Below, one piece after another: positions 1 to 64,000 of a stretch of DNA of 64,000 nucleotides. The position numbers were made by a program, and so were the translations under genes. The stretch lies in contig QPMI01000416.1 in NCBI GenBank assembly GCA_004431415.1, positions 248,001 to 312,000 of the forward strand, written 5' to 3'. The notes under the pieces were generated by a model. The model ran no database searches, was not told where the DNA came from, and worked only from the letters and a program-made list of their open reading frames with translations. This DNA comes from Cyanophora paradoxa CCMP329. Its lineage: Eukaryota; Plantae; Glaucophyta. Every line of letters starts with the position of its first letter. The first letter of the stretch is position 1.

Positions 1-1
1 C

Positions 2-1132
2 TCGAGGGATATACAGCAAAACGATTGCGTCGTTTGAGCCTGAGAAATAAACAAGCGAGACTTTTCCCTCATCGTCATCAGAAGGCATGTAAATGCACAA
101 CTTTAGATCATTCGCGGTCTCGAAACGTCTGAAGATATTTGAGTCTAGCGGTGTCGGCTCAGGGATCATCGTCCAGTCGTATTTGGAAGCGTGCTCTCGA
201 TAGTGCGTTAGGTCTCGCGCATCAGCACCTGTGGGGGGAGGATGCAGAGCGGCCAGCACAGCGTACTTGAAGCATTGACCTTCGGGCGAGTTCGGATTGA
301 TTGCGCATTTCTTGTTCTTTATCCAAGTCGGGATTTCAACGGTATTGCGAGCTCCTCCGATCAATCGCAGATGCATGAGTGTATGAACTCTCACGTCCAG
401 ATAGGTCACCAGCTCCCAGCTGTCATTTGAGTGCTCCACAATGTTATCGATTTCAATCATGTGCCTGAGGAGAACCTCGGACAGATCCTCGCCAGGCAAT
501 ATCCGCTTGTAATCTGGCTCAAAGATTCTAGGCCTAGAGAACGTCTCATGGACCTCCCCGTTGATGATCTCGATTTTCTTGAATTGACCCCAGGCAGAAA
601 CCTTCATGATGATTCCCTGGTCTCTCTCGTTTGCATCAGCTACCCGCCGACTCAGGTACTCGACGAAGCCATCTCGGAACTCTGAATTAGTGCGCACGAG
701 TGCTGCAAGGGATTGGACTGGCTGCAGCTCGAGAGGAATGCGGTCTGTCACTGTGTCGGAAACACCATTCAAAGCAGTCGTTCTCACATAAAACTCGTGC
801 GCGCCAGCAACCACTCGTATCTGCTGGCCTTCAGGATCAGGCTCATACCCAGGTAGCTCATCGTAGGCCATAGCTCGGTCCGCTGCAATTGTGATTGGGG
901 CAGCCCTCTCTGAGATACGGCGCCTCGGTCTGAAGTTAAGAGTCTTCAGAGCGTCGACGATAATCTTGTACTTTTGAATTGTCGTAAACCTAGCCCGAGA
1001 GCTGGCCGCCGCAATTCTCAGAATTTTATTTTCAAACACACTTGTTATAACTCCCTGCAAGCGCAAAGCAACGGCATCCGCGAACAGTCTCTGCTTGATC
1101 TCATCTAGCAATCTCTGACGCGACCGCGACAT
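2..1132 (-). CDS. Protein-primed family B DNA polymerase, N-terminal part (runs off window edge; absent from ORF track)
   Basis: Manual translation from ATG 1132: MSRSRQRLLDEIKQRLF...IPTWIKNKKCAINP...GQCFKYAVLAALHP...RRFETAND...IVLLYIPR. Start, middle and end segments are in one frame and match the element 3 pPolB (TPEWIARKKATVNV...DCFKYAILARLH...DRFEEQN...INLLLI). Confidence 0.85.
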   Translation of the reverse strand, partial: MSRSRQRLLDEIKQRLFADAVALRLQGVITSVFENKILRIAAASSRARFTTIQKYKIIVDALKTLNFRPRRRISERAAPITIAADRAMAYDELPGYEPDPEGQQIRVVAGAHEFYVRTTALNGVSDTVTDRIPLELQPVQSLAALVRTNSEFRDGFVEYLSRRVADANERDQGIIMKVSAWGQFKKIEIINGEVHETFSRPRIFEPDYKRILPGEDLSEVLLRHMIEIDNIVEHSNDSWELVTYLDVRVHTLMHLRLIGGARNTVEIPTWIKNKKCAINPNSPEGQCFKYAVLAALHPPPTGADARDLTHYREHASKYDWTMIPEPTPLDSNIFRRFETANDLKLCIYMPSDDDEGKVSLVYFSGSNDAIVLLYIPR

Positions 1133-1375
1133 TTTCTTTTTCAAATGTAAGACGAGATTATATTTCGAGAGATTCAACGCATCGGTTCTGACGGGACTCC
1201 TTTCTATATTCATACAGATCACGCTCCCTTTAAGGCGTGGGGCGGCACGCAACTGCGTTTCAAAAAATAAGAGGCGGCAAGCAAAAGCTAGCTATAGCCG
1301 GAGGCAAGGCTGCCTCCTTGGCTGCCGCCCCATCTCTTACCACTTACCTCGAACGAATTGTCTTCCAATGTCCAC

Positions 1376-1747
1376 TTACTCTATCATAGGCGACGGGGCA
1401 ACATCGCTAGCCTGCGACTCGACGTCGCTGTTTGTCTGCGACCCCTGAGATGCTGTTTGCGATTCGGTTGATGATGCTGCGAGTTCTGCAGCCCGCTTGC
1501 GCAAACGCCACTGACGATTCACCTCCTTAATCCGCTCGTGCTTTACCGGGTCTGCCATGTACTTGCGGCGTCGCAGACGTTCACCCTCACGATAATGCTC
1601 GATATTCTGCTGACGCCTCAGCCTACGAATCCGGAGGACCTCCTCGTGAGGTATCACAGTCTTCTCGTAGACTCGCACCATCAGCACTTTCATAGCGCCC
1701 TGAGGGGTCAAATCGTTGTTGCAGCTCTGCATTTCCTGCTCATTCAT
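1376..1747 (-). CDS. Small basic protein, possibly DNA-binding
   Basis: 123-aa ORF with an Arg/Lys-rich helix (REGERLRRRKY...NRQWRLRKR), directly upstream of pPolB and preceded by a CTTAAAG motif. Confidence 0.6.
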   Translation of the reverse strand: MNEQEMQSCNNDLTPQGAMKVLMVRVYEKTVIPHEEVLRIRRLRRQQNIEHYREGERLRRRKYMADPVKHERIKEVNRQWRLRKRAAELAASSTESQTASQGSQTNSDVESQASDVAPSPMIE

Positions 1748-1846
1748 CGATAATAGCGACGGGATTTATTTTTCGATAATATCACGCGATCAGTTCGAGC
1801 GCGCTATTCCTTTTATATTATAGCGGAGCGTTTTCTTTAAGGCGCA

Positions 1847-2257
1847 ATGCCAAGGCATGCTTGCGTGCCGCGTGCTGTTAAAATGAGTTCAAAAAGTGAC
1901 AGCGAATCATCGAGCGACTCATCTTGCGAAAACGACCCCGACAGCACTACGTTTGAGCTTAGATGGCCCGGGCGCACGATCTTCTCTTCCGCTGATCGGA
2001 TCACTTTCGGCACTTACAAGGGCTGGTGGTATAAGGACCTGCTCAGCATGAGACGCGACTACGCTCTGTGGCTGCTCGATCAGCCCTGGCTACCCGCTTT
2101 TGATCGGGCCGCTTTGAGCGAGCTCTCCCGAACTTTGAAAAACCCGAAGCGGAAACCGCCGCTGGCGCCTTGTCCACGCAGTACTGACGGTCGTATCCGG
2201 AGGAATCGTAAACGAGGACCTGGTAAGAATGACCGTACTCCAAGTGCAGCCGCTTAA
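1847..2257 (+). CDS. Small protein with FGxYKG motif (DUF3820-like)
   Basis: ITFGTYKGWWYKDLL...DYALWLLDQ fits the FGKYKG...Y..WL pattern. Overlaps the ATPase 3' end on the opposite strand. Confidence 0.55.
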   Translation: MPRHACVPRAVKMSSKSDSESSSDSSCENDPDSTTFELRWPGRTIFSSADRITFGTYKGWWYKDLLSMRRDYALWLLDQPWLPAFDRAALSELSRTLKNPKRKPPLAPCPRSTDGRIRRNRKRGPGKNDRTPSAAA

Positions 2258-2786
2258 GCTCCTCTCGAGTCATTCCTGCATTATATTCATCGAAGCAGCA
2301 GTTGAATTCTTTTATGTTGCTCAGGACGCTGGAAAAGCAGACGTACTCGCAATTGCGCCTAATCGTTGGACTGATTCCGCAGAGCCTCTGCGTGGTTATC
2401 AGCAGCGAGATACGGTAGTGCCTTCCGGATGTAAATAGCTTCTGCAGCAGCCGGTTGTTGTGTACGTTAATCGAGAAATCGTCAAGCAGATCATCTAAGA
2501 TAACCGCTGTTATCGGGGCCGGCTTGCCTCCGGCGATTAAACTTTTTTGACGATGCAGCAGATTAAATACGATCTCTTCTTCCCAGCCTTCATAAATGTT
2601 CTCCTTGCGGGTTACATCGTTCCATTGACCTGTAAAAGCCGTTGAGCTGAAGATATATATCTCGGACAGCTGATCCACCGTTTTTGCAAGCAGATTCTTC
2701 AAATAAGTAGACTTGCCTGTGTTCGTCGGCCCCACCAGGAGGAAGCGCTTCGGGTGCTCGATTTTGCTTGCATCAAATATGTCCAT
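2043..2786 (-). CDS. A32/FtsK-like DNA packaging ATPase
   Basis: Walker A GPTNTGKS, Walker B VILDD, SGRHYRISLLITTQ and IRRN motifs; adjacent to MCP. Confidence 0.93.
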   Translation of the reverse strand: MDIFDASKIEHPKRFLLVGPTNTGKSTYLKNLLAKTVDQLSEIYIFSSTAFTGQWNDVTRKENIYEGWEEEIVFNLLHRQKSLIAGGKPAPITAVILDDLLDDFSINVHNNRLLQKLFTSGRHYRISLLITTQRLCGISPTIRRNCEYVCFSSVLSNIKEFNCCFDEYNAGMTREELKRLHLEYGHSYQVLVYDSSGYDRQYCVDKAPAAVSASGFSKFGRARSKRPDQKRVARADRAATERSRVSC

Positions 2787-2788
2787 AT

Positions 2789-4018
2789 CTAAAAGTTGCT
2801 TACTTTAAGGGTCGACATTTGATACGAGTTGATGACCAGGACGTTGTGCCTGAGGACAAAGAAATCGACGACAGCTGGGGCAGCATTGGTGCAGCCGGAC
2901 ACGGTGAGAGTACAGTAGCTGCTGCTGCTATTATAAAAGTCGTGATAACCAAGGACAGCGTTGTGAAGAGAGTCTTTGCCGCTCTTGGAGAGAACGATTC
3001 CATAGACGTTGGCCTCCTCGAATCCTAGAGCAGCATTTCCGGTCGTCGAGCCTCGGTACTGGCTAGGGATGTGGTAGGCAGCGGAAACAAACCCTGAGAT
3101 CGGTTTATTGCTGATGTCAATCGCGCGATTGTTGTGATACAATTCAAAGTCTTCAATCTTAAGGGCACTGCCGTAGCCAGCGAACTCGTTATGCGCACGA
3201 GTGTTCAGCTTCGTCGCAGCCCGAACTGTCATCAGCACCGAGTGTACCAGGCCCGAGACGTTTGCAAGAGAGACTTCGACTGGCTGACCAGCGTCATCGG
3301 TTTTAAGCTGACGAGAACGCTTCGTAATCACTTCGGTGAAGGGGATACGGATACCACCGTCGCTGTTCGCAGACTTCAACATAGCCTCGGCATCTTCGGC
3401 AGGGATATTGGCGAATGAGCACACGAGCGCGGCATCGGACATCGTGGCCACCGCATTAGTATCGGTTCCGATGACAGCCGATGAGCGAAAATCGACTTCA
3501 ATGCTGGGCATATCGGCGAGAGCGAGCAGAGGGAAATGAGCATCATCCCAGAGCGAGCAGGGGATCTTTACGACGTACTCCCGGCTGGCGTTATTGATCT
3601 CAAGGGCTCCGTCCTTACCGAAGCCGTAGCTTGACGCCATTGCCTGCGACTGAGCCACAGAGTTATCGACAAGCGTGGCCACCGTAAGCCAGTCTCCGGG
3701 GAGAATCAGCTTGAAGCTCCCGTGGACAAAGCGGATGCTTTCGATGAAGGCCGAGGCGCCGCAAGGTAGCACCGAGGCTGCGGAACCGCCGGCAACAGCT
3801 ACCTTGAAATAGAGGGAGACGCCATTGAGCAGTTGCTTCCGGGGAAGATCGAATGTAACTGTCTGCGCAAATCCGAAGCTGTTTCCGCGGGGTCGAATTG
3901 ACTCCAGGAACGACTTGAATTTCGGGTTGAGACCAACCGAAAGACCTGGCGACATGTACAATTCCGAGCTGCCCTTCGTCACGAGCAGTTCTTTCAGAGT
4001 GGTTCCAGCGAGTGCCAT
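2789..4018 (-). CDS. Major capsid protein (probable double jelly-roll)
   Basis: 409 aa, beta-rich, with FDLPR and IRFVHG...LPGDWL segments. Lies between ATPase and mCP; homologous to ORFs at 10748-11972 and 49923-51323. Confidence 0.82.
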   Translation of the reverse strand: MALAGTTLKELLVTKGSSELYMSPGLSVGLNPKFKSFLESIRPRGNSFGFAQTVTFDLPRKQLLNGVSLYFKVAVAGGSAASVLPCGASAFIESIRFVHGSFKLILPGDWLTVATLVDNSVAQSQAMASSYGFGKDGALEINNASREYVVKIPCSLWDDAHFPLLALADMPSIEVDFRSSAVIGTDTNAVATMSDAALVCSFANIPAEDAEAMLKSANSDGGIRIPFTEVITKRSRQLKTDDAGQPVEVSLANVSGLVHSVLMTVRAATKLNTRAHNEFAGYGSALKIEDFELYHNNRAIDISNKPISGFVSAAYHIPSQYRGSTTGNAALGFEEANVYGIVLSKSGKDSLHNAVLGYHDFYNSSSSYCTLTVSGCTNAAPAVVDFFVLRHNVLVINSYQMSTLKVSNF

Positions 4019-4066
4019 TTTTCTTATGCTATTATCAAACGAAAATAATCTTGACGTAATAACAAG

Positions 4067-4945
4067 ATGAAAGTGCGTGTTAATATCGACTCAAGAGAGA
4101 GGAGCGAAGGGACTCAGACTAATTTCAAATACGTCCTGCCTGAGCCGTTGACTAACGTTAAGTCGGTGCGAGTCGCATTGCTGGAACTCTTTCATAATCT
4201 TTATAATCTGACAAGCGGAGGTGTCATTACAACGTATACCGATGATCCTGCGAACGCCACGAAATCGCGGGCTAATAATTTCAAGGCGGGCGTCTACACG
4301 GCAACATCTCTTGTGAATTACCTGAACGCCATACTGAAGACACAGCAGTACAGCTATAGCGGAAGCACGTTCCAGCTTAAATATCTAGTCGAATTCGATG
4401 AGGTAACGATGAGACTGCGCTTCCTATGCGAGGCCCCTTTCGAGCTTGAGTTCTCTTCGAAAGAATTTGCCGGTCTTCTTGGCTTTCCTGACTCTTTGAC
4501 CGCCGCTTCTCTGGCGCTGGATACTGCTGAGACTATCGGTGGAATTGAATATACCGACGAGATAGTGAGCGACCGTCCTCTCGACTTCCTTTATCACTCT
4601 TACTTGCTGCTGCACATCGCTCAGATTAAGGGTTCGATAAAGACTAGTAATCCGTTTACGACGGGGGCGATTGCTAAGATTAACATCGATAGCAAGTTCA
4701 ACGAGCTCATCAAGTACACAGCAGACGATAGGACTCCTGTTTCCGGAATAGCCGGTACCACCGAATTTTCTGAGCTCGATATCAGCCTTCGTTATTTCGA
4801 TGGCAGCCTAGCGCTTTCAAACACTGATTTCTCTCTCATTCTAGAGTTTGAATTCGAAGACAGTGAGTATAGCAAGGCCTCGCTGAAGGGTAACATCCGT
4901 AGCTCTAACCTCGAATATCAGCCGTTCATGAGGACTTTCGCGTAG
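4067..4945 (+). CDS. Minor capsid (penton-like) protein
   Basis: N-terminal NIDSRER...F.Y.LP...NVKSVRV and C-terminal LDISLRYFDG...DFSLILEFE pattern typical of PLV/NCLDV minor capsid proteins. Confidence 0.8.
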   Translation: MKVRVNIDSRERSEGTQTNFKYVLPEPLTNVKSVRVALLELFHNLYNLTSGGVITTYTDDPANATKSRANNFKAGVYTATSLVNYLNAILKTQQYSYSGSTFQLKYLVEFDEVTMRLRFLCEAPFELEFSSKEFAGLLGFPDSLTAASLALDTAETIGGIEYTDEIVSDRPLDFLYHSYLLLHIAQIKGSIKTSNPFTTGAIAKINIDSKFNELIKYTADDRTPVSGIAGTTEFSELDISLRYFDGSLALSNTDFSLILEFEFEDSEYSKASLKGNIRSSNLEYQPFMRTFA

Positions 4946-4980
4946 AGACTCGCGCATTTATTTCTTATTTAAAATAAAAG

Positions 4981-5647
4981 ATGGAAACCAAGCGTGGACG
5001 TGGGAGGCCAAGGAAGATCCCTCTGGATGCTGTCCCTGAGCGAGCTCCTGCAGATATGAGTGCTCGCCGAGTTCAAACTCTCAGTGGAGACGTTGGTACC
5101 TACCCATCGTTAAGCGAGCTGGACGATCGGATGAGATCGATTTCGCTGCTGAAGCTGATCTTAACTCGATCTTCGAGCGGGTGCCAAATTCAAGGACTCG
5201 TAAGACAAATACTAAGCTGTTGAAGAAATTAGCTGATTCTGAGCTGTATGTAAGCGATAATGGGAAAACGAAACGCTTCTTTACCAAGTCGAATGGTAAT
5301 AAACTCACAACGGTTTCTGCTGTTACGGCTAAGCGGCTGATGGAGGGTATTGCTTTGGAAACGAAACTGGATAATCGAATATTGGAGGATAAACCTTCGA
5401 AGCAGAAGATTGAAAAAAGGAAGACCCCGCCGGAGCGGAGATTTCAGTTGTAAAGAAAGAGTCAGGTTCAAGCCTGCTCGAGAGGACCGCTGAGCTCGCT
5501 GAGAGCAATGCGACAGAGATGCCCACCGCTAACAAATCGATCCTGCGGATTGCGAGCAGCTCAGAAGAACCCGTCTCGGTTGTCCCAGTCAAGCCGATGG
5601 CTGCTGGATTTCGGCCTCTGGCTGTGATGCTTCGACGTTGGGAGTAG
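4981..5647 (+). CDS. AT-hook-containing conserved protein, split by two frameshifts
   Basis: KRGRGRPRK AT-hook. Adding one base at GG 5129-5130 and one in the A-run 5413-5418 gives one ORF homologous to 12949-13689 (AKRLMEGIALETKLDNRI vs AKSLVDGIAAETKNENKI; NKSILRIA vs NKSILRVA). Confidence 0.72.
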
Positions 5648-6251
5648 GAAAGTTCAGGCGTAGGAAAGGACGGTCTTCCTCAGAGATATGCTGTAGGGCG
5701 TAGGCATCGCGAGCTCTGGCAGCGGCCTCGGCAGTGGGATAGCTTCCAATGATCTTACGTTTTCCATTGATTGTCAACTGTGCTCTCCACTTGTTATCGC
5801 GTTTATGCAACGACACTCCAATGTAGCCTGATGTATTATTCCGACCAATCATCCCGCTTATCGCACGCGCAGTGTGTGAGACAAGAATCAAGTTCTCATC
5901 CGCATTGTTTAGTCGGTTGCCGTCTTTATGTCTCCAAGAAAAGCCAGGAGGTGCTTTCCCTTTGATATGCAAGTGCAACAACTTCGACTTCGGATCAATG
6001 TTGTTGTCAGCCATGCCAACATAATCTCCTGATGATGACCACATATAATAGCTTTTGAGTTCGGGGTAACGATGGGCTGATACGATAGCGCACTTCCCTC
6101 TCATTTTACTTCCTCCAAGCGGTATTCCAACACAGCCCTCGGGAATTACTGTTTCAACAACACGGTTTTGATTCCACTCGTCTTTGAACATGACCCGGCA
6201 TACACCTGCTCTCATCTCGTATTTAATGGTGTGTGTGTTAACGTTTGCCAT
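5589..6251 (-). CDS. HNH-AP2 homing-endonuclease-like protein
   Basis: HNH-like HKDGNRLNNADENL followed by AP2 domain SGYIGVSLHKRDNKWRAQL...IGSYPTAEAAARARD. Confidence 0.88.
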   Translation of the reverse strand: MANVNTHTIKYEMRAGVCRVMFKDEWNQNRVVETVIPEGCVGIPLGGSKMRGKCAIVSAHRYPELKSYYMWSSSGDYVGMADNNIDPKSKLLHLHIKGKAPPGFSWRHKDGNRLNNADENLILVSHTARAISGMIGRNNTSGYIGVSLHKRDNKWRAQLTINGKRKIIGSYPTAEAAARARDAYALQHISEEDRPFLRLNFPTPNVEASQPEAEIQQPSA

Positions 6252-6621
6252 TCCTCTTTTCTACAAGAAGAGTGCGATCTCTTTAAGTGCTGCATGGGTA
6301 CTGCATAGGCTATAAATAAATCCAGCAGTATGTTTTTTCTTTTACTCTCCGATCATCGATTTATTTATTTTAACGATTTCGAGACTTGGAAATGCTTGAA
6401 AGAAATCGCTCAGAATCGAACTTGAATCGTTGAGAGACAAAGCCATAGCACTACGAGCTGGACCAGGAGGAAGAAGACGATTTTGCGACTAGCTATGACC
6501 CTGAATGCTCTTTATGAGTCAGGTTGCAATCAGACACCGCTAACGTGATGACGAGGGGATGGGGTGGCGGATGACGGCGAAGAGGCCCAGTCCCGTAGAG
6601 TGGGCACAAAGTGGATTTTTT

Positions 6622-7207
6622 TCGTCGATTGTTCAAGGTCAGCAGGAGTTCCATAAGTACTTGAGCGACGTGATGTATGCGAACCTGAAGGACAACTCCA
6701 CAACACTCACGTGGCAGGTGCCGAACGACGTTTGATTAATTTGCTGGCATGCTGGTATCCGCGGCCGACGCGCACGGGATATATATTTGCACCGCAGGCA
6801 GCGGGGTCGGCGCCGTGGGGAGGGTTTGTGGGCGGCTCTGCGTGGTCCTGCGAGCATCTTGTTTTCATTGTGGGCGGGTATTTGGGATCTCTACTTCCAA
6901 CTTCGTCGTCTGGAAGTCCTCAAGAGAACATCCTCGTCCTGGACACGGCCGCCATCGGTGTGCATAAATCCCGCCCGCCGCCGAAAACGTACCGCCTTAA
7001 ACCATCTTAAATTGAAATCCGGAGCCTGCAAGGGCTACTACTTTAGATCTGTCATGTTTCAATTGAATACGCACTGATGCATGGCGCAACATCAGACAAG
7101 ACTGTCTTCTTCCAGATTCCAGCAGGGGCTGCTTTGATCGGATATCATAATCAAGTGGCGCCGCTGCCAGGCGATGTGTGTGCGGTTTACAGACCTCCAG
7201 GAGTAAC
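6622..7207 (+). repeat. Host internal duplication, copy 1 (1750-bp offset)
   Basis: Nearly identical to 8372-8612 joined to 20095-20439. Contains the uninterrupted target site GCA-TCTTGT-TTTCAT of element 2. Confidence 0.92.
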
Positions 7208-8612
7208 ACCGGAGCAAGCTGCAAGCGCAGGCCTTCCAAGGCTAAATGCCATTCAAAGAATAGGTACGATCGGCATTGAATCGATTTTGTGCTGCAATAT
7301 TTAACATCTGGAGGAAACCCGGAAGAAATCCAAAGCGCGGCGCCGACGCCAACGCCGACGCCCGTTCCCTTCAAGGCCTACGTGACGAATCATGCTGCGA
7401 CCGTCGGTGGGACTGAAAGGGGCAGCGTGTTTTCAACCATCAACGACGCTCTCTTCGTTGGTAGGCAGATGTTGATCCTCGTTTTGCCGTGGCGCATTTA
7501 CTTTGTGCGGCTGAGCCTCATTGCTCGCAAGGTTACGAAGGGAACTTTGATCGCTTCGCCAATAATGCATCAACCAGCGCCGCCTACTTTTCATCTCTAT
7601 GCAACTGGTAGCTTTAGCGTTTAATTGACTTCGGCGAATTGCTGCATGTCGGGTTCATCAAATTAAACTGAAGACCGACAGGGGGCGTTACGTCACTCTC
7701 ATGGAGGATCCAGTCACAAAGATCGTGTACGGCTTCACAACCTATTATGATAGATATGGGACGTTCCACGGGATCGCCATTCTGCGATGGAGTGAGTGCC
7801 GAGGGGTTATGAGAACTGATTATGATGGTTAAATTCGGAGATAACGACCGGATGTCTGTTTGCGTAACTGCCACGTGGGATTATCGATATCACCGTTAAT
7901 GCGTTTGCGGCGCTTGCAGACGGGTCGACGTCAGTGCCTTGCCAGACTATTGCTTTTATGCCGTCGGATGTCTCTGTCATTTTTCCACTTGTCGTTCTCT
8001 CTGAGCAAAAGGTATATATGCATTTGCATGAAAGACTTCTTTGCGACCTTTTGACGTCTGAGCGCAATGCTCTCCAGATCTGGATTGCGTTTGGATACAG
8101 ACGAGACATACAAGAAATGACCAACGGGCTCGTCGTGTTCGATCTGGTGTCGCTCTCGTGGTCGACTCGCATCCCAAGGAGCAGCTTCCTCACGACAGGA
8201 CCCAAAGAGCAATATTACACCAACGGCTTCGGTTGGCGTTACAAAGCGATCAAGACATACAGCGGGCCTTTCAGTGCGCGACAGCAAGCTTCCGGAGCGG
8301 TATCCAACGGCCGGCTGTACGTCTACGGAGGGGGGCGTCCGTACACCGAACTGTATTATGATAGTGCGGGGTCGTCGATTGTTCAAGGTCAGCAGGAGTT
8401 CCATAAGTACTTGAGCGACGTGATGTATGCGAACCTGAAGGACAACTCCACAACACTCACGTGGCAGGTGCCGAACGACGTTTGATTAATTTGCTGGCAT
8501 GCTGGTATCCGCGGCCGACGCGCACGGGATATATATTTGCACCGCAGGCAGCGGGGTCGGCGCCGTGGGGAGGGTTTGTGGGCGGCTCTGCGTGGTCCTG
8601 CGAGCATCTTGT
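6622..8612 (+). CDS. Host multi-exon gene segment with Kelch-like repeats
   Basis: Exon-like pieces SARQQASGAVSNGRLYVYGGG and HLVFIVGG, separated by short GT...AG intron-like stretches. Exon boundaries not resolved. Confidence 0.55.
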
Positions 8613-9016
8613 AGCTCAGCACTGCGCCGTGTCTCCAAAAAAATACCCGCAAAAAAATCAAAAACAAATCAGAAAACAAACCATTCCCAGTAACCCAATC
8701 TTGAATATCAGTAAATCTCAGTAAGCCTCAGTAACAAAAATTTAATTAATCGACGTTATATCATAATCTCGATTAATTATATCTTATCGCAGTTATATCT
8801 TTTTTATGCGCCTTGTCTCCAAAACAATTCCCAAGAAAAACAAACCATTCCCAGTAACCCTATTCGTATTCAACAGTAATCTCAGTAAGCCTCAGTAACA
8901 AAAATCGAATTTATCGAAGTTATATCTTAAATCTTATTTATCGAAGTTATATCATTATCTCGATTAATTATATTTAATCGAAGTTATATCCTTTTTATCC
9001 GCCGTGTCTCCCATGA
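8613..9016 (+). repeat. Left terminal inverted repeat of element 2 (404 bp)
   Basis: Reverse complement of 19685-20088 with about three mismatches seen by eye; internally built from ~185-bp direct repeats. Confidence 0.95.
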
Positions 9017-9459
9017 ATAACTAAGTAAGTTTAGTTAAAACCTCGAAAGAAAAACCTCTCATTTTTTACTGTATTTTTTGAACGATTTTTTACTGTATTT
9101 GTTACACTAGAAACAACAATAGAAACGACAATAAAAACAATAGAATTTTAATTGTTTTTGAATCGTATATACGTCAATATATCACTGTAATATATATCAT
9201 ATATATCATAGGAAATCGATTTATAGTCAAACCTATAACATATCAATTTGTGTATATGTGATATATATTCATATATGACGTCATGATGATGATGTATATG
9301 TATCTGATATATATGACACACCGGCTTATTCGGGAGATCATGACGATCACGGCGATGTGTATATTGTCATGATGTATATGTATATATGTGTGACGCAATC
9401 TGATTGGTGTGCTACTTGTTTTGTTGTATCCCCTTCAACTTCTCCCCAGGTTTATATCA

Positions 9460-9730
9460 CAGATAACATCTCAGATAATACCTCAGATAATACCTCAGAT
9501 AATACCTCAGATTATACCTAGCTCAGATAATACCTCAGATGATATCTCAGATATTAAATGTAATTTTGTTCGATTCCCATTGGACTATGCCACAGAGTAG
9601 TATTTACCTCTCTGAGGTATTTACCTTGAGGTATTTATCTCTCTGAGGTATTTACCTCGAGGTATTTATCTCGCCGAGGTATTTACTGCGAGGTATTTAC
9701 CGCGAGATATTTACCTCGAGGTATTTATCA
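9460..9730. repeat. Opposed arrays of ATACCTC / GAGGTAT motifs
   Basis: 12-bp tandem GATAATACCTCA (~9460-9553) followed by repeated GAGGTATTTA(CCTC) (~9597-9730). Confidence 0.85.
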
Positions 9731-9908
9731 CACGTCTTCGGTTTTTTCGATTATCGGCATCTTCAAACGCTTGTATCTCATCACCAGATCATCAAATCGC
9801 AACGTTCTGCATAGCGTTTTGAAGCGCTATGAAAGCTCTACGCAACTATGCTATTTTCTTAGTATTTCAAGCTACCTTATCATACAATATTCTTCAGAAA
9901 TCGACCTT

Positions 9909-10667
9909 TTACACACTGATTGTGGTCATTTCTCGCTGAATCCGAGCCATCTGACTCCTTTTAATTGCTTTTCTCTTCACAAACTTCTTAAAGCCCTTTA
10001 TATCATCATCAGTGAGTACTGCTCGATCAGTATAGGTCTTGATATCATAACCTTGCAGGCTAGCTATGACAGTTTGGTAATTGTAACCCCATAGTCTATG
10101 CAATTCCTTGTAGGTCTTCTTATCCAAACCACCATTGTACTCATCAAAGGCGCAATTGAACTCTTTCTCGTTCCCAAGAATATTGAAAAATACAACGAAC
10201 TCCACATTGCGACGAATGGTAGTAGAAATAGAACACAAACGCTGAACATTAAAGATTACCGAGATTGAATAATGTCTTCCACTCGTTACTAATTTAGATA
10301 ACACAGCCGAATTATGCATATCCAAATTTGAACCTATCATGTCATCGAGTATGATAACTAGGTTATTTCGCTTTTCGTTATTCTCAATTCGTTTCTTTTG
10401 CATACTGATCAATCTCAAAACAATGTTATCATCCCACTCTTCATAGATGTTATCGGGATGGGTGATGTCATTGAATTGTCCAGTAAAAGCTGTTGAACTA
10501 AATATAACGATTTGATCGATCTTGTCACGAAGCTCGTAAAGTAAGTATTTTGTGAACATTGTCTTACCTGTATTGGAGCGACCAACATTCAAAATTCTTG
10601 TCGGGATTCGAACCGTCTTACTCGGATCGAACTCCGGAATATCATCAAGATTTACTGTGTTATCCAT
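9909..10667 (-). CDS. A32/FtsK-like DNA packaging ATPase
   Basis: GRSNTGKT, IILDD, SGRHYSISVIFNVQ, IRRN; close homologue of 2043-2786. Confidence 0.93.
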   Translation of the reverse strand: MDNTVNLDDIPEFDPSKTVRIPTRILNVGRSNTGKTMFTKYLLYELRDKIDQIVIFSSTAFTGQFNDITHPDNIYEEWDDNIVLRLISMQKKRIENNEKRNNLVIILDDMIGSNLDMHNSAVLSKLVTSGRHYSISVIFNVQRLCSISTTIRRNVEFVVFFNILGNEKEFNCAFDEYNGGLDKKTYKELHRLWGYNYQTVIASLQGYDIKTYTDRAVLTDDDIKGFKKFVKRKAIKRSQMARIQREMTTISV

Positions 10668-10747
10668 TACAGTAATAAGATAAAAAACAAAATAAAGTAC
10701 ACACCTACAAATAATTGCGCTTCCTACACTAACAAAAGAAAAGAACT

Positions 10748-11972
10748 TTAGAAGTTCGAGACTTTCAGGGTAGAGATGTTGTAGCCATTAAGTACCATAA
10801 CATTGTGTCGGAGGGCATAGATATCAACCTGAACAGGAGCGGCATCAGTGCATCCGGAAACAGTGAGATCCATGTAACTCGAGCTGCTGTTGAAGAAATC
10901 CTGGTAACCCATAACCGAGTTCCGAAGCGAATCTTTTCCAGACTTGGAAAGAACAATTCCGTAAACATTTCCAGACTCGAATCCGTACGTGGTATTGCCC
11001 ACAGTAACACCCTTGTAGTGAGAAGGAATGTGATTGACAGCAGAGAGGAAACCGGAAATGGGTTTGTTAGATATATCCAGGGAGCGATTGTTGTGGAAGA
11101 TCTGGAACTGATCAATCTTAACAGCAGATTCATGACCGCAGAAATCCGAGTGAGTGTAGGTGTTAAGTTTGTTCACCTCTCGAACAGTCATCAGAATCGA
11201 GTGAACCAGACCAGAAACATTAGCGAGTGTAACCTCAACAGATTCACCAGCATCAGCGGTTTTGAGCGCTCGGGTCTTCTTGTGAATGACCTCTGTGATC
11301 GGGATGCGAATGCCACCTTGTTCGTTCGCCATTTTAAGGAGTGTCTCAGCCTCAGCCGAAGCAATGTTTACGAATTGGCAGATCAGAGAGCAATCCGCAA
11401 AGGTTACAGATCCACCAGCCGGAACTTGGACAATCGCAGCATCACGGAAATCAACCTCGATTGTTGGCATATCGGCTAGCGTACATAATGGGAAATAAGC
11501 TTCTTCCCAGAAAGCAGCGGGGATTCTAACGATGTATTCCATTGCTTCATCTGTGCTTTCACGATCTGTCTCTTTGAAGTAACCGAGAGAAGCATACATG
11601 CTGCTCATGGTAGCGTGATCATTATCGACCAGGGCGTTTACAGTGATCCAATCACCAGGGATAATATACTTGAAACCACCATGAACGAAACGGACCTCAT
11701 TAATAAAAGAAGAACCACCATTGGGAGGGTGCAGGCTACACCACCACCAGTGGCAATCTTGAAATAGAGCGAAACACCAGCAAGGAGTTGCTTGCGAGGT
11801 AGATCAAAGTAAGCGGTATTCTTGAAGCCAAAAGTGTTGCCCCGGGGACGAACTTGCTCGAGGAATGGTTTGTATTTGGGTTGGTTCCGATTTGGAGACC
11901 AGGGGAAAGATAAATTTGATCGGAACCGGGAGTTACGAGGAGTTCCTTCAGGGTAGTTCCAGTGAGTGCCAT
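10748..11972 (-). CDS. Major capsid protein with two apparent 1-bp frameshifts
   Basis: Restoring one base near 11876 and one near 11723 gives MALTGTTLKELLVT...PRGNTFGF...FDLPRKQLL...PGDW...STLKVSNF, colinear with the element 1 MCP. Confidence 0.85.
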
Positions 11973-12024
11973 CTCTTATGTTTAAAATACCAAAAGAAAT
12001 TTTTAAAATGCTTTATTAAACAGA

Positions 12025-12912
12025 ATGACGCGTTACTATCTCAATATTGATTCCAGGGACCGATCGGATGGAACCCCAACTAATTTCACATACAGACTCC
12101 CTTATGCGATCCAAAAGGTCAGAGCCTGTCGAGTAACGAACTTTGAGATGTTTCACAATCTTTACAACCTCTCTGAAGTAGGAACCCTCACCACACAAAC
12201 ACTCGATAATGCTGGGAACCCAAAGAATAGAAACAACGAAGTCCTCCGAGGTGCATATACACCGGATTCACTGGTGAATTATCTGATCGCTCGCATTGGA
12301 TCCCAGCCCTATAATCAAGCGGGTGGCGGAACTTACACTCGCCATTTCTATGTAACCTATGATCCCACAACATTGCTTCTAAGGTTCATGTGTGAGGTTC
12401 CATTCTCAATCACTATGAACACTCAACTCTTAGCCAATTTCTGTGGTTTTGAAAATGCTAACACACTGTACCAATCGAGTCCTCTATCATCTAATGTCAC
12501 AGTTGGAGCCTTTACTTATGCTCACTACATTGATAGTGAAATGCCATTAGATCTACTATTTAATTCCTATTTGCTTCTTCATGTTGATCCACTGAAAGGA
12601 AGATATGTGAGCAATAACAAACGAGATAACAATGCTATCGCGAAAATTGAGATTGACCAAACGGTTGGCAGTCTATTAAAATATGATTCATCGAATAATT
12701 CCATGATCGTTCACGAGCAGAATGGCTTGGTTGAGGTTGAGACTCTAGATGTGAGACTTTCTTACTGGAATGGAGCCACAGCAGACATTACTACCGACTG
12801 GTCGATGACTCTTGAACTGATTACTGAAGATGATAAAGATCTGACGAAAAAAGCATTGAAGAATGTCATAAAAGAGTTGGAGGGACTCTACCTGCCGTTC
12901 TCACGGTCATAG
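12025..12912 (+). CDS. Minor capsid (penton-like) protein
   Basis: NIDSRDRSDGTPTNFTY; homologous to 4067-4945 and likewise divergent from the MCP gene. Confidence 0.8.
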   Translation: MTRYYLNIDSRDRSDGTPTNFTYRLPYAIQKVRACRVTNFEMFHNLYNLSEVGTLTTQTLDNAGNPKNRNNEVLRGAYTPDSLVNYLIARIGSQPYNQAGGGTYTRHFYVTYDPTTLLLRFMCEVPFSITMNTQLLANFCGFENANTLYQSSPLSSNVTVGAFTYAHYIDSEMPLDLLFNSYLLLHVDPLKGRYVSNNKRDNNAIAKIEIDQTVGSLLKYDSSNNSMIVHEQNGLVEVETLDVRLSYWNGATADITTDWSMTLELITEDDKDLTKKALKNVIKELEGLYLPFSRS

Positions 12913-12948
12913 GAAATACTGTAGAATAAATTTGTTTCAATATTACAA

Positions 12949-13689
12949 ATGGCTCGCAAGACTCAACCCAAGAATTTCTTAGCCAAACCAGCCGCTGAAG
13001 CGGATGTTGGCAATGGTGAGAATGGAAGGAACTGGTATAAGAAATCGAAAGGACTCGCTGCATACGGAACTGGTGACCTCGAAAAGGAAGTCCATAAAGA
13101 ACGAAACCAATTCACCCAAGCCACTACGAAAAACAGTAATGATGATAATGCCCTTGTTGACCAAGTCCCACTGAACCGCATGCCCGGAGCCAAACGAGGA
13201 ATCAAGAAAGGACAGTTCAAATCATCCACAAAGGACAAGGTTGCCTCATCATCGACACTGCTGAAACTGCTTGATGGTGGTGAGCGACTCTACTCAACCT
13301 ATTCCGAGAAAGACCATCGCAACCGCTACTTTATTCGTTCAACCACTGGTGGACTGAAATCTGTAACATATCAGTATGCTAAGAGTCTTGTTGATGGTAT
13401 TGCAGCAGAGACCAAAAACGAAAACAAGATCAAGGAACAGCCAATCACAAAGGAAAAGGTTGAGAAGAAACCAGAAGTAACCCATGAAGTTATTCCCGAA
13501 CCTGTTCATGTGGCAAAAGACTCACCTACAGAATTGATTGCAAAGACCATTGAGTATCAAGACTCCAACAAAACGGATTTGCCGGTTCTCAATAAGTCGA
13601 TCCTTCGGGTTGCCACTTCGCAGGCTGATCCAGTCAACTCGATTCCAAATGCTGCCCAATGGTCTCTGGATTCGCCAAGCTTGGTATAA
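12949..13689 (+). CDS. Conserved Lys-rich protein of the capsid module
   Basis: 246-aa ORF syntenic and homologous to element 1 ORF 4981-5647. Confidence 0.75.
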   Translation: MARKTQPKNFLAKPAAEADVGNGENGRNWYKKSKGLAAYGTGDLEKEVHKERNQFTQATTKNSNDDNALVDQVPLNRMPGAKRGIKKGQFKSSTKDKVASSSTLLKLLDGGERLYSTYSEKDHRNRYFIRSTTGGLKSVTYQYAKSLVDGIAAETKNENKIKEQPITKEKVEKKPEVTHEVIPEPVHVAKDSPTELIAKTIEYQDSNKTDLPVLNKSILRVATSQADPVNSIPNAAQWSLDSPSLV

Positions 13690-14056
13690 GACCGGTTATC
13701 GCCGTTAAGGATCAATCTGAATAATATAATTTCTCAAACATTGTTAGCGCTACGTAACCAATCCTATCCCGTAGGCTCAAAACTTCTTCATTTTTATGGA
13801 GGCGTTGTAGAGCGAAGTGAAATATCCATAGGTAAATCACTTTAATCACCTGTTCTACCGGGTTCAGTGGTAGAAACTTGCAGCCGACAAGTGAACCTTC
13901 TGGGTATCGGTGGCTTTATCATTTTTCCAGCATCTTCTTTCGTACTGGATGCTCTGCAATCGGACCAAAATTTGACAGGAGTTTATTCGCTATATACAGA
14001 CAGAAAAACTACTTAAAGATTTCTTAACATATATTAAGAGAGTAGAAAAGGACAAC

Positions 14057-14314
14057 ATGCCAATCAGTGAGGCTCAGAAGCGTGCTACTTATCGTTATCG
14101 TAAAACTGAAAAAGGTCAGGAATATTTGAAAAAGTACAATGCCAGATTTGCAAAGCAAATGCGTGACTTATACCATACTGATGAGTGTTACAGAGCCATG
14201 AAGATCGTTGAGAGTTCCCAGCGTCTCTATGCTTCCAATGCAGTCTGCTTTGTGAAGTATCTCTATGGTGTCCCGTATTCTAACCGTGGTCGCAAATCGA
14301 AATATCTCTGTTAA
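14057..14314 (+). CDS. Small basic protein, possibly DNA-binding
   Basis: MPISEAQKRATYRYRKTEKG; upstream of the polymerase and preceded by AAAATTTGAC and CTTAAAG motifs. Confidence 0.65.
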   Translation: MPISEAQKRATYRYRKTEKGQEYLKKYNARFAKQMRDLYHTDECYRAMKIVESSQRLYASNAVCFVKYLYGVPYSNRGRKSKYLC

Positions 14315-14555
14315 TCGTTTTTCTCAGCGCGATCTGCTCTGAGAAACCCGTGGGAAACGCGCTGGAACCACAAATATAATCATTCTGTTATTTTTAGAGT
14401 TCGATGATCGAGCCAACCCTTTGTTATTTTTATGAATGCCCTCGACTAAATTTATTTTGTTGGAGACTTTTGGTTTTGTCGGTAAAATTTGACGCGAGTA
14501 TAAAAGTATTTAAAGAAAACTTTTGTAGGTATATATTAATAGAGTGAACAAAGAA

Positions 14556-17500
14556 ATGCCTCGACCAAGTAATCGAATTTCGAAAAATTTGCAGGATGAG
14601 ATTCTTGGCTACTACATGCAAGCAAAAGTAGAAGACAAATTGACCCGAGAGCAGGATATCTATTTCTTGAGAGAATTTACTTTCAAAGCAATTAGAATTC
14701 CAAAGTTGATTGATATCAGAGATACACTGAGAGGTATCGTAGAGCCTCGTTTGTATCGCAAGCAGGAGAAGAAGGAGAAGAGGGCTGAGAGAGCCGCTAA
14801 GAATGTTGAGAAGCAAAACAAGAAAGCGGAGCAAGCGAGAGAGCGGAAGCGCTTGACTCCTTTCCAGCAGATGATTGCTAACCTCCGTGAGTTTGTTGAA
14901 AACTCACCTGGAAACATGGTCACCCTGAATGTGAGACTCTTCCGTGAGTTGCAAGAGGGAGAACAAGCCCCTGCAAATGCAAACAGGGTCACTGAGAATG
15001 GTGTGACCTACATTGAATCGAAGAGGCTTCGGAACAATCGCCCCTTTGGTATCCAGTGTACCAAGGCAGCTTTTCTGAATGCTCTCGGTCTGGTTCAATC
15101 CACCTTCAATACGTTCCCATGTGTTGAGGGGACTGTCATTGCTGAATTTATTGCAGCAGTTATTGAGTTTAACTCGACCAATCAAGATTTCCGCTACCTA
15201 AAACTAATTGAGCAAGATACCTACCCCGATATTATGACAATTGAAAGAGTCATCACGACAGATAATGAAGAATACATCCCAAGAAATGAACAAGTCCTCA
15301 GAGACAATACAAACGCTCCAATGATTATTTCGAATTTCATTAAAAACGAAGGGAACCCCCAAGCCACCACATTCAAGGAAATGTTCTTGAAAGGTGATTC
15401 ATTCAAGGTTGGGAAGTGTGTTTTCGATGTCCTCATCAAATGGTTTGGAGGAGCGTTTGAGAAGGCTAAGACCAAAGGGAAATACAAGCGAATCGATTGG
15501 TCTTACAACGGACTCTTTAAGATGGTGAATGGGCGAGACCCTGTTGAAGGAGATGATTGGGGCATTTCTTTCAAGTCCATTTCGGAGAAGGTTCTTGACC
15601 CACTGCGCCTAGGCATGGTTACAATTGGAAAGGACGACAGAACCCCTGTCCCTGAACTGACTTTCCTGCCCAAGACCAGGAACACACACTTGACCCCTTC
15701 TGTTGCATATGTGAAGATTGAGAATGGTCACATGTATTTGTTAAATCACAATATTAAGGCTCTCACACAGTCCTTCAATGGCTCCAAGCCAAAAGATACC
15801 GATGTTCCACTCAGTTCTCGTTACAAGATTATAAAGCAAAGAAGGTTCAAGGAGTTTGCCACAAATCCCGATGACATTCTGAGAATTGTCAGGTCTGACA
15901 ATCCAAAGAACCAATCGAGCATTCGAATCTGCTATGGTGGTTCACTGGATGAACTACTCAGAGAGTTCATTGTGGTGCATAATTATCAGGTCCAACCTGG
16001 GTTCTCCCAAATCGGAAAGGCAACCCATATTCGTTTCACTATTGACGATAAGGATGTTGTCGTGACCCCACCTGGTAACGATACAGATGTGGAAACAGCT
16101 TTCGAGATTAGCTTCAAGAATGCTGAGTACAGAGATAAATTCGAGAAACTAAATCTGGATATGTATAGGTCTCTAATCAACACTTCCAACAAGAGTACTT
16201 ACAATGAGCAAACCATAAATGCATTCAAGAATGGAGTGCAGACTGCCCTTCGTGGTCTCTTTGATGTGGATGAGGAGACCTTTGATGAAATTCGCTATAA
16301 CACAGATATTTACGAGTTCGATATGTGCAAAGCATACCCTTACATTGTAGCCTTGATGATCAAATTCGTTCCTGTTCTCAGCAAGTTCGATGTCTTCAAG
16401 AGTGTGACAATCACAGATGCAGAGCAAATCGAGGAATACAGCTTCTATTACGTGAAACTGGACGACAAATACTTTTTCAAAGCCAAAGACAAGAACGGAA
16501 AGGAGTACGAAGCAAACACCTACAACAGATACAAGAGGATGATCATTGATTCCAAGTACAATGTTGTTCCTGGTTTGGTTCTCAAAAAGCATTTCGAGGA
16601 TTTCAAGGATGACATCTCCATCAAAGCGGTTCTGCGACCTTACAAACTCATTCCCAACCTTGCAGGCAACACAGTTGCTCGAATCTTAGATAGCGACCTC
16701 GATCCTGTTGATAAGAAGCAGATCTTGGTGAGTGCAATTGGGCAAACTGGAAAGCAACGAAATAGCAGAGTGAAAACCACCATTTTCCACAACAGAGACG
16801 ATGCGATCGAGTTCCAGAAACAGAACGGAGGGGAGGTTAAAATTTACCTCTTTGGTGAGACTCTTGCCACTTATGAGGAGACAGAGTTCGTTCTGTGTGA
16901 GGAAGAGATGACCGAACCCCATATCTACTATGTCAATCAGGTAGCAGAAAAGCAGCTCATTGATGGCTTCATGCCATTGTACACTACCCTCTTGTCAATT
17001 ATGAGGATGTGTATGTATGAGAAGTGTGTCGAACTCGCTAAACAGCAAATCCGACCACTCGCTTTGAACACCGATTGTGTTTATGGGATCGCTTATGAAC
17101 CCATTGCCCCAGTGTCATTCGATCGCAATGCCTTTGAGAATATTGGAAACTTCAGTGTGAAATGCTGCCCCAATTTTTCTAAAAAGTTTTCAGGTGAGAA
17201 GAAAGACCTCGAGGCAAAACGAATTCGTTACGGAAAGTTTGAGAGAGCGACTGACTTTGTGAAAATCGAGAACTACAGTTATACCAAACACTCTGTGGTT
17301 GATGAGTATGACACAACCGCGATTTGTGATTTGCTGGCTACACAAAAACGATGGGTTCTTCTCGGAGTAGTTCCGGGAGTTGGAAAGACTTACATGACAG
17401 TTGATTATGGGAAGCGTTTCCAAAATCCCCTCTACATTGTTCCCACCAATAAGCGAGTGAAAGAAATGAAAGAGCAAGGATTGAAAAATGTAAAGACAAT

Positions 17501-18624
17501 CTATGATGCCCTTCACCTTAAAATTGATGAGTCAAACATGGATGAAATTGTAGGAGGAAATGCCTCTGGTTTGGTAGAATTTGATTGCATTGTTATTGAT
17601 GAGATCTGTCAGTTTAAGATTGGGGAACTGGCAGCCTTGGACCACATCATGAATGAGCAGTTCCCAGATAAGGTATACATCGCCACAGGGGACCCGTACC
17701 AAAACCCACCCATCCAAGATATGAGTGTTGACCAAGATGAGTATTACCTCGATATTCTCCATCGCCTGTTCCCCAACGAATTGTTACTCCAAGTGAACAA
17801 GCGACATGAGACTGAGGAAGATCGCAGAAAGGTTGAGCAGATTCGAATCGATTTGTTCGAGAAAGGTTTGAGTGTAAGTGAGGTCCTTGCGAAGTATGGG
17901 TTCAAGGTTGTGGACGAATTGTGTTTACACAAACCGCAAGGGTGCAGAGGTGAACCTAGCCCTTCACAAAATGAACTACGGGGATAATGTTTCCATTTAT
18001 GCTGGCGGCATCAAAGTTGTTGCAAAGACTCGTATTGCAAAGGGCGGAAAAATAGTTCATAATGGATTTGTCTACAAGATTGTCAAGCTCTCAAAGGACA
18101 GTTTCATTATTGCTGACATTGCCAACAAGAAGGATGAGATTGTTCTCAGCAGGGATGCAGTCAAACATTTCGCCCTGGCTTATGCAAACACATGCCATGT
18201 TGTTCAAGGTGATACTATTCGCTGCAAAGGGAACAGGGTAGTTGTGTTCGAAACTGGGGCGCCATTTGTGTCAAAGAAGTGGCTCTATGTTGCTCTCACA
18301 CGAACCACAAGGCTGGATGATGTCGTTATTTACCATGATAATTTCGAAATGGCTCACTGGAAGGTGTGGAAGAGAGAGAATAACGAGAAAATATCGACTT
18401 ACAAGGATCAGGACCGAGCAGCAAACAGACAATTCGATGAGCATGATTACATCACATGGGATTGGATCAAGCAGCGATATGGGAAGCAGTATGGGCATTG
18501 CCTGCGATGCTACAATGCCATGGACTTTGAAGATATTTCGGTAGATCGAATTAATAATGCTGTGGCTCACGTTACCAAAAATTGTTTCCTCTCTCATATT
18601 AAGTGTAACTGCGCCGCCCAATAA
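14556..18624 (+). CDS. Fusion of OTU-like domain, PolB polymerase core, SF1 helicase and C-terminal HNH/Zn-like domain (frameshift near 17920)
   Basis: GKCVFD...NGHMY (Cys/His); PolB motifs FDMCKAYP, KQILVSAIG, LNTDC; helicase motifs GVGKT, IVIDE, GDPYQNPP, NKRH, TCHVVQG, YVALTR; C-terminal CLRC...SVDRINN..H...N...CN. Confidence 0.85.
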
Positions 18625-19683
18625 TGGATAGTGTATTATCATTCAAAAAGTATAGGCAGAAACTGATTAATGAAAAAGTGAGTTTTGATGAAAAAGAGTT
18701 GAAAAAGAAATTCAAAAACTCAGAACTCCAACAAATCTACAAGAAACCAAGGAAACCCAAATCGTTTCTTCGCATAGTGGCAAAGCCTAGATCGTTTCAA
18801 ATCGATATAACATATTTCAGAGGGTTTCAGACTGCCAACAATGGCATTTTCAAAATGCTTAGTTTCGTAGACATACTTAGTCGCAAAGGATTTGTTTATC
18901 CTTTTAAAAACAGCAGTGAGATCCCGAGTATTTTAAATAGGTTCAAGCAAGAAGCAGGCAAAGTTAATGCTCTCTCTGGGATAATGAGTTCTCCCAAGCA
19001 GTATACCGAAATTGGTGCAGTGAACATGGTGTGATGCTTTACACAGATGTGGCAAAGGATGACCACATCACAGTAGGAGATAAACTGGGGATTATTGATA
19101 GGTTCACTAGGACTTTCAAACAGTATCTCAGAAAAACGATGACAGCAAAGGGAACCACGAAATGGATCGATCTACTTAGTGATGTTATTGACTTGTATAA
19201 TAGCAGTCCCCATTCGGCATTGAAAAATGACTCACCGAATGCAGTGTATACAAATGAAGATAAACAGTTATTTATTTACATGAGAGATACTGTTCACAAC
19301 AATCGTGTAAAGGAGGCTGATACTAATCAAGTGAAACCAGGAGACACAGTTCGAGTTTTGCAACCGAAGGGTTATTTGAAAAAGAAGGTGCGCAATTCAG
19401 TCAGAAGGTCTACACTGTTGCAAAGGCTGATAGGAATCGTTTCAAAGTGCTTGAAGATAATGATGGTGAGGAAACGAAAGAAGTGAAGAGGAGATTTAAG
19501 AAGCAAGAATTGCAAAAGGTGAATAAAGATGATATCATAAAGATCCCATCGCAAAAAAGAATTCAGCAGGTTAATAAGACGAATAAAGTGAATCGATTGG
19601 TAGCAAAGGAAGGCATAAAACCCAATCGAAGTAATGTTGTAAGGAGAAGATACAATCTGAGAAGTGGTTTAACGAAACGCTAA
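18624..19683 (+). CDS. Retroviral-like (rve) integrase with two apparent 1-bp frameshifts
   Basis: FQIDI, FVDILSRK, (G)DNEF, GIIDRFTRTFK, YNSSPHS..P, GDTVRV. One extra G at GGG 18978-18980 and one at 19369-19371 join the three ORFs. Confidence 0.9.
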
Positions 19684-19684
19684 A

Positions 19685-20088
19685 TCATGGGAGACACGGC
19701 GGATAAAAAGGAAATAACTTCGATTAAATATAATTAATCGAGATTATGATATAACTTCGATAAATAAGATTTAAGATATAACTTCGATTAATTCGATTTT
19801 TGTTACTGAGGCTTACTGAGATTACTGTTGAATACGAATAGGGTTACTGGGAATGGTTTGTTTTTCTTGGGAATTGTTTTGGAGACAAGGCGCATAAAAA
19901 AGATATAACTGCGATAAGATATAATTAATCGAGATTATGATATAACGTCGATTAATTAAATTTTTGTTACTGAGGCTTACTGAGATTTACTGATATTCAA
20001 GATTGGGTTACTGGGAATGGTTTGTTTTCTGATTTGTTTTTGATTTTTTTGCGGGTATTTTTTTGGAGACACGGCGCAGTGCTGAGCT
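19685..20088 (-). repeat. Right terminal inverted repeat of element 2 (404 bp)
   Basis: Reverse complement of 8613-9016. Confidence 0.95.
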
Positions 20089-23000
20089 TCTTGTTTTCAT
20101 TGTGGGCGGGTATTTGGGATCTCTACTTCCAACTTCGTCGTCTGGAAGTCCTCAAGAGAACATCCTCGTCCTGGACACGGCCGCCATCGGTGTGCATAAA
20201 TCCCGCCCGCCGCTGAAAACGTACCGCCTTAATCCATCTTAAATTGAAATCCGGAGCCTGCAAGGGCTACTACTTTAGATCTGTCATGTTTCAATTGAAT
20301 ACGCGCTGATGCATGGCGCAACATCAGACAAGACTGTCTTCTTCCAGATTCCAGCAGGGGCTGCTTTGATCGGATATCATAATCAAGTGGCGCCGCTGCC
20401 AGGCGATGTGTGTGCGGTTTACAGACCTCCAGGAGTAACGCGCGAGCAACCTAATGACCGGAGCTGGGTCAATGCGATTCAAAAAATAGGTATGGGGAAC
20501 TGTTCGATGGCCAGTCTTAAGATTGCAATATTTACGATGAATCAGAAATCCGATATCTGCATCCCTGCACCGCGGAGACGCCAAGCCCGAGCCCGTCGCC
20601 CAGCCCGTTGCCGACTGCGAGCTCGAGCCCGAGCCCGTCGCCCAGCCCGTCGACGACTGCAAGCCCGAGCCCGAGCCCGTCGCCCAGCCCGTCGCCGACT
20701 GCGAGCCCGAGCCCGAGCCCGTCGCCCAGCCCGTCGCCGACTGCAAGCCCGAGCCCGAGCCCGTCGCCCACCTGCAGCCCGTCGCCAACTGCAAGCCCGA
20801 GCCCGAGCCCGTCGCCGAGCCCGTCGCCGACTGCGAGCTCGAGCCCGAGCCCGTCGCCCAGCCTGTCGCCGACTGCAAGCCCGAGCCCGAGCCCGTCGCC
20901 CAGCCCGTCGCCGACTGCGAGCCCGAGCCCGAGCCCGTCGCCCAGCCCGTCGCCGACTGCAAGCCCGAGTCCGAGCCCGTCGCCCAGCCCGTCGCCGACT
21001 GCGAGCTCGAGCCCGAGCCCGTCGCCCAGCCTGTCGCCGACTGCAAGCCCGAGCCCGAGCCCGTCGCCCAGCCCGTCGCCGACTGCGAGCCCGAGCCCGA
21101 GCCCGTCGCCCAGCCCGTCGCCGACTGCAAGCCCGAGTCCGAGCCCGTCGCCCAGCCCGTCGCCGACTGCGAGCCCGAGCCCGAGCCCGTCGCCCAGCCC
21201 GTTGCCGACTTCGACGCCGAGCCCGAGCCCGTCGCCCAGCCCGTCGCCGACTGCAAGCCCGAGCCCGAGCCCGTCGCCCAGCCCGTCGCCGACTGCGAGC
21301 CCGAGCCCGAGCCCTTCGCCCAGCCCGTCGCCGACTGCGAGCCCGAGCCCGAGCCCGTCGCCCAGCCCGTCGCCAACTGCGAGCCCGAGCCCGAGCCCGT
21401 CGCCCAGCCCGTCGCCGACTGCAAGCCCGAGCCCGAGCCCGTCGCCCAGCCCGTCGCCGACTGCGAGCTCGAGCCCGAGCCCGTCGCCCAGCCCGTCGCC
21501 GACTGCGAGCCCGAGCCCGAGCCCGTCGCCCAGCCCGTCGCCGACTGCGAGCCCGAGCCCGAGCCCGTCGCCCAGCCCGTCGCCGACTGCGAGCCCGAGC
21601 CCGAGCCCGTCGCCCAGCCCGTCGCCGACTGCGAGCCCGAGCCCGAGCCCGTCGCCCAGCCCGTCGCCGACTGCGAGCCCGAGCCCGAGCCCGTCGCCCA
21701 GCCCGTCGCCGACTGCGAGCCCGAGCCCGAGCCCGTCGCCCAGCCCGTCGCCGACTGCAAGCCCGAGCCCGAGCCCGTCGCCCAGCCCGTCGCCGACTGC
21801 GAGCCCGAGCCCGAGCCCGTCGCCCAGCCCGTCGCCGACTGCGAGCCCGAGCCCGAGCCTGTCGGCCATCATTTCGCCGCCAGTAGTTTCGGCATCTGAT
21901 CGTGCGTGTATCTGTCGCAAGTGGTTCCATTCCACAGGTCCGCTTATGCACAGATGCAGACAAGCAGCAGGAGTGCGCGCTGCAAAAATTGGAGACCCGC
22001 TTAATTGGTGTCAACCGCGTGTCCGTTTCATGGAACGCAAGCGGAAATTGCGCAGAATACGCCATTGGGGTCTTTGAGTACAATGCCTCTGCTGTTATGC
22101 AGCTTCCGGCGACATCTGCGAAATGGCTGTCGACAGTCCTTGCAAAAGATGCGGGCGGGTTCGTATTGCGAGCTCAAGATCAGCGTTTGCAATACGGAAT
22201 GGTGTATCTGCTTCGGGCAGTGCTCCATGGGGAGCTTGAGGCCAAGTTGTCGAACTCTTTTCAAACCCGACAGCAACTGCCCCCAGTCTCCACTATCTGC
22301 CAATTTCCTCGTGAGCACACTTGCTGCGGTTGTTTGTTCGCTGGATTACACTGCGTGAATTCGAGTCCGCTTACAATATTTGCAATTGATGCGTATATTT
22401 CGTAGAAGTGTCGCGGGATGGTTCGAACATGCTCTACACTGTGACTGTTACGCAGAAGGGCTCATCGTGGGTCCTTCTATCTTGGGGTAAGCTGGTTCAT
22501 ACGCGAAAAAATGAGACTGAACTCTGGATCTAACGTTGGCCCCGCAGAAAGCTTCGAATTTGCAGAGGCAGCTTTCAGTGCTAGAACTGGGCCATTGGAG
22601 CAGGCCTTGGTGTATCAGTCTGGTTGGGCAGCTCCCAACTTCACTGTAATGCTCACGGGCCGGGATGGAAAACGCTTCGAGTGGACCGATATCTTTTCCG
22701 CATACTGGAACGCGACGGGTCTCCCGACGGGCACGGACTTCGGTGTGAGCGTGCAGCAGGGATGGGTGGGTATGCTCGAATCATTCCCGCTGGATCGCGC
22801 ATTCGTGCGGACACTTTCTGGTACGTATACTTACATTTGCAATTGTAGATCAAGCCATGTGTCGGAATATCAGTATATTCTTGACGGCTGTTGCAGATGC
22901 GGACGCTTCACCCGCTGTCAATATTAATGACACGACGTCAACCGGGGCCGCTTTCGAGATCCCGCTGTCATTCTTTTTCTCGGACGCGGAGAAAGCAGAG

Positions 23001-23417
23001 CTGACGATCGCGGTGCCTGGCTCCTCGGCTACGAATCCGAATGGGGAATCTGCTACTAGTACTGGAACGGCCGCGGGTCAGGCTCCAGCGCCAGCGTTGA
23101 CTCTGACGTTCACGTTTGCGTTCGACCTGCCGTGCACAATGCTGACAGGTAACCTTGCAAAATCCATCATTGCGGGACTTGTCAAGGTGAATCAAATGAA
23201 AAGCCCGCCCTTATTTTATTGCCTCCGTTTACATTCGTTGGCAGGCGCTCACCAAGGAGAAGTCAGCGGTGAAGATAGCTGCTGTCCGCTGTGTGCGAAG
23301 AACGTTCGCGCTTAAGCCTGCCACATCTTCCTCGAAGAGGACTGTATTGCAAGAAACAGACGCCGACGAGGTCATCGTCGCAGACTTTGCGGCCGTTGTC
23401 AATGCTAGCGACAGCGT
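20089..23417 (+). CDS. Host surface-protein gene, middle exons (Ser/Pro stalk and beta-rich, possibly FN3-like domains)
   Basis: Continues the sequence interrupted at 8612; (SP)n-TA repeat exon; exon-like pieces with VSVSWN and [16 protein letters not shown]; short introns. Confidence 0.6.
20581..21860 (+). repeat. 36-bp coding tandem repeat ([12 protein letters not shown]), about 35 copies
   Basis: Unit GAGCCCGAGCCCGTCGCCCAGCCCGTCGCCGACTGC with minor variants. Confidence 0.95.
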
Positions 23418-26400
23418 CAGTGGTCTCTTGCATTAGCACACAACACAACTACAATGAGTTTCACATCGCCCAATAAATCTCTCCGACTAGATACTATCGA
23501 GGACCGTCGTATGCTGTGCTTTAGAAAGTACAAAATGAACGAAAGGTTTGAAGGTTTCGTGTCTAGATATCTAGCTAAGGAGGTTTCTACCTAATACTAA
23601 TGATGTGGAAGCTAGCTGTATCGATTTCTAAACTAACCTAAACTCCCGGCTACGAGGTCCTATCTCTACAAAAGACTCCCAATCATGGTACGTCCGCCGC
23701 CAGCGCTGCCCAAGGGCCTCGCCGCGCCGTGTGCCAGGCTCCTCGCCAGCCCCAGTAGATTGGGCTACTGGCCGCCTCCTGCCGTCGCCTCCGCCGCCTC
23801 CAGTTGTTGGTGTTGCGTCCTCCGGCCCCGCCCCCAGACCGCAATCCCCCCGTGTCTCCCTCTAGCGCGGGCGCGCCCTTTTTGTGCCCACGCCCCAAGC
23901 ATACCTGTTCGTATGGTCGTACACTTGCATGGCCGCCGAAGCCCGGACCCAGCCGTAGTCGTCTGGCGGGCAGCTCAGGTGTGAGAGGGCTAGGGTTTCC
24001 CCGCCCTGGTGGCGGGACTCGAGGGCACCGCACTCCCTGCAGCGTTCCCGCTGCCGGGGCTCCGGATCCGCGCGCTTCCTGCGAGCGTTGCCAGCCGTAT
24101 CGTCAGGCGGCGCGTCGGCCTCGCGGTCGCGCGCCCCAGTGCGCTTCGCCTTGGCGCGACGTTCTTTCATGACCTTCGTGATCCGCACGCCTTCTCCCAC
24201 TCCGCGTACGCCTGGCATCTGGCGGCCCACGTTTTATGGGCCTGCTCGCCTATGGCCGTCGCCAGCTTGCGCACGACCTGGGCAGCTTTCTTGGCGTCCG
24301 GGACGGTCTCGCGGACCATGTCGGTGAGGCCCGCCGGGGCAGCCCCCGTAGCACGCACATCTGCGCCTGCCGTTCAGCCGCCGTGAGCGTCGGGTCGTTG
24401 ACTCTCGTGACCTTCAGGGATCTGGAGAGCGCGTGTGGCACTGATCGCTTCTGCGCGCCTTCGAGGGCCTCGCTGACCGTCGCTGCGATGCGTGCTTCCG
24501 CAGCGGTGCGCGCCTCCGTCGCCACCGCGCTGGGGCAGGTGAGGACGTGCTCCAGCGTCTCCTCGGGCCCAATCACAAGCCGGGGCCGGCCTTCGCCATC
24601 GATTTCCCGCGTGCTGCAGAGCGCACAGAGTCCTGCCGGGTTCACTTCGCTGTAGAGCTCGGGCGCGTCTCGCTTGCGGACGAGGGCCGTCGCCACCGTA
24701 CCCATCACGAGTTTCATGTGCGTACCCGGAAGCAGTTGCTCTCCCGGCTCACCCCGACTCGGCGGGCCCCATAGCCATCTGATCGTACACGGCCCCATGG
24801 TCCACTGGCAGCCGTAGCCACTCCCCGGCCTTGAGCTGGTTCGTCCACGCGAAGTGCGTGTGGTGCGCGTGAAGCACAGCGGCGTGCCGCCGGGGGTCGC
24901 CTTCGACTCGCCTGACTATCCCGGTCGGTCCTCGATCGTCAGCACTGCCGGCATGCTGAACTCGGGCGGCAGGAAGATGTTCTCGTCCAGTTCCTCCTGT
25001 TCCAGGTGCGCGCCTTGATCGGCCGCTCTGTCGGCGGCGTCGTTTAGCTCGTGCATATCCTCGTCGCTGTGCGCCTTGACCTTGATAACCGCAGCCGGCC
25101 GCTGCCGATCCCGTCCCATCACCAGGGCACGGAACTTGGACCACGCGTACAGCTCAGCGCTGCACGTGTTCCGGATGTAGTCTCGCATGTGCATATCGTG
25201 CGCATTCAGCACGAACTTATCGAACCACGTGCAGACGTTCTGACTGTCCGTGTGCAGGCGCACCCCCTGCGCCGCGAGCACGTCGGCGACGATCGCAGCC
25301 TGGAGCTCAGCCTTGTTGTTCTCTTGAAGCCCGCGCAGCCTGCCAACGTACGTGCCTGCCCATTCCGGGTGGTTCGCCACGGTCCCGTCCGGGAACTCAG
25401 CCGGGCTCACGACGCCGAGGCCCGCGTGCGCCCCTTCCGTTTGACCCTTCTTCAGGCTCCCGTCCGTCCATATCCACTGCTCGAGTTTCCCGGGCGACGG
25501 CCGAGCTTCGCGAGTTCCGCCTCTTCGATCTGCTCCCAATTTGCCAGCATGTGCTGCCAGTAAACGGTGAGGGTGACCCCTTCCTGCGCCGCCCGGAGTC
25601 CCAGTGGCGCGGCGCTCCGCCCGCGTAGTAGAGTTCGCTCTGCTCTGCTGAATCTGACACAGGTTGTGCCTCGTCCCGCGGCTCGGCGCCCGGCGTCGCC
25701 GCCGCAGCCACTTCCAGCGCGGCCTGCAGCTCAGCCTCGGCCTCCGGGCTCAGCTGTTCGCGGAGGAAGCGCTCGTCACCATCCTGTACGGCTTTCACGC
25801 GGGCCTGGAGAAGCAGCGCCCTGCGTTTCTCGTCGTCTTGCGTGCGCAGGCCCGGGTCGTAGTACTCCAAGGTCGGTCGCAGGGCGACCTGCTTGCGCCC
25901 GCGCTTCGACTTCGTCTCCTGACCCGCCGCTACCGCCGGCGTCTCCTCCGTCGGTTCGCCTTCCAAGGCGAGGAGGGTATCCTCCTCCTCCCACCAGCCC
26001 TTCCGTGCGTCCACGAGCCGTCGCACTGACTCATTTCGGGGCAGCGCGATGGAGCATTGCGCGTGCACCGGTCGTCATGGTGCCAGTACTGCTTCCCTGT
26101 CCCCTGCACCGCCGTGTACGTGCTCGTCCGCCCCTCTATTTCGGGGTGCCGGCAGTGACCGTCGCACCGGCAGTAGAGTCCCTCTTTCTCCGCGTCGGGG
26201 TCCGCGCCCTTCGGCACCGGCACCCAGTGCTCCAGCAGGTACTCCGACGCTAATATGCTGCCCGTCTCGGATTTGAACGTAACGACTCGCCCCACGTGGG
26301 CTCGGCAGATTCATCGTGCAGTTGCTCCGCCTCAAATACGGCTACGAACGCGTCCTTTGCCACTTCACCTTCCGGGCCCGCCAGGGAGCGAGGCCATGGC

Positions 26401-29400
26401 TGACGCGCGCTCTCCTGCCCGCCGCATCGGGTGCCGCAGCTGCTTCCCATCAACGCGAGCGCGTTCGCTACCTCACGCCACCACGCAGGTTCGCTCTTCT
26501 GCAGCGTCCCCTTGGGCGCGCCCATGTACAGGTCCTGCCAGGTTCGCAGGGTCTCGCCGTCCGCTGCCGTCACCGCGTCCATGGTCGTCACGCCCGCCCG
26601 TACAGGGCAGGGCCGCGACGCTGAAGACGGATCTTGGGATGTGCATTGCCACGACGTAGCGCCGGTCGAGGCGCTCCGGGTCAGGCCAAGGCTCCGCCCC
26701 GGGCAAGGTGCGGAACGCCGCATAGCGCGCGTGATTCGACATCAGCCGGTACTTACGGCGCTGCATTTGCGGCATGATCGCCGCCAGGGAGTTCCCGCGG
26801 GCGAGTTCGCTGGAGATGGGCGCGTTTAGGAACTCGGTCGGGAGCAGAGGCACCCCAAGCTTCTCCTGCAGTGCGCGCACCCGGTGCCGTACCCCCGAGC
26901 CAGCAGCGAGCCCTCGGGCGCGCAGAGCCGGATCTGAGCCTCTGTGATTTGCGCCTCCGCTTGCAGGTGGCTGTTCGTTTGAGGCTGTACCCCCGTGGCT
27001 CCAGATTGCGTAATTCGTCGTCGAGGCGGCGAGGTTCCCGTGGTGCTTGACGACCCTCATCCAAATACGATCGAGTTCCTGGCACTGACTCTCGCTCAGG
27101 GTCATGAGCTTCAGGCCGTACGAGATGCGGGCCTGCACTACGGCCTCGACAAGGTAGCAGGCCTCGTTCGCGGTGAGCTTCTTGCGTTCTATCAGCGCGA
27201 CTGCGCCCCGCGCCTGATCGCAGATGTACTGCCACTGACGATCCCAGTTCAGGTTTGCGCTCATGTATACCCCGAGGAGCTTGAAGTGCTCTTGGGGCTG
27301 GCGGACAAGTCCGACGGGGTACCGTTGATCTTCGGCGGGGAGGGCTGCTTCTCCTTCTTCTTCGCGGCGGGGTGGGCCCCAGGTTTGCTCTCAACTTCGC
27401 GACGTGCGTTGTTCCACGTGAAGATCGTCTTCTTCGCGTTGACCTCGATATCGTGCAGGCGGAAGAACTCGCCGGCCACGTCGGCCTGGGCCTGTAGCCC
27501 CCGCATGCTTCCGCTCATCCACTTCGTGTCATCGGCGTACGCCACGCCGCTGACGCGGGCCCGGCCCTCGCGTTCCGCAGCATCGGTCTCCCTCGGGTTC
27601 CCCATCACGTACGCCGTGCCCGGCTCCTCCCAGCTCTCGGGTGGGCATAGTGCTCTATCGTCTTTGCCGTCTTCTTTCCGTGCTGGCGCTCGTGCTGATC
27701 CAGGCGCTCTTGCGCGCAGAGGAGGGCATCGTAGAAGATCAGCCAGTGCAGCGGCGACTCGACACCGCCCTGCGGCAGCCCGCACTCGAGCTCGAACTCG
27801 TCGGAGAGGCCGTGACCGGAGATTGCCCGCGCCCTGCGGCGCCGGAATATGTTCCTGTGGAGCTCGATGTACCCCTCGGGTACGTTCAGCCTCCGCATCG
27901 AGAGCTCCATGCTCTCCCACGAGACGGAGTCGTACGCTCGCCTGATATCCTGCAGCAGGATGTACAGGGGCTTCTTGAACTCCTTCGCGTCCTCGAGGAC
28001 TGCGTTAAAGACGTGGAGGGCGTCGTCCGTCGAGCAACCAGGTCTGAAGCCGTAGTTGGCCCCTTTCAGGAGCCCGTTCTGATGGATTGTCCGGGACAGG
28101 CGCGCGTTCAGGAGGCCAGTGGTCAGCTTCAAGGCCACCTCCTGCAGGGTGATCGGTCGCAGGTTATTTTCGATATCCCCGTCCCACTCCCGGCTCTTAG
28201 TAATGCCGAGAATGTTGCCCTGACACACGGCATCCGGCAGGTCCCGGAGGCGGATCGCTTCAGCCACCAGCGAGAGCAGCAGCTTCCGGCCCAGTGTACG
28301 GGCTCCTCTTCCGTGGCCTCCTCGGCGCTCTCGTTGGCTGGGCTCGGGCCCTCCGGCGCTGGGCCACCGGCCTCGTCGCCCTTACCGTCTTTGGGCTTCG
28401 GCTTGGGCACCGGCGCCCATAGGAACTTTACCATAGCATACGAGAAGTTCGACGGCCCGGCTGCCGTGTTTCTTAGCGTTTTAATGTAGTCGCCGAGCTC
28501 GCCTTCGCTCGGCACCGACATGTCGTTTCGGAATAGTTCAGGATCCGCGTATGCTTTTGGCTCGTATTCCAACCTCCAGAAGTCGAGCAGTTCTTTCCCC
28601 ATGCTATCCTTCAGCGTGCTTTCCGGTATTGTCTCTGGGTGCAGCCCACGCGTGGGCGTCGGCGCCGGCACCATTTCCGCCAGTGCTCTTTTAGGAGTCG
28701 TTTCACTTCCTCAGGCTCCGTGTAGATTTCATACGTTTTTCCGTCCTTGGACACACGCGTGATGTGCATGATCGGGCGGTTTCGCGGCTTTTCTAGCACC
28801 GCGGCTATATAGGATCCGAGCTGGCGGCCGTCCATGAACTTGTCTAGCCTCTCTTTTAATGCCCTCTCGACGTCCTCCGCCTGGAGCGCCCGGCGGATTT
28901 TCTGCAGGTCGTGCCGCGTCCGGTTTCGCCATACTTTCAGCTCCCGGAAGAAGGTCGCCCAGTCTTCTTTGAGCTGCCGCCGGTGCACCTCGGCCCAGTC
29001 CTCTTCCTGATCAGCCGGGGGGGTACCTGGGGACCGGGGTACGGCTGGGACCGGCGCGGGGCTACCGCTGCGCGAGCCTTGTGAGCTGTGCGAGCTCGAG
29101 TGCGCATGTGGGGATCCGGGCGGCGGTGAGCCTTGCTCAGCCCTTGCTTGGCGCCGTTCAGCCGGATGGAGCGGGAAGGGTCGGAGGCCTTCCCTGGCGG
29201 TCACGTAGTGCAGCAGCTTCTCGATCGCCTGGACCGTCAGCTCCGACGGGATCCCGCCTGGTTCCTTCCTCCAAGCAGCGAGAATGCGGGCGACTCTGGC
29301 GTCGGCCTTCGCCTGCCACGGCAGGTTGCGCGGCTTGGTCGGCTTCCCCCTCGGCCCCTCATGCATAGATGTTCCTTTGCCACCTCCTGAACAAGGCTCG

Positions 29401-31903
29401 CGCACGCAGCGTGGATGCGGCTCAGTCGTTCGAGACGCTCTTCCGGCGTGCCCTCGCCGACGGCGTCAAGGTCCGCCCCGACAGCTTCGCCGAGCTGCCT
29501 GTTTAGCTCTCTTTTCAGCTCATCTTTCTCGTTTTGTGTGCGCTTCAGGCCGTCCGGGTCAAATACTGGTGGCCCGGGTTTCGGTTCTGGCTTCGGTCCC
29601 ACCGGCGCTGTCATGCCCGCCTCCTTCAGGTCGAAGTCCGCGAACGCTGGATAGTGGTCCGAGTCGTGCGGCGCATCGACCCACGCGGGGCACGTGTGCG
29701 CGCTGAGGAGCACGTGATCCAGTGATTCCGAGACCAGCACTGCATCGATGCGCGCCGCGTGCCAGAGCGCATCTTTTGGTAGGTCAGCCGGCGTTTCCTC
29801 CTCTGCTTCGCGTTCCGCGTCCTCTGACTCGTCTACGCCGTCTGACGGCACAGGTGCCGCCGCCGCCCGACCGACGCCCCTTGGCCCTTGCTTCCGTGCG
29901 GGGTGCGGTGCGTGATCTCGCGTGCTCCGCAGAGAGTTCCGTCATCATGTTTCGCCGCGTGGACATCCCGGCGTCGCGCAGGTCCCACGAGTCGATCATC
30001 GTGTGCCACCACTTCCGTTCGGCTTTGTGGCTCTGGGCCAGGGCGCCGTTTCGGATGCGCGAGCTCGACGGGACCGGGACCGAGTTCCAGTCTCCCAGGA
30101 GCAGCAGGTGCGCGTTTTCACGCTCGTAGAAGTCGTCGTACATCTTCGTCAGTTCTTCGACGACCTTCTCCTGATCCTGGCGATGCGCAGCTTTGCTCTC
30201 GGACGCGGGCATGTACACGCTCGCCACGAAGAGCTGGAGGTTCCCTTTGAAGCGGAGCTCGAATCCGATCAGCCGGCCCTGGACCTCGTACTTCGTCGTG
30301 AGGTGCTTGACCCATTGCGGCGCGACCCAGAGAGCGGCGCCGCTCCCTCGCGTTCCGTCTCCTGATTTTAGCGTGTACAGGAGCTTTCCGTGCGTTATCG
30401 CGCCTTCCGGCTGGAGCGGGTCCTCCCCTCTCGACCTCAGGGCGGCGGCCATCTGGGCCTTGTCATCGACAGCTCCTGCACGCCCGCTACATCGACGTCC
30501 CAGCGGCAGCAGAATTCTTCTAGCTGCTGCAGCTTGTAGGCGCTGGACCCTCTCGTGTTGAAGGTCATGGTCCTCAGCACCCCGTCCGGTTTCTGCTTCC
30601 TGATAGCCGGCTCGTCCCCTATGAAGTCGCCACCTTCGGGAACAGTCTGGGGGGAAAGACATTCTCCAGACGGAGCGTCGCAGCCGCCGCGGGTCCCGCG
30701 CCCCGGCCTTCTTGTTCAGCTGCAGCTTGGTTGCATTTTGTTTCTTTTGGCCCGTCGGCTTGCTGCCGGACGCCTTTGTAGGTGGGGCTGCTTTTGCCGC
30801 GGCGGGGGCCGCGGCCGCAGATTTAGTTTTCTTTTTCATTTAGTAACATTAGATGCGTGGACTTTTTGCATCCCAGTGCCCCCGCGGATGTGCACGGGAA
30901 AGCTATGACCTGCGGGGCAGATACCGGTGGTGCAGTTGACAAGGCCTGAGCGGGGAGGTTACAGGCAAGCTTAAGCCTGCTAGAAGTGAAGGGATTCTCA
31001 TTGTCAGAGCACAGAGCACAGAGGGAGCACAAAGGGCGGTGGCTAGCGATGCTCATGATCAAATCTAGACGCCGGCTAGCGCTGCGGCAACGGCCGCTTG
31101 CTGGGGGCACGCGCATATGCAGCCGGGCGGAGCGCGGGGCCAGCGACGAGGTCAAAAGGGCTTCCTCGGACAAGTCTTCGACTTGCAGGTCGTACTGGCT
31201 ATGGTCTGATAGCGACGCATGCGCAGCTGGGCTGCTCTGCGCAACGAAGACGTGAACGTCAACGTGCAATCTCGAGGGCAGCAGGGATTCGTCGGCAGCA
31301 CTTCTTTCAGAGACGAAGGCGGCATCCGGGGCGCGGCGTGGTCGCCGGCAGGAACTGGCATGGATCGTTTGCACTGCGGGCACGACTGAGTCGCCGGAGC
31401 TTGACCCGGGGCCGGGAAAAGCTCGATCGGCGAAGAGACATTCCGAATCACGACTCGAAAGTCGGAGATCAAATTCCGTGGGCGCCCGGCGGGCCACCGA
31501 GCAACAAGCGAAATCCCGGCGGGCCGAACGGACGTACGCGGCGGCGGCGGGGATCTAAGTCTATGTTTTAGAGGGTCTGGGCATGTGCACGCCGCCGCGA
31601 GGGAGCTTGCGCAGGCAGCGGGGGCACGAGAACTATTCAAATTTCGGGAACATGGCGCGCGCCAGAGGGCTTCCCCTGACTGAGAACAACTTCTATTCCA
31701 TGGATTTGGTGGCGAAAGGTCCGATTTTAGAGCGAAACGCGAGAGGACGGCCGGCATACCTCCATCTCCGGAATTCCGTTGATGTCGATACCACCGGGCG
31801 CGCCAGGGGCTACCGAATGCTTCTACGCTAGCCGCTGGTCCCGCCGCGCTTTTGCACGAGCAGGAAAGACGTTTTCAGGAAGCCCCCTTTTTTTGGGGTA
31901 CAC
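23418..31903 (-). mobile_element. Non-LTR retrotransposon (LINE) with APE, RT and RNase H, ~8.5 kb
   Basis: Flanked by the direct repeat CAATGCTAGCGACAGCGT (23400-23417 and 31904-31921). Removing it restores the host frame ...[19 protein letters not shown].... Confidence 0.92.
24167..30839 (-). pseudogene. LINE polyprotein (APE-RT-RNase H-CCHC), broken by many frameshifts; 3' end approximate
   Basis: APE: TFNTRG, GVQE, SVYMP, LGDWN, RIDAVL, SDHYP. RT: RPITL, GFRPG, DIRRAYDSV, GLPQGGVESP, YADD. RNase H: WTDGS, NNKAELQA, TDSQ, KVKAH, NDAADRAA. Zn knuckle: CALC...ETLEHVLTCP. Confidence 0.9.
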
Positions 31904-32963
31904 CAATGCTAGCGACAGCGTGCAAGAGACGTCGACGGACCCGGCCGCTGCGCTGCAGCGCATCAAGGACGTAGTGCTGTCGGACGCCACCGCGCGCGAG
32001 ATCGACACAGCGACCGGCGGCGTGAAGATCCTTCGCGCGCAAGTCACTTCCGTTCTGCCTTCCACGACCACGCCGGTGCCAGTGGCGGGCGCGGAAGGCA
32101 CGGCTTCGGGATCAACCAGCACTGTCAATAACGGCCAAGGCGGAAGTACTAGTGGCGCTCCGTCCATAGGCGTGATTTCGGGCGTGGCAGCAGGCGCCGC
32201 AGTGGGCGTCGCAGCACTATTGGCAGCCCTGTACATTTACAACGTCAGGCGCCGCCGCCTGCAAGGAGGGCGTCTAGAGACACCCTCCGACGCAGGCAAA
32301 GCAGGCGCTATCGATTCGGACTCGCGATCGTTTGATGTCGACATCGGGCCCGACGTCCCCGCGGATGCATATGATCATCACCGAGCTAATCGCATGGGCG
32401 CGATCTCACAAGCTGGCGCAAATATCGTGACGGACCCGCTGGCCTCGGGTGGCCTTCTCTCCGACAATCCCGTTGCAGCTGCAGCCCAGAGGCCCGAGCT
32501 TCAGCTCGAGTTCCCAGCCGCTGGCGCTGTCGACCCCCAGCCGGACATCGACTCGTTCGATGTCGATATCGGGCCGAACGACCCCGCAGACGGGTCCACA
32601 TCAATGTCCAACGTCGCAAGAGCTACGCTTGGCCATCGTCGGGCTAATCGCATGGGCGCAACCTCACAGGCTAGCACGATCATCGTGACGGATCCGCTGG
32701 CCCCGGGTAGACTTCTCTCCGACAATCCCACCACGGCGCGCAGGCCCGATCTTCAACTCGAGTCCCCAGCCGCGAGAGGCGCAGGCGCTGGTGTCAACGA
32801 CGAAGTCCATGTGCAGGTTGTTAGAGGCGCGGCCCCGTCCCCAGTAGCAGCCACGGGAGCCATGCATTTGCAGCGCGCGCGGTCGGGTCAGAGCACCTCC
32901 AGATCGCCAGTGCCCAGATCGGAGCCTGTCCTGTTCAATGCCGCTGACAAATCCATTTCTTAG
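31904..32963 (+). CDS. Host surface-protein gene, final exon with single transmembrane helix and cytoplasmic tail
   Basis: IGVISGVAAGAAVGVAALLAALYIY followed by RRRR; tail has an internal duplication (SFDVDIGP...HRRANRMGA...IVTDPLA...LLSDNP). Confidence 0.75.
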
Positions 32964-33799
32964 CTGTAGGACACAAATGTAGCCGCTATCCATGTTTGGC
33001 TTTTCTGGATTCATCTTGACGCGTACGCGTGATATATAGCGGCTCTAATAACATAAACCAATGATCTTGAGCGGGCCTTATCATGAGTGATCATGACGCG
33101 GCACGGCGGGCCTGCTGGCGGACTGACCCTCACGATTGGCTGCCAGGCTGGTGCCGTGTAAGAGAACTGCATCGCAACTATACAGCAGCTGCAGAATTCG
33201 AACCGTTCGCGCCGATTGTGTTCGCTTCGTGCGTTCCATCGCTGTACCCCCCGCAGGATGTGCCTGCACCCGGCCGACGGCCCGGAGCCGCAGCACATCG
33301 AAAAGGCGCACGCCTCGCGCCGCAGGGTACGCGATTCTTCTCCTACCCGTCCTTTTTTCCCAGAGCGTCGCGCAGCAAATCGAGGAGCTGGCCTGGTGAC
33401 TCGCTCACCTGAGCGCCCTCCCGGAGGGCGCACGCGCCGCCCTCCCGCACGCCCCCGCCCTCCGCAAGGTACCCCCCGCCCCTTTCCCCCCGCTCCTTCT
33501 CTTTCTAACTTTTTCGGCTCAGGTCATCGCAAAGGCCGCCGGTGGAGAGGGGGACCCCGAGGCAGAGGCGGTGCGTCCGGGGCCAAAGGGGCGCGCCGGC
33601 CCCAAGCTTTCGAACTTCTCCTTAAGAGCTAAGCTCGAGATAGATAGGGCCGGGACCCTAGAGTGCCCCCGCCCTCCGTGCTCGAGCCAGGCCTAGGCCT
33701 GGGGAGCGCGCGCGGAGCTCTTCCGAGAACCGCGAACTGTTTGTTGATCGTGTTCGAACTCGGTTCGCGCAGCTCTACTCTGGCCACTCGTGGGAGACC

Positions 33800-34430
33800 C
33801 CCGAGGACGACGTCGTCACCGGCGCCATCGGCAGCGCCGTCGCCGGTGCGCGAGCCGCGTACCCCCCCCTACCCCTCCCCCCCCCTCCTCCTCCTCCACC
33901 CCTCTCCACTGAGGCTTGGTTCCTCCCCCAACCCCCCCGCAGGGTGTGCCGCGGCGCTCCTCCGCCTCCGCGCCGCGTACCCCGACAAGGTCCCGGCGCT
34001 TACCGCCACGGAGAACAAGCGCGTACCCCCCTCCCCACAGACCTGCTCGAGCCCTGGAGTGGCCTCTTTGTTCCTCCCTTTCTTTCTGACGGGGCTCTGC
34101 TCGGCGGCGCAGGTTCGCGGCCGGGATGGCAATGTTGTTCAAGGCAATACCCCCCCGCCCCCCTCTTGCTCCCCTCCCCCCTCTCTCTTGCTCCGCTTGA
34201 TGGCGTACCCCCAGACCGTCGCGAACGACGTCTTCAAGAAGCGGAACTACGCCCTCGCCTCCCTCCTCTACGGTACCCCCCTTCCCCTCCCCCCTCACTC
34301 CCCCCGCCCCCCGCCCCCTCCGAGTCCCCCTCCGCCTCAGGGGTGGGCCTGGCGCGCTGCCCGGGGTCGGAGCGGGAGACGCGGGCGGCGCTCTGCGGGA
34401 ACCTGGCCGAGGCGGACCTCGCCCTGGGCC
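33800..34430 (+). CDS. Host multi-exon fragment with a TPR-like motif
   Basis: Joining short exons across C-rich introns gives MLFK/TVANDVFKKRNYALASLLY/GVGLARCP...RAALCGNLAEADLALG. Confidence 0.45.
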
Positions 34431-37400
34431 GTGCGCCCGCCCCTCGCCCTTTTACTCCCTTTCCCTTTCACTTCACGGTTTCAGGCTTTCTCTGCGCCTA
34501 GAATATCACTCGACGCTAAGACTTGCTTCAATCTTAGCTAGAGTTTCCTCTTTTTAAATCTAAACTATGTCCTAGCCTGACCTCGGGGCCGGCAGCGGCG
34601 TGGGCCGAGGAGGCTCTCCTGGCCGCCGAGAAGTCCCTAAGGGAGGCCGAGGTCGGTCTATTTGTACTCCTGTTACCAAATTACAGCAGGAAGCATTTGA
34701 TTTCTTTGATTTCCCTCGCGGCAGGCGGCGGGACAGGGGGAGGGGCCCGTGGCGGCCAAGGCCCGCGCCCGCGCCGCCCGCGCCCGCGCCCTCATCGGGG
34801 CCCCCGCTCCCGCCGCGTGAGAGCCCCGCGATACGTACCACGAGACTTTCATGTATCTGAAGTTATGAAATCGCTTGAATTTCAGCTTCTATATATATAT
34901 CATATAAAGGGGCAGCTAGGGAAAGGGGCCCGACTCTGACCGTCAAACGCCCGAGGCGGCTAAGGCCTAGGCCCACGCCCGCGCCGCCCGCGCCACGCGG
35001 CCCGCACCCTCGCCCGCGCCCTCCTCGGAGGCGCCGGGCCCGGGGGGCCGAGCCGGGGGCCTAGGCCCTAGGCCCGGCCAGCGCTAGCTATAGCTGCCGC
35101 AGACTCCCGCAGTATGCAGGCATGCGCAAGTACATAATAATAAACTTGAAAATGCCAATTCCAGGAGGGGACCCCGCCGGGGTCGTTTGCGTATTGCAAT
35201 TGCAATGTATATAAAAAGCCTTAGACCTACAGTCACCTTAGACTCACCTACTGTCCTAGCTCTAGATCTAGCTCTTCTTCTGTCTGTCTCGAAAATTCTA
35301 AATTTTCGCGAAGTATTAATACTAAGTTATAACTTATTACTTAAGACGCAAGCGGACACTTGCGAAAAAAATCGGGTTAACACGGCCGGCTGAGCTTGCA
35401 GTTTCGATTCAGTTCCCCGTTTTGTCGCACCCAATATGAACCCTCATGTGCGAACACGTCGAGTGTCGACATCGGCGTAGACCCGACTCACCCCGACAGC
35501 TGCCACCGCGGGCTCACGAGCTCACTCAGAGTCACGTCGCCGCGGCGCCTCGCAACTCGGAGAGTCGGCCGGCGCCTATATAGCTACTAGAGGCTAGGCC
35601 TCGACATCGGCGACCCGGCTAGCGGCGGCGAATCTCCGCGGCCGGCGATCGGCGCCGACTCGCCGAGTCGGCGGCCGCGTGCACACGTACGCGTACACGT
35701 ACGCGTACGTGGACATCGATTGCGATATCGATCGACGAAATTCGGAACTTCGGAACGTAGTTCCCCAAATCGACGTCGTTCCCCAAAACGCTAGATTTTG
35801 ACATTGTTTGCAAACGGAAACTACGTGGCAGATTATCTCGGGCCCGGGTCCGCGGATACGGAAGTAACGGAAAATGGCGGATACTAGTAACGGAAAGTAA
35901 CGGAAAGGAACTACCCGGGGTAGTCTGCATGTAACGGAAAGGAACGGAAAGTCTGCATGCAGCTGGACTACAGCAGCGCATGCGCAGCGCAGGCTGCAGC
36001 AGCGCGCTGCATACGGCAGCTGCAGCTGCAGCTTCTGTCACAGTGTACCGTAGTACATGTGCACGCGTATGTGGCTATAGCGCTAGCGTGCGCTAGCAAA
36101 GGCGCTTGTCTTGAAGGAGCACATCAGCAAGCGGAGTCAACGCAGCGCCGCGGCCGTCTCCTGAATTCGAAGTAGCGAGCTCGAGGCGGAGAGAGATTAT
36201 AATTAATATTTAAAATTTCAATGATTATTATTTTGCCACACGTACGCATAGACGTAGCCTCTAGTCACGTAGGTAGCGCATGCGCAAAGCACGGTTTAAT
36301 TATAATTATAAGCACCTGCAGCTGCCCGCGGCCGCCGCAATGTTGCAAACCGCGAACAGCAGTGCGAATATTAATATCGCACTTACAAGCATCGAATTAC
36401 AATTCATGCGCGTATCACGCTCAGACAGAGACTGCAGCTGGAATCTGCTGCGCATGCCAGACTGCTGGATCCGATGATCCAGAGTTTGCAAGGATATTCG
36501 CTAGACCGACTTATATTAATTACTCGGCATATGCATCGATATCAGAAGGCTTCAAAAACAATTATTAAATTTATAAATGGGGGGGTGCGGGGGGGCTTGC
36601 CCCCCTGCTTGTTATTTTCCTGTACTACCGCCGCAGCATCAGCTGCAGCCGCCGCGCCGCTACCGGTACTGAGTACCGGACCGGTATAGTACGGTACCGG
36701 TACTACTAGTAGTCCGGTACCGGTAGCTCCCAGAGCTCCCACCGCCTCTCGGTACTGTGGTTTACGTAACGGCTGGCGTCGGCCGCGTCGTAAGAAGACT
36801 CGTGAGTCGTCACTGACTCGTCAGTCGTAACCGAGCGGGGGACCGGATCGGACCGGGGTCCGGGGGACCGGCGGGGGTCCAACTCGTCCGAGCCTAGGAG
36901 GCTGCCAAGGCTCGAAGGAGGGACCGGTACCGGCAGCAGGGGCCGGGTACCGGATACTACCGGTAGTACTAGTACCGCAGTAGTACGGTACCGGGAATTT
37001 CGAAGTCGATTTTTTATCGGCGGAAAGTCGACGTCGGCGGCCCTGGGGCCCAGGCTGGGGGGCCAGTGGGGGCCGGGCCCGGGGGCCCGGCGGCCCGGCC
37101 CGGGCCGCCCGGCCGGGCGGACTCCGGGAGAGTCGCCGCCGACTCGCGATCGCCGGATCCGGAGACTCGAATTCCGATGATCCGATCGGGCGACCGTCCG
37201 ACGGTCGGACGGCGGACGGGCCCCGGGACCGTGACGGCCCGCCCCGGGCGGCCGGCCGCGGCCCCGGCCCCCGGGCCCCGACCCCCGGCCCCCGGGCCCC
37301 GGGCCGTGGCGGCGCGTCCCGTTCTGCCCGTCAAAACTCGCACCGGAATAATGCGTTTCGAAAAATTTTGGCTGCTGAGGGGGACAGCACTTTTCGTAGC

Positions 37401-37761
37401 GTGTTGATATTAATGCGGTCCTAAATTAATGCGTTTTAATTTCATTGCAGAAAACGCATTAATTAGGTACCGCATTACTTAATTATAAGTGCGCGCATTA
37501 CTTAAGTGTTTTACGGTACTAGTAGTACTGCGGGGCCAGTGCGCCGGCGGGGCACTGCGAGCCGCCGGCCCGGCGCCGGGCCCAGTGCGGGGGCAGCGGC
37601 CCGGCCGCGGCAGCCGAAGGCCCGAAGCTGGAAAAGCCTGGAATACTGGTAACCACTGCTAACCGTTGAACCAGTGGTAAGCGGCTCGAGCTCGGCGCTC
37701 GCTCCCTGTCTACCGTGGTACTGTATAGCAGCCTATATATATTAGTAGTCGCCGGCCTTAA

Positions 37762-40700
37762 TTGCGCTTGATCCGACTGTCGTGCGGGTCGACATCCGAC
37801 GGGGGCGGTCCGCGGCACACTGCGGCAGGTTCCAACGTTAACGTCGCCAAGATGGGTGCTGCGCAGGCCAAGTGTTACACCAGCTCCGACTGCTCTGGAA
37901 CCGAAGCCTTCAAGTCGGACAGGTGGCCGCCGTCCACTGGCCCGGGGCGGCCGGGCCACGCGGGCGCCACGCCGCGATCCAACGAACGATTCCTGATGCA
38001 TGAGGACGCGCGCGCGCGCGCAGCGATGGAAACGTGGTATCTGTCTGCTCGAATCCAGCGTACGCGTCCGGAATTGAGAAGGGCGACAAGACGTCGACGT
38101 GCATCGCAGCAAAGCTGCTGTGCTACAACTCAACGTCCGTACTCTTGTCGTGCCGTGCATTAGAGCTCATATCTATACTATGATATGCATCATGGCCGCG
38201 GCCGGGCGTGTACATATATGCATACGTCTATCTATCTATCTATATGTAGATATACGAAGAGATCGTGCTCCGGGCCCCGGGCCTCCAAGGCTCGCTTTAC
38301 AAAGTTAATCCGATCATGCCATGATGATCACGATATCGCGATCGATGATCTATGCGTACGTGCGCAGAGACTGCTCAGGCATCCCAACGATTGGAAAGGA
38401 CGCTGCTGGCAAGGCCGTCACCGCATAGTGCGCGCGCGCCCTCTAGAGCTAGAATTGACGAAGTCTTTTCGATAATTCAGGACGTTGACGAATATATTGA
38501 TAATGTGATTTCATTTATCAATCCGATCTTTGAAAGCAATCATTCCAACGTTCGCGTCCGCAGTCAACCCGACGGGGTCTCTATTGACGAAGCGATCCGT
38601 CAGTGTCCTGTGCGTTTTGATGGCGTCTCCGTGAATTGCGCTCCTCTAGATTTCTGCTGTTTTTTGCGGAATTCGAACTCATCGGGCGTTTTTCGTATGC
38701 CCGGATGACGTTTAGAACGGCACCCTGAGCTACAAGAACGGCGGCGACAAGGACCAATGTCATTCCGCCCTAAAGTATGATGACTATCTGCTCTGCTACA
38801 ACTCAGCGTCAGTGTCCCAATTGCATGTATGGCTCTTCAAGGTGATCACGATGCGCTCACATCGGCCTGGGCTCGCAGAGACTGCTCTGGCACCCCAACG
38901 ATTGGAAAGGATGCTGCAGGCAACCCTGTCACCGAATTGTGCGCGACACCCTAGCCTCTGATCATGATACATTTCTTGCAGAGCGTTAACGAGTACAATC
39001 TATCGTAATTTAAAAAGATTCATGATCAATCTTAGATTCAATCTTTTCTAATCAGAGAAATCATGTTCGCATGCGCAGTTGGCCAATGAGCTTAAAGCAG
39101 ATTTGGCCGATATCTACAGCTAATGACACAGCGATCAGACAATGTCCTGTGCGTGTTCAGTGAACGTTGCGCCAAGTACTATCTATAGTGTTGCGCGGAA
39201 CTTACGCATACGCTGCTGCATGATCTGTAGATTGGAACCGTGAGCTACAAGAACGCTGACCTCGACCCCAACGACTCCACAGTCAGCAATACATGCCAAG
39301 CAGTCCCCAAGTACATGGCTTGCCACAAAAGTCTGGATTGCGCGAGCACGGGAGACGACATCACCTATGTTTTCGGATCGCTCGAACGGAATCCGGAGCT
39401 GAACTTCTGCCCCGCGGATACGCTAAGCATCCGTGACGTGAACGGAACGACCGCGGGGACATGCCATCGCTCGGCCCTCCTCTGCTTCCGCGACGGGCAG
39501 TGCAAAGACACCCCAACGGTCGCGAAGGGCAGCGCGGGAAACATCCTCAGCAAATAGTACGCGAGCCCTCCCGCGGCCGCGATGGTGGTAGCGCTGTTGT
39601 GATGAACTGGAGGAAACCGTGCAGCCAAATCGCGGGGATGTCGAACGACCAGGTCTGGGCGCGCTGTCCGGTGAGTCCGTACGCGTGCTCATACATATGC
39701 ATGCACATATGCATGCAATCGATCGCCATATTTTGTCGTTGTTTATAAATATAGCGATCTCACGTACATCCTTCGAATTCGTAATCTTAAGCATCTTGCA
39801 TTGCACAGCTTGGCACAACGGCGTACATGAACGGTTACGAACCCTACGACTGGTGTACGCGCGCCAAGGGCACTATCGAGTGTCACAAGAGCATCGATTG
39901 CACGAGCTCGGGAGGCGATGTAACCTACATTTATGGGGACCGAGATACCGACGCGTGCGCTCCTACTGAAATCTCATGCTCGCGCTCTGACCTTCGTTGT
40001 CGTGCTCGCTGATCGTGAGATGCTTCGGCATGGCCGCGCGCGGGTTGCAATTATTTGCAGCGCGCGATGCCCAGGACCCTCGGCTAGCTGGAAATTCATG
40101 GGCTCGGATGGGTGCAACAAAGCGGCCCTCCTCTGCTATTCCGGCCGCGATTGCACGGGCACTGCAACGGTTGGAAGAACTCCTGAAGGATCCGTTCACA
40201 AAGCTTAGTACGTTAACGTTCGGAATCCCAATATTAATCAACTTTGTATTCAAGCTCATCGTCGAAATTAACACTACGGGCGCAGTTACTTGTATGGCCA
40301 TTCCGACAAAACAATCTACGAGAAATGCCCTACAGGGTACCTAACAGTGATCATGATTTCGATATGCATGCCACCATTGTTCCAGAGAATATTAATTGCA
40401 CAGCGGCGCCGGCCCGCCTGATCCGGACCGCTCGCCATCTTTTTGAAACGGTCGACAGGACGCTGTCCTTCATGAGAGCACCGGGTGAATTCACTTGGTA
40501 CGGAGACACCTCGGTATATCAGTCAAACGGGTGCTCCAATTCAGTCAAGGGGGGGAAGTGCTTTGAGGTTGGTTCAGACTCCATGGCTAGATCTTCAGAT
40601 TTGCTTTCCCGTGTGCTCTCCAATTGCAAGTCCACTGATGAATGCTAAAACTGTGCCTCGCCACGATCAGAGCTTGGACTGCACGTCGTCCGATCCAAGT

Positions 40701-41762
40701 GAGAAAGACGTGACCTTCGCTTTCGATGCGGCGTCTTGCCCGAAGTCCGCCGCGTCCTTCTTGCCCCTTTCGGGGCGGTATGCCTCCGACATACGATGCA
40801 CCCCTGCGAAACTGACGTGTTACGCCGACACGTACGCGCTTGCGTAATTAATTATAATTAGCCGGCGGGCCGGGGCTCACACCTTGTGAACAGCTAGCTA
40901 GCGCTACTAAGTGATCATCGGATCATTGATTTCGCCACTGCGGCAGATATTGTGGCACGCCACTCGGAGTCGGGAAAGACTCGTCAGGCCAACCAGTCGA
41001 CAAATAGTACGTTCGTTCCGCACCGTTTTCTCCCGGCCGCGGGTCCTCATCCGCATGCGCACGCGCAAGCGCGGTCTAGCCATAGGAAACCTTTTCTTAA
41101 GTAAAACATTTGATATATATAATCAATCGTAATGAAATGCGTGCCATGATATCGATGTGCGCACGCAGTCAACCGGAGGGCGTCACGAACGAGCAGGCCT
41201 GGGCGCGCTGTCCGGTGCGCACGTGCACGCATGTGCATGTAAACTTACACGTGCAATTAAATCTTATATTTTCTGTTCAATGTACTTGCCAGGCTTGTAC
41301 TACAAATGACACGCTCATTAAAAATTCCGGTCCGTAGGGCGGCACATTGTCAGTCAAGGAAACGGGCGGTCAGTGTAACTCAAACATTCACGTTGGCTAC
41401 GCCTGGTAATTATATATATACGTATTCATGTTCAGCGATATATCATGGATAAGGTTATAATGCAGCTGTGCATGCGCAGCTACTCAGATGAACGGTGCTA
41501 CTCTACCCCGACGTACGTCTTTGACAGGGCCAATTGCCCTTCAAACACAGCTGCCGTGCGTATACGGATCCAGGATCTCATGGCCACCTATATTGAGGCT
41601 TGCTACTTCAACGCTGAAGCTTCAACTAATCTTTGCATGCTTCAGAGCAAACAAGGCTATTATGCTTGCACACCCAAATCGCAGTGGAACCTACTAGACG
41701 AAGACGTCAATGTCGCCGAGGAGGAATTCGAGGTCGGCTGCACTCCCTCGCGCACACCGTGA
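37762..41762 (+). CDS. Host multi-exon cysteine-rich repeat protein
   Basis: Recurring exon modules CHKS(L/I)DCxS..DxTY, LxCY, DCxGTxTxG and (V/A)WARCP over ~4 kb; start and exon limits approximate. Confidence 0.6.
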
Positions 41763-43591
41763 CTTCTCTCGAGCCACTGAATATTAATACGGGAGTGCAC
41801 GGCGCGTGTCACAGTGTGTGCAGGATCCGGCCTTGGCGGATACCGATGTCGACGGCGAGCTCGAGGGCCTCGACAACCTTTGCTTCGAGGCCAGCCCCGA
41901 GGTACCCACGATCGCCCTCTAGCGCGTGAATTTGTCTACCCCAGTTTCAAGTTTAGCTCACTGGACCTGCGCGAACGCTGCGGTATACATAGACCGCCGG
42001 GGAGCTGGTCGGCATTCTGGAAGCCTCCTGATCATGAGCCGATGACGACATTGACAAATGCCAAATGGCGAAGTAAATTCCAAATCAAATACCCGCTCTA
42101 GATCTATTTTTCAGAACCAGCATCCGACTCGGCGAACACTTTCAAACATCCGAGTTTCGACTGTGAATTCGAAACTCTGAGAATGAGAAGAGAATTCGAA
42201 TTTTCGAAGGGGGGGGCGGGAGTCCGCGGTTGTACGGGAGTGGCGGGCCAGAGGGCGTGCGGGGATTAATTTATAAGCAATTGTTCAAGTCATCACTGAG
42301 TCAAGCGCTAGCTTCGCCCAGGCCACCGCCCCTTTCTCACTTCTCTCGGAAATCACAAGCAGGGGGGCAAGCGCTAGCCCCCCCGCACCCCCCGCCCACC
42401 GTGGCCCACCGATGTACGTATGTGATGGAGTCGGGCGGCTGCGGCCGCGATCGGTCGGCCCGGCCGCCCGGGTCGCGATCGGGCCGCCGGACCGCCCGCA
42501 GCCACCGCCTCCTGCGGAGAGCTTCAGAAAAGGGTACACGAAATCGGGGGAGAAGGGGGTACGGGCTCACGGCAATGGCAGGTCCGAGGGCGGCGGCGGC
42601 GGCAGCCGAATCTGGTGACCCTGAGGCGTATGCCCCCGTGGCTCCGGCTACGAGGGCCGATGCAGCCTTAGCCAGCCAGAGCCCGGCCTGCATTTGGCGG
42701 GGTACGTCGCACAAGGAAGGGCGCGGTGCTGGTGTGGGTACACCGCCCGGACAGCTAGGATCGGGGCGCGGGCGAGGACATCGAAACGGACCATGGCCGC
42801 TGGATCAGAGAATCGCACGCCGAGACGGGGCGGAGGGCTGCGCAGGGTCGACGCGCCGTTCGGGCTGCATGCTAGCGCTAGCTATGTATATATATATATA
42901 TATGCTGCGTGCCCTCCACTCGAACCCCCCCCCCCTCTCCCTCCCCGCTCCGCGGCCGGTTGCCGCTCCCCTGCCTAGGCCTGTCAGAGTCGGTGCGCAG
43001 GCCCAGTGAAATATTTCTTGATCACATCATAATCATGAAACAGATATATATTTAGTTCTAGCTATAGATCTTGCAATTGATCATGAGGCCAATGAGTCAA
43101 GCGGGCGACTCAGTGATAATCGATATCAATAATTTTACACCAAGCCGCTAGCGCTGAGCTCCATCTTTGACACGCTAGTTCGTTTGGCAGGATATTGATA
43201 TCGATATTTATCTCAAGACATTTTCTAGTTCTATCCGACATCGGTGATCCGATGCATTTCATCGATATCCGCTATAACTATATAAAGCAGCTTGCACGAT
43301 CCGGCTCACAGCTACAGCAGCTTGCATATGCTCCGCTGCAGGCCACGGCATTGTATAATTAACGGTCGACCACGGCCGCGGCCTGGAGGTCCTTTCCGAA
43401 GTCGATCAAAGCAACGAGCATCGTGGCTTCAAAAGAGGTGGCCGTTTTCAGCTTCGTGTAGTCGCCAAAGACTTCCTCAATCTTATTGAGAATCTACCGT
43501 CCCCCCCACGCGTTAGAGCTCTATATATATATGTACCTGGATCTTCGGCGATGTTTTCAAATTTATTATTAAAGCCGGTGCCAAACCTTTG

Positions 43592-45643
43592 TTATTGCGG
43601 CATCAATTTGGGTGGTGTTGGCGCCCCGAATGCCCTTGTCCACAGTCTCCAGGGCCTTGTGGCAATTATGTGTCCGATCCGCCAGACGTGAGCACTACAT
43701 TGGAAAGCAAGCGATCGCGAAGGAGACGGGATTCGGACCTTCGCAGTGGAGTTCCTGTTCACAAACAGCGCAGCTCCACCTACCGCGGTACAATCCATCA
43801 TCGATATCCGGGAGGGCAGCTCACGATTAGCGGCCACGATCATGAGATTTCGCAGTGATTGTGTTTCGAATTTGCCGCACCAGCAAGGATGCTGTGGATA
43901 GCGGTTGTCAGGTAGCCCGGGACTCCGAAGGCCTGATGATGGGGAGCTCAAACTTGGCTCGCATGCGCAAAATTGAATTTTAAAACCGTCGACGGACCGC
44001 GATGCCGACGAAAATGAAAATAAAGAAGAAAAACAGGAAGAGACAACTTTCATACAACAGCCCAACGTCGCTCAACCTTTAGGGGGAGTCAATTTGCAAC
44101 ATTTGCCTGTACATGTCACGCATATATTTAAGTACATGCGCTCGGGTGCGTACGCACGAGCATCGCTCTTGCATGGCGAAAATTCGAACAATCATCCCGA
44201 CCTTCCCATAATTGAACTTCGTCAGCATCTTCTGGATGCTTTCCTTTGCTCCCTGAATGTTTGCATGCTCGCCGCCGGGGGTTGCAGGGGTAAAAGGGAA
44301 ATTTCCAAACTCCGATTCGCCATCTTGATTAACCTGCTGCGCTTTGCTTGATGTATTCGAGTGCGCAATACTAAATAATAACGAGTGAAATGCAAGCGCA
44401 CGCACGTGATAGGAATTGGCGGGCTCTCGAATGCCTTTGAACGATTCTAGGCCTTGTTTCCGTGAGCTGGAGCTCGGGTGCGCGACCTCAACGACCATCG
44501 TGCTCGCTCCCTCCACCTCCTCGACATGTACATCTTGATTTTCCCGATCGGCGGTTTCGCTCTCTGGCGCACCTGCCTGCATGCGCAGACCACGACGCGC
44601 ATGAGAGGCCTGAGGTGGATTCGCGGTTTTCTCTGCCTCGGCCAGGGCTGTCGATGCAGAAAAGGTCGGCGCAGCTCAGCGGCTGCAGTAAGCAGCGGAG
44701 ACATGTGTCCAGCACGGCGAGCGCTAGCGCACCCCGTCTTGAGTTAAAGATTTCCATTCGAACGGCCTGAATGAGACGCTGTTGAGCAGCGGTACGAGCC
44801 TGCATCTGAAGGCGGCTCTCCACGTATTTCATAAACTCGATATTCTGCTTGTGGTCTGGAAAGCGATCGTATTCAGGGATTGCTTATTAGCAGTGTAGGT
44901 CGAATAGCAAGCAGATCTAGGCATTCGTAATCTAGATCACAGGCGCTGACCCTTCAGCGAAGTGAGCGCCTTCTTCACGTCTCTGATCTCTTCGATCAAC
45001 TCCGTGAAAGCGGCGCGCGCTTTGTTGATCTCGGAAGAAAGCTGGGCGCCAAGACGTTTGAGGAACTTCCACAACCTCCAGACGTGTCCCAGAAACGATA
45101 CTATAGCTGCGCACGTGCACGTGCACGTGTCGCATGTTCAGCTCCAAATGTACAGCGAGACGTACGCAAATAATAGAGATATTAACAATATTAATGCATA
45201 CCCACGCAAATCGGTATGACACGCTCTGGCTTGAGAATAACGCCTACGTTATGTTACGTGAGATATAGAGCCACAATGAAAATTATTATCTTAGATCAAT
45301 GAAAATTATGTAATCACCAAGTGAGACCCATAATATCGTCACGCTAGTCCCGACGAGGGACGCAATCGCAAAGATGACCCAGAAGGAGAGCGCGACCGAG
45401 AACACGAATTTCAGCCACCACAAAAGTCTCCCATCCATCGGGATGCTGTCATCTTGGATGGCCGACTTGTCGTGAGCAGCGCCAATTCTGTTGATACGAT
45501 TCACCAGGTTTTGAGTCCATTCCTTGTTGTGGAAATAATACATGCACAATGAGAACTGCGATCACGATTGCGTCAAGCTCTGTACACGTAATAAATTTAT
45601 TTCCAGCCGCAGCACAAAGAGCCTACCCCGTTCAGAATGTAGA
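43592..45643 (-). CDS. Host multi-exon gene, probable membrane protein, apparently cut by element 3
   Basis: Minus-strand exon-like ORFs including hydrophobic LLWWLKFVFSVALSFWVIFAIASLV; intron-like GT...AG next to the junction. Confidence 0.4.
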
Positions 45644-45942
45644 CACACATAGAGAAAGCCCGCGTTTTATCCCTCGGCAAAGTTTAATTATATTTTGTTT
45701 ATATTTTACCTATATTTATTGCATATTTAACGATAATTTATGTGTATTTTATCCTTTATTCTTGTCTTTTATGTGCGTATTTCTTATAAATTACTATCCA
45801 AACCCTTACTGTTATTTAATTTACTCGTATCTCCGATGTATTTCACCTCTATCTCTCGTAATCACTTGTATTTGAGGTGGATTTTAAACTTAGTTAAATT
45901 ATATCACGCCTCCTGATAAAACGCGGGCTTTCTCTATGTGTG
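45644..45942. repeat. Perfect 28-bp inverted repeat pair around an AT-rich spacer
   Basis: CACACATAGAGAAAGCCCGCGTTTTATC (45644-45671) and its exact reverse complement (45915-45942). Confidence 0.92.
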
Positions 45943-46128
45943 ATATTACGCATTATCGTGTATAATGATATGGAAATAATATGGGTATGCATTTAATGAA
46001 AAATATGTATTTAATTATACAAGAAATATGTATGAAATTATAATGGAATTCCAACGAAAAATAAAAAAATGTTCTTTGCGCTTGCGCAAGGCAAGCTTAG
46101 CGTGCCGCTGGATATAATGCGATGATGA

Positions 46129-46460
46129 GTCGTCAGACAAGCTGCCTTGGCTGCGCCTATGGAGCGCATATGGCGCCGTTGTAAACAGCTACAAGTCGTC
46201 AGACAAGCTGCCTCGGCTGCGCCTGTGCTGTAAGGAGCGTGGAGCGTGTATTATAAGAAAGATAAGTTAGTATTCTATATAGATCTTCTGTTATTATAAT
46301 GGTATTTCCTATGTGTAACAGGTGTAACAGGTTCATCCCAAACTTTCCCCTAGGAGGAGGTCGGCGGTTTGGAACTTTGGGATTGACCTGTTACACCCGT
46401 TACAACGTAAACAACTATAAGTCGTCAGACAAGCTGCCTCGGCTGCGCCTGTGCTGTGTG
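46129..46460 (+). repeat. Three ~30-bp direct repeats
   Basis: GTCGTCAGACAAGCTGCCT(T/C)GGCTGCGCCT at 46129, 46195 and 46421. Confidence 0.9.
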
Positions 46461-46664
46461 GGAGGCGGAGCGTATAATACAATAAAGATAACGTAGTATT
46501 ACTTATGGTATATTATGTTATTTTAAGACTGAGATTATGTTATTTTAATGGGTTCTTACTGAAAATGGTATGTGTAACAGGTGTAACAGGTTCATCCCAA
46601 ACTTTCCCCTAGGAGGAGGTCGGCGGCTTGGAACTTTGGGGAGAACCTGTTACACCTGTTACAC
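46314..46664 (+). repeat. Two tandem ~92-bp iteron hairpins
   Basis: TGTAACAGG x2 ... CCTGTTACA x2 at 46314-46404 and 46572-46664; the second has a 22-bp perfect outer stem. Confidence 0.92.
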
Positions 46665-46828
46665 CACACTTAAATACTATAAATTAACCTGTTACATCTT
46701 CTTTTACCACTTATTACCGTGTCGGAAATCTCGATACTTTATGTCTCTCCGTATGTGGAGATCCACCAAAGATACCTATTATCCTCTCTTCTATTAACGA
46801 TGATATATTACATGTCTTTCGCTCGTGC

Positions 46829-46912
46829 AAAAAATGAAAGTCCCGTGAGCTACACAAATTGATTTAAGGAAGTTGCGATATAGAGGTGTAAGAAAGAAAA
46901 TTATTTTCTGTG
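46829..46912 (+). promoter_or_regulatory. Duplicated promoter-like block, copy 1
   Basis: AAAAAATGAAAG...GCTACACAAA.TGATTTAAGGAAGTTGCGATATA is repeated at 47546-47633; each copy precedes an ORF. Confidence 0.7.
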
Positions 46913-46930
46913 TCTAATATAAAAGCAAAC

Positions 46931-47539
46931 ATGTCTTATCTGTTCAATGGTCAAATCATCTTCTCTGTTCGTATTCGTGATATTCCGTTTTCCGTCGGTG
47001 AAATGCTGGAAATTATAAATGCTATCCATCATAACGGAAGATTAATAGGCAATTCACCCACTTATTCTGATATGCGGGGTGTCGGTTATTTCATGCATAA
47101 ACCTCATCAAATAGTTGTTAGACATGTTGATGATCGGTTTTACATTGCGAAAGCCATTGAGCCTATGGGAAATATTAAATTCCTTGTAAGACAACTCCGT
47201 TATGATGAAACAGAGGATGAAGAATATGTAGAAATTGTCAATTTCTGGCGACATGTCCGATGCACTCAATATAAGGTATCTGATGTCATGGATGTAATTG
47301 TAAGAGATTACGGTAATCAGATGCAACCACGTTATTATTTTAAAGTAAATCGTGATCTCTCGGTTTATCATCGCAAGTTTGAAGGGCATAACTTAAAGTT
47401 AACTACCCGTGCATCGGTTCGTGAATTCTTAAAAGCCAATGGTGCCGCATGGAGTCGTGGACATCGCATGTGGTATATTGAAGAAAAGGACAAAGTGGGT
47501 ATAGTGGGCGACATATTCAGTTTGATTGATCGTGATTAA
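46931..47539 (+). CDS. Hypothetical protein with C-terminal DUF5710-like motif
   Basis: REFLKANGAAWSRGHRMWYI resembles the K..GA.W....WY motif. Confidence 0.6.
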   Translation: MSYLFNGQIIFSVRIRDIPFSVGEMLEIINAIHHNGRLIGNSPTYSDMRGVGYFMHKPHQIVVRHVDDRFYIAKAIEPMGNIKFLVRQLRYDETEDEEYVEIVNFWRHVRCTQYKVSDVMDVIVRDYGNQMQPRYYFKVNRDLSVYHRKFEGHNLKLTTRASVREFLKANGAAWSRGHRMWYIEEKDKVGIVGDIFSLIDRD

Positions 47540-47545
47540 TAAGGC

Positions 47546-47633
47546 AAAAATTGAAAGCCCCGTGGGCTACACAAAATGATTTAAGGAAGTTGCGATATAT
47601 AGGGGTAACAAAGAAAGAGAAAAATTTTTCCGT
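47546..47633 (+). promoter_or_regulatory. Duplicated promoter-like block, copy 2, containing AAAATTGA
   Basis: Exact AAAATTGA at 47547-47554, upstream of ATG 47645. Confidence 0.7.
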
Positions 47634-47644
47634 GACGTATTACA

Positions 47645-47923
47645 ATGTCGCGCGCTGAAATGTTTAAGGAGATCTCCGATATCATGGAAGCCGCTGAATA
47701 CTTCTATAAAGAAAACGATACCCTTTACCCTTCTCTGTCTCAAATTGTAGCGATCGGTTTCTTAGCTGATAGACCCGACCGACTGTATGCAAAGAGTGAT
47801 GAAAACCACTTTTTCCACTATCAAAAGCAAACTTTAAAAAGAGGAAAGGTGGAATACAATGTTAAAGCACTGTTTAACTTTGGTGGTGAGTTCATCCCTC
47901 TCATCGAATTCAAAAACCACTAA
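47645..47923 (+). CDS. Hypothetical protein
   Basis: 92-aa ATG ORF downstream of the duplicated promoter block. Confidence 0.6.
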   Translation: MSRAEMFKEISDIMEAAEYFYKENDTLYPSLSQIVAIGFLADRPDRLYAKSDENHFFHYQKQTLKRGKVEYNVKALFNFGGEFIPLIEFKNH

Positions 47924-48831
47924 TCAATACCTAACGCTAAAAATTCCAACTGGAACGAATTATCGATACCGTTCATATCTACAACATCACCATAATAATC
48001 ACGAAACTCTACCGTTAACTCATTAATCACCAAATTTCGATCGTTTATTTTTATGTATTCGCCATGCTCTCCGCTATGGTAGATATACTTCCCGATGTCC
48101 TGACTTAATTGTAAACGCAAAATTGCGCCTTGGTTCTGTGGTTGCGATCGTGGGACTATATTATGGTTTGCCGCAAATGTGGCAATTTCTTTAATGTGCA
48201 TATAAATGTATTGTTCAGCGTTCATGTCCGCCATCTTTGGACTAACCGCTTTAAAAGCCATCGGCGCCGCTACTAACTCCGCTCCCTCGAATGTTATCCC
48301 CCACTGTGGGTGATCTGGTGTTATCGGAGTCCCCGCATAAAATAAGATATTTTCGGGAGCATATAAAGACCTATTATTATCTATTATCTGTGCTGCGCTT
48401 CCTAATAATGTTGTTGCACTGAGACCCAATAACTTAGCTATCCTATTGTTTCCTGCGATGAGTTCAAAAGCATAATTACTATAAAACTCTAACTTGTATG
48501 TCGTCGGATTGTAGTAGATCTTAAATAATATATTGTCAGTAACGGCGTAATTCAAACCGTAATTATACGGCTGTGTCACACCAAAGTGTCCTTGGTTTAT
48601 GTAACCACTCGGTAATGGGTATACTTGCTGATTAAGATAAACACCATCAATATTGTATCGTATAGTTATAAAATCGGTTCCTATTGAATTATAGATACTG
48701 TTCGGAATCTCAGCATACAAAACGCGACATTGCCGCGGTTTGGTTATTGGTCTTGTGAGTGCAACCCTATAAGAGTTTTCTTTTTGTCCTTGTTGTCGAT
48801 CTCTACTATCGACATTGATAAGACGAATCAT
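47920..48831 (-). CDS. Minor capsid (penton-like) protein A
   Basis: LINVDSRDR...YRVAL...AEIPNSIYN and LTVEFRDYYGDVVDMNGIDNSFQLEF. Confidence 0.8.
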   Translation of the reverse strand: MIRLINVDSRDRQQGQKENSYRVALTRPITKPRQCRVLYAEIPNSIYNSIGTDFITIRYNIDGVYLNQQVYPLPSGYINQGHFGVTQPYNYGLNYAVTDNILFKIYYNPTTYKLEFYSNYAFELIAGNNRIAKLLGLSATTLLGSAAQIIDNNRSLYAPENILFYAGTPITPDHPQWGITFEGAELVAAPMAFKAVSPKMADMNAEQYIYMHIKEIATFAANHNIVPRSQPQNQGAILRLQLSQDIGKYIYHSGEHGEYIKINDRNLVINELTVEFRDYYGDVVDMNGIDNSFQLEFLALGID

Positions 48832-48860
48832 TTTATTATATGAATATACATTAAAGAAAC

Positions 48861-49871
48861 ATGCCGGTCGAATATGTCGAAGTTTCATCATTTAGACAGG
48901 CTCCTAATCTCGATGCGCCGACGTCTAAGTTTATCGCTGAATTACCAAAGATGTATGAGAATGTAAGAGCTGTCCGACTTGTTTCGGCGGAATTCTATAA
49001 CTCCATTCCTCTTATCAGCGGTGAAAGTGTCCCCGGAGATGTCACAGTTAATGATTCTTTCACTATTAATTTTAGTATCGCTAATTCAGCTATCAACTCT
49101 ACCAATGCACCCGCTCCCGGTTTCGATGTTTGGCGCTCGATTCGTCCCGGTCAAAATATCGGAAGCACAGTAATTAATACGCATCAGGAACTGGTTAACC
49201 GTATAAATACTCGTTTTGCTGGGGCTACACCCGATCCTCAAATTAGGTGTAAATGGGAAACCGAAAATAAACGCGTAATATTCTATGCTCCACATGAATT
49301 TTACATAGCATTCACGACTGCTAAGGATCCTTCTAGTTCGATGGCTGAAAAGTCAAACCGACACGGTCGTATGCTTGGTCTCGATGCCGGAAGAGCCGGT
49401 AACCGTTTCATCAAATCTAACATTTACTCAACTGAATATGATTCAGTTTTTACCGGTGCTAATGTTCATGGTATCATCTCTACATTCCCTACTGAGAGTT
49501 GCAAAGATAACGTATTATTCGTAAGAGTGAAAGAACTGGGTGACCTCGTTCAGTGTTCCGATGGTCTCCTATCTGGATATTTCCATAAACTCGTTGTGCA
49601 AGATAAAGACTTTGCGGAACACGTTGTTTATAACTCAACAGAAGCAAACCCGTTATATAAATATTATGGTAAATCATTCTCTATTTCTCAATTGTCCGTA
49701 GAAATTGTGAATGCTCAAAACGAATTAATTGATTTCGAAGGGCAACCTGTGCATTTAACTTTCGAGATCCGATATGGAAATGAGCCCGCCGGTGATCCTA
49801 TTTATGAGTATTTCAAAATGCGGATGGCGGAAACGCATCCAAATTATCCGGTGATTTGCAATTTTGGATAA
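48861..49871 (+). CDS. Minor capsid (penton-like) protein B
   Basis: F..ELP..YENVRAVRLVSAEFYNS and ISQLSVEIVNAQNELIDFEGQPVHLTFEI; same family pattern as protein A. Confidence 0.75.
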   Translation: MPVEYVEVSSFRQAPNLDAPTSKFIAELPKMYENVRAVRLVSAEFYNSIPLISGESVPGDVTVNDSFTINFSIANSAINSTNAPAPGFDVWRSIRPGQNIGSTVINTHQELVNRINTRFAGATPDPQIRCKWETENKRVIFYAPHEFYIAFTTAKDPSSSMAEKSNRHGRMLGLDAGRAGNRFIKSNIYSTEYDSVFTGANVHGIISTFPTESCKDNVLFVRVKELGDLVQCSDGLLSGYFHKLVVQDKDFAEHVVYNSTEANPLYKYYGKSFSISQLSVEIVNAQNELIDFEGQPVHLTFEIRYGNEPAGDPIYEYFKMRMAETHPNYPVICNFG

Positions 49872-49922
49872 TTAAGGATCATTCACAGAATTTTTATATT
49901 TTATTATTGTAAAAGAGAAAAC

Positions 49923-51323
49923 ATGGACGTCACGACAACCCTCCAACGTCTTTCCCTCAAAGAGGCGCTAACCACCCCCGAAGAGGCGAAGGCGTTCTTC
50001 CTCGATAACTCGCTTATGCTTGGTCTGGAATCGAAGACTAAACCCGTTCTCGTTACTGTTAGCCCATCGACAACCTTCCCTAACAACGCTGCGCAACGAG
50101 TAAGTTTCAAACTTCCACGTTACAACTTCATCGGTAAGCTGGAACTCGCTTTCGATCTAAGCGAAATTGCGGGTTTCATCGGTGATACCGATCTTGTTCG
50201 TAATGGTTATGTGCGCCCCGTCGGCGCTCTTGTAGAGCGTCTCGAAATCTCGTATGGCTCTTACCTTTTCACTGTGCCTTCTGATTTCCTCGCTCACTTC
50301 CCTCTGGTTTATTATTCGGAGGATCAGCTAGCGAAAAAGAAACGTTCGGCTGGTTTCCTACACGGCATCCCACAACACGGAACTAACCGACTTGGTGGGT
50401 CATTCTTTGTGGAAATCCCGGTTCCGTGGTTAAACAGTTACCTACCACTTGGCGCGCTCTCAGGCGAAATGGTAGTTACCGCATGGTTCCGTGACCCCGC
50501 TAAGGGTGGATTCATTGAGACTTCTTATGGTGGTCGCGCTCTTCCGGTTGTAGGTGGAACCGCTGCCGATCAAACCGCTAATGACGGTCTCGGAAACGCT
50601 ACTAATGTAACCCTTGCTAATGTCGGTCAAAACATCACAACTGGAACCATTACCGGTCTGTCCATTCCATCATCTGCACCCGTGGATACTATTATGATCA
50701 CCAACCCACGCCTTTACATGCATGCCGTCAATGTTTCCGATGAGCTGTTTGCTACGGTCATTGAGAAGGTTAAGACTACTGGTATTGCGATTCCGGCTAT
50801 CGACATCGGCTACGTCGATGCTTTCGATGTTGCCGCCAACGGCAATAACCAACCTAACCGTATTAACATTAGCCAAATGTCGGGGCTTGCTTTCGCTCTT
50901 CTATTCTCGGTTCGTGACTACCTTAAAACCGGTCAGGATAACAGCGGCTCCCACAGTGTCCTTAAAACATATGCGGACTCGAAGGATATCACATACACGG
51001 TGGAGATTAACGGACAGCGTCTTTATTCCACGGAGCCTATCCCACTCCTCAAAGGTGCGGAACTCATCGCCGATGCATTCAAGTGTTCTAACATGGATAA
51101 GGAAGCTAACCGCTATGTCCTGTCCGGTCTTCCGTTCTGTCTGGACGGAGAGAAGGCAATTCGTAACATTGCCCAAAGTGGTTATGTCGATCTAACTAAC
51201 TCCTCATCAAGTTTCCTAACCCTCTACGTCCCACAAAACATGCGCCTTACTGTTAACGTGCGCGCTCTCATGCACACGATGCTCATAGCGGACCGCGATG
51301 GTTTAAGAAGGGTAAATTTGTAA
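49923..51323 (+). CDS. Major capsid protein
   Basis: Shares blocks with the other MCPs: LKEAL, FKLPR, VPSDFL, VEIP, MSGLAFALLFSVR, GYVDLTNSSSSF; followed by the ATPase. Confidence 0.82.
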   Translation: MDVTTTLQRLSLKEALTTPEEAKAFFLDNSLMLGLESKTKPVLVTVSPSTTFPNNAAQRVSFKLPRYNFIGKLELAFDLSEIAGFIGDTDLVRNGYVRPVGALVERLEISYGSYLFTVPSDFLAHFPLVYYSEDQLAKKKRSAGFLHGIPQHGTNRLGGSFFVEIPVPWLNSYLPLGALSGEMVVTAWFRDPAKGGFIETSYGGRALPVVGGTAADQTANDGLGNATNVTLANVGQNITTGTITGLSIPSSAPVDTIMITNPRLYMHAVNVSDELFATVIEKVKTTGIAIPAIDIGYVDAFDVAANGNNQPNRINISQMSGLAFALLFSVRDYLKTGQDNSGSHSVLKTYADSKDITYTVEINGQRLYSTEPIPLLKGAELIADAFKCSNMDKEANRYVLSGLPFCLDGEKAIRNIAQSGYVDLTNSSSSFLTLYVPQNMRLTVNVRALMHTMLIADRDGLRRVNL

Positions 51324-51405
51324 TAAGCACTGTGTGTGTTTGTTACCATTATTTAGTCATATTTCGTTATTTTTATCTGGCTTTATTAAGAAGATCTACA
51401 ACACC

Positions 51406-52188
51406 ATGGATGATGTCCCCGAATTTAACGCTGGCGAAATGATTAAACCACCATTTCGCGTCCTCGCAATCGGAAAATCGGCTACGGGTAAGTCGGAAGC
51501 CGTTAAATACTGGCTAAAACAGTTACACGATGAGAAAAAGTTAGATGTTGTTTTAGTTGTAAGTGGAACCGCATTTAATCATTTCTGGAATAATGTAGCT
51601 ACTATACAGCTCGGTAAATGGGATGCTCCTTATATCGCTAAACTTCTCGATGAAAGACAAGAGAAAATAGAGAAAGGAGAACCCGTTAACCAATTGTGTG
51701 TAGTTCTCGATGATCTTATAGATAATGAGTTAGTCGACCTTACCCGCGATAAAATTATTGGTTCTCTGTATTCGCGTGGTCGCCACTCAAATATATCCAT
51801 TATCTGTATCACACAGAAACTGCGTAAGGTTTCTTCCACTATTCGCGTTAATTCGGATTATGCAATGTTTCTTAGCGCCGCTAATCGGAAAGAACTCGAA
51901 GCAATAGAAGAAGAATACAATATAATAAGAGATAAAGACGCTTTTTATAAGATGTTTGAGGAATACGTGCATTCCTACCAATTCCTCATTTGGTCATCCG
52001 CTGATTATTCGGTAAAGTATTATGTAGATAAAGCGGATCTCGTTAAAAACTTTGGATTTCCGCGGTTCCATCGCAAACCTAAAAAGAAAGAAGACGAATT
52101 AAAACCACCTGAGAAGGAGGAAGCGCCAAAAGAAATTAAAAGCGCTATTCATACGAATAAATTGATGCGATATAAGAGAGGACTTTAA
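51406..52188 (+). CDS. A32/FtsK-like DNA packaging ATPase
   Basis: GKSATGKS, VVLDD, RGRHSNISIICITQ, IRVN. Confidence 0.93.
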   Translation: MDDVPEFNAGEMIKPPFRVLAIGKSATGKSEAVKYWLKQLHDEKKLDVVLVVSGTAFNHFWNNVATIQLGKWDAPYIAKLLDERQEKIEKGEPVNQLCVVLDDLIDNELVDLTRDKIIGSLYSRGRHSNISIICITQKLRKVSSTIRVNSDYAMFLSAANRKELEAIEEEYNIIRDKDAFYKMFEEYVHSYQFLIWSSADYSVKYYVDKADLVKNFGFPRFHRKPKKKEDELKPPEKEEAPKEIKSAIHTNKLMRYKRGL

Positions 52189-52216
52189 AATTATCTTCCA
52201 TATAATTAAAGATACA

Positions 52217-52948
52217 ATGCCGCCAAAACGTAAAGTAGGTGTCCCCGCTGGGGCTATTTCATATTCCGGTGGTGAAAGTTACGGGTCACTTAATACTACA
52301 CCTATGAAATTCGATGGAGTTAATCAAGTGAAACCATCGCAACCGGAAGAAGATCCCTTAAATGCCGCTTATGAAGAATCGCCGGCGGACAAAGCGCCGC
52401 AAGCATCGACAAGTGAAACACTCAATGTATCACCGGATGCATCGAAGATGAAGGCGGTCGGTGAGGGTGCGCGTCGTATTATCGGTGCCGCTGATGATCG
52501 CGGTCTTGGTCTACAAGATCTTGCACTTGCTCGTAAAGGTCAAGGTGTTTCGAAAGAATCGGACAAGGTTATACAATCGATGGCGGGAGAAGTAACTTAT
52601 AAAGTCGCTCCGACTCAAAACGTCCACCGAATGCCAAAGGCTGAATGGGACACAATGACCGCTAAACTACGCGATCTCGAAGCTAAGTCAAGTGCGCTAG
52701 AACAGTATGTAATGGAGAAGAAAGAACGCGCTAAAATGAAGGAAATGTTACGTAAAGAGGTTTTCCGTATGGGAATTACGGGACTTCCTGATACTCAATT
52801 TATTCGGAAGAAAGAGACACAAATAGATGAGCAAGCGGTGGATGAAATGAATACCAAAAAGAAGGGAACCATAGAACCTGGCGCTACCAAAGCGGAAGTA
52901 GAGAAAGCCGTAGCACCAACAGTATACAAGCGGAGAGTTTGGCTTTAA
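52217..52948 (+). CDS. Hypothetical protein with N-terminal NLS-like PPKRKV and coiled coil
   Basis: 243-aa ORF with an AT-rich upstream region, in the capsid block. Confidence 0.7.
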   Translation: MPPKRKVGVPAGAISYSGGESYGSLNTTPMKFDGVNQVKPSQPEEDPLNAAYEESPADKAPQASTSETLNVSPDASKMKAVGEGARRIIGAADDRGLGLQDLALARKGQGVSKESDKVIQSMAGEVTYKVAPTQNVHRMPKAEWDTMTAKLRDLEAKSSALEQYVMEKKERAKMKEMLRKEVFRMGITGLPDTQFIRKKETQIDEQAVDEMNTKKKGTIEPGATKAEVEKAVAPTVYKRRVWL

Positions 52949-52971
52949 AATTTATATATCTTTATAGAGAC

Positions 52972-53226
52972 ATGGACTTTTTGCAAAAGATCATAGAGAT
53001 GTTTAATATCCACGTGGTTAGCAATTGCCACAGCGGGTGCTGTGATACAACCGTAGAAGTGGGTTTTTCAGACAACGAAGATAATGAGACAGAAGGTAGA
53101 CGATCCCGAAGAAATTCAAATGTTTCGACTGGTTCGCGACCACCTACACCGGAACAGGGTCGCCGGTTTTCCGTAGATAATAGCGATGATTTACGAAGGC
53201 AAGCGTTTGATTATCACGGTAATTAA
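52972..53226 (+). CDS. Small protein with SxCxxxCC motif
   Basis: MDFLQKIIEMFNIHVVSNCHSGCC; TATATA upstream. Confidence 0.55.
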   Translation: MDFLQKIIEMFNIHVVSNCHSGCCDTTVEVGFSDNEDNETEGRRSRRNSNVSTGSRPPTPEQGRRFSVDNSDDLRRQAFDYHGN

Positions 53227-53428
53227 AATATTTGTAATAAGTATCGGAAAATGCTCGAAGAAGTCTATAATATTATTTTAGCGAAACGTCAGATTTACGC
53301 CATTCAATCTGCGATAGAAAAACGTAGACAAGAGCTTGTTCGGTCGCCAAAAAATGACAACCCTAAAAGTATTTAAAGAAACAGCGATAATACAAACTGA
53401 TAAAATATTTTCTGTGCTGAAAGTAAGA

Positions 53429-54742
53429 ATGGCTGCTATCGCCGATGATGTTAGCGTAATTGAATTCGAATTCGAAAGTGACAGCGATGAAATTGTTAAC
53501 TCACCACCAAAGGTTAAACTTAATCCTAAGAGTGCCGATGGGTTAAATTATCGGATCCGTGAAGTGCTGAGACTGCGAAAGAAGTATGAGGAAGACCCCG
53601 AATACCGTGAATTCAAAAATCGGTTTAGTCGTCCGACCTTTTTCGAAAGATTGGATACAGTGCCTAACATTATCGGTTTCACTAATGGTGTTTTCGATCT
53701 TAACACTATGACCTTCCGTAAGGGAAAACCCGATGATATGGTTAGCAAGACCGTAGGCTATGAATTCATCGCTGCCGACCGTCAGAAAATCGCTAAGATT
53801 CAATCCATCTATGCTGATATTATCGAAGATCCCGATGAGCGTAACTATATTATCGGAGCGCTTGCTTTCGCTCTCACAGGTCGGACTGATATCCAAAAAT
53901 TCAATTTCTGGTCTGGAAAAGGTGCTAATGGTAAATCGCTACTGCAAGAAATGGCTAAGAAAACATTCGGCGATTACTACGGCTCGATCAGTATGAGCTA
54001 CTGGACAAAGCCTAAAAAGAATTCATCAGATGCTACGCCCGATCTTGCCGCAATTCTTGGGAAGCGAATCGTATTCAGTAACGAAGCGGAAGATGGCGAT
54101 AAGTTGCAAATCAGTAAGATTAAGGAAATCACAGGTGGAAACGAAATGAAGGTTCGCGCTCTCTTTAAGGATCCCGTCGCCTTTATTCCGATGTGTCAAA
54201 TCTTCCTATCCACCAATGATAACCTTTCTCTCAGCAAAGCTGATGAAGCCATATTACGTCGGCTCATCTATTGCACATTCAAGAGTGTCTTTAAGCCGAA
54301 TCCTAAGGAAGGTGAAAAGAAAGCCGATATTACCCTTATGCATCTTCTCGATGACGACGAGTATAAAATGGCTCAAATGTCTATATTCTTGGACATGTTT
54401 AGAACGCAAGACCTTGCCGACCTTATGCAAAATCCGCCCCAATCTATCATCGATTACGGATCGGAATATTTCGCTGAAAATGATAAGATCGGTGAATGGA
54501 TCAGAAATACTTATGAAAAGACAGGAAACCGTGATGACTTTGTTTCAAGTGATTCTATCATGAAGAAATATAGACAAGTGGATGATAAGGCGGAACCGAC
54601 AAGCATCGGTAAACGGATGCGCGAGATATTTAATGTTAAGTCTGAGTCTAAGCGCGAAAGGGGCGCGGTTATTCGTGGATATTATGGAATCAAAGCCATA
54701 ATTCACCATAACGAATTTGTGGATGATGATGTAGAAGCGTAA
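53429..54742 (+). CDS. D5-like superfamily 3 helicase lacking a primase domain
   Basis: IGFTNGVFDL (D5_N), GKGANGKS Walker A, FSNE, IKEITGG, STN, ILRRL; C-terminal winged-helix-like RGYYGIK. Start chosen at the ATG after the promoter-like motifs. Confidence 0.9.
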   Translation: MAAIADDVSVIEFEFESDSDEIVNSPPKVKLNPKSADGLNYRIREVLRLRKKYEEDPEYREFKNRFSRPTFFERLDTVPNIIGFTNGVFDLNTMTFRKGKPDDMVSKTVGYEFIAADRQKIAKIQSIYADIIEDPDERNYIIGALAFALTGRTDIQKFNFWSGKGANGKSLLQEMAKKTFGDYYGSISMSYWTKPKKNSSDATPDLAAILGKRIVFSNEAEDGDKLQISKIKEITGGNEMKVRALFKDPVAFIPMCQIFLSTNDNLSLSKADEAILRRLIYCTFKSVFKPNPKEGEKKADITLMHLLDDDEYKMAQMSIFLDMFRTQDLADLMQNPPQSIIDYGSEYFAENDKIGEWIRNTYEKTGNRDDFVSSDSIMKKYRQVDDKAEPTSIGKRMREIFNVKSESKRERGAVIRGYYGIKAIIHHNEFVDDDVEA

Positions 54743-54844
54743 ATATAAATGAATTGAATGATTGCTTTCTTACTATTTTTTATAACCTTACTGTGTATGG
54801 TAAGAATTAACAATGTAACAGGTGGATTTTTGGTTTTCAGTCTC

Positions 54845-54937
54845 GTGTAACAGGTGTAACAGGTCTATCCCAAAGTTCTGACCTCTGACCCCCCTCCTAG
54901 GGGAAAGTTTGGGATGAACCTGTTACACCTGTTACAC
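54845..54937 (-). repeat. Third iteron hairpin, inverted relative to those at 46314-46664
   Basis: Reverse complement of 46572-46664 with substitutions; homology extends over about 54812-54981 vs 46528-46700. Confidence 0.92.
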
Positions 54938-55097
54938 ATACCATTCTCAGTAAGACCCCTTTAAAAACATAAAAACTCAGTGTGAATATCCTTATTAATA
55001 TAATTTGTAGTGTTTTATTACTATAATCTGTAAAAATTGAACAAGATATTTAAGCATTTATTTGTTTGACTATACGAAGTTCTCTACGAAGTTATCA

Positions 55098-55352
55098 ATG
55101 GCTACCCGTAAGTTTGCTTTCGAAATGACCGATGAAGAATTAGACCAAAACATAAAACAAGAAATTACCATGGAAGCAACAGCGGAATATTTAAAAAGGG
55201 TATTCGGTTCTAATCCGTTATTGGAAACAAAGAAACGCCGCACTCATGTTATCAAAGCGAATAACGTCCAACTTAACCTTATACTTCCTGAGGGCGTTAA
55301 AGTGCGCATTCGTGGAGTTACCGTTTATGATCCGAAATGTGTCCAAAAGTGA
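55098..55352 (+). CDS. Hypothetical protein
   Basis: ATG ORF preceded by AAAATTGA (55033-55040) and TATTTAAG. Confidence 0.55.
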   Translation: MATRKFAFEMTDEELDQNIKQEITMEATAEYLKRVFGSNPLLETKKRRTHVIKANNVQLNLILPEGVKVRIRGVTVYDPKCVQK

Positions 55353-55410
55353 AATAGAAATGCTCAAAAATCTATTAAACCACAAAATAAAAAAGATTTT
55401 ATTAGTTTTT

Positions 55411-56316
55411 TCAACCTTGCACAATGTAACGATCGCTGCATATTCTAATTCGTATACTTGCCAATTTAAAATGTTTTTTTAACAATTCAACAACTTGTTC
55501 GATTGTATACGCCACTGAACAATTAGTATCACGATCCCATAAACAATCTAATTGTTTCGGAATATCTCTACGTTCCCATGCGACTTTGAAATGTAAGCGA
55601 ATTTCAATACGTGGACATTCCATGTATTCAGCGAGCCATTCAAGGAATTGCTTCCTTTCAGCTCTGAATTTATCTATATCGTGTTTTCTCATTTTATCCA
55701 TGTTTGGAACAAAGTTTTCACACCAAACTACAAACTTTCTCGCATTTGCCTGATTAATAAGCTGTTGTTGTTCCCATTCTTTCTGTCTCTGTTCCCATTC
55801 TTCCTGTCTTTGTCTTCTTTTTTGTTCTTCTTCTTGCCGTTTCTTTTCTTCTTCTTGCCGTTTCTTTTCTTCTTCTTGCCGTTTCTTTTCTTCTTCTTGC
55901 CGTTTCTTCTCTTCTCTTTGCCTTTTCCTCTCTTCTTTTGCTTTTTGTTTTCTACAATGATTACAATAGTCTTCTTTACGGTTCCAATGCCTTTCCTCAC
56001 ATTGATGACATAAGTCACCTCTGTGTTCTTCTGGCATGAACCGTTCTATACAATGATTTCCAACCAAAACGATAATTTTCTTTTCGACATGCAATATATA
56101 ACATTGCTCTTCTATGTGATGAGAACAGGCACATTTATTATGTTTTGGAGGAAGGTTTTCAATTCCTACATTATAGTGTGCAAGTTTAGCGCGTATCCGT
56201 TTCATATTATGCTCACTTCCCAACTCAACATAATCTAGGAAGTTATCAGAACCACATAGGTTACGTAAAGTCTCTTTTAACTGTTCGAGATAGCTATTTT
56301 TCTTTTCTGTTGTCAT
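55411..56316 (-). CDS. Zn-binding, coiled-coil protein with DUF5710-like C-terminus
   Basis: CACSH.I...C...VGNHCI and CxxC...CxxC motifs; KKRQEEE repeats encoded by a 21-bp tandem repeat; FKVAWERRDIPKQLDCLWD. Confidence 0.7.
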   Translation of the reverse strand: MTTEKKNSYLEQLKETLRNLCGSDNFLDYVELGSEHNMKRIRAKLAHYNVGIENLPPKHNKCACSHHIEEQCYILHVEKKIIVLVGNHCIERFMPEEHRGDLCHQCEERHWNRKEDYCNHCRKQKAKEERKRQREEKKRQEEEKKRQEEEKKRQEEEKKRQEEEQKRRQRQEEWEQRQKEWEQQQLINQANARKFVVWCENFVPNMDKMRKHDIDKFRAERKQFLEWLAEYMECPRIEIRLHFKVAWERRDIPKQLDCLWDRDTNCSVAYTIEQVVELLKKHFKLASIRIRICSDRYIVQG

Positions 56317-56446
56317 TTCTGTTTCTCTGTATGTGTTACACATAAAATGTTTTCTCATCTGTCAATTTTTGAGTTGTCTTTAAATACGTTTCTACATTTT
56401 TAAACGCGTTTCATTTCCGAAAAAATAATGTTCCTATAAAGCAAAG

Positions 56447-59400
56447 ATGCCCCGCCAAACTAATAGACTTATTAAAGAAAAGAAAAATGAGATTATCGGA
56501 CTGTTAGGAACCCTTTTAACTACCGGTGAAATCACAGAAGCCGAATATGATAGAGAAGCCGCCATTTTAGATCGGAAGCCGCGACTACAACAACTTACCG
56601 ATATCGCCAATGACCTTTATGATCGCATGCAAAGAATGGAAGACTTTATGGACGAAGGACAACGCTTAGGAGCAATTGAACCCGAAGTAGAAGATGGAGA
56701 GGCAATGAATCAAGCTTACTCATGGCATTCTTACCGCGCAAGAAATCAAATAGTTGTGGATACTATCGATTATTTGGAACGCATCGCTACTAACCTTCCA
56801 CAGCGAATTAGAACGAAGTTAGAACAATTAAGAGCCGTTAAAGTCCGCCTTACATTCGTTTGTCGGTTTGTAAAAGTAAGTAATGAACGCATTTTTATTA
56901 CTAAATATATTTACAGTGACTACTTTGTTATCACACGATCCCGTAATATAAATACGGAATTGCGTAAAGCTCTACAAGAAATGCAAGAGCAAATGAAACA
57001 AGTAGATAGTTACCGTTTGGATCGCTTAGAGATCCTTAGGGTTGTTATCATGTCTTACGCACCGGTGGGTGGTTGCTATTTTGCTACTCCCGAATGGATC
57101 GCAAGAAAGAAAGCAACCGTTAACGTTAAGAATATCGACGGACAAGATTGTTTTAAATATGCTATTTTGGCTCGTCTACACCGAAAGGACATTAACCGCC
57201 ATAAAAGCTATGATCCCATTCAATATCGCCGATGGCTTAATGAACTGAACTTTAATAATATCGAATTTCCGGTAGCATGTGATGCTGATGTTATCGATCG
57301 ATTCGAAGAACAGAACCCTGACTTATCGGTTAATATCTACGGTGCTGATAACGAAAAGGAGTCGTTTTATCCGTTACATATGTCGAGCAATCCACGTAGA
57401 AAGAATAAGATTAACCTTTTACTCATTGAAAATACGGAGGAGAATAGAGGACATTATGTAGCTATTGTGTCTCTAAGTCGCCTCCTTAAAACCACGTTCG
57501 ATAAAGCATGTGATGGACGCATTTATTACTGTGAAACCTGTCTATCACGTTTCCGATCTCAGGCGAAATTAGACCTACACATAGAAGCTAATCGGTGCAT
57601 CGATTGGAGGGAAAGTAAAGGAAAATGTCCGAAACCTGATACTTACATGGAATTTGGATTAAAACACCTAAGAAAGACTGTATGGCTTCATGTGATCTGT
57701 TACGTTAAAATCGAAGATCATTCGGTATCTGTGAGTGCAAACAAAACCAAACGTGAAATTAAAGCTGTGTCATTGAGAGTGGTAATAGGAGAAGAAGTGG
57801 TAGCTTTTCATTTTGAGGGAGCCGATCCTTTGGGTTCGCTGTTCGCAAAACTCATAGAAATAAGACCTCATGTAGTGCAAACCCTATTTAGAAATATTCC
57901 CATGCATCCCCTTACGGAAGATCAGAAGGCGGAATATAGAACCACAAAACATTGTTATATTTGCTTGCAACGATTCACAGCTGAAAACGTTTCGGTTCGC
58001 GATCACTGTCACCAAACGGGCGATTATATCGGGAAAGCATGCCGAAACTGTAACCTCCATAGGCGAATTTCTAAACAAACAAAAGTAGCTATCGTGGTGG
58101 ATCAAATGGACGAATGCGGACATGGATATTCCGAAAGATTGCCCAACAAGACGACACACAACGTGTGGAAATTCTAAGTAAAAATTTCGATCAGTATCTA
58201 TCGCTACAATGGGGCATGTGGAAATTCATCGATGCATCGCATTTTATGGATTTCCAAAGTGCAAATGTCGATGATCTTATGTTTAAATTCGAAGAATTCC
58301 GTAAATTGGCGTTCTCTCAATATGGATTAGATCCATGTCATTACGTTAGCGCTCCCGGTCTATCATGGGACGCTATGTTAAAACATACAAAGGCAAAGAT
58401 TGCACTTATCGATGATGTAGACAAATACGAATTTATTGAAAGAGCTATTCGGGGTGGATTTGCTACTATGCCACACGATATGCAAAGGTAGAGAATCCCG
58501 ACGATCATATAGTTTTATTGGACGCAAATAATTTATATGGTTTTGCACTCAGCCAACCTTTACCTATTGGTGACTATCGATGGGAAGAAACCACAGAGGC
58601 ACTTAAAGAAGTAGAAGGACGAAACGCATTTATTGAGGTCGATTTAGAATATCCTATTTCCCTCGAAGATCATTATGATTTTCCACTTATTGTGAATAAA
58701 GAAGTTATCACGACAGATATGTTAGGTGAATACCAACAAAACCTATTATATATGACAGGTGAAAAGTTAACCAAAGATCCACGACTTACAGCAACATTTA
58801 CACCAAAGACTAACTATGTCATATCACAACCTCTACTTATCTATCTCGTTAAAAAGGGTGTAGTCATAAAAGCGATTCATAAGGTGATCTCATTCGCTAC
58901 GTCCCCTTTCATGAAATCTTACATAGCTCTAAATACAAGACTAAGACACGAGTCAGGGAATAGATTCGAAAGCGACTTTTTTAAACTCATGAATAATGCG
59001 ATATATGGAAAATGCTTAGAATCTTGTAGGGGTCGCTCTTCTGTAAAGATCGCCAATAGTGAGAAACTATGTAAGAAATATGCCGCAAGTCCACTTATCA
59101 AAGCAACCAATGTATTAAACGAAAACGCCGTAGCGTTTGAAATGTATTCGAAACATGTAAACTTAGATAAACCCGTAGCTATTGGTGCTTTCGTTTTGGA
59201 TTTCGCGAAGTTACATAATTATCAATTCTTTTATGATGTGGTAAAAAAGAAATGGGAAACGGCTAAGCTACTATTCCACGATACCGATTCGTTCTGTCTA
59301 TTTCTGAAAACCGATAATCTAAATGCGGACATGAAAGCCATCGGTGAACACCTCGATAGGAGTAATTATAATCGCGATCATCCATTATATAGTTTGTCGA

Positions 59401-59726
59401 ATCGATTGACTCCGGGGAAGTATAAAAACGAATTCCCAAATGCAAAGATCTTAGAATATGTGGGTTTGAGATCGAAACTTTACGCTTTCAGAACTGAAAC
59501 CTATGAAAAAATAAAAATGTCCGGGACAGCATCGAAAGAAGTCCATTTTGACGATTTTAAGAAATGTCTATTCGAAGGCATCACCAAAACAGTAACAGTA
59601 AGAAACAAGCGACGACAAGACCACAGCCTATATGATTTGGAGAGCAGAAGGGTGGCGCTAAACCAAATCGATAGCAAAAGGAAGATATCAAACGACGGCA
59701 TTCACAGTGTCCCATTTGGTGTCTGA
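56447..59726 (+). CDS. Protein-primed family B DNA polymerase (Polinton type), two apparent 1-bp frameshifts
   Basis: DCFKYA...GHY (OTU-like); CYIC...VRDHCHQTG...ACRNCN insert; GLDPCHYVSAPGLSWDAML; IRGG; LDANNLYG; FKLMNNAIYGK; HDTDS; GLRSKLY. One added base near 58123 and one near 58469 join the three ORFs. Confidence 0.93.
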
Positions 59727-60056
59727 TACACTGTATCTATACTTCTCTTTTTATTTTTTCGGTCTCCTAAAAGTAATATACCTCGGAGGATGTGTAATAA
59801 CCATATACATTTTTGAAATTGATCTTTTGGGTCAATTTCATAGAAATTAGGTATGGGGTTCTCTTTCCATACTGAGTCGTCCATTATAAATATATCAGAG
59901 ATTAAGTAGGATGCGCACCATCTTAGCGAAAGTATTCCCATATGAGCTTGTCGATATCATAATGATCCATTACCATAAGACGTGTCCTAATTGCTTTGAT
60001 ACTCGTATAATCACCAAAGGTAAATGTGGAAAAATTCTTATTTGTTTGTCTAAACT

Positions 60057-60329
60057 TTAATCAAAATACAACATAATCGGTTTCTCCTCTATGACTATTC
60101 CCCATGTTGTCCTTTTTCTGTATGCGTGAGAGTGTTTTTTAGAACACTGTCGGCAACCTGACCCCTTAATGTGGTTAAATCCGTAGGTTTGGAACGTTTT
60201 ATTACATTGTAGGCATCTAACAGATACCTTTTCTTGCGCTTTCTTATAAACAGTGTCGGTATAATCAAATTTATCCTTACCATGGACTGACATAGCGGTA
60301 TCTATAAACTTTCTTGTTTTTTCATCCAT
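60057..60329 (-). CDS. Small Zn-ribbon protein (DUF723-like)
   Basis: FI..A..VHG.KFDY....Y.....KV...C..C...F.....H..G.GC..C pattern of homing-endonuclease-associated repeats. Confidence 0.72.
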   Translation of the reverse strand: MDEKTRKFIDTAMSVHGKDKFDYTDTVYKKAQEKVSVRCLQCNKTFQTYGFNHIKGSGCRQCSKKHSHAYRKRTTWGIVIEEKPIMLYFD

Positions 60330-60350
60330 TCCTCTATATATACCTTAGAT

Positions 60351-61196
60351 TTATGGTTGTGGATCTCTACCGCCGACGGGATTGTATAGATTGGTGTTTA
60401 GATATTGACCGAATCGGTTAGCCGTCGCGATTGCGTCGTTTCTTTCGGCATACATAATAACTCTATAATTTCCGAGTTGTGTAGCTCTTATTATAAATTG
60501 GTTATCTTGTGTATCTAAAAGAGGTATTGAGTGGAACGCCTGACCGAAATTATCTATGGGGATAATGTGTATCGTTAGGCGTGGTCTTGCTCCGTCGGTT
60601 CTTCTACATAGTGCGTAAATGTCCTCTGGTATCGTGTCTCTATATCTATAATGATTTCCCAACGGTTCTAAAACATCGGCTACCGCTGTTTGTAAACTAA
60701 TAACGATTGTATAAATCTTAATAATATACGGCTCATTCATACCTGGGCAATATGTCCTAATTCGTGTGTTCTCATCGTCGGGGTTTGGTTGGTCATTTAC
60801 GATTAGAGGCGCTCCAATGATACCACCGACTCGGAGACCATCACCAATGTAAGCGCCTCCCGATCTACATTTAATTGCTCCGTTTCTCGATTCATAAGCA
60901 AAGTTTGTAACCTTGTTATCATCATTATAACTGTCGGGATCTCCATAAAAAGCGTTAAAATTTGCATTTGTTACAAGGAGTTTAGTAGTTTTCACAATGC
61001 CGTTATTTTTGTCACATCTTAACTCTTTCAGTCGCAATTTATGCGTATCACCAAAAGTATTAAGAGTAGGTGCAAGTTCGGTAGATTCGAGACCATCTAC
61101 ATTATCGATAACAGCATGTTGTAATACGTGATTAGCCGGCGCGGCTAATGAAAGTTGCGCTGTTAAGATACGCTCAGGTGGAGCGGGTGCCGCCAT
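60351..61196 (-). CDS. Fibre/spike-like protein, paralogue 1
   Basis: Shares N-terminal QH.V....STE.A....F....R.KELR.DK..G.VK.T...V.N...GGA.IG.G domain with 61216-62058 and 62444-63457. Confidence 0.65.
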   Translation of the reverse strand: MAAPAPPERILTAQLSLAAPANHVLQHAVIDNVDGLESTELAPTLNTFGDTHKLRLKELRCDKNNGIVKTTKLLVTNANFNAFYGDPDSYNDDNKVTNFAYESRNGAIKCRSGGAYIGDGLRVGGIIGAPLIVNDQPNPDDENTRIRTYCPGMNEPYIIKIYTIVISLQTAVADVLEPLGNHYRYRDTIPEDIYALCRRTDGARPRLTIHIIPIDNFGQAFHSIPLLDTQDNQFIIRATQLGNYRVIMYAERNDAIATANRFGQYLNTNLYNPVGGRDPQP

Positions 61197-61215
61197 TTAA
61201 TATATTAAAACATAA

Positions 61216-62058
61216 TTATGGTGTGGGATCACCTGGGAACGGATCATCGTAGAAGTTATTTAGGTTGTTATCGGGATTGAGACCACGTGTAGCCGCCACA
61301 GCGGCTGGATCTGTTCGCATTCCGAAAATGAGAATATCGTAACCTCCTACTTCTGTCGTCCAAACATTGAATGTTGCGGGGTTCTGGTTGTCAAATTCCA
61401 CCCAACCTCTACCGCGTCCGATTCCCTGAACAAAGAAAGTATAAGCCGGACCAATAATACCATTTTGTGAACGACATATAGACTCAATAGATTTAGGAAT
61501 AGCGATATTTGGTAGTAACCAATTTCCCAAAATTCCATCGGGTTGTGTTGCATTTACGTTATCTACCGCAACTCTAACCATTCCAAACACGTAAGGATAG
61601 TCTCCACATGGAGTATACATACGGATACGTTGCGGATTCTCCGCATGCTCAGGTAGAGTATCGGGAATATCGGTAACGGCAACGGAGGATGCAAGCATAC
61701 CCGACACACGACAACCGCCACCAATAACAGCGCCACCTGATCGGACAACAGCGGCGGCACGTTCTCCGTCAAAATCTAACGTTCTAATATCCACACCCCA
61801 TGCGTCAGGTTGCCCAATACCCGCGTTAAAATTCGCATTTGTTACAAGAAGCTGAGTAGTTTTAACCACTCCTGAATTCTTATCGGCTCGTAGTTCTTTC
61901 ACACGTATCATACTGTTTTTATCGAATGCATTCGCGGAATTAGCCCGTTCCGTAGATTCCACACCGCGGATTTCATCGGCTACCTCGTGTTGTCGAAAGT
62001 GGACGGCGGGCGATCCCAAAGCGTAAACAGGTAATTGCACACGATTATATTCGCCCAT
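61216..62058 (-). CDS. Fibre/spike-like protein, paralogue 2
   Basis: Full-length paralogue of 60351-61196 (e.g. LLVTNANFNA shared). Confidence 0.65.
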   Translation of the reverse strand: MGEYNRVQLPVYALGSPAVHFRQHEVADEIRGVESTERANSANAFDKNSMIRVKELRADKNSGVVKTTQLLVTNANFNAGIGQPDAWGVDIRTLDFDGERAAAVVRSGGAVIGGGCRVSGMLASSVAVTDIPDTLPEHAENPQRIRMYTPCGDYPYVFGMVRVAVDNVNATQPDGILGNWLLPNIAIPKSIESICRSQNGIIGPAYTFFVQGIGRGRGWVEFDNQNPATFNVWTTEVGGYDILIFGMRTDPAAVAATRGLNPDNNLNNFYDDPFPGDPTP

Positions 62059-62170
62059 TGCTTCTTTTACTAAGAAGGAAAGAAAAATAAACGACTTTCA
62101 AGAAGGACATGCAAGATACATGCCTTTCTTATGCATGATCTATGAAAAATAACAATAAACCCATCTCTCT

Positions 62171-62434
62171 TTACATAGGAGCACTCACAGTAATTTCGCT
62201 TGCCTTTCGAACAGTCCCCCGATTAAACGCTTGCTCTACAATCGCTTCCTTTGTGAGTGGAATCGGAATTCCAGCAGCAATACACGATTTAACTTCTTTG
62301 TCCACAATCTCATCAATCGCGATTCTCGCCCTATTATGAGCAGCATTATCGATCCAATCCTGAACAGAGTAGGCACAGTATTCCATTCCCAGTTTTTCAG
62401 TATCAGTTAGAACTACTTGATAGATGTTCGACAT
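62171..62434 (-). CDS. Small protein resembling phage fibre-associated proteins
   Basis: LTDTEKLGMEY.A..VQDWIDNAAHNRARIAIDEIV; from memory similar to small genes downstream of C1q-tipped phage fibres. Confidence 0.65.
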   Translation of the reverse strand: MSNIYQVVLTDTEKLGMEYCAYSVQDWIDNAAHNRARIAIDEIVDKEVKSCIAAGIPIPLTKEAIVEQAFNRGTVRKASEITVSAPM

Positions 62435-62443
62435 TCTTTTACT

Positions 62444-63457
62444 TTATGTTGCAGAAATTAATTCACCAGAAAAAATCGTGTAACTCCCGCCATACTCGCC
62501 ATATAAACTACCTGTTCTAATATATATTCTAACGGAGTCTCCGGCTACAAGATTTAAATTTACATTGAATAATGCGGGAACATATGCAACACCGACAGCT
62601 GTGGAAGCTAGTATTTCAATACTCGATGGATCAGCATTATTAACATGTATTGCAACTTTGGTTTGAACTGTGACGTTTCCAGTAAATGCAGCGAGCATGA
62701 ATTTATAATCACCATTAACAGGAGCTGTAAATTTACCTGTCGAAGAATCGAAACAGTTGCCGTGATTTAATATTGTTCGACCATAAGTGGTTATATATGC
62801 AGCAGAATTAACTGGTGCAACTAATGCAACAGAAAATCGTGGATGATTAGGAAGTGCAAGATAAGAGTTCGCCCCATTAATTGTAAGACCTTTCCAGTTG
62901 TAAGTTCCAGCGACTGCATTCGGTGTTGAATTGGTGGAAGTTTTCACAAATGTAGAAGCGATATTCTCATTATTTCGCTTAATTACTAATTCTGTGTTCG
63001 CCCCAGAATCAATAGTCGTCGTTTTAACTGTCCCAAATGATCCAGCTGTAAGGCTTCCATTGATTGTCGCATTTCCAGTAATTGTCGCATTCCCATTCAC
63101 CCCCAAGCCAGTCCCAATCCATGCCCCACCACTGTAAACTTGAAAAGCCGCGGAATTCCTATCAGCCGGATCGAAAGCTGTTTTATAATCCGCTTGACCT
63201 TCATATAGATTTTCTTTGGTGACCAGCCCCGAAGATATTGCGGGTCGATTCGATACGATCATTTGAGTAGCTTTAACGATTCCACCAGCCTTGTCGGCTC
63301 TGAGTTCTTTGACTCTGAGTATGGAGGTCTCATTGAAAGAATCGGTTTTCGCTGTCTCAGTCGAAGGGAATGACTCGTTTAGATCATATACAGTGTGTTG
63401 CACGTTATGGACAGCACTGGCTGATAAGGAAAACACAGGCGTGAACACAGTCGACAT
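62444..63457 (-). CDS. Fibre protein with C-terminal C1q-like domain, paralogue 3
   Basis: Shared N-terminal domain, GNATIT repeats, then PRFSV...NHGNCFDSSTGKFTAPVNGDYKF...LVAGDSV...FSGELI (C1q pattern). Confidence 0.8.
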   Translation of the reverse strand: MSTVFTPVFSLSASAVHNVQHTVYDLNESFPSTETAKTDSFNETSILRVKELRADKAGGIVKATQMIVSNRPAISSGLVTKENLYEGQADYKTAFDPADRNSAAFQVYSGGAWIGTGLGVNGNATITGNATINGSLTAGSFGTVKTTTIDSGANTELVIKRNNENIASTFVKTSTNSTPNAVAGTYNWKGLTINGANSYLALPNHPRFSVALVAPVNSAAYITTYGRTILNHGNCFDSSTGKFTAPVNGDYKFMLAAFTGNVTVQTKVAIHVNNADPSSIEILASTAVGVAYVPALFNVNLNLVAGDSVRIYIRTGSLYGEYGGSYTIFSGELISAT

Positions 63458-63477
63458 CTTTTGATTGTTCTTTATTA

Positions 63478-64000
63478 TTACGTGAGAATATTATTGTTTT
63501 GGAGAGGTCCGACAGCAATCCAATGGAGTTTAAGCGTTCTTTCGTTTTGTGGCACATTCGTATAATTGATCGCCGAATAACAAGTAAATATAGCAATCCA
63601 GGTGAATTTATTTTTGAAACCAACACGGTTCCCACTCACAAATTCAGCGGAGATATATATGCTATTGGTGAAATCGACACTCGTTAAAATAATACTGTTT
63701 TCGAGAGTAGCATTAACTATTGGATCACTATAATATGGGGTAGAAAACGTAACGGTTCCTGATGCTGTAAACACTTGCCCTACTGTATAAACTTGATTAG
63801 GTATAACTACATCCGCTGTCCCCTGTTGCACATATGCATTTGGATTTACATAGCTACCGAAATTCGTGAGCAACTCGATGCTGTGATTGTGAGTAGGTGG
63901 CGAAGTAGGTGTGTTAATCAGGTCATCATAATTTCCACTTGTAGCCACAGCATGTAGGTTTGGTGTGTTTATCAGATCATCATAATTTCCACTTGTAGCC
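63478..64000 (-). CDS. Fibre protein C-terminus (5' end outside window)
   Basis: Frame stays open to the window edge; two 57-bp repeats encoding ATSGNYDDLINTP, then a TVTF.TPY...P.V.AT...HWIAVG tip domain. Confidence 0.75.
   Translation of the reverse strand, partial: ATSGNYDDLINTPNLHAVATSGNYDDLINTPTSPPTHNHSIELLTNFGSYVNPNAYVQQGTADVVIPNQVYTVGQVFTASGTVTFSTPYYSDPIVNATLENSIILTSVDFTNSIYISAEFVSGNRVGFKNKFTWIAIFTCYSAINYTNVPQNERTLKLHWIAVGPLQNNNILT

What the first reader, a model, noticed from the sequence alone, without database searches (positions are those of the whole stretch)
8613..20088. Complete minimal (11.5 kb) integrated virus with its empty target site in view
Seen: 404-bp TIRs, AG...CT ends, a 6-bp TSD confirmed by the uninterrupted copy at 6857-6862, and only about seven genes with no adenain-type protease. 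Established: 6-bp TSDs and rve integrase are Polinton hallmarks, but canonical Polintons are usually larger and carry a maturation protease. Inference: a compact PLV lineage combining Polinton-style integration with an atypical replicase.
Basis: partly seen in the sequence, partly recalled or inferred. Interest (0 to 1): 0.75.

Follow-up and report, generated by a model that had tools for sequence, protein, structure and literature searches.

The report
Compact Tlr1-type provirus in an alga
This is a real, neatly bounded 11.5-kb, seven-gene virus genome inserted into the DNA of what is very likely the alga Cyanophora paradoxa; it is unusually small, but its gene set matches an already described kind of Polinton-like virus and its capsid gene family was already catalogued in that alga.

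Summary
Observation confirmed: 404-bp TIRs (3 mismatches), AG...CT ends, 6-bp TSD, and an uninterrupted paralogous target at 6857-6862. The seven genes are A32 ATPase, double-jelly-roll MCP, likely penton, two unknowns, a fused replicase and an rve integrase; no protease was found. The 'atypical replicase' carries the motifs of the described pPolB-S1H-HNH ('Tlr1-like helicase') fusion, and rve + S1H + no protease is the published Tlr1 architecture. A near-identical MCP is listed from Cyanophora paradoxa by Bellas 2023, in unnamed clusters; 156 glaucophyte elements tabulated in 2025 have no protease. Five frame breaks are probably assembly errors: short-read contigs differ by one base at four of them, and 60 of 72 listed coding differences are synonymous. 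The family is multi-copy with other flanks. What remains is small size (no fibre or lipase gene seen), an unplaced capsid lineage, an Asp-for-Glu integrase site, and a neighbour with the same capsid block but another polymerase. The scan noted such sibling viruses before on other pieces of this genome. New member of a known kind; interest 0.33.

The parts
8607..8612 (+). left copy of 6-bp target-site duplication (TCTTGT)
8613..9016 (+). left terminal inverted repeat, 404 nt, begins AG; holds internal 83-nt and 53-nt repeats
9017..9908 (.). non-coding AT-rich arm with 12-bp (9460-9553) and 14/31-bp (9600-9729) tandem arrays; function unknown; differs in some related copies
   Evidence: loose ends before 9753
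9909..10667 (-). A32-type genome packaging ATPase, 252 aa
   Evidence: Pfam PF04665 E 1e-15
10748..11972 (-). [quoted passage not shown]
   Evidence: 60% identical to the intact neighbour MCP, whose model matches PBCV-1 MCP at Z 30.2, rmsd 2.6, 333 aligned; near-identical protein in PMC10120064 Table S2
12025..12912 (+). likely minor capsid protein (penton), 295 aa
   Evidence: 40% identical to the syntenic gene of the neighbour and related to a gene beside the third MCP; no Pfam match; penton label inferred from position and recalled motif
12949..13689 (+). unknown gene X, 246 aa, conserved beside the penton in the neighbour; its 3' end may be affected by further indels
   Evidence: indel rows at 13654 and 13691
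14057..14314 (+). 85-aa basic protein; 6 of 8 listed differences synonymous; replaced by other sequence in some copies
   Evidence: joint 14048-14309
14556..18624 (+). replicase, about 1,355 aa: N-terminal region, vOTU-like Cys288/His392, PolB palm motifs A/B/C, Pif1/RecD-type SF1 helicase, C-terminal HNH; one frame break near 17,890-17,930
18624..19683 (+). rve-type integrase, about 350 aa; two frame breaks near 18977 and 19371; third catalytic position reads Asp instead of Glu
19685..20088 (-). right terminal inverted repeat, ends CT
20089..20094 (+). right copy of the target-site duplication
6622..7207 (+). uninterrupted paralogue of the target region (target hexamer at 6857-6862), part of a host-like kelch/Ser-Pro-rich gene
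   Evidence: Kelch PF24681 E 6e-5, below its cut-off, for 7868-8485
1..6459 (.). neighbour element A (right part): same ATPase-MCP-penton-X block, HNH-AP2 gene, N-terminus of a likely polinton-type pPolB; probable end at 6459 with a similar AGCTC...GTCTC terminus

Best explanation
The element is an integrated, multi-copy Polinton-like virus with the Tlr1-type gene set (capsid block, fused polymerase-helicase, rve integrase, no protease), very likely in the glaucophyte alga Cyanophora paradoxa, and this copy was likely inserted recently by the family's own integrase. Shown: ends, TSD, gene set, capsid fold of the sister MCP, conserved catalytic motifs, other insertion flanks, purifying selection. 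Inferred from known families: a free linear copy would be primed at both TIR ends by the replicase's N-terminal terminal-protein domain, released by the vOTU protease; the SF1 helicase would unwind and the exonuclease-less palm would extend; the A32 ATPase would package the genome into a jelly-roll capsid without proteolytic maturation; the integrase would join the ends to a 6-bp staggered cut, here in an exon-like stretch of a host gene. The five frame breaks are probably errors of the assembly.
For: Ends and TSD. ATPase PF04665. MCP fold: top VIA rows are all double-jelly-roll capsids, Z 30.2 to PBCV-1, modelled on the 60%-identical neighbour. Replicase: Cys288, His392, Asp589 (motif A), Lys-Lys...Gly (motif B), Thr-Asp 839-840 (motif C), Walker A Gly-x-Gly-Lys invariant in 6 of 6 aligned proteins; profile hits Pif1/RecD2/Dda helicases (E 2e-10 to 3e-4) and, weakly, an HNH (E 0.26). 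The same replicase-then-rve cassette at a contig end, with ATPase or capsid-like genes upstream, in 2 of 6 fetched loci (L001, 19,961-bp contig; L003, 17,621-bp contig). Family held at 0.73-0.75 of words by 19 of 24 listed runs, all one organism label. Body depth 5-13 times the flank in 4 of 4 runs, and 3-5 contigs per run leaving the TIR end into other flanks. One-base differences at 4 of 5 breaks in every DNA run laid there. 60 of 72 listed coding differences synonymous against about 27% expected, in the frames on both sides of the breaks. Host: near-identical MCPs in C. paradoxa records.
Against: The palm domain rests on motifs alone: the AlphaFold model failed (pLDDT 35), its Foldseek hits cover only the helicase, and a profile comparison with the window's other polymerase found nothing. 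The first Asp of motif C is absent, which PMC5499653 read as an inactive polymerase and PMC11161782 as compatible with activity. The integrase has Asp where 3 of 3 relatives have Glu, and scores below Pfam's cut-off in pieces. The fifth break is not covered by a listed contig. The contigs are family-level, so they cannot clear this very copy. No fibre or lipase gene, although 89 of 156 glaucophyte elements have a lipase. No free virus relative of the capsid block in IMG/VR. Depth of contigs is not a copy number.
Confidence: 0.82

Rival explanations
1. It is a streamlined, helper-dependent form: it copies and integrates itself but borrows fibre, lipase or other virion parts from larger sibling elements or from a giant virus, or it is a deletion derivative of a longer family.
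For: No fibre or lipase gene; 892-bp non-coding left arm, where other contigs continue with unlike sequence; relatives with the same replicase cassette lie on 17.6-20 kb contigs; siblings with fibre-like genes lie in the window; giant-virus insertions are reported in C. paradoxa (PMC12344493) and pPolB-S1H elements co-occur with giant viruses (PMC13215967).
Against: All modules that define PLVs are present and under purifying selection; contigs bridge penton-X, replicase-integrase and integrase-TIR as in the window; no deletion scar is visible.
Confidence: 0.3
2. This copy is dead: the five frame breaks are real mutations, and only other copies are functional.
For: Breaks hit the three key genes; the short-read contigs are collapsed family sequences 1-3% away from this copy.
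Against: TIRs differ at 3 of 404 sites; substitutions against the family are mostly synonymous, which decay would not give; all four resolved breaks are single missing bases; a sister MCP in PMC10120064 Table S2 reads through both MCP breaks and appears broken elsewhere; that paper reports such breaks as assembly artefacts; neighbouring elements are broken too.
Confidence: 0.2
3. The replicase's polymerase domain is inactive; the protein works as a primer-carrying helicase and host or helper polymerases make the DNA.
For: Motif C lacks its first Asp in 6 of 6 relatives; no exonuclease domain (about 200 aa between vOTU His and motif A); this was the reading of PMC5499653.
Against: Motifs A, B and the Thr-Asp of C are invariant at 21-23% overall identity; PMC11161782 notes active polymerases with the same loss.
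Confidence: 0.3
4. The structure is an assembly artefact joining a filled and an empty allele.
For: The target region occurs twice within 2 kb and its left 241 nt are identical.
Against: The two copies diverge gradually after 345 nt and have different outer flanks; contigs break exactly at 20089 in X1 and X12, as expected when filled and empty junctions both exist, and one X7 contig carries 28 TIR letters into the flank.
Confidence: 0.04

Closest known systems
Tlr1 element of Tetrahymena and PLVs with pPolB-S1H ('Tlr1-like helicase') replicases (PMC5499653: passages and section 8 read; PMC11161782: passages and sections 9-10 read)
   Same: MCP, mCP, packaging ATPase, RVE integrase, no maturation protease, 1,000-1,400-aa vOTU-palm-S1H protein; HNH at the C-terminus as in PLVs; motif C lacking its first Asp.
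   Different: Tlr1 ends in GIY-YIG, not HNH; this element is only 11.5 kb with seven genes; its MCP was not shown to group with Tlr1's.
Cyanophora paradoxa endogenous viral elements (PMC10120064 Tables S2 and S4, rows read; PMC12220804 Table S6, read)
   Same: Near-identical MCP (about 7 differences in some 295 residues by eye, gene_49165); of 156 elements 0 have a protease, 85 rve, 34 S1H, 49 pPolB.
   Different: Those papers count the genes but, in the text I read, do not describe this element, its ends or its size; the MCP clusters (21 and 29) carry no group name.
Canonical Polintons/Mavericks (Polintoviricetes)
   Same: TIRs, AG...CT ends (recalled), 6-bp TSD, rve integrase, ATPase, MCP.
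   Different: No exonuclease-bearing pPolB, no protease, smaller.
Mosaic polisuviruses with replicase turnover (bioRxiv 10.64898/2026.10.13.758929, Results read)
   Same: Neighbouring integrated elements with a shared capsid block and different replicases; that study includes a C. paradoxa contig.
   Different: Here the two capsid blocks are old relatives (60% MCP identity) and the replicases lie on opposite sides of the block.
OmPLV of Oxyrrhis marina (PMC12721341, parts 2-3 read)
   Same: Helicase-polymerase fusion, no protease.
   Different: Helicase is N-terminal, exonuclease kept, tyrosine recombinase, no TSD, about 25 kb.

Membership tests
Polinton-like virus (broad sense) | double-jelly-roll MCP | tested here: met
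   Model of the 60%-identical neighbour MCP, pLDDT 69; Z 30.2, rmsd 2.6, 333 aligned to PBCV-1. The element's own broken MCP was not folded.
Polinton-like virus (broad sense) | A32-type packaging ATPase | tested here: met
   PF04665 E 1e-15, above cut-off
Polinton-like virus (broad sense) | [quoted passage not shown] | tested here: inconclusive
   Syntenic conserved 295-aa gene; no Pfam match; not folded
Polinton-like virus (broad sense) | terminal inverted repeats; size 14-40 kb as usually quoted | tested here: inconclusive
   TIRs met; 11.5 kb is under the quoted range, but 3 of the 87 element names on one supplement page imply 10.4-12.2 kb
Tlr1-type PLV (pPolB-S1H) | C-terminal SF1 helicase in a 1,000-1,400-aa protein | tested here: met
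Tlr1-type PLV (pPolB-S1H) | PolB palm motifs A, B, C upstream, exonuclease absent | tested here: met
   Motif residues invariant in 6 of 6; motif labels are my reading against PMC5499653 and PMC11161782; no fold support
Tlr1-type PLV (pPolB-S1H) | vOTU Cys and His before the palm | tested here: met
   Cys288 and His392 invariant in 6 of 6; fold not confirmed
Tlr1-type PLV (pPolB-S1H) | terminal-protein domain, TPR1 and TPR2 | tested here: inconclusive
   model too poor
Tlr1-type PLV (pPolB-S1H) | C-terminal homing endonuclease (HNH or GIY-YIG) | tested here: met
   Cys-Cys/His pattern shared with L001, L003, L004; HNH hits weak (E 0.24-0.26)
Tlr1-type PLV (pPolB-S1H) | RVE integrase and no maturation protease | tested here: met
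   Pieces align with an rve (PF00665 E 7e-12) protein of L001; 6-bp TSD; no protease match
Polintoviricetes (canonical Polintons) | exonuclease-bearing pPolB plus cysteine protease | tested here: not met
Aquintoviricetes or a named PLV capsid group (PgVV, TSV, GKS, Trimcap, Zephyr and others) | MCP/ATPase grouping with the named clade | not testable with these tools
   Published MCP profiles are not held. Indirect: C. paradoxa MCPs fall in unnamed clusters 21 and 29; only 2 of 156 hit the PLV MCP profiles of PMC12220804; 4 relatives at 25-28% in 1.84 billion proteins
Virophaviricetes | virophage-type MCP and protease | tested here: not met
   No protease; Sputnik and mavirus MCPs score Z 17.4 and 16.9, far below Z 28-30 for PBCV-1 and faustovirus

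The most novel reading that the evidence does not exclude
An autonomous, still mobile virus at the low end of PLV genome size (seven genes, no fibre, lipase or protease), from an unnamed glaucophyte capsid lineage that pairs with at least three kinds of replicase in one genome; it would define the minimal PLV gene set and offer a cultivable host in which to settle whether pPolB-S1H proteins are active polymerases, with an Asp-Asp-Asp variant of the rve integrase as a further oddity.
Probability: 0.3. Interest if true: 0.6.

Novelty: new member of a known kind. Interest (0 to 1): 0.33.

Why it matters
As a kind of element it is known. Its use is as a small, clean test case: two papers disagree on whether the polymerase domain of these fused replicases is active (PMC5499653 against PMC11161782), and my search for a biochemical test listed none. 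A multi-copy, conserved, seven-gene family in an alga that grows axenically (PMC12344493) makes that, and the minimal virion gene set, approachable. The insertion also appears to split a host gene, which shows the mutagenic load of such viruses.

Tried and rejected
No whole genome is held, so no census of copies. MCP searches: none at E 0.001 by word search; the MCP profile returned only one of its own members; no relative in IMG/VR for MCP, ATPase profile, integrase piece or the terminal 24-mer; no PDB sequence match. The MCP alignment was too diverged for a metagenome scan. AlphaFold of the replicase on 3 sequences failed; its fold search told only of the helicase; hhalign against the window's other polymerase was blank. 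The penton did not align with L003's candidate. No RNA holder listed; a possible RNA run (X20) covers 16 of 30 bins, mostly with contigs under 95% alike, so nothing is concluded on expression. First idea, that the element is nested inside neighbour A: rejected, because A appears to end at 6459 with a similar terminus and 2.15 kb of host-like DNA lies between (the loose end pattern is weak alone: 3 matches, 0.73 expected). Insertion polymorphism between cultures: the junction contigs differ among runs (empty form listed in X9 and X12, filled in X7), but 211 rows were not shown, so not claimed. The scan's index held no look-alike of this replicase and nothing near this place. Searches for a paper describing this element listed only surveys; the figshare and Zenodo files of PMC10120064 and PMC12220804 and the bioRxiv supplements were not seen and may well list this very element with its length.
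Full report
Observation. The arms 8613-9016 and 19685-20088 are 404 nt with 3 mismatches and stop matching at position 405. The element starts AG and ends CT, is flanked by TCTTGT on both sides, and the same left and right flanks are joined by one TCTTGT at 6857-6862. That site is a paralogue in a local duplication of about 590 bp, whose copies are identical for 241 nt, differ at 3 of the next 345 nt and then diverge; it shows the pre-insertion sequence but is not the empty allele. The element body is 41% GC against 49-53% in the flanks.

Gene content. Seven genes cover 78% of the element: ATPase (PF04665), MCP, likely penton, gene X, an 85-aa basic protein, a replicase and an integrase. A homologous ATPase-MCP-penton-X block lies at 2043-5587 (44%, 60%, 40% and 39% identity), and its intact MCP folds as a double jelly roll, best matching PBCV-1, faustovirus and other giant-virus capsids (Z 30.2-21), above Sputnik and mavirus (Z about 17). 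No protease, fibre or lipase gene was found among the 10 ORF pieces scanned, and only one gap, a repeat-rich 892 bp, could hide one.

The replicase. Three database proteins and six loci are related over most of its length; the full-length ones are single ORFs of 1,092-1,356 aa that run through the window's break into a helicase C-terminus and, in most, an HNH-like tail. Across six aligned proteins at 21-23% identity, Cys288, His392, Asp589, Lys720-Lys721-Gly729, Thr839-Asp840 and the Walker A residues are invariant. These fit the vOTU dyad and PolB motifs A, B and C (first Asp missing) of the pPolB-S1H fusions described in PMC5499653 (section 8 read) and PMC11161782 (sections 9-10 read); the labels are my reading of motifs, since the structure prediction failed. 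The helicase is Pif1/RecD2-like. L001 and L003 carry the same replicase-then-rve cassette at the contig end, on contigs of 19,961 and 17,621 bp. So the 'atypical replicase' is a described class, and PMC5499653 describes Tlr1 as MCP, mCP, ATPase, RVE and SF1 helicase without protease (passages).

The integrase. Its first two pieces align with L001's rve protein (E 2e-7 and 3e-8). The two aspartates are in place; the third site reads Asp where L001, L003 and L004 have Glu. With the exact 6-bp TSD this still points to rve-type insertion; whether this variant or a sibling's enzyme made it is untested.

Is it intact? Five frame breaks hit MCP (2), replicase (1) and integrase (2). Short-read contigs differ from the window by a single extra base at four of them in all DNA runs laid there (3 of 3 for MCP, 4 of 4 for the integrase); the listed contigs leave a gap over the fifth. 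Of the 79 best-supported differences shown (429 and 43 further rows were not shown), 72 are coding and 60 of these synonymous, against about 27% expected, in the frames on both sides of each break. The family is therefore conserved and functional in the recent past; this copy is probably intact, but collapsed contigs cannot prove it. PMC10120064 reports such breaks as common assembly artefacts (part 2 read).

Copies. Nineteen of 24 listed runs, all with one organism label, hold 0.73-0.75 of the sampled words; one of them may be the window's source. Depth over the replicase-integrase is 1292 against 116 in the flank (X1), 426 against 35 (X9), 47 against 3.6 (X7) and 912 against 136-178 (X12), and 3-5 contigs per run leave the TIR end into unlike sequence. 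This indicates on the order of ten to a few tens of copies at other sites; depth is not a true copy number. Depth over the capsid block is mostly 1.5 to 4 times higher at 85% likeness, as expected if sibling families share that block. Contigs bridge penton-X, replicase-integrase and integrase-TIR, but the left arm varies among relatives, so longer family members are not excluded.

Host and prior record. A C. paradoxa gene model is a close homologue of the window's third MCP, and Table S2 of PMC10120064 lists C. paradoxa proteins nearly identical to this element's MCP and to the third. That study counts 366 MCPs in the alga in two clusters without a group name. Table S6 of PMC12220804 lists 156 glaucophyte elements: no protease, 85 rve, 34 S1H, 49 pPolB, 89 lipase, and only 2 hits to its PLV MCP profiles. 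The host is thus very likely this alga (inference), the lack of protease is the rule there, and the capsid lineage is catalogued but unplaced; phmmer over 1.84 billion proteins found four relatives at 25-28%. bioRxiv 10.64898/2026.06.19.733378 (parts 2-3 read) does not mention Cyanophora.

Surroundings. The left neighbour ends, probably, at 6459 with a similar AGCTC...GTCTC terminus and carries the N-terminus of a likely polinton-type pPolB on the other side of the capsid block. A further element from about 46 kb has a distant MCP, two penton-like genes and a D5-type helicase, followed by a likely pPolB and fibre-like genes. One capsid lineage with three replicase types in 64 kb fits the mosaicism described in bioRxiv 10.64898/2026.10.13.758929 (Results read) and in earlier, unchecked notes of this scan. 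The insertion splits a reading frame of a host-like gene with a weak kelch match and a Ser-Pro-rich repeat; exon insertions are also reported for endogenous mavirus elements (PMC8547959 passages).

Verdict. A real, well-bounded, probably intact compact PLV of the Tlr1-type architecture. Size is at the low end: 14-40 kb is the usual range (PMC12220804), though names on one supplement page imply elements of 10.4-12.2 kb (3 of 87 rows). It is a new member of a known kind, interest 0.33. The bolder reading, a truly minimal autonomous virus of an unnamed glaucophyte lineage and a tool for the open polymerase question, has probability about 0.3. Other papers seen only as passages: PMC8502044, PMC7805220, PMC12344493, PMC13215967; PMC12721341 parts 2-3 (21, 24). 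AG...CT as a Polinton end signature and the penton motif are recalled, not from a call.

Noticed in passing
window 1-6459: Right part of a sibling PLV: same ATPase-MCP-penton-X block (MCP intact, 60% identical), an HNH_3-AP2 endonuclease gene, the N-terminus of a likely polinton-type pPolB; probable end at 6459.
   Followed up: partly
window about 46,000-64,000: Further viral DNA: two penton-like genes, a distant MCP (near-identical to a C. paradoxa protein in PMC10120064 Table S2), ATPase, D5-type helicase, then a split likely pPolB with an endonuclease VII-like insert, three related fibre-like genes (one with C1q). May be one element with two replicases.
   Followed up: partly
   Followed up: no
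window 19097-19099: Third catalytic position of the rve integrase is Asp; three related integrases have Glu.
   Followed up: partly
window 14048-14309: In 3 of 3 DNA runs some contigs replace the 85-aa gene with other sequence: a swappable slot just upstream of the replicase.
   Followed up: no
window 17734-18573: Some contigs skip or replace 838 bp of the helicase C-terminus and HNH region in 3 of 3 DNA runs: a possible deleted subfamily.
   Followed up: no
window 20584-21868: 30.5 copies of a 42-bp unit encoding a Ser-Pro-Thr-rich, mucin- or extensin-like tract of the interrupted host-like gene.
   Followed up: no
window 24250-31500: Frame-broken retroelement on the minus strand with reverse transcriptase and RNase H.
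   Followed up: no
L001:7721-8686: A PLV-like virome contig with the same replicase cassette carries a gene that looks like a ribonucleotide reductase small subunit (by eye; not scanned).
   Followed up: no

What the first reader, a model, noticed from the sequence alone, without database searches (positions are those of the whole stretch)
13967..56386. Giant-virus-like promoter grammar upstream of non-structural genes
Seen: exact AAAATTGA at 47547, 55033 and 56362-56369 (minus); variants AAAAAATGA at 46829 and 53349, and AAAATTTGAC at 13967 and 14484. Each is near a YTTAA(A/G)G-like motif (14012, 14509, 46863, 47580, 53372, 55049, 56378). CTTAAAG also precedes three element 1 genes on the minus strand (1228, 1835, 6281). 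I did not see the pair before capsid genes. Established: AAAATTGA is the Mimivirus early promoter motif. Inference: these PLVs may use a co-infecting giant virus's transcription machinery (virophage-like lifestyle) and act as inducible antiviral elements.
Basis: partly seen in the sequence, partly recalled or inferred. Interest (0 to 1): 0.75.

Follow-up and report, generated by a model that had tools for sequence, protein, structure and literature searches.

The report
Giant-virus-type tandem promoters in algal proviruses
Small DNA viruses integrated in an algal genome (likely the glaucophyte Cyanophora) carry two short sequence boxes in front of several replication and accessory genes but not in front of their capsid genes; both boxes also stand before genes of giant viruses, so these proviruses likely borrow a giant virus's transcription machinery, a lifestyle already shown for related viruses of other algae.

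Summary
All cited motifs are at the stated places. The window holds endogenous polinton-like viruses; the nearest capsid protein is from Cyanophora paradoxa. Label-free, the pair box A (AAAAW1-2TGA) plus box B (YTTAARG) precedes 5 of 30 genes (shuffles 0.06) and 0 of 11 virion genes. The exact mimivirus octamer alone is not significant (2 of 30, p about 0.08), and three further copies lie in coding or host DNA. Box B is the stronger signal. It is usually followed 9-19 nt later by TATA. In IMG/VR giant-virus loci A peaks at -70..-40 and B at -40..-20; the two are independent but sit in tandem before some genes. A free PLV contig has the same grammar. Best reading (0.55): two stacked giant-virus-type promoters, early plus post-replicative, read by a helper's polymerase. 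Against it: polymerase-less chloroviruses have a similar two-box layout, B peaks in prasinovirus-like loci, and a sister element appears in putative RNA runs. Helper dependence and antiviral effect are untested. The early-box idea is published (Gezel-14T), and this scan noted it before on other genomes. The stacked B box and the glaucophyte host are the increment.

The parts
13967..14034 (+). Promoter of E2 ORF 14057 (85 aa, unknown): box A AAAATTTGAC (about -89), box B CTTAAAG (-45), TATA 11 nt after B
14484..14535 (+). Promoter of the E2 polymerase-like/SF1-helicase gene (14556-18624, frameshifted in this assembly): A about -71, B TTTAAAG -47, TATA 14 nt after B
   Evidence: PolB-type motifs recognised by eye (recalled), AAA_19 and UvrD_C_2 by Pfam
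46829..46885 (+). Promoter of ORF 46931 (202 aa, unknown): A -101, B TTTAAGG -68, TATA 9 nt after B
47544..47602 (+). Duplicate (90% identical) of the previous promoter, before ORF 47645 (92 aa): exact AAAATTGA -98, B -65, TATA 9 nt after B
   Evidence: (D14)
53349..53378 (+). Promoter of the D5-type primase-helicase (likely start 53429): A AAAAAATGAC (contains AATGACA) -79, B TTTAAAG -57, no TATA
55033..55054 (+). Promoter of ORF 55098 (84 aa): exact AAAATTGA -65, short B TTTAAG -49
56362..56384 (-). Promoter of ORF 56316-55411 (Cys/His-rich, unknown): B -68, then exact AAAATTGA -53 (reversed order); shares a 130-nt gap with the divergent pPolB gene, whose own strand has neither box
   Evidence: a sister copy skips gene plus boxes (joint 55333-56403)
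1205..1234 (-). B box (CTTAAAG, TATA 19 nt later) about 103 nt before the E1 pPolB gene (start 1132); no A box, only TTTTTTGA at -135
1819..1841 (-). B box plus TATA (12 nt later) 94 nt before E1 ORF 1747
6281..6287 (-). B box 36 nt before the E1 HNH-AP2 gene, no TATA
1..6450 (.). Element 1 (runs off the left end; 50% GC): pPolB, A32 ATPase, MCP, probable minor capsid, HNH-AP2
8613..20088 (.). Element 2: 404-nt TIRs (99%), 6-bp target duplication TCTTGT, ATPase, MCP, probable minor capsid, polymerase-helicase, rve integrase
45640..64000 (.). Elements 3+4, likely one PLV running off the right end: two probable minor capsids, MCP, ATPase, D5 helicase, pPolB, HNH, C1q fibre; left boundary approximate

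Best explanation
Two boxes, AAAAW1-2TGA and YTTAARG (usually followed by TATA), stand upstream of several replication and accessory genes of these integrated polinton-like viruses and are likely two separate, stacked giant-virus-type promoters, which would be read by the RNA polymerase of a co-infecting giant virus. Box A would be the early box. In ASFV its homologue AAAATTGAAT is thought to be read by the virion-packaged early factor. Box B with its TATA 9-19 nt downstream would be the core and initiator of a second, post-replicative promoter, built like the poxvirus intermediate promoter (AT-rich core, about one helical turn, initiator). Stacking would start helicase/polymerase expression at once and keep it going. 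Virion genes sit behind 2-82-nt AT-rich gaps ending at the ATG, like giant-virus late genes. Shown: the motifs, their enrichment, their occurrence in giant-virus and free-PLV contigs. Any antiviral effect is analogy only.
For: Label-free enrichment of the pair, 5 of 30 vs 0.06, and of B+TATA, 5 of 30 vs 0.19. TATA follows B in 6 of 9 promoter sites vs 2 of 25 other viral sites, and composition shuffles give 1.3 (p=0.0008). Long AT-rich non-coding stretches (TIRs, left end; 3.6 kb) hold no sense-paired boxes. Independent giant-virus loci: AAAATTGA precedes 36 of 291 genes vs 5.1 shuffled in long-MCP loci, peak -70..-40, and 30 of 469 vs 10.6 in poly(A)-polymerase loci. YTTAARG peaks at -30..-21 in short-MCP loci (15 vs 1.2; 38 of 414 vs 19.9 overall) and precedes a VLTF3 gene. 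A and B do not co-occur above chance in giant viruses (odds ratio 1.0), and A-B spacing in the window varies from 16 to 45 nt with one reversal, as expected for two independent promoters. Stacked A+B occurs before SWIB-domain and neighbouring genes in L214 (found without the motif) and L378. L378 lies in a giant-virus bin that encodes Rpb1; pair counts there are 13 vs 5 control. Free PLV L377 (MCP related at hhalign 95%; primase-SF3 helicase) has A+B+TATA before two genes (one was the search hit), A next to its helicase start and neither box before its capsid gene. No RNA-polymerase or TBP family hit among the ORFs scanned. Precedent: Gezel-14T and Tetraselmis PLVs.
Against: Chloroviruses have no RNA polymerase but carry AATGACA at -60..-90 and ARNTTAANA at -15..-45, the same two-box layout (PMC5294985, PMC3946568). 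B is clearest in the short-MCP, prasinovirus-like loci and is not enriched overall in long-MCP loci (15 of 291 vs 17.9; 41 of 469 vs 30.4). 4 of 7 A boxes end in TGAC vs 7 of 119 in giant-virus loci (p about 4e-4). Both pPolB genes lack a sense A box, and element 1 has none. The class split on recognisable genes alone is weak (A p=0.11). No clear TA initiator at a fixed distance after A. Contigs 80-90% like element 2, one of 5.5 kb, occur in three putative RNA runs of two studies; their RNA status is a guess and strand is unknown. Rpb2 was not found in G001. No giant virus of glaucophytes turned up in the literature search.
Confidence: 0.55

Rival explanations
1. Host-read promoters of autonomous nuclear viruses. 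Host Pol II/TBP reads B as a non-canonical TATA box and a host factor binds the TGAC-type box A, as is presumed for chlorovirus early genes. Most copies are kept silent by CpG methylation.
For: The layout matches chlorovirus promoters (PMC5294985, PMC3946568). TGAC bias. B lies 36-103 nt from the ATG, leaving room for a start site 30 nt downstream. B peaks in prasinovirus-like loci (that these lack a polymerase is recalled). A sister element is in putative RNA runs. Cryptophyte PLV capsids are expressed without a detectable giant virus (PMC12220804). C. paradoxa methylates and silences viral-origin genes (10.1101/2025.04.15.648976).
Against: The chlorovirus strings themselves are mostly absent (AATGACA 1 of 12, ARNTTAANA 0 of 12). 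Divergent virion genes are separated by only 29-52 nt. Two Maverick-like loci with a related polymerase show a conventional TATAAAAG box in GC-richer DNA instead (L450, L451). AAAATTGA is enriched only in the long-MCP loci.
Confidence: 0.25
2. Resident helper. The factors come from another viral element already in this genome (an endogenous giant virus, a dwarf nucleocytovirus, or the reported TFIIB-carrying 48-kb element), working with host or viral polymerase, so no outside infection is needed.
For: Giant endogenous viral elements are reported in C. paradoxa (10.1101/2025.04.15.648976, passages). Unchecked scan notes describe transcribed mriyavirus-like copies and a TFIIB-carrying element in this genome (leads only). 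It would allow sister-copy RNA without infection.
Against: No genome was available, so no resident early factor, TBP or polymerase was seen. The same grammar occurs in a free environmental PLV.
Confidence: 0.13
3. Compositional coincidence picked out after the fact in AT-rich intergenic DNA.
For: The exact octamer alone is not significant (159 of 2000). Half of the exact copies are off-promoter. The degenerate definitions were chosen on this window.
Against: Pair 0 of 2000 shuffles; TTAAAGA passes a look-elsewhere check. Both boxes are independently enriched at fixed positions in unrelated viral contigs.
Confidence: 0.05

Closest known systems
Gezel-14T (PgVV-14T), PLV virophage of Phaeocystis globosa virus (10.1101/2022.07.28.501842; passages read)
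   Same: PLV without its own polymerase; the helper's AAAATTGA early motif stands upstream of recombinase, TVpol/helicase and three other genes; AT-rich intergenic gaps.
   Different: There helper and co-expression are shown. The passages read describe no second box. Different host and capsid lineage; here only 3 of 7 boxes are exact.
Endogenous Tetraselmis PLVs reactivated by TetV-2 (10.1101/2025.10.09.676808; abstract and passages)
   Different: Induction and yield reduction were measured there. The word search found no promoter analysis of those PLVs ('promoter' 2 occurrences, both about EMALEs).
Chlorovirus promoters AATGACA + ARNTTAANA (PMC5294985, PMC3946568, PMC7019647; passages; the original paper PMC2582218 was not held)
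   Same: Two boxes at about -60..-90 and -15..-45; a TGAC-containing early box and a TTAA-containing proximal box.
   Different: The strings match poorly (1 of 12, 0 of 12). Chloroviruses are large, autonomous and presumed to use host Pol II.
Poxvirus intermediate promoter and ASFV early/late promoters (PMC12917281, 10.1101/2021.07.26.453801; passages)
   Same: AT-rich core, about 12-bp spacer and initiator; ASFV early core AAAATTGAAT.
   Different: The poxvirus initiator is strictly TAAA and its core has no consensus. Here the candidate initiator is TATA, the spacer 9-19 nt, and no start site is mapped.
Antarctic metagenomic PLVs scanned for WWWWWTGWWWWW (PMC11502894; passages)
   Same: Early-motif matches were used to predict giant-virus dependence (6-19% of PLVs by clade).
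   Different: Only the early box was scanned; no host was known.

Membership tests
Polinton-like virus | Double jelly-roll major capsid protein | tested here: met
   A profile of the MCP with relatives hits PBCV-1 Vp54-type capsids (E 2.5e-13); the three window MCPs align
Polinton-like virus | A32-type packaging ATPase | tested here: met
   Pox_A32 over cut-off in three ORFs
Polinton-like virus | Minor capsid (penton) protein | tested here: inconclusive
   Four 290-340-aa ORFs next to the MCPs; only a weak DUF5901 hit; the label rests on position and recalled N-terminal pattern
Polinton-like virus | Terminal repeats, integration and own replication enzyme | tested here: met
   E2: 404-nt TIRs, TCTTGT duplication, rve_3 (below cut-off), SF1 helicase; E3/4: D5 and pPolB; E1: pPolB. 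E1 and E3/4 run off the window
Virophage-lifestyle PLV (Gezel-14T type) | Helper's early motif upstream of replication genes | tested here: inconclusive
   Present before 2 of 6 recognisable replication/mobility genes (both as variants), absent before both pPolB genes; helper unknown
Virophage-lifestyle PLV (Gezel-14T type) | No own RNA polymerase | tested here: inconclusive
   No hit in the ORFs scanned, but two elements are incomplete in the window
Virophage-lifestyle PLV (Gezel-14T type) | Replication only with a giant virus, and lower helper yield | not testable with these tools
   Needs infection experiments; no helper known
Virophage-lifestyle PLV (Gezel-14T type) | Silent without helper | tested here: inconclusive
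   A diverged E2 sister is in three putative RNA runs; contigs give no strand, level or start
NCLDV early promoter (AAAATTGA) | Core sequence within 150 nt of the ATG | tested here: met
   3 exact and 4 variant boxes at -53..-101; degenerate form enriched, exact form alone not
NCLDV early promoter (AAAATTGA) | TA initiator about 10 nt downstream and early expression | tested here: inconclusive
   No fixed TA position in window or giant-virus sites; timing not testable
Poxvirus intermediate promoter | Strict TAAA initiator 12 bp after an AT-rich core | tested here: not met
   TATA, not TAAA, 9-19 nt after B; works-like only
Chlorovirus promoter pair | AATGACA and ARNTTAANA strings | tested here: not met
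   1 of 12 and 0 of 12; geometry alike

The most novel reading that the evidence does not exclude
YTTAARG-N9-19-TATA is an undescribed second promoter class shared across giant-virus orders, the counterpart of the poxvirus intermediate promoter. Polinton-like viruses copy the stacked early-plus-second layout that giant viruses use for a few genes. The Cyanophora elements then carry the promoter signature (AAAAW1-2TGA[C/A] then YTTAAAG) of a still unknown giant virus of glaucophytes, which they would parasitise and help the alga resist.
Probability: 0.3. Interest if true: 0.68.

Novelty: new member of a known kind. Interest (0 to 1): 0.42.

Why it matters
How most integrated polinton-like viruses are transcribed, by the host or by a helper giant virus, is open. 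These promoters give a sharp test, because the two readings predict different start sites (at the TATA 9-19 nt after box B, or 25-35 nt after it) in a culturable alga. If the helper reading holds, the motif pair is a search key for a giant virus of glaucophytes, for which the literature search found none, and box B would fill the missing middle promoter class of giant viruses. The basic idea (early box on a PLV means virophage lifestyle) is already published.

Tried and rejected
No whole genome was held, so host promoters and sister copies could not be analysed. No RNA holder was listed for element 3. Putative RNA runs laid only 7, 3 and 2 short or diverged contigs on 44001-64000. On 1-20000 they left element 1, most of the host piece and long near-identical element-2 copies without cover. 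Contigs show presence, not absence, so I do not count this as silence, though it fits poorly with plain DNA carry-over as the source of the sister contigs. Close relatives with flanks were not found: MCP queries, ATPase alignment, ORF 56316. Protein searches gave one MCP at 59%, none for the E1 MCP, 52 distant MCPs without context and one polymerase. The first pattern scan returned mostly chance matches in AT-rich contigs. The last scan gave 120 matches, 23 outside ORFs and ahead of a gene; it is selected on the motif and gives no frequency. Of 57 loci with a related pPolB I inspected 12; the 3 with a complete 5' end have neither box, so the boxes are not simply inherited with this polymerase family (small n). 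An element-encoded TBP or transcription factor was looked for and not found: no Pfam or PHROG hit, the model of ORF 46931 was unusable (pLDDT 43), and the Atlas was not available. ORFs 46931 and 47645 share a promoter but BLASTP shows no similarity. Sigma-70 promoters and terminators were at chance level. Literature: 'ttaaag'+'promoter motif'+'giant virus' gave 0 papers; a prasinovirus/ttaa search gave nothing relevant beyond PMC5294985; glaucophyte-virus phrases gave 0. Supplements were not read; those of PMC11502894 (virophage and giant-virus late motifs) and Extended Data Fig. 6 of the Gezel-14T preprint may already show box B.
Full report
What the window is. A GC-rich eukaryotic stretch (about 60% GC at 20-45 kb) carries three or four AT-richer viral inserts. 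Element 1 (1-6450) has pPolB, A32 ATPase, MCP and HNH-AP2. Element 2 (8613-20088) has 404-nt TIRs, a TCTTGT target duplication, ATPase, MCP, a polymerase-like/SF1-helicase gene and an rve integrase. The block 45640-64000 has MCP, ATPase, D5 helicase, pPolB and fibres and is likely one element. The MCP profile hits PBCV-1-type double jelly-roll capsids. The nearest MCP (59%) is an EukProt protein of Cyanophora paradoxa, so the host is likely that glaucophyte. Many diverged sister copies lie in DNA runs of the same organism.

The observation. All coordinates are correct. I defined 31 gene starts and took 130 nt upstream. With my class labels, box A (AAAAW1-2TGA) precedes 7 of 12 non-structural and 0 of 19 other genes, and box B (YTTAARG) 9 of 12 and 1 of 19. 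Those labels were partly circular for unknown ORFs, and one 'other' gene proved to be an HNH nuclease. On recognisable genes only, the split is A 2 of 6 vs 0 of 11 (p=0.11) and B 4 of 6 vs 1 of 11 (p=0.028). Without labels, and dropping the duplicated promoter at 47544, dinucleotide shuffles of the same regions give: exact AAAATTGA 2 of 30 (not significant), A 6 of 30 (3 of 2000 shuffles), B 9 of 30 (0 of 2000), pair 5 of 30 (0 of 2000; mean 0.06), B plus TATA 5 of 30 (0 of 2000). TTAAAGA (8 of 30) exceeds the best 7-mer of 300 shuffles. B also occurs antisense in 6 of 30, partly because it is nearly palindromic. So the grammar is real, B is its stronger part, and the exact mimivirus octamer is its weakest.

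Anatomy. A lies 53-101 nt and B 36-103 nt before the ATG; A-B spacing is 16-45 nt and once reversed. TATA follows B by 9-19 nt in 6 of 9 promoter sites against 2 of 25 other viral sites (composition control p=0.0008). Recognisable virion genes have upstream gaps of only 2-82 nt, divergent pairs 29-52 nt. Element 1 has B only. The E4 pPolB has neither box on its own strand.

Comparison with giant viruses. I drew two samples from IMG/VR that were not selected on the motifs: 80 loci around a viral poly(A) polymerase and 78 loci around capsid genes, of which 57 were grouped by an MCP tree and N-terminal sequence and 21 without a usable MCP left out of the group counts. The labels 'Imitervirales-like' (long MCP) and 'prasinovirus-like' (short MCP) are my inference and recall, not tool labels. 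AAAATTGA is enriched in the long-MCP group (36 of 291 vs 5.1) and the polymerase loci (30 of 469 vs 10.6), at -70..-40, but not in the short-MCP group (8 of 414 vs 5.8). B shows the opposite: a sharp peak at -30..-21 in the short-MCP group (15 vs 1.2), only a small bump in the others (15 of 291 vs 17.9 overall; 41 of 469 vs 30.4). TATA follows 51% of 73 promoter-position B sites against 30% of 30 far-upstream ones. A and B are statistically independent in the polymerase loci (odds ratio 1.0), yet stacked A+B promoters occur before SWIB-domain and neighbouring genes in L214 and L378. L378 belongs to a giant-virus bin with an Rpb1 gene; there A precedes 11, B 3 and the pair 2 of 39 genes read. 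B precedes a VLTF3 gene in L223; that VLTF3 is an intermediate gene in vaccinia is stated in PMC5294985 (A2L). A free PLV contig, L377, has A+B+TATA before two genes and neither box before its capsid gene; one of the two sites was the search hit. Three elements with a related pPolB have neither box.

Mechanism. The variable spacing, the reversal, the B-only promoters and the independence in giant viruses point to two separate promoters and not one bipartite site. A resembles the early box, thought to be read by the packaged early factor in ASFV (10.1101/2021.07.26.453801). B plus TATA resembles in build, not in letters, the poxvirus intermediate promoter (PMC12917281). I take as most likely (0.55) that a giant virus with its own polymerase reads them, as shown for Gezel-14T (10.1101/2022.07.28.501842). 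How an integrated nuclear copy is reached by a helper's machinery is not addressed by anything I could test.

Results against this. Polymerase-less chloroviruses carry AATGACA and ARNTTAANA in the same two positions (PMC5294985, PMC3946568). The window's A boxes lean to TGAC (4 of 7 vs 7 of 119). B is strongest in the group that, by recall, lacks a polymerase. Contigs 80-90% like element 2 are in three putative RNA runs from two studies, including a 5.5-kb contig that matches the MCP start, the minor-capsid gene and ORF 12949 at depth 29-41. These cannot show strand, start or level, and may be read-through or DNA. Cryptophyte PLVs are also expressed without a detectable giant virus (PMC12220804), and C. 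paradoxa has endogenous giant-virus regions and methylates viral genes (10.1101/2025.04.15.648976). Host Pol II (0.25) and a resident helper (0.13) stay open; chance (0.05) is largely excluded. Nothing here tests an antiviral effect.

What was read. Passages by word search of all papers cited; in addition the first 10,000 characters of PMC5294985 and the abstract and outline of 10.1101/2025.10.09.676808. Passages of PMC11788076, PMC11502894, PMC10120064, PMC11464507, PMC7019647, 10.64898/2026.07.28.741278 and 10.64898/2026.10.09.758095 were also seen. No supplements or figures.

Novelty. The early box on PLVs, and inducible algal PLVs, are published, and earlier notes of this scan report the same on other genomes. 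My searches found no description of YTTAARG-TATA as a giant-virus or PLV promoter; its nearest printed relative is the chlorovirus ARNTTAANA. Verdict: a real feature, a new member of a known kind, with a modest new element and a clear test. Interest 0.42.

Noticed in passing
window 46310-46404, 46569-46663, 54842-54936: Palindromic TGTAACAGG blocks near the left end and right after the D5 gene. A DNA contig joins 46417 to 54602 on opposite strands, so the 46.5-55 kb block is arranged differently in sister copies and elements 3 and 4 are likely one virus.
   Followed up: partly
window 55334-56402: ORF 56316 together with its A and B boxes is skipped in a sister copy: a gene-plus-promoter cassette.
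   Followed up: partly
downstream of stop codons in E2-E4: TTTTTAT follows 6 and TTATTTT 7 of 23 stops within 100 nt vs 1.2 shuffled. This recalls the pacmanvirus 3' motif WWTTTATTTTTTAWW (PMC11788076), but it could also be part of the next gene's promoter.
   Followed up: partly
window 11722 and 11877: The two frameshifts in the E2 capsid gene are not shared by most short-read contigs, so they may be assembly errors and the element may be intact.
   Followed up: no
window 11950-13086 and 18416-19633: A diverged sister of element 2 is present as contigs in three putative RNA runs; in the DNA run two of its joints have about single-copy depth.
   Followed up: partly
window 13788 and 13919 (minus strand): Two orphan AAAAATGA boxes in the 13690-14056 gap, pointing antisense into ORF 12949, with no ORF behind them.
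   Followed up: no
window 14556-18624: A long ORF with PolB-like motifs (by eye) fused to an SF1 helicase, frameshifted near 17950.
   Followed up: no
last 130 nt before many ATGs: AAAGAA precedes 13 and AAAGAAA 10 of 30 starts, above the best word in 300 shuffles; likely a purine-rich leader.
   Followed up: no
window 6622-7151, 8372-8612, 20084-20383: A host kelch-like gene piece is duplicated around the element 2 insertion site.
   Followed up: no
L377 (IMG/VR contig, 21 kb): A free PLV with primase-SF3 helicase, SET domain and two methylase-like genes and the same promoter grammar.
   Followed up: partly
L054, L214, L378: Stacked A+B promoters recur before SWIB-domain genes in three giant-virus contigs (two were found by the motif).
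   Followed up: partly

What the first reader, a model, noticed from the sequence alone, without database searches (positions are those of the whole stretch)
14556..18624. Single-chain replicase: OTU-like + PolB core + SF1 helicase + HNH-like tail
Seen: ~1350 codons with a Cys/His pair (GKCVFD, NGHMY), deviant PolB motifs (DMCKAYP, KQILVSAIG, LNTDC instead of DTDS), no recognisable 3'-5' exonuclease motifs, a RecD/Pif1-like helicase motif set and a C-terminal CxxC...DR.NN..H...N...CN module. Established: PolB-SF1 fusions have been reported in some PLVs. Inference: the helicase may substitute for intrinsic strand displacement and the enzyme may lack proofreading; the full four-domain architecture is worth characterising.
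Basis: partly seen in the sequence, partly recalled or inferred. Interest (0 to 1): 0.75.

Follow-up and report, generated by a model that had tools for sequence, protein, structure and literature searches.

The report
Known virus polymerase-helicase fusion, split copy
This is an already described all-in-one replication gene (predicted protease, DNA polymerase, helicase and nuclease-like tail) of a small virus inserted in a likely eukaryotic genome, and this copy is split into two reading frames where sister copies carry 20 more bases.

Summary
The motifs are real, but the gene is not one frame here: it breaks near 17921. Contigs from 4 of 4 runs laid are 20 bases longer there, and 114 of the 150 best relatives are single chains of 1,150-1,650 residues. 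It is a Tlr1-like helicase (pPolB-S1H): vOTU-like Cys/His, protein-primed PolB palm without proofreading residues, SF1B helicase, HNH tail. This architecture, the missing exonuclease and helicase compensation are already in print (PMC5499653, PMC11071308); the scan also met it on other DNA (e1-7145383). The gene sits in an 11.5-kb Polinton-like element with 404-bp inverted repeats, a 6-bp target duplication proven by an empty-site copy, integrase, packaging ATPase and likely capsid genes. Additions: catalytic Cys, His, motif B Lys and motif C Asp are kept in 114 of 114 relatives (motif A Asp 113); at least 44 model residues overlay phi29's exonuclease domain, suggesting a dead remnant; the tail is PacI-type, with a conserved His (99 of 114) where PacI has its general-base Tyr100, so it may still cut DNA. 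New member of a known kind; low interest.

The parts
8613..20088 (.). Integrated Polinton-like element, 11,476 bp, ends AG...CT, 40.5% GC
   Evidence: flank 20089-45000 is 60% GC
8613..9016 (+). Left terminal inverted repeat, 404 bp
   Evidence: 3 mismatches in 404 to the right arm
19685..20088 (-). Right terminal inverted repeat, 404 bp
8607..8612 (+). 6-bp target-site duplication, left copy (right copy 20089-20094; single copy at the empty site near 6857-6862)
9909..10667 (-). A32-type genome packaging ATPase
   Evidence: Pox_A32 E 1e-15
10748..11972 (-). Putative major capsid protein, broken near 11722 and 11877 in this copy
   Evidence: 60% identical to the intact 409-aa gene 2789-4018; capsid identity inferred from size and position, no family hit
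12025..12912 (+). Putative minor capsid (penton) protein
   Evidence: 40% to 4067-4945; identity inferred, no family hit
12949..13689 (+). Unknown ORF, 246 aa
14556..15275 (+). N-terminal helical region and alpha/beta domain (residues 1-240), candidate terminal-protein part
   Evidence: model; role from PMC11071308, not tested
15333..15785 (+). vOTU-like protease domain; Cys288 (15417), His392 (15729)
   Evidence: 114 of 114 invariant; Cys at a helix start, His at a strand start
15843..16190 (+). Predicted catalytically dead remnant of the exonuclease fold (about residues 430-545)
   Evidence: sequence profiles gave no support
16233..17225 (+). Protein-primed family B polymerase core: motif A Asp589 (16320), motif B Lys721 (16716), motif C Asp840 (17073)
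17295..17921 (+). SF1B helicase, first part (Walker A near 17364-17390, Walker B 17595)
17919..17923 (+). Frame break: this copy is 20 bases shorter than bridging contigs of sister copies
17920..18336 (+). SF1B helicase, second part with SH3-like 2B domain and motifs V-VI
   Evidence: RecD2 Z 12.0, rmsd 1.9, 128 aligned
18343..18624 (+). PacI-type His-Me finger tail: Asp 18544, Arg 18547, His 18568, Asn 18607; zinc site CxxC/HxxC
18624..19683 (+). rve integrase, broken near 18977 and 19371 in this copy
   Evidence: rve_3 E 0.002 (below cut-off); relatives L004, L009 carry Pfam rve downstream

Best explanation
The region is the replication gene of an integrated Polinton-like virus, a Tlr1-like pPolB-S1H fusion, broken into two frames in this assembly while sister copies are 20 bases longer and likely intact; its product would cut off its own N-terminal primer part with the Cys/His protease, would copy the linear genome from the inverted-repeat ends without proofreading, would be helped by the fused helicase running 5'-3' along the displaced strand, and likely binds and possibly nicks DNA with its PacI-type tail. 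Shown: motifs, their conservation, predicted folds, element ends, target duplication, the break. Inferred: every enzyme activity, self-cleavage, protein priming, the helicase's strand, the tail's role. The neighbouring rve integrase is the likely maker of the 6-bp duplication; ATPase and putative capsids would package the genome.
For: 482 proteins at E<=0.001; 114 of the best 150 are 1,150-1,650-aa single chains, and 134 of 150 also match the second frame. Invariance in 114 relatives: Cys 114, His 114, motif A Asp 113, motif B Lys 114, motif C Asp 114, Walker A Lys 114. Motif C Asp aligns with phi29 Asp458, one of its two catalytic carboxylates. Model pLDDT 81, pTM 0.77; best Foldseek hit phi29 polymerase E 2e-8; Z 15.0, rmsd 4.9, 357 aligned, and Dda helicase Z 15.5, rmsd 3.5, 190 aligned. 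Best viral-library match spans the whole model (E 8e-24, unnamed), next are bidnavirus-like and mavirus pPolBs. 20 of 25 listed differences between this copy and sister contigs in frame 1 fall on third codon positions (p 2e-6). Published description matches and the B. natans PLV tail has the same motif. Element anatomy.
Against: No activity was measured here and none was found in print for this family (speak of prediction). The first motif C Asp is absent in 114 of 114, the motif B Tyr position is a non-aromatic residue here, and this copy has Val where 103 of 114 have Asn. No OTU structure appeared among fold hits of the whole model (the domain was not folded alone). Profile comparison with phi29-like polymerases was not significant. 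This copy has at least five frame breaks in three genes, so it may itself be dead. The 25 differences are the best-supported rows shown of 285, not all.
Confidence: 0.8

Rival explanations
1. The polymerase part is inactive and only a scaffold; the protein is a helicase that recruits a host or helper-virus polymerase (the 2016 reading).
For: First motif C Asp lost in 114 of 114; no proofreading residues; PMC5499653 argued inactivation.
Against: Both catalytic Asp positions and motif B Lys are invariant or nearly so at 32% mean palm identity; the same authors later predicted activity because active mavirus, pipolin and plasmid enzymes lack the same Asp.
Confidence: 0.1
2. This particular copy is a real pseudogene: the 20-base loss and the other breaks are mutations in the genome, not assembly errors (compatible with the best explanation for the family).
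For: A 20-base loss is less typical of read error than single-base slips; contigs drop rare variants, so a one-copy lesion would not be seen; about 2-3% differences from sister contigs.
Against: 6 of the 7 single-base deficits that I examined lie beside a run of the same base, as long-read consensus errors do; inverted repeats differ at only 3 of 404; none of 4 runs showed a contig with the window's form across the break.
Confidence: 0.35
3. The tail is a selfish or decayed homing endonuclease with no role in replication (the published reading), and the Arg at the usual His site makes it unable to cut.
For: His at the canonical site in 0 of 104 tails; 10 of 114 relatives lack a full tail, six ending soon after the helicase; tail identities track the palm less well (rho 0.31) than equal-length helicase windows do (0.44-0.56); PMC11071308 calls these homing endonucleases.
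Against: Tail present in 104 of 114, as conserved as palm and helicase (0.32 mean identity); Arg plus His together in 97 of 104 with PacI's spacing in 100-101 of 104; PacI is an active enzyme with Arg93-Tyr100-Asn113; the 95-residue C-terminal tail leaves no room for an intein splicing domain (sequence; inference).
Confidence: 0.4
4. The break is a programmed frameshift that makes two products.
For: The two frames overlap by 110 bases.
Against: The break falls inside the helicase, about 9 residues are missing against relatives, sister contigs are longer there, relatives are single chains.
Confidence: 0.02

Closest known systems
Tlr1-like helicases / pPolB-S1H fusions of Polinton-like viruses and transpovirons (PMC5499653; PMC11071308 = PMC11161782)
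   Same: Order N-terminal domains - vOTU - palm - SF1B helicase - HNH; 1,000-1,400 aa; no exonuclease motifs; first motif C Asp replaced; Cys/His kept.
   Different: Nothing defining. This copy is frame-broken; a remnant of the exonuclease fold is predicted here, which those papers state for mavirus but not for this family in the parts I read.
PLV of Bigelowiella natans (Bnat26)
   Same: Tail with the same CxxC...DR...H...N...CxxCN pattern and a PacI match (supplementary figure S4 of PMC5499653); linear element with inverted repeats, capsids and ATPase.
   Different: Window element is only 11.5 kb and has an rve integrase directly downstream; third zinc ligand is His here (1 of 114 relatives).
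Tlr1 element of Tetrahymena
   Same: Gene set: capsids, ATPase, rve integrase, fused helicase, no maturation protease.
   Different: Tlr1 carries GIY-YIG, not HNH, at the C-terminus.
PacI restriction endonuclease (His-Me finger group 20)
   Same: Fold match of the tail (Z 6.5, rmsd 3.1, 86 aligned); Asp-Arg at the usual Asp-His site; spacing to loop base and Asn identical.
   Different: His instead of Tyr at the loop base; fused to a helicase; PacI His42 was not mapped; activity untested.
OmPLV helicase-pPolB fusion (PMC12721341)
   Same: Helicase SF1 and pPolB in one chain in an endogenous PLV.
   Different: Opposite order and a complete exonuclease domain; independent origin according to that paper.

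Membership tests
Tlr1-like pPolB-S1H fusion | C-terminal SF1B helicase | tested here: met
   (Pif1 9e-18, RecD2, Dda)
Tlr1-like pPolB-S1H fusion | Upstream protein-primed PolB palm with motifs A, B and a motif C lacking its first Asp | tested here: met
Tlr1-like pPolB-S1H fusion | No exonuclease catalytic motifs | tested here: met
   no invariant acidic column; best D/E column 88 of 114; a fold remnant is predicted
Tlr1-like pPolB-S1H fusion | vOTU domain with catalytic Cys and His before the palm | tested here: inconclusive
   Cys and His invariant and in helix/strand positions as described, but no OTU structure among hits of the whole model
Tlr1-like pPolB-S1H fusion | TPR1 and TPR2 subdomains | tested here: inconclusive
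   long strands 735-744 and 789-800 between motifs B and C; phi29 match spans the region; no residue map available
Tlr1-like pPolB-S1H fusion | Terminal-protein-like domain before vOTU | tested here: inconclusive
   alpha/beta domain at about 120-240, no fold hit; not folded alone
Tlr1-like pPolB-S1H fusion | One polypeptide of 1,000-1,400 aa | tested here: inconclusive
   not met by this copy as assembled; met by 114 of 150 relatives and indicated for sister copies
Tlr1-like pPolB-S1H fusion | Tree placement with Tlr1, Bnat and transpoviron proteins | not tested
Polinton-like virus with rve integrase | Terminal inverted repeats and 6-bp target duplication | tested here: met
Polinton-like virus with rve integrase | A32 ATPase | tested here: met
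Polinton-like virus with rve integrase | Double jelly-roll major capsid and penton | tested here: inconclusive
   no family hit; homologues beside A32 genes in two other elements of the window; not folded
Polinton-like virus with rve integrase | rve integrase | tested here: inconclusive
   rve_3 E 0.002, below cut-off, gene in pieces; piece matches the Pfam rve protein of L004 at 5e-8
Canonical Polinton pPolB (TP-vOTU-EXO-PALM) | Active exonuclease domain, no fused helicase | tested here: not met
PacI-type His-Me finger (group 20) | Arg at the canonical His site, metal Asp and Asn | tested here: met
   Asp-Arg-His-Asn in 66 of 104, Arg in 98 of 114
PacI-type His-Me finger (group 20) | Tyr in the omega loop as general base | tested here: not met
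   His in 99, Tyr in 2 of 114 at that position; works like it at best
PacI-type His-Me finger (group 20) | DNA cleavage | not testable with these tools
   needs an assay

The most novel reading that the evidence does not exclude
The tail is not a passenger homing endonuclease but a conserved, active nuclease with a third catalytic layout (Arg at the usual His site, His in the loop where PacI has Tyr100), tethered to the helicase to process the element's ends or replication intermediates; and the polymerase keeps a dead exonuclease remnant as a wall of its template tunnel, so the helicase assists rather than replaces strand displacement.
Probability: 0.3. Interest if true: 0.55.

Novelty: new member of a known kind. 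Interest (0 to 1): 0.27.

Why it matters
The architecture itself is known, so the finding adds a member, not a kind. It matters modestly because no protein of this family was found with measured activity in the papers searched, and the 114 single-chain relatives give a sharp list of residues to test whether the polymerase, protease and tail are active. If the tail cuts DNA with a loop His, it would widen the known chemistry of His-Me finger nucleases and change the reading of these tails from parasites to parts of the replication machine.

Tried and rejected
Word-indexed protein search with residues 150-1120 found nothing; viral contigs held no close relative of the protein or of the putative capsid; single-sequence PDB search gave only chance hits. 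No whole genome is held, so copy number and host were not determined; read depths are not copy numbers. The protein Atlas gave no result. Profile comparison of residues 405-575 with phi29-like exonuclease domains scored no better than three control regions, so the remnant rests on structure alone. A tail-only profile of 26 sequences found no solved structure; the PacI profile matches are weak (E 0.21, E 3) and Z 6.5 is under the tool's level for a clear match (rank 31). My first reading that the tail is nuclease-dead because of Arg for His was dropped after the PacI mapping. I thought the PacI likeness might be new; it is in supplementary figure S4 of PMC5499653. No RNA holder listed; X20, a guessed RNA run, covered 11 of 30 bins with low-depth divergent contigs and was not used. 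No inverted repeats of note in L010-L013. The PacI structure paper was not held. Supplement of bioRxiv 10.64898/2026.06.19.733378 and 10.64898/2026.10.13.758929 were not seen and may bear on the capsid group.

Full report
Observation. They are spread over two frames: 14556-17987 and 17878-18624, with the switch near 17921. Pfam sees the helicase halves on either side (AAA_19 E 7e-7; UvrD_C_2 E 7e-4). A search of 1.84 billion representatives with the first part gave 482 hits at E<=0.001; of the 150 listed, 114 are 1,150-1,650 residues long and I used these as the full-length set, dropping 36 shorter ones. 134 of the 150 also match the second part. The spacer across the break is 40 residues here and 43-58 in the 114.

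Is the break real? Nineteen DNA runs of one coded organism hold at least half of the element's words. In 4 of 4 runs laid on 17560-18120, the only contig shown across 17902-17920 is 20 bases longer behind 17921 and otherwise identical over 121 letters; that length is in register with a single frame. On the wider stretch, three DNA runs also differ from the window by single bases at the capsid and integrase breaks (12 of 16 rows shown). I examined the 7 single-base deficits at 11722, 11877, 13654, 13691, 13961, 18977 and 19371; 6 lie beside a run of the same base, which suggests long-read consensus errors (inference). 20 of the 25 listed substitutions in frame 1 are at third codon positions, as expected under purifying selection; these are the best-supported rows only. 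I put the chance that this copy is truly dead at about one in three.

The element. 404-bp inverted repeats (8613-9016, 19685-20088; 3 mismatches) bound 11,476 bp at 40.5% GC. A 6-bp duplication flanks it, and an uninterrupted copy of the target lies near 6857 in the same window. Genes: A32 ATPase, putative major and minor capsid genes (homologues beside A32 genes in two other elements of the window; no family hit, not folded), two unknown ORFs, the replicase, and an rve-type integrase starting right at its stop. PMC12220804 (passages and section 11 seen) ties rve integrases to 6-bp duplications and notes helicase genes directly upstream of rve in cryptophyte PLVs. The flank carries retroelement pieces; a eukaryotic host is inferred, not determined.

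The protein. The model of residues 1-1121 from 57 sequences has pLDDT 81 and pTM 0.77. Its best solved-structure match is phi29 polymerase (E 2e-8; Z 15.0, rmsd 4.9, 357 aligned over 430-884) and, for 914-1121, SF1B helicases (Dda Z 15.5, rmsd 3.5, 190 aligned). The second part (pLDDT 91.6) matches RecD2 over 1-139 (Z 12.0, rmsd 1.9, 128 aligned) and PacI over 142-234 (Z 6.5, rmsd 3.1, 86 aligned, rank 31). The family profile finds Pif1, RecD and Dda. In 114 relatives Cys288, His392, Lys721, Gly729 and Asp840 are invariant and Asp589 is kept in 113; the first motif C Asp is never present (Lys 71, Asn 20, Arg 13, His 7). Asp840 aligns with phi29 Asp458, which with Asp249 supplies the catalytic carboxylates (PMC4974454, passages).

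Exonuclease. No acidic column between His392 and motif A is invariant (best 88 of 114 D/E), so proofreading is unlikely. Yet three phi29 rows align 354-356 residues within chain 5/6-499; since the exonuclease domain is residues 1-189, at least 44-46 pairs lie in it. Sequence profiles did not support this. In phi29 the exonuclease domain with TPR2, palm and fingers forms the tunnel that forces unwinding, so a remnant could keep that role (inference).

Tail. Present in 104 of 114; Arg at the usual His site with a later His in 97 of 104; His at the usual site in 0; spacing Asp-to-His 8 in 101 and His-to-Asn 13 in 100. The profile match to PacI 82-116 is ungapped and puts Arg, His and Asn on PacI 93, 100 and 113. 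PacI's site is H42-R93-Y100-N113 (PMC3765158, passages) and its Tyr replaces the His base (PMC5714182 and PMC4081073, passages); the PacI row shows the same spacing directly. So the tail has the parts for catalysis with His in the loop. Against: weak scores, no hit for a tail-only profile, best phage family endonuclease VII for 24 of 26 members and none for the window's own tail, looser tracking of the palm (rho 0.31 against 0.44-0.56), although the nearest relative by palm and helicase ranks in the tail's top five in 57 of 104 cases. This copy has His for the third zinc Cys; active DraIII has such a site (PMC3996161, passages).

What is known. PMC5499653 (parts 1-3 of 5 and supplement search) describes Tlr1-like helicases: polymerase domain without exonuclease, SF1B helicase, C-terminal HNH in PLVs, with a PacI match in figure S4. 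PMC11071308 (sections 10, 11 and passages; supplement search of PMC11161782) adds TP and vOTU, predicts an active polymerase, and proposes that helicase and exonuclease compensate for each other. PMC12721341 (parts 1-3 of 7) describes the reverse-order fusion. Two 2026 preprints (passages) treat polB-SF1 genes and replicase swaps as common. Searches for a measured activity or for the loop-His reading found none, which does not exclude closed papers. The scan noted the same kind elsewhere (e1-7145383); no look-alike by sequence.

Mechanism. Shown: anatomy, conservation, folds as predicted, integration footprint. Inferred from phi29 and the cited papers: the protease would release the N-terminal primer part, the palm would start at each inverted-repeat end, and an SF1B helicase, which moves 5'-3', would travel on the displaced strand in the direction of the fork. 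The tail likely binds DNA and may nick it. Confidence 0.8 for the overall picture, about 0.3 for an active tail with a role in replication.

Verdict. New member of a known kind, interest 0.27. The most novel reading left open is an active tail with a loop His plus a structural exonuclease remnant (probability 0.3, interest 0.55).

Noticed in passing
window 2-7217 and 8372-8612 + 20089-20449: The element is inserted in a second virus-like element. A 600-bp stretch (6622-7217) recurs at 8372, interrupted by the insertion, which supplies the empty site.
   Followed up: partly
window 2-4945: The outer element has capsid-module genes close to the inner one (putative major capsid 60%, penton 40%, ATPase 45%) but a different replicase start (2-1252, 32% to 56447-58177), a likely replicase swap between capsid relatives; such swaps are described in 10.64898/2026.06.19.733378.
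   Followed up: partly
window 46310-54989: A third element with inverted repeats, A32 ATPase, putative capsids and a D5-type primase-helicase piece.
   Followed up: no
window 55411-64000: A fourth module: split polymerase with an endonuclease VII-like insert and a motif C that keeps both Asp (56447-59726), three paralogous ORFs, one with a C1q domain.
   Followed up: no
window 5589-6251: HNH_3-AP2 endonuclease gene.
   Followed up: no
window 20309-21900: Long 42-bp tandem array that reads as Ser-Pro repeats.
   Followed up: no
window 24916-28267: Retroelement pieces: RNase H and reverse transcriptase on the minus strand.
   Followed up: no
runs X1, X9, X10, X13 at window 17583-17735: Long contigs of at least two more divergent replicase families match only the helicase motifs, so organism A seems to hold several such elements.
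   Followed up: no
L004 6156-13369; L009 684-5596; L017 13-1651: Relatives pair the fusion with an rve integrase downstream (L004, L009); L004 also has an adenain-like protease and a double jelly-roll capsid; L017 has a similar helicase end and tail, broken, facing an rve gene.
   Followed up: partly

Follow-up and report, generated by a model that had tools for sequence, protein, structure and literature searches.

Three palindromic hairpins built from short inverted iterons occur in what is best read as a multi-copy Polinton-like virus (PLV) built into the genome of Cyanophora paradoxa CCMP329. We propose, with a probability of roughly 0.6, that they are candidate loading sites for the D5-type helicase of the element, one directly following its gene and the other two lying in the apparent left terminal part, and that the block between the inverted repeats probably does not form a separate unit. 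As the best reading, they would be candidate sites of the pRN1/SaPI/P4 type. The first-pass annotation of the window (the whole 64-kb stretch of DNA analysed) had suggested P4/PICI-type loading origins at repeats bracketing a capsid and helicase block. The loading-origin part was supported because conservation is confined to the iterons, the layout is linked to SF3 genes elsewhere and a winged helix is predicted in the helicase. The bracket proved a weak framing, as the left site is a tandem pair within the apparent terminal region, and, given a single site 3' of the helicase and a pair towards the left end, it is probably incidental. The locus bears on how PLV replication starts and on what a stand-alone SF3 helicase does beside pPolB, and it offers an exact, short and testable substrate, a hairpin of iterons with a 9-bp period.

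Self-blastn of the window recovered an inverted repeat of 179 nt (46520-46697 against 54989-54813; 83% identity, E 1e-44), in agreement with the ~170-bp repeats annotated before, whose coordinates were within 10 bases. The left repeat (46520-46697, plus strand) comprises an AT-rich flank, an imperfect palindrome at 46572-46664 and a further iteron at 46688-46696, and the right repeat (54813-54989, minus strand) has the corresponding iteron at 54814-54822, the palindrome at 54845-54937 and an AT-rich flank. Both palindromes measured 93 bp (~92 bp had been reported), with folding z scores of -8.0 and -7.4, respectively, against 200 shuffles. Both hairpins known before are thus real, but a third had been missed at 46310-46404 (z -5.3 against shuffles), which belongs to a tandem unit of 226-260 bp. 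In this copy 1, the inverted 9-bp iterons are arranged 2+2 and one of them has a mismatch; copies 2 (left repeat) and 3 (right repeat) have 2+2 inverted units plus the fifth one, all with a 9-bp period, and their 33-nt arms are 91% complementary with 27 nt between them. All 13 exact matches of TGTAACAGG in the window fell within the hairpin sites, compared with a chance expectation of ~0.5 (simple arithmetic for a 9-mer, counting both strands of the 64 kb). In a comparison of left copy 2 with the right copy, the iteron segments were identical at 50 of 50 positions (20/20, 19/19 and 11/11), whereas spacers and flanks showed 79%, 81% and 64% identity. Outside the hairpin, similarity continued for ~50 bp in the outer AT-rich flank (79%), and the inverted copies have 51 nt in common at 98%. 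The right copy is a mosaic that matches left copy 1 at some letters and left copy 2 at others. The hairpin spacers were 44-48% AT compared with 60% for the whole element, the AT-rich DNA lying outside the hairpin. The right hairpin starts 102 bp after the helicase stop (54742), essentially the ~100 bp noted previously, and a word-free detector of the hairpin layout found such a hairpin at none of the other gene ends of the 64-kb window.

The apparent left terminal region (45605-46309) meets single-copy host DNA at ~45605-45645. A unique contig stopped at 45644 in all four runs, and summed contig depth, used solely for placing this junction and not as copy number, rose from 39 to ~490 in bin 45612-45665. 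Within the region lie a perfect inverted repeat of 28 bp (45644-45671/45915-45942) and, at 46125-46161 and 46191-46227, copies of a GC-rich motif, and a joint 45976->46183 connects its two parts in other copies. It would represent the terminal inverted repeat (TIR) of the element, whose right end lies beyond the window.

Between the repeats, the gene order is ORF202 (202 aa, 46931-47539, plus strand, without family match), ORF92, two minor-capsid-like genes (323 aa, 47920-48891, minus strand; 336 aa, 48861-49871, plus strand), a major-capsid-like gene (466 aa, 49923-51323, plus strand), an A32-type packaging ATPase (51406-52188, plus strand; Pfam Pox_A32, E 3.4e-11), as in Polintons and PLVs, ORF243, ORF84 and the D5-type helicase. 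The capsid, ATPase and helicase genes had been annotated in the block before, but the capsid labels had no Pfam or PHROG family match; they are based on size, gene order and resemblance to the capsid-like genes that two further elements of the window carry. The putative minor capsid protein 1 was 22% identical to the like genes of these elements (E 3.5e-9 and 8e-8); the second, labelled by the first-pass annotation, had no significant match to any Pfam or PHROG family or to other such genes in the window. The major-capsid-like protein showed 59-61% identity to a Cyanophora paradoxa protein and 26% to the like gene at 2789-4018. Its size, its place in the gene order and these homologues would fit a double jelly-roll major capsid protein. 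Beyond the right repeat lie an 84-aa ORF (ORF84, 55098-55352, plus strand) and a 315-aa ORF (55411-56358, minus strand) that is missing from some other copies. The pPolB-like and fibre-like genes are also outside the repeats, as claimed. The former (56447-59726, plus strand), which may be protein-primed to judge by its motifs, occupies three frames with an endonuclease VII insert (E 5e-6), its last piece matching a PHROG DNA polymerase (E 0.003). Contigs differed from the window by single-base length changes near both frame breaks, so the gene may be uninterrupted in other copies or in the true sequence. The fibre-like paralogue cluster (60351-64000, minus strand) has a C1q domain (E 2.8e-9) and three members 35-42% identical to one another, and the element continues past the window end.

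Other copies were represented by short-read contigs, none of which spans a whole repeat plus both its flanks. A contig of run X1 (54916-55306; 3 substitutions and 12 gap letters relative to the window) joins the right hairpin to ORF84, and a joint 55333->56403, present in 4/4 runs, skips the 315-aa ORF and links ORF84 to pPolB. A diverged copy, assigned to another subfamily because its helicase is ~85% identical, gave a contig that connects the end of the helicase with a hairpin arm in 4/4 runs; the arm, of which only 42 letters are included, comes closest to left copy 1, on opposite strands. Three contigs carry outer flanks unlike the left region and one retains the ORF84 flank, while three short loose or bridging contig stretches had no specific match within 45.5-64 kb.

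The helicase gene (53354-54742, plus strand) encodes a stand-alone D5-type SF3 protein of 462 aa. The earlier D5 assignment was borne out by Pfam (D5_N and DUF5906, the only domains found), but a primase domain was seen neither there nor in the predicted structure. The AlphaFold2 model (mean pLDDT 86.9, >90 over the tail) predicts a C-terminal winged helix at about residues 378-448, and thus the combination of SF3 helicase and C-terminal winged helix known from SaPI/PICI initiators. Structural matches were ASFV C962R, poxvirus D5 and SaPI5 PriRep, with 7om0, 7ola and 8zjr among the matching entries; PriRep 7om0 gave Z 26.1, rmsd 11.9 and 347 aligned residues. For the tail, the RFX5 winged helix was matched at Z 10.6 and rmsd 2.3 over 78 aligned residues.

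The same layout was searched for as TGTAACANNTGTAACN{40,70}GTTACANNTGTTACA (TGTAAC..GTTACA). It was found in 43 viral contigs, compared with 0 for a reshuffled control, and in at least 119 metagenome and 25 prokaryote-genome stretches. Viral contigs contained 0 matches to the exact hairpin pattern and no relatives of the major-capsid-like protein, the helicase (single-sequence query) or the ATPase; blastn against named phages gave chance 26-bp matches only. When a D5 profile made from database proteins only was used, 8 of 9 matches had the hairpin in the 3' end of the gene or at most 23 bp from the stop. With a second, looser pattern, 7 further loci were found in which 12-144 bp separate the helicase stop from the hairpin, and in several phage loci the hairpin lies within the helicase coding sequence. 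The pooled loci of at least 1 kb (190 loci, 86 non-redundant clusters) included 26 clusters with an SF3 (D5/VapE) gene, at most 500 bp from the hairpin in 24 of them, the hairpin being downstream or in the 3' end in 22, and 2.9-3.6 kb away in the other two; this count favours near genes, since two of the three helicase profiles were seeded from hairpin-adjacent genes. The remaining 60 clusters had no SF3 gene in the available DNA, many of these being short, and a small-terminase gene was found at most 600 bp from the hairpin in 6 of 86; thus, helicase ends are not the only places where the layout occurs. The SF3 helicase was its commonest identified neighbour (24 clusters). Since many prokaryotic viruses have the layout 3' of related helicase genes, the palindromes are likely helicase-loading sites. 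Most prokaryotic spacers (96 of 127) were more AT-rich than their own locus, and the centre of SaPI origins is AT-rich as well, so the GC-richer spacer of the element counts against the loading-site reading. CTAG was considered as a spacer word and rejected as too weak (14/127 spacers against a 6.3% background).

Among known origins, that of the Sulfolobus plasmid pRN1 is described, in the passages available, as a 100-bp stem-loop with a ~21-bp stem, located 54 bp behind the SF3 gene and required for replication (PMC4234260). Both systems thus place a stem-loop of ~100 bp (93 bp here) shortly 3' of an SF3 gene with a winged helix, predicted in our case. On the other hand, ORF904 of pRN1 has its own primase-polymerase whereas the helicase here has no primase, one site per plasmid contrasts with three hairpins, structure is conserved there and iteron letters here, and an archaeal plasmid is compared with an integrated eukaryotic virus. 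According to the parts of the SaPI5 report available, TGCAACC is the proven helicase iteron, with units two bases apart, that is, a 9-bp period, and SaPI origins have an AT-rich centre (10.64898/2026.10.17.759575). The element resembles SaPI5, as there described, in the SF3 fold with a C-terminal winged helix (predicted here), the position of the origin, a candidate one here, 3' of the gene, and oppositely disposed 7-letter iterons (TGTAACA here) with a 9-bp period downstream of the helicase gene. The hairpin word differs little from a proven SaPI iteron, and in prokaryotic viruses the layout goes together with SF3 helicase genes. Unlike the 300-bp SaPI5 origin around an AT-rich centre, the sites here are 93 bp long, lack an AT-rich stretch between the opposed iterons and are AT-rich outside; there is no fused primase, and extra hairpin copies lie 8.3 kb away. 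In P4 (GenBank X51522), crr lies 46 bp behind the alpha gene with two iterons 9 bp apart, and ori is ~4.5 kb off. Shared features are two separated iteron sites, one directly 3' of the helicase gene, tandem units 9 bp apart with a duplicated unit, and a related helicase (alpha, 24% identity, E 2e-11). However, the units here are opposite in polarity to those of crr, their word resembles the P4 type-1 iteron without being identical to it, the duplicated site adjoins the gene in P4, and alpha carries a primase. The P4 alpha protein may loop ori and crr together, and a site behind the gene with a second one kilobases off resembles this pair.

The previous statement that nothing of the kind had been described in PLVs was too strong. 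In PMC11296320, inverted repeats of PLVs are already put forward as the origins that D5-type helicases use; the paper also reports helicases adjoining terminal repeats and, in Gezel-14T, a TIR repeat duplicated behind the helicase (end) module, although its relevant passages give no iteron-level detail. Other reports, as far as their accessible text goes, describe repeats setting one replicase apart (10.64898/2026.10.13.758929) and terminal palindromes (10.64898/2026.07.28.741278). Such end modules share with our element a D5-type helicase beside inverted repeats proposed as an origin (PMC11296320; 10.64898/2026.10.13.758929); internal repeats in elements with two replication genes also appear in these texts, and a stand-alone SF3 helicase plus pPolB is a recognised combination. 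In contrast, the published repeats isolate a replicase or sit at the very ends, and their running text names no iteron word or period and draws no link with phage origins. The element itself was not described in the openly accessible article text searched for iterons or stem-loop origins in PLVs and virophages or for the motif.

If the palindromes are loading sites, helicase hexamers would use the predicted winged helix to bind the TGTAACA units, spaced at 9 bp, on each of the two arms, load without a loader and then open the DNA. Because the helicase has no primase, priming may be provided by the pPolB of the element at the sub-terminal sites, with strand displacement from the ends, or by host primase at the internal site. 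Host primase is recruited by the SF3 initiators of polyomaviruses and papillomaviruses. A bolder version, which we regard as improbable, is a second, phage-derived two-site origin in a protein-primed PLV, in which the primase-less D5 would bind both hairpin sites, recruit host primase and, with no need of pPolB, be able to amplify or release the 8.3-kb block of capsid and helicase genes. If true, one iteron code, TGYAAC at a 9-bp period, would extend from bacterial satellites to eukaryotic viruses.

Different histories of the repeats were also considered. The right repeat might be what is left of the right terminal repeat of an older virus that had only the helicase for replication, next to its capsid genes and ATPase. 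A module of pPolB and fibre genes would later have been inserted into this repeat or added outside it, which would make the block a relic or a still separable sub-replicon. This could coexist with origin function, and a hairpin at the unseen right end would then make direct repeats around the pPolB-fibre module. The similarity continuing into the outer flank and the mosaic sharing of the right copy with left copies 1 and 2, as past recombination would leave, are consistent with it, as are the published helicases beside terminal repeats, the duplicated Gezel-14T repeat (PMC11296320) and the repeats around one replicase (10.64898/2026.10.13.758929) in the passages cited above. However, no in-register target-site duplication (TSD) surrounds the block, with one off-register 5-bp candidate only, whereas the same scan recovered the 6-bp TSD of the window element 8613-20088; the repeats are 83% identical compared with 99% for the TIRs of that element; the right copy has none of the 45.6-46.3 kb terminal sequence; and no integrase, transposase or recombinase was found among the main ORFs of the 8.3-kb block (Pfam, PHROGs). 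Contigs from other copies join the hairpin to ORF84 and ORF84 to pPolB. We consider this history unlikely. The block as a nested element of its own, the sub-replicon suggested earlier, is disfavoured because of the missing TSD, the lack of a visible recombinase and the hairpin-ORF84-pPolB linkage.

Inversion of the block by recombination between the two repeats appeared improbable. The inverted orientation, the 51-nt near-identity and the mosaic among the three copies would fit, and the contig joining a diverged helicase end to a copy-1-like arm could stem from such an event, but that contig belongs to another subfamily and contains few arm letters. No site-specific recombinase was found in 45.6-64 kb, the visible part of the element (Pfam, PHROGs), conservation falls on the tandem 9-bp units of both arms rather than on a crossover core, and a flip would probably leave genes behind their own upstream regions. 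It is also rather improbable that the palindromes are packaging or transcription signals. The six clusters near small-terminase genes, the copy following a stop codon here and the dispersed copies between ordinary genes in Bacteroidaceae genomes point that way. On the other hand, the SF3 helicase as the commonest identified neighbour, the match of word and period to the proven SaPI5 iteron in the report's available parts (10.64898/2026.10.17.759575), the hairpins inside helicase coding sequences and the absence of such a hairpin at other gene ends in the window argue against such signals.

Among eukaryotic viruses, this word was absent from all 79 giant-virus-type D5 loci; one of them shows the layout built from a different word. 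Inverted repeats close to giant-virus-type D5 stops (9/76) were no commoner than in control stretches (12/76). The layout may nevertheless be used as an origin search pattern in other small eukaryotic viruses, and one locus, L273, was found in this way. This 16-kb contig has the best-scoring D5 tail of the 79 eukaryotic-virus loci (E 0.02), was the sole match of the word-free detector in 898 kb, and carries the same layout, with a different 9-bp word, 17 bp after the D5 stop.

Comparison of the window with itself recovered the inverted repeats, with paired units and palindromes, that the first-pass annotation had claimed; they lie at 46520-46697 (left) and 54813-54989 (right) and share 83% identity across 179 nt. 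Within each repeat lies an imperfect palindrome of 93 bp; one of its arms carries two TGTAACAGG units and the other carries two in inverted orientation, and an additional (fifth) unit is located 23 bp inward of the palindrome. A third palindrome (46310-46404) is part of an upstream tandem unit. All exact TGTAACAGG units in the window (13/13) fell inside these three hairpin sites, and a word-free detector applied to the 64 kb returned the same sites and none besides. Between the hairpin copy in the left repeat and that in the right repeat, the unit-bearing segments were identical (50/50), whereas identity in the remainder was 64-81%, which indicates that selection acts on the units. Judged from its sequence, the hairpin element can be regarded as real and under selection.

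The helicase encoded just upstream of the right hairpin has 462 aa with D5_N and SF3 domains (Pfam), and its Walker A and arginine motifs are intact and common to 103 aligned relatives. In its structural model, a winged helix is predicted whose basic beta-hairpin spans 430-444; the model also gave full-length structural matches to ASFV C962R, poxvirus D5 and SaPI5 PriRep. Replication of pRN1 depends on a stem-loop of 100 bp that lies 54 bp behind the SF3 gene (PMC4234260), and the PriRep wing of SaPI5 binds TGCAACC units spaced two bases apart (10.64898/2026.10.17.759575). In P4, crr is found 46 bp behind alpha, and ori is ~4.5 kb distant. The window element resembles these three systems in layout, word and predicted protein fold. 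The hairpin element is most likely an origin for helicase loading, of a kind known from prokaryotes, carried by an integrated virus of a eukaryote (probability roughly 0.6). The earlier proposal of such origins is supported; the window helicase has no primase domain, whereas the known systems have a fused one, and the hairpins have neither the AT-rich centre of the SaPI ori nor the unit polarity of P4. The novelty claimed for PLVs should also be narrowed, since inverted repeats have already been proposed as D5 origins there (PMC11296320), although our literature search found no iteron-level description. Internal repeats and stand-alone SF3 helicases with pPolB in PLVs (10.64898/2026.10.13.758929) and terminal palindromes (10.64898/2026.07.28.741278) appear in the accessible text of other reports, and no such element occurs in the accessible portions of PMC12220804, 10.1101/2022.07.28.501842 and 10.1101/2025.10.09.676808.

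The window contains three virus-like elements. The left junction of the one under study was placed at ~45605-45645, where the single-copy contig stops in 4/4 runs and summed depth jumps, and the element continues beyond the window end. Between 61 and 65% of its words were found in 20/24 listed sequencing runs, which share a single organism code, and contigs revealed many diverged copies. The nearest relative of its MCP-like protein is a Cyanophora paradoxa protein, in line with this glaucophyte being the likely host. The left hairpins are ~0.7-1.1 kb from this junction; the stretch at 45.6-46.7 kb is probably a TIR of the element, whose right end lies outside the window.

The repeats do enclose the capsid-like and helicase genes as first described, but the enclosed block is probably not a unit of its own. 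A relic or separable helicase-only sub-element is a less likely reading. A TSD scan of the repeat ends gave a single off-register 5-bp candidate, while the same scan recovered the TSD of the control element at 8613-20088. No integrase or recombinase match was obtained among the scanned ORFs (Pfam, PHROG). In contigs that differ from the window, the right hairpin is likewise connected to ORF84 (54916-55306), and a further joint (55333->56403) connects ORF84 with pPolB, so this hairpin also has an internal position in other copies. Outer flanks unlike the left region were seen in three contigs. That the block is an invertible segment seems more improbable still; with regard to its orientation, none of the listed contigs covers a repeat plus both flanks. 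What looks like a bracket around the capsid genes probably results from the placing of one origin-like site near the element end and another behind the helicase.

A relaxed hairpin pattern matched 43 viral contigs (0 with the reshuffled control), at least 119 metagenome stretches (flanking DNA examined for 80) and 25 stretches in prokaryote genomes. The main neighbours were D5/VapE/DUF5906 helicases and small terminases (Pfam, 81 + 58 nearby ORFs). A D5 profile built independently of the hairpin loci gave 9 matches, 8 of which had a hairpin inside the 3' end or immediately after it. Another pattern, which matched 43 stretches, added seven loci with the helicase stop 12-144 bp from the hairpin, and two clusters with the helicase gene 2.9-7 kb away. 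After removal of 39 loci of <1 kb, the pooled set comprised 190 loci in 86 clusters; an SF3 gene was present in 26 of these and within 500 bp of the hairpin in 24/26 (22 downstream, 2 upstream), a count in which two of the three helicase profiles used had genes near hairpins as their seeds. A small terminase was within 600 bp in 6/86 clusters. The A32 ATPase was absent from all of these loci, which are prokaryotic.

Several phage groups among the searched loci (L002, L006, L010, L011, L062, L189 and relatives) have the same inverted TGTAACA layout directly upstream of the small terminase gene, where it may be a packaging start or origin. Bacteroidaceae/Prevotellaceae genomes (L164, L166, L170-L172, L175, L178, L184) each carry several dispersed 85-bp arrays of the units, possibly a REP- or MITE-like family; similar arrays at L086 and L098 sit between ordinary genes.

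For eukaryotic viruses, 79 loci with D5 relatives were taken from the best 80 of 562, many being named giant-virus bins. The window's hairpin word occurred in 0/79 of these, and generic inverted repeats near the D5 stop (9/76) showed no excess over controls (12/76). The sole exception among these 79 loci was L273, a 16-kb contig with AEP-PriCT2-D5 and a GIY-YIG nuclease, whose hairpin (3015-3116) has 2+3 inverted 9-bp units of a different word, 17 bp behind the AEP-D5 stop. Its helicase tail is the closest of the same 79 to that of the window helicase, and this one case suggests that iteron word and helicase tail change together. No capsid gene was found in the 9 kb of L273 examined; the contig looks like a small eukaryotic virus.

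The second Polinton-like element (8613-20088) has a TSD of 6 bp and 404-bp TIRs that are 99% alike and contain tandem units, and encodes an A32 ATPase, capsid-like genes, an SF1-helicase fusion and an rve integrase. Its TIRs and TSD give it the look of a recent insertion in this window, and a duplicate of its empty target site is present at 6622-7151. The third element (1-6250, cut by the window start) has a pPolB-like ORF and A32 ATPase, MCP-like, mCP-like and HNH-AP2 genes, and its MCP-like and mCP-like proteins share 60% and 40% identity, respectively, with their counterparts in the second element. A long GC-rich tandem array with a 42-bp period and three open frames occupies 20450-21900.

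At the apparent left end of the element under study, a 28-bp perfect inverted repeat surrounds 243 bp (45644-45942) and is joined to a downstream motif in other copies. A GC-rich motif of 31-37 bp, possibly a transcription signal, occurs three times nearby (46125-46161, 46191-46227 and 46417-46453), and other copies also have it in the fibre region, in the gap separating two genes (joint 62162->46128, 4/4 runs; window 62162-62168). A promoter-like 73-bp direct repeat (90%) is located upstream of ORF202 and ORF92 (46827-46899 and 47544-47616).
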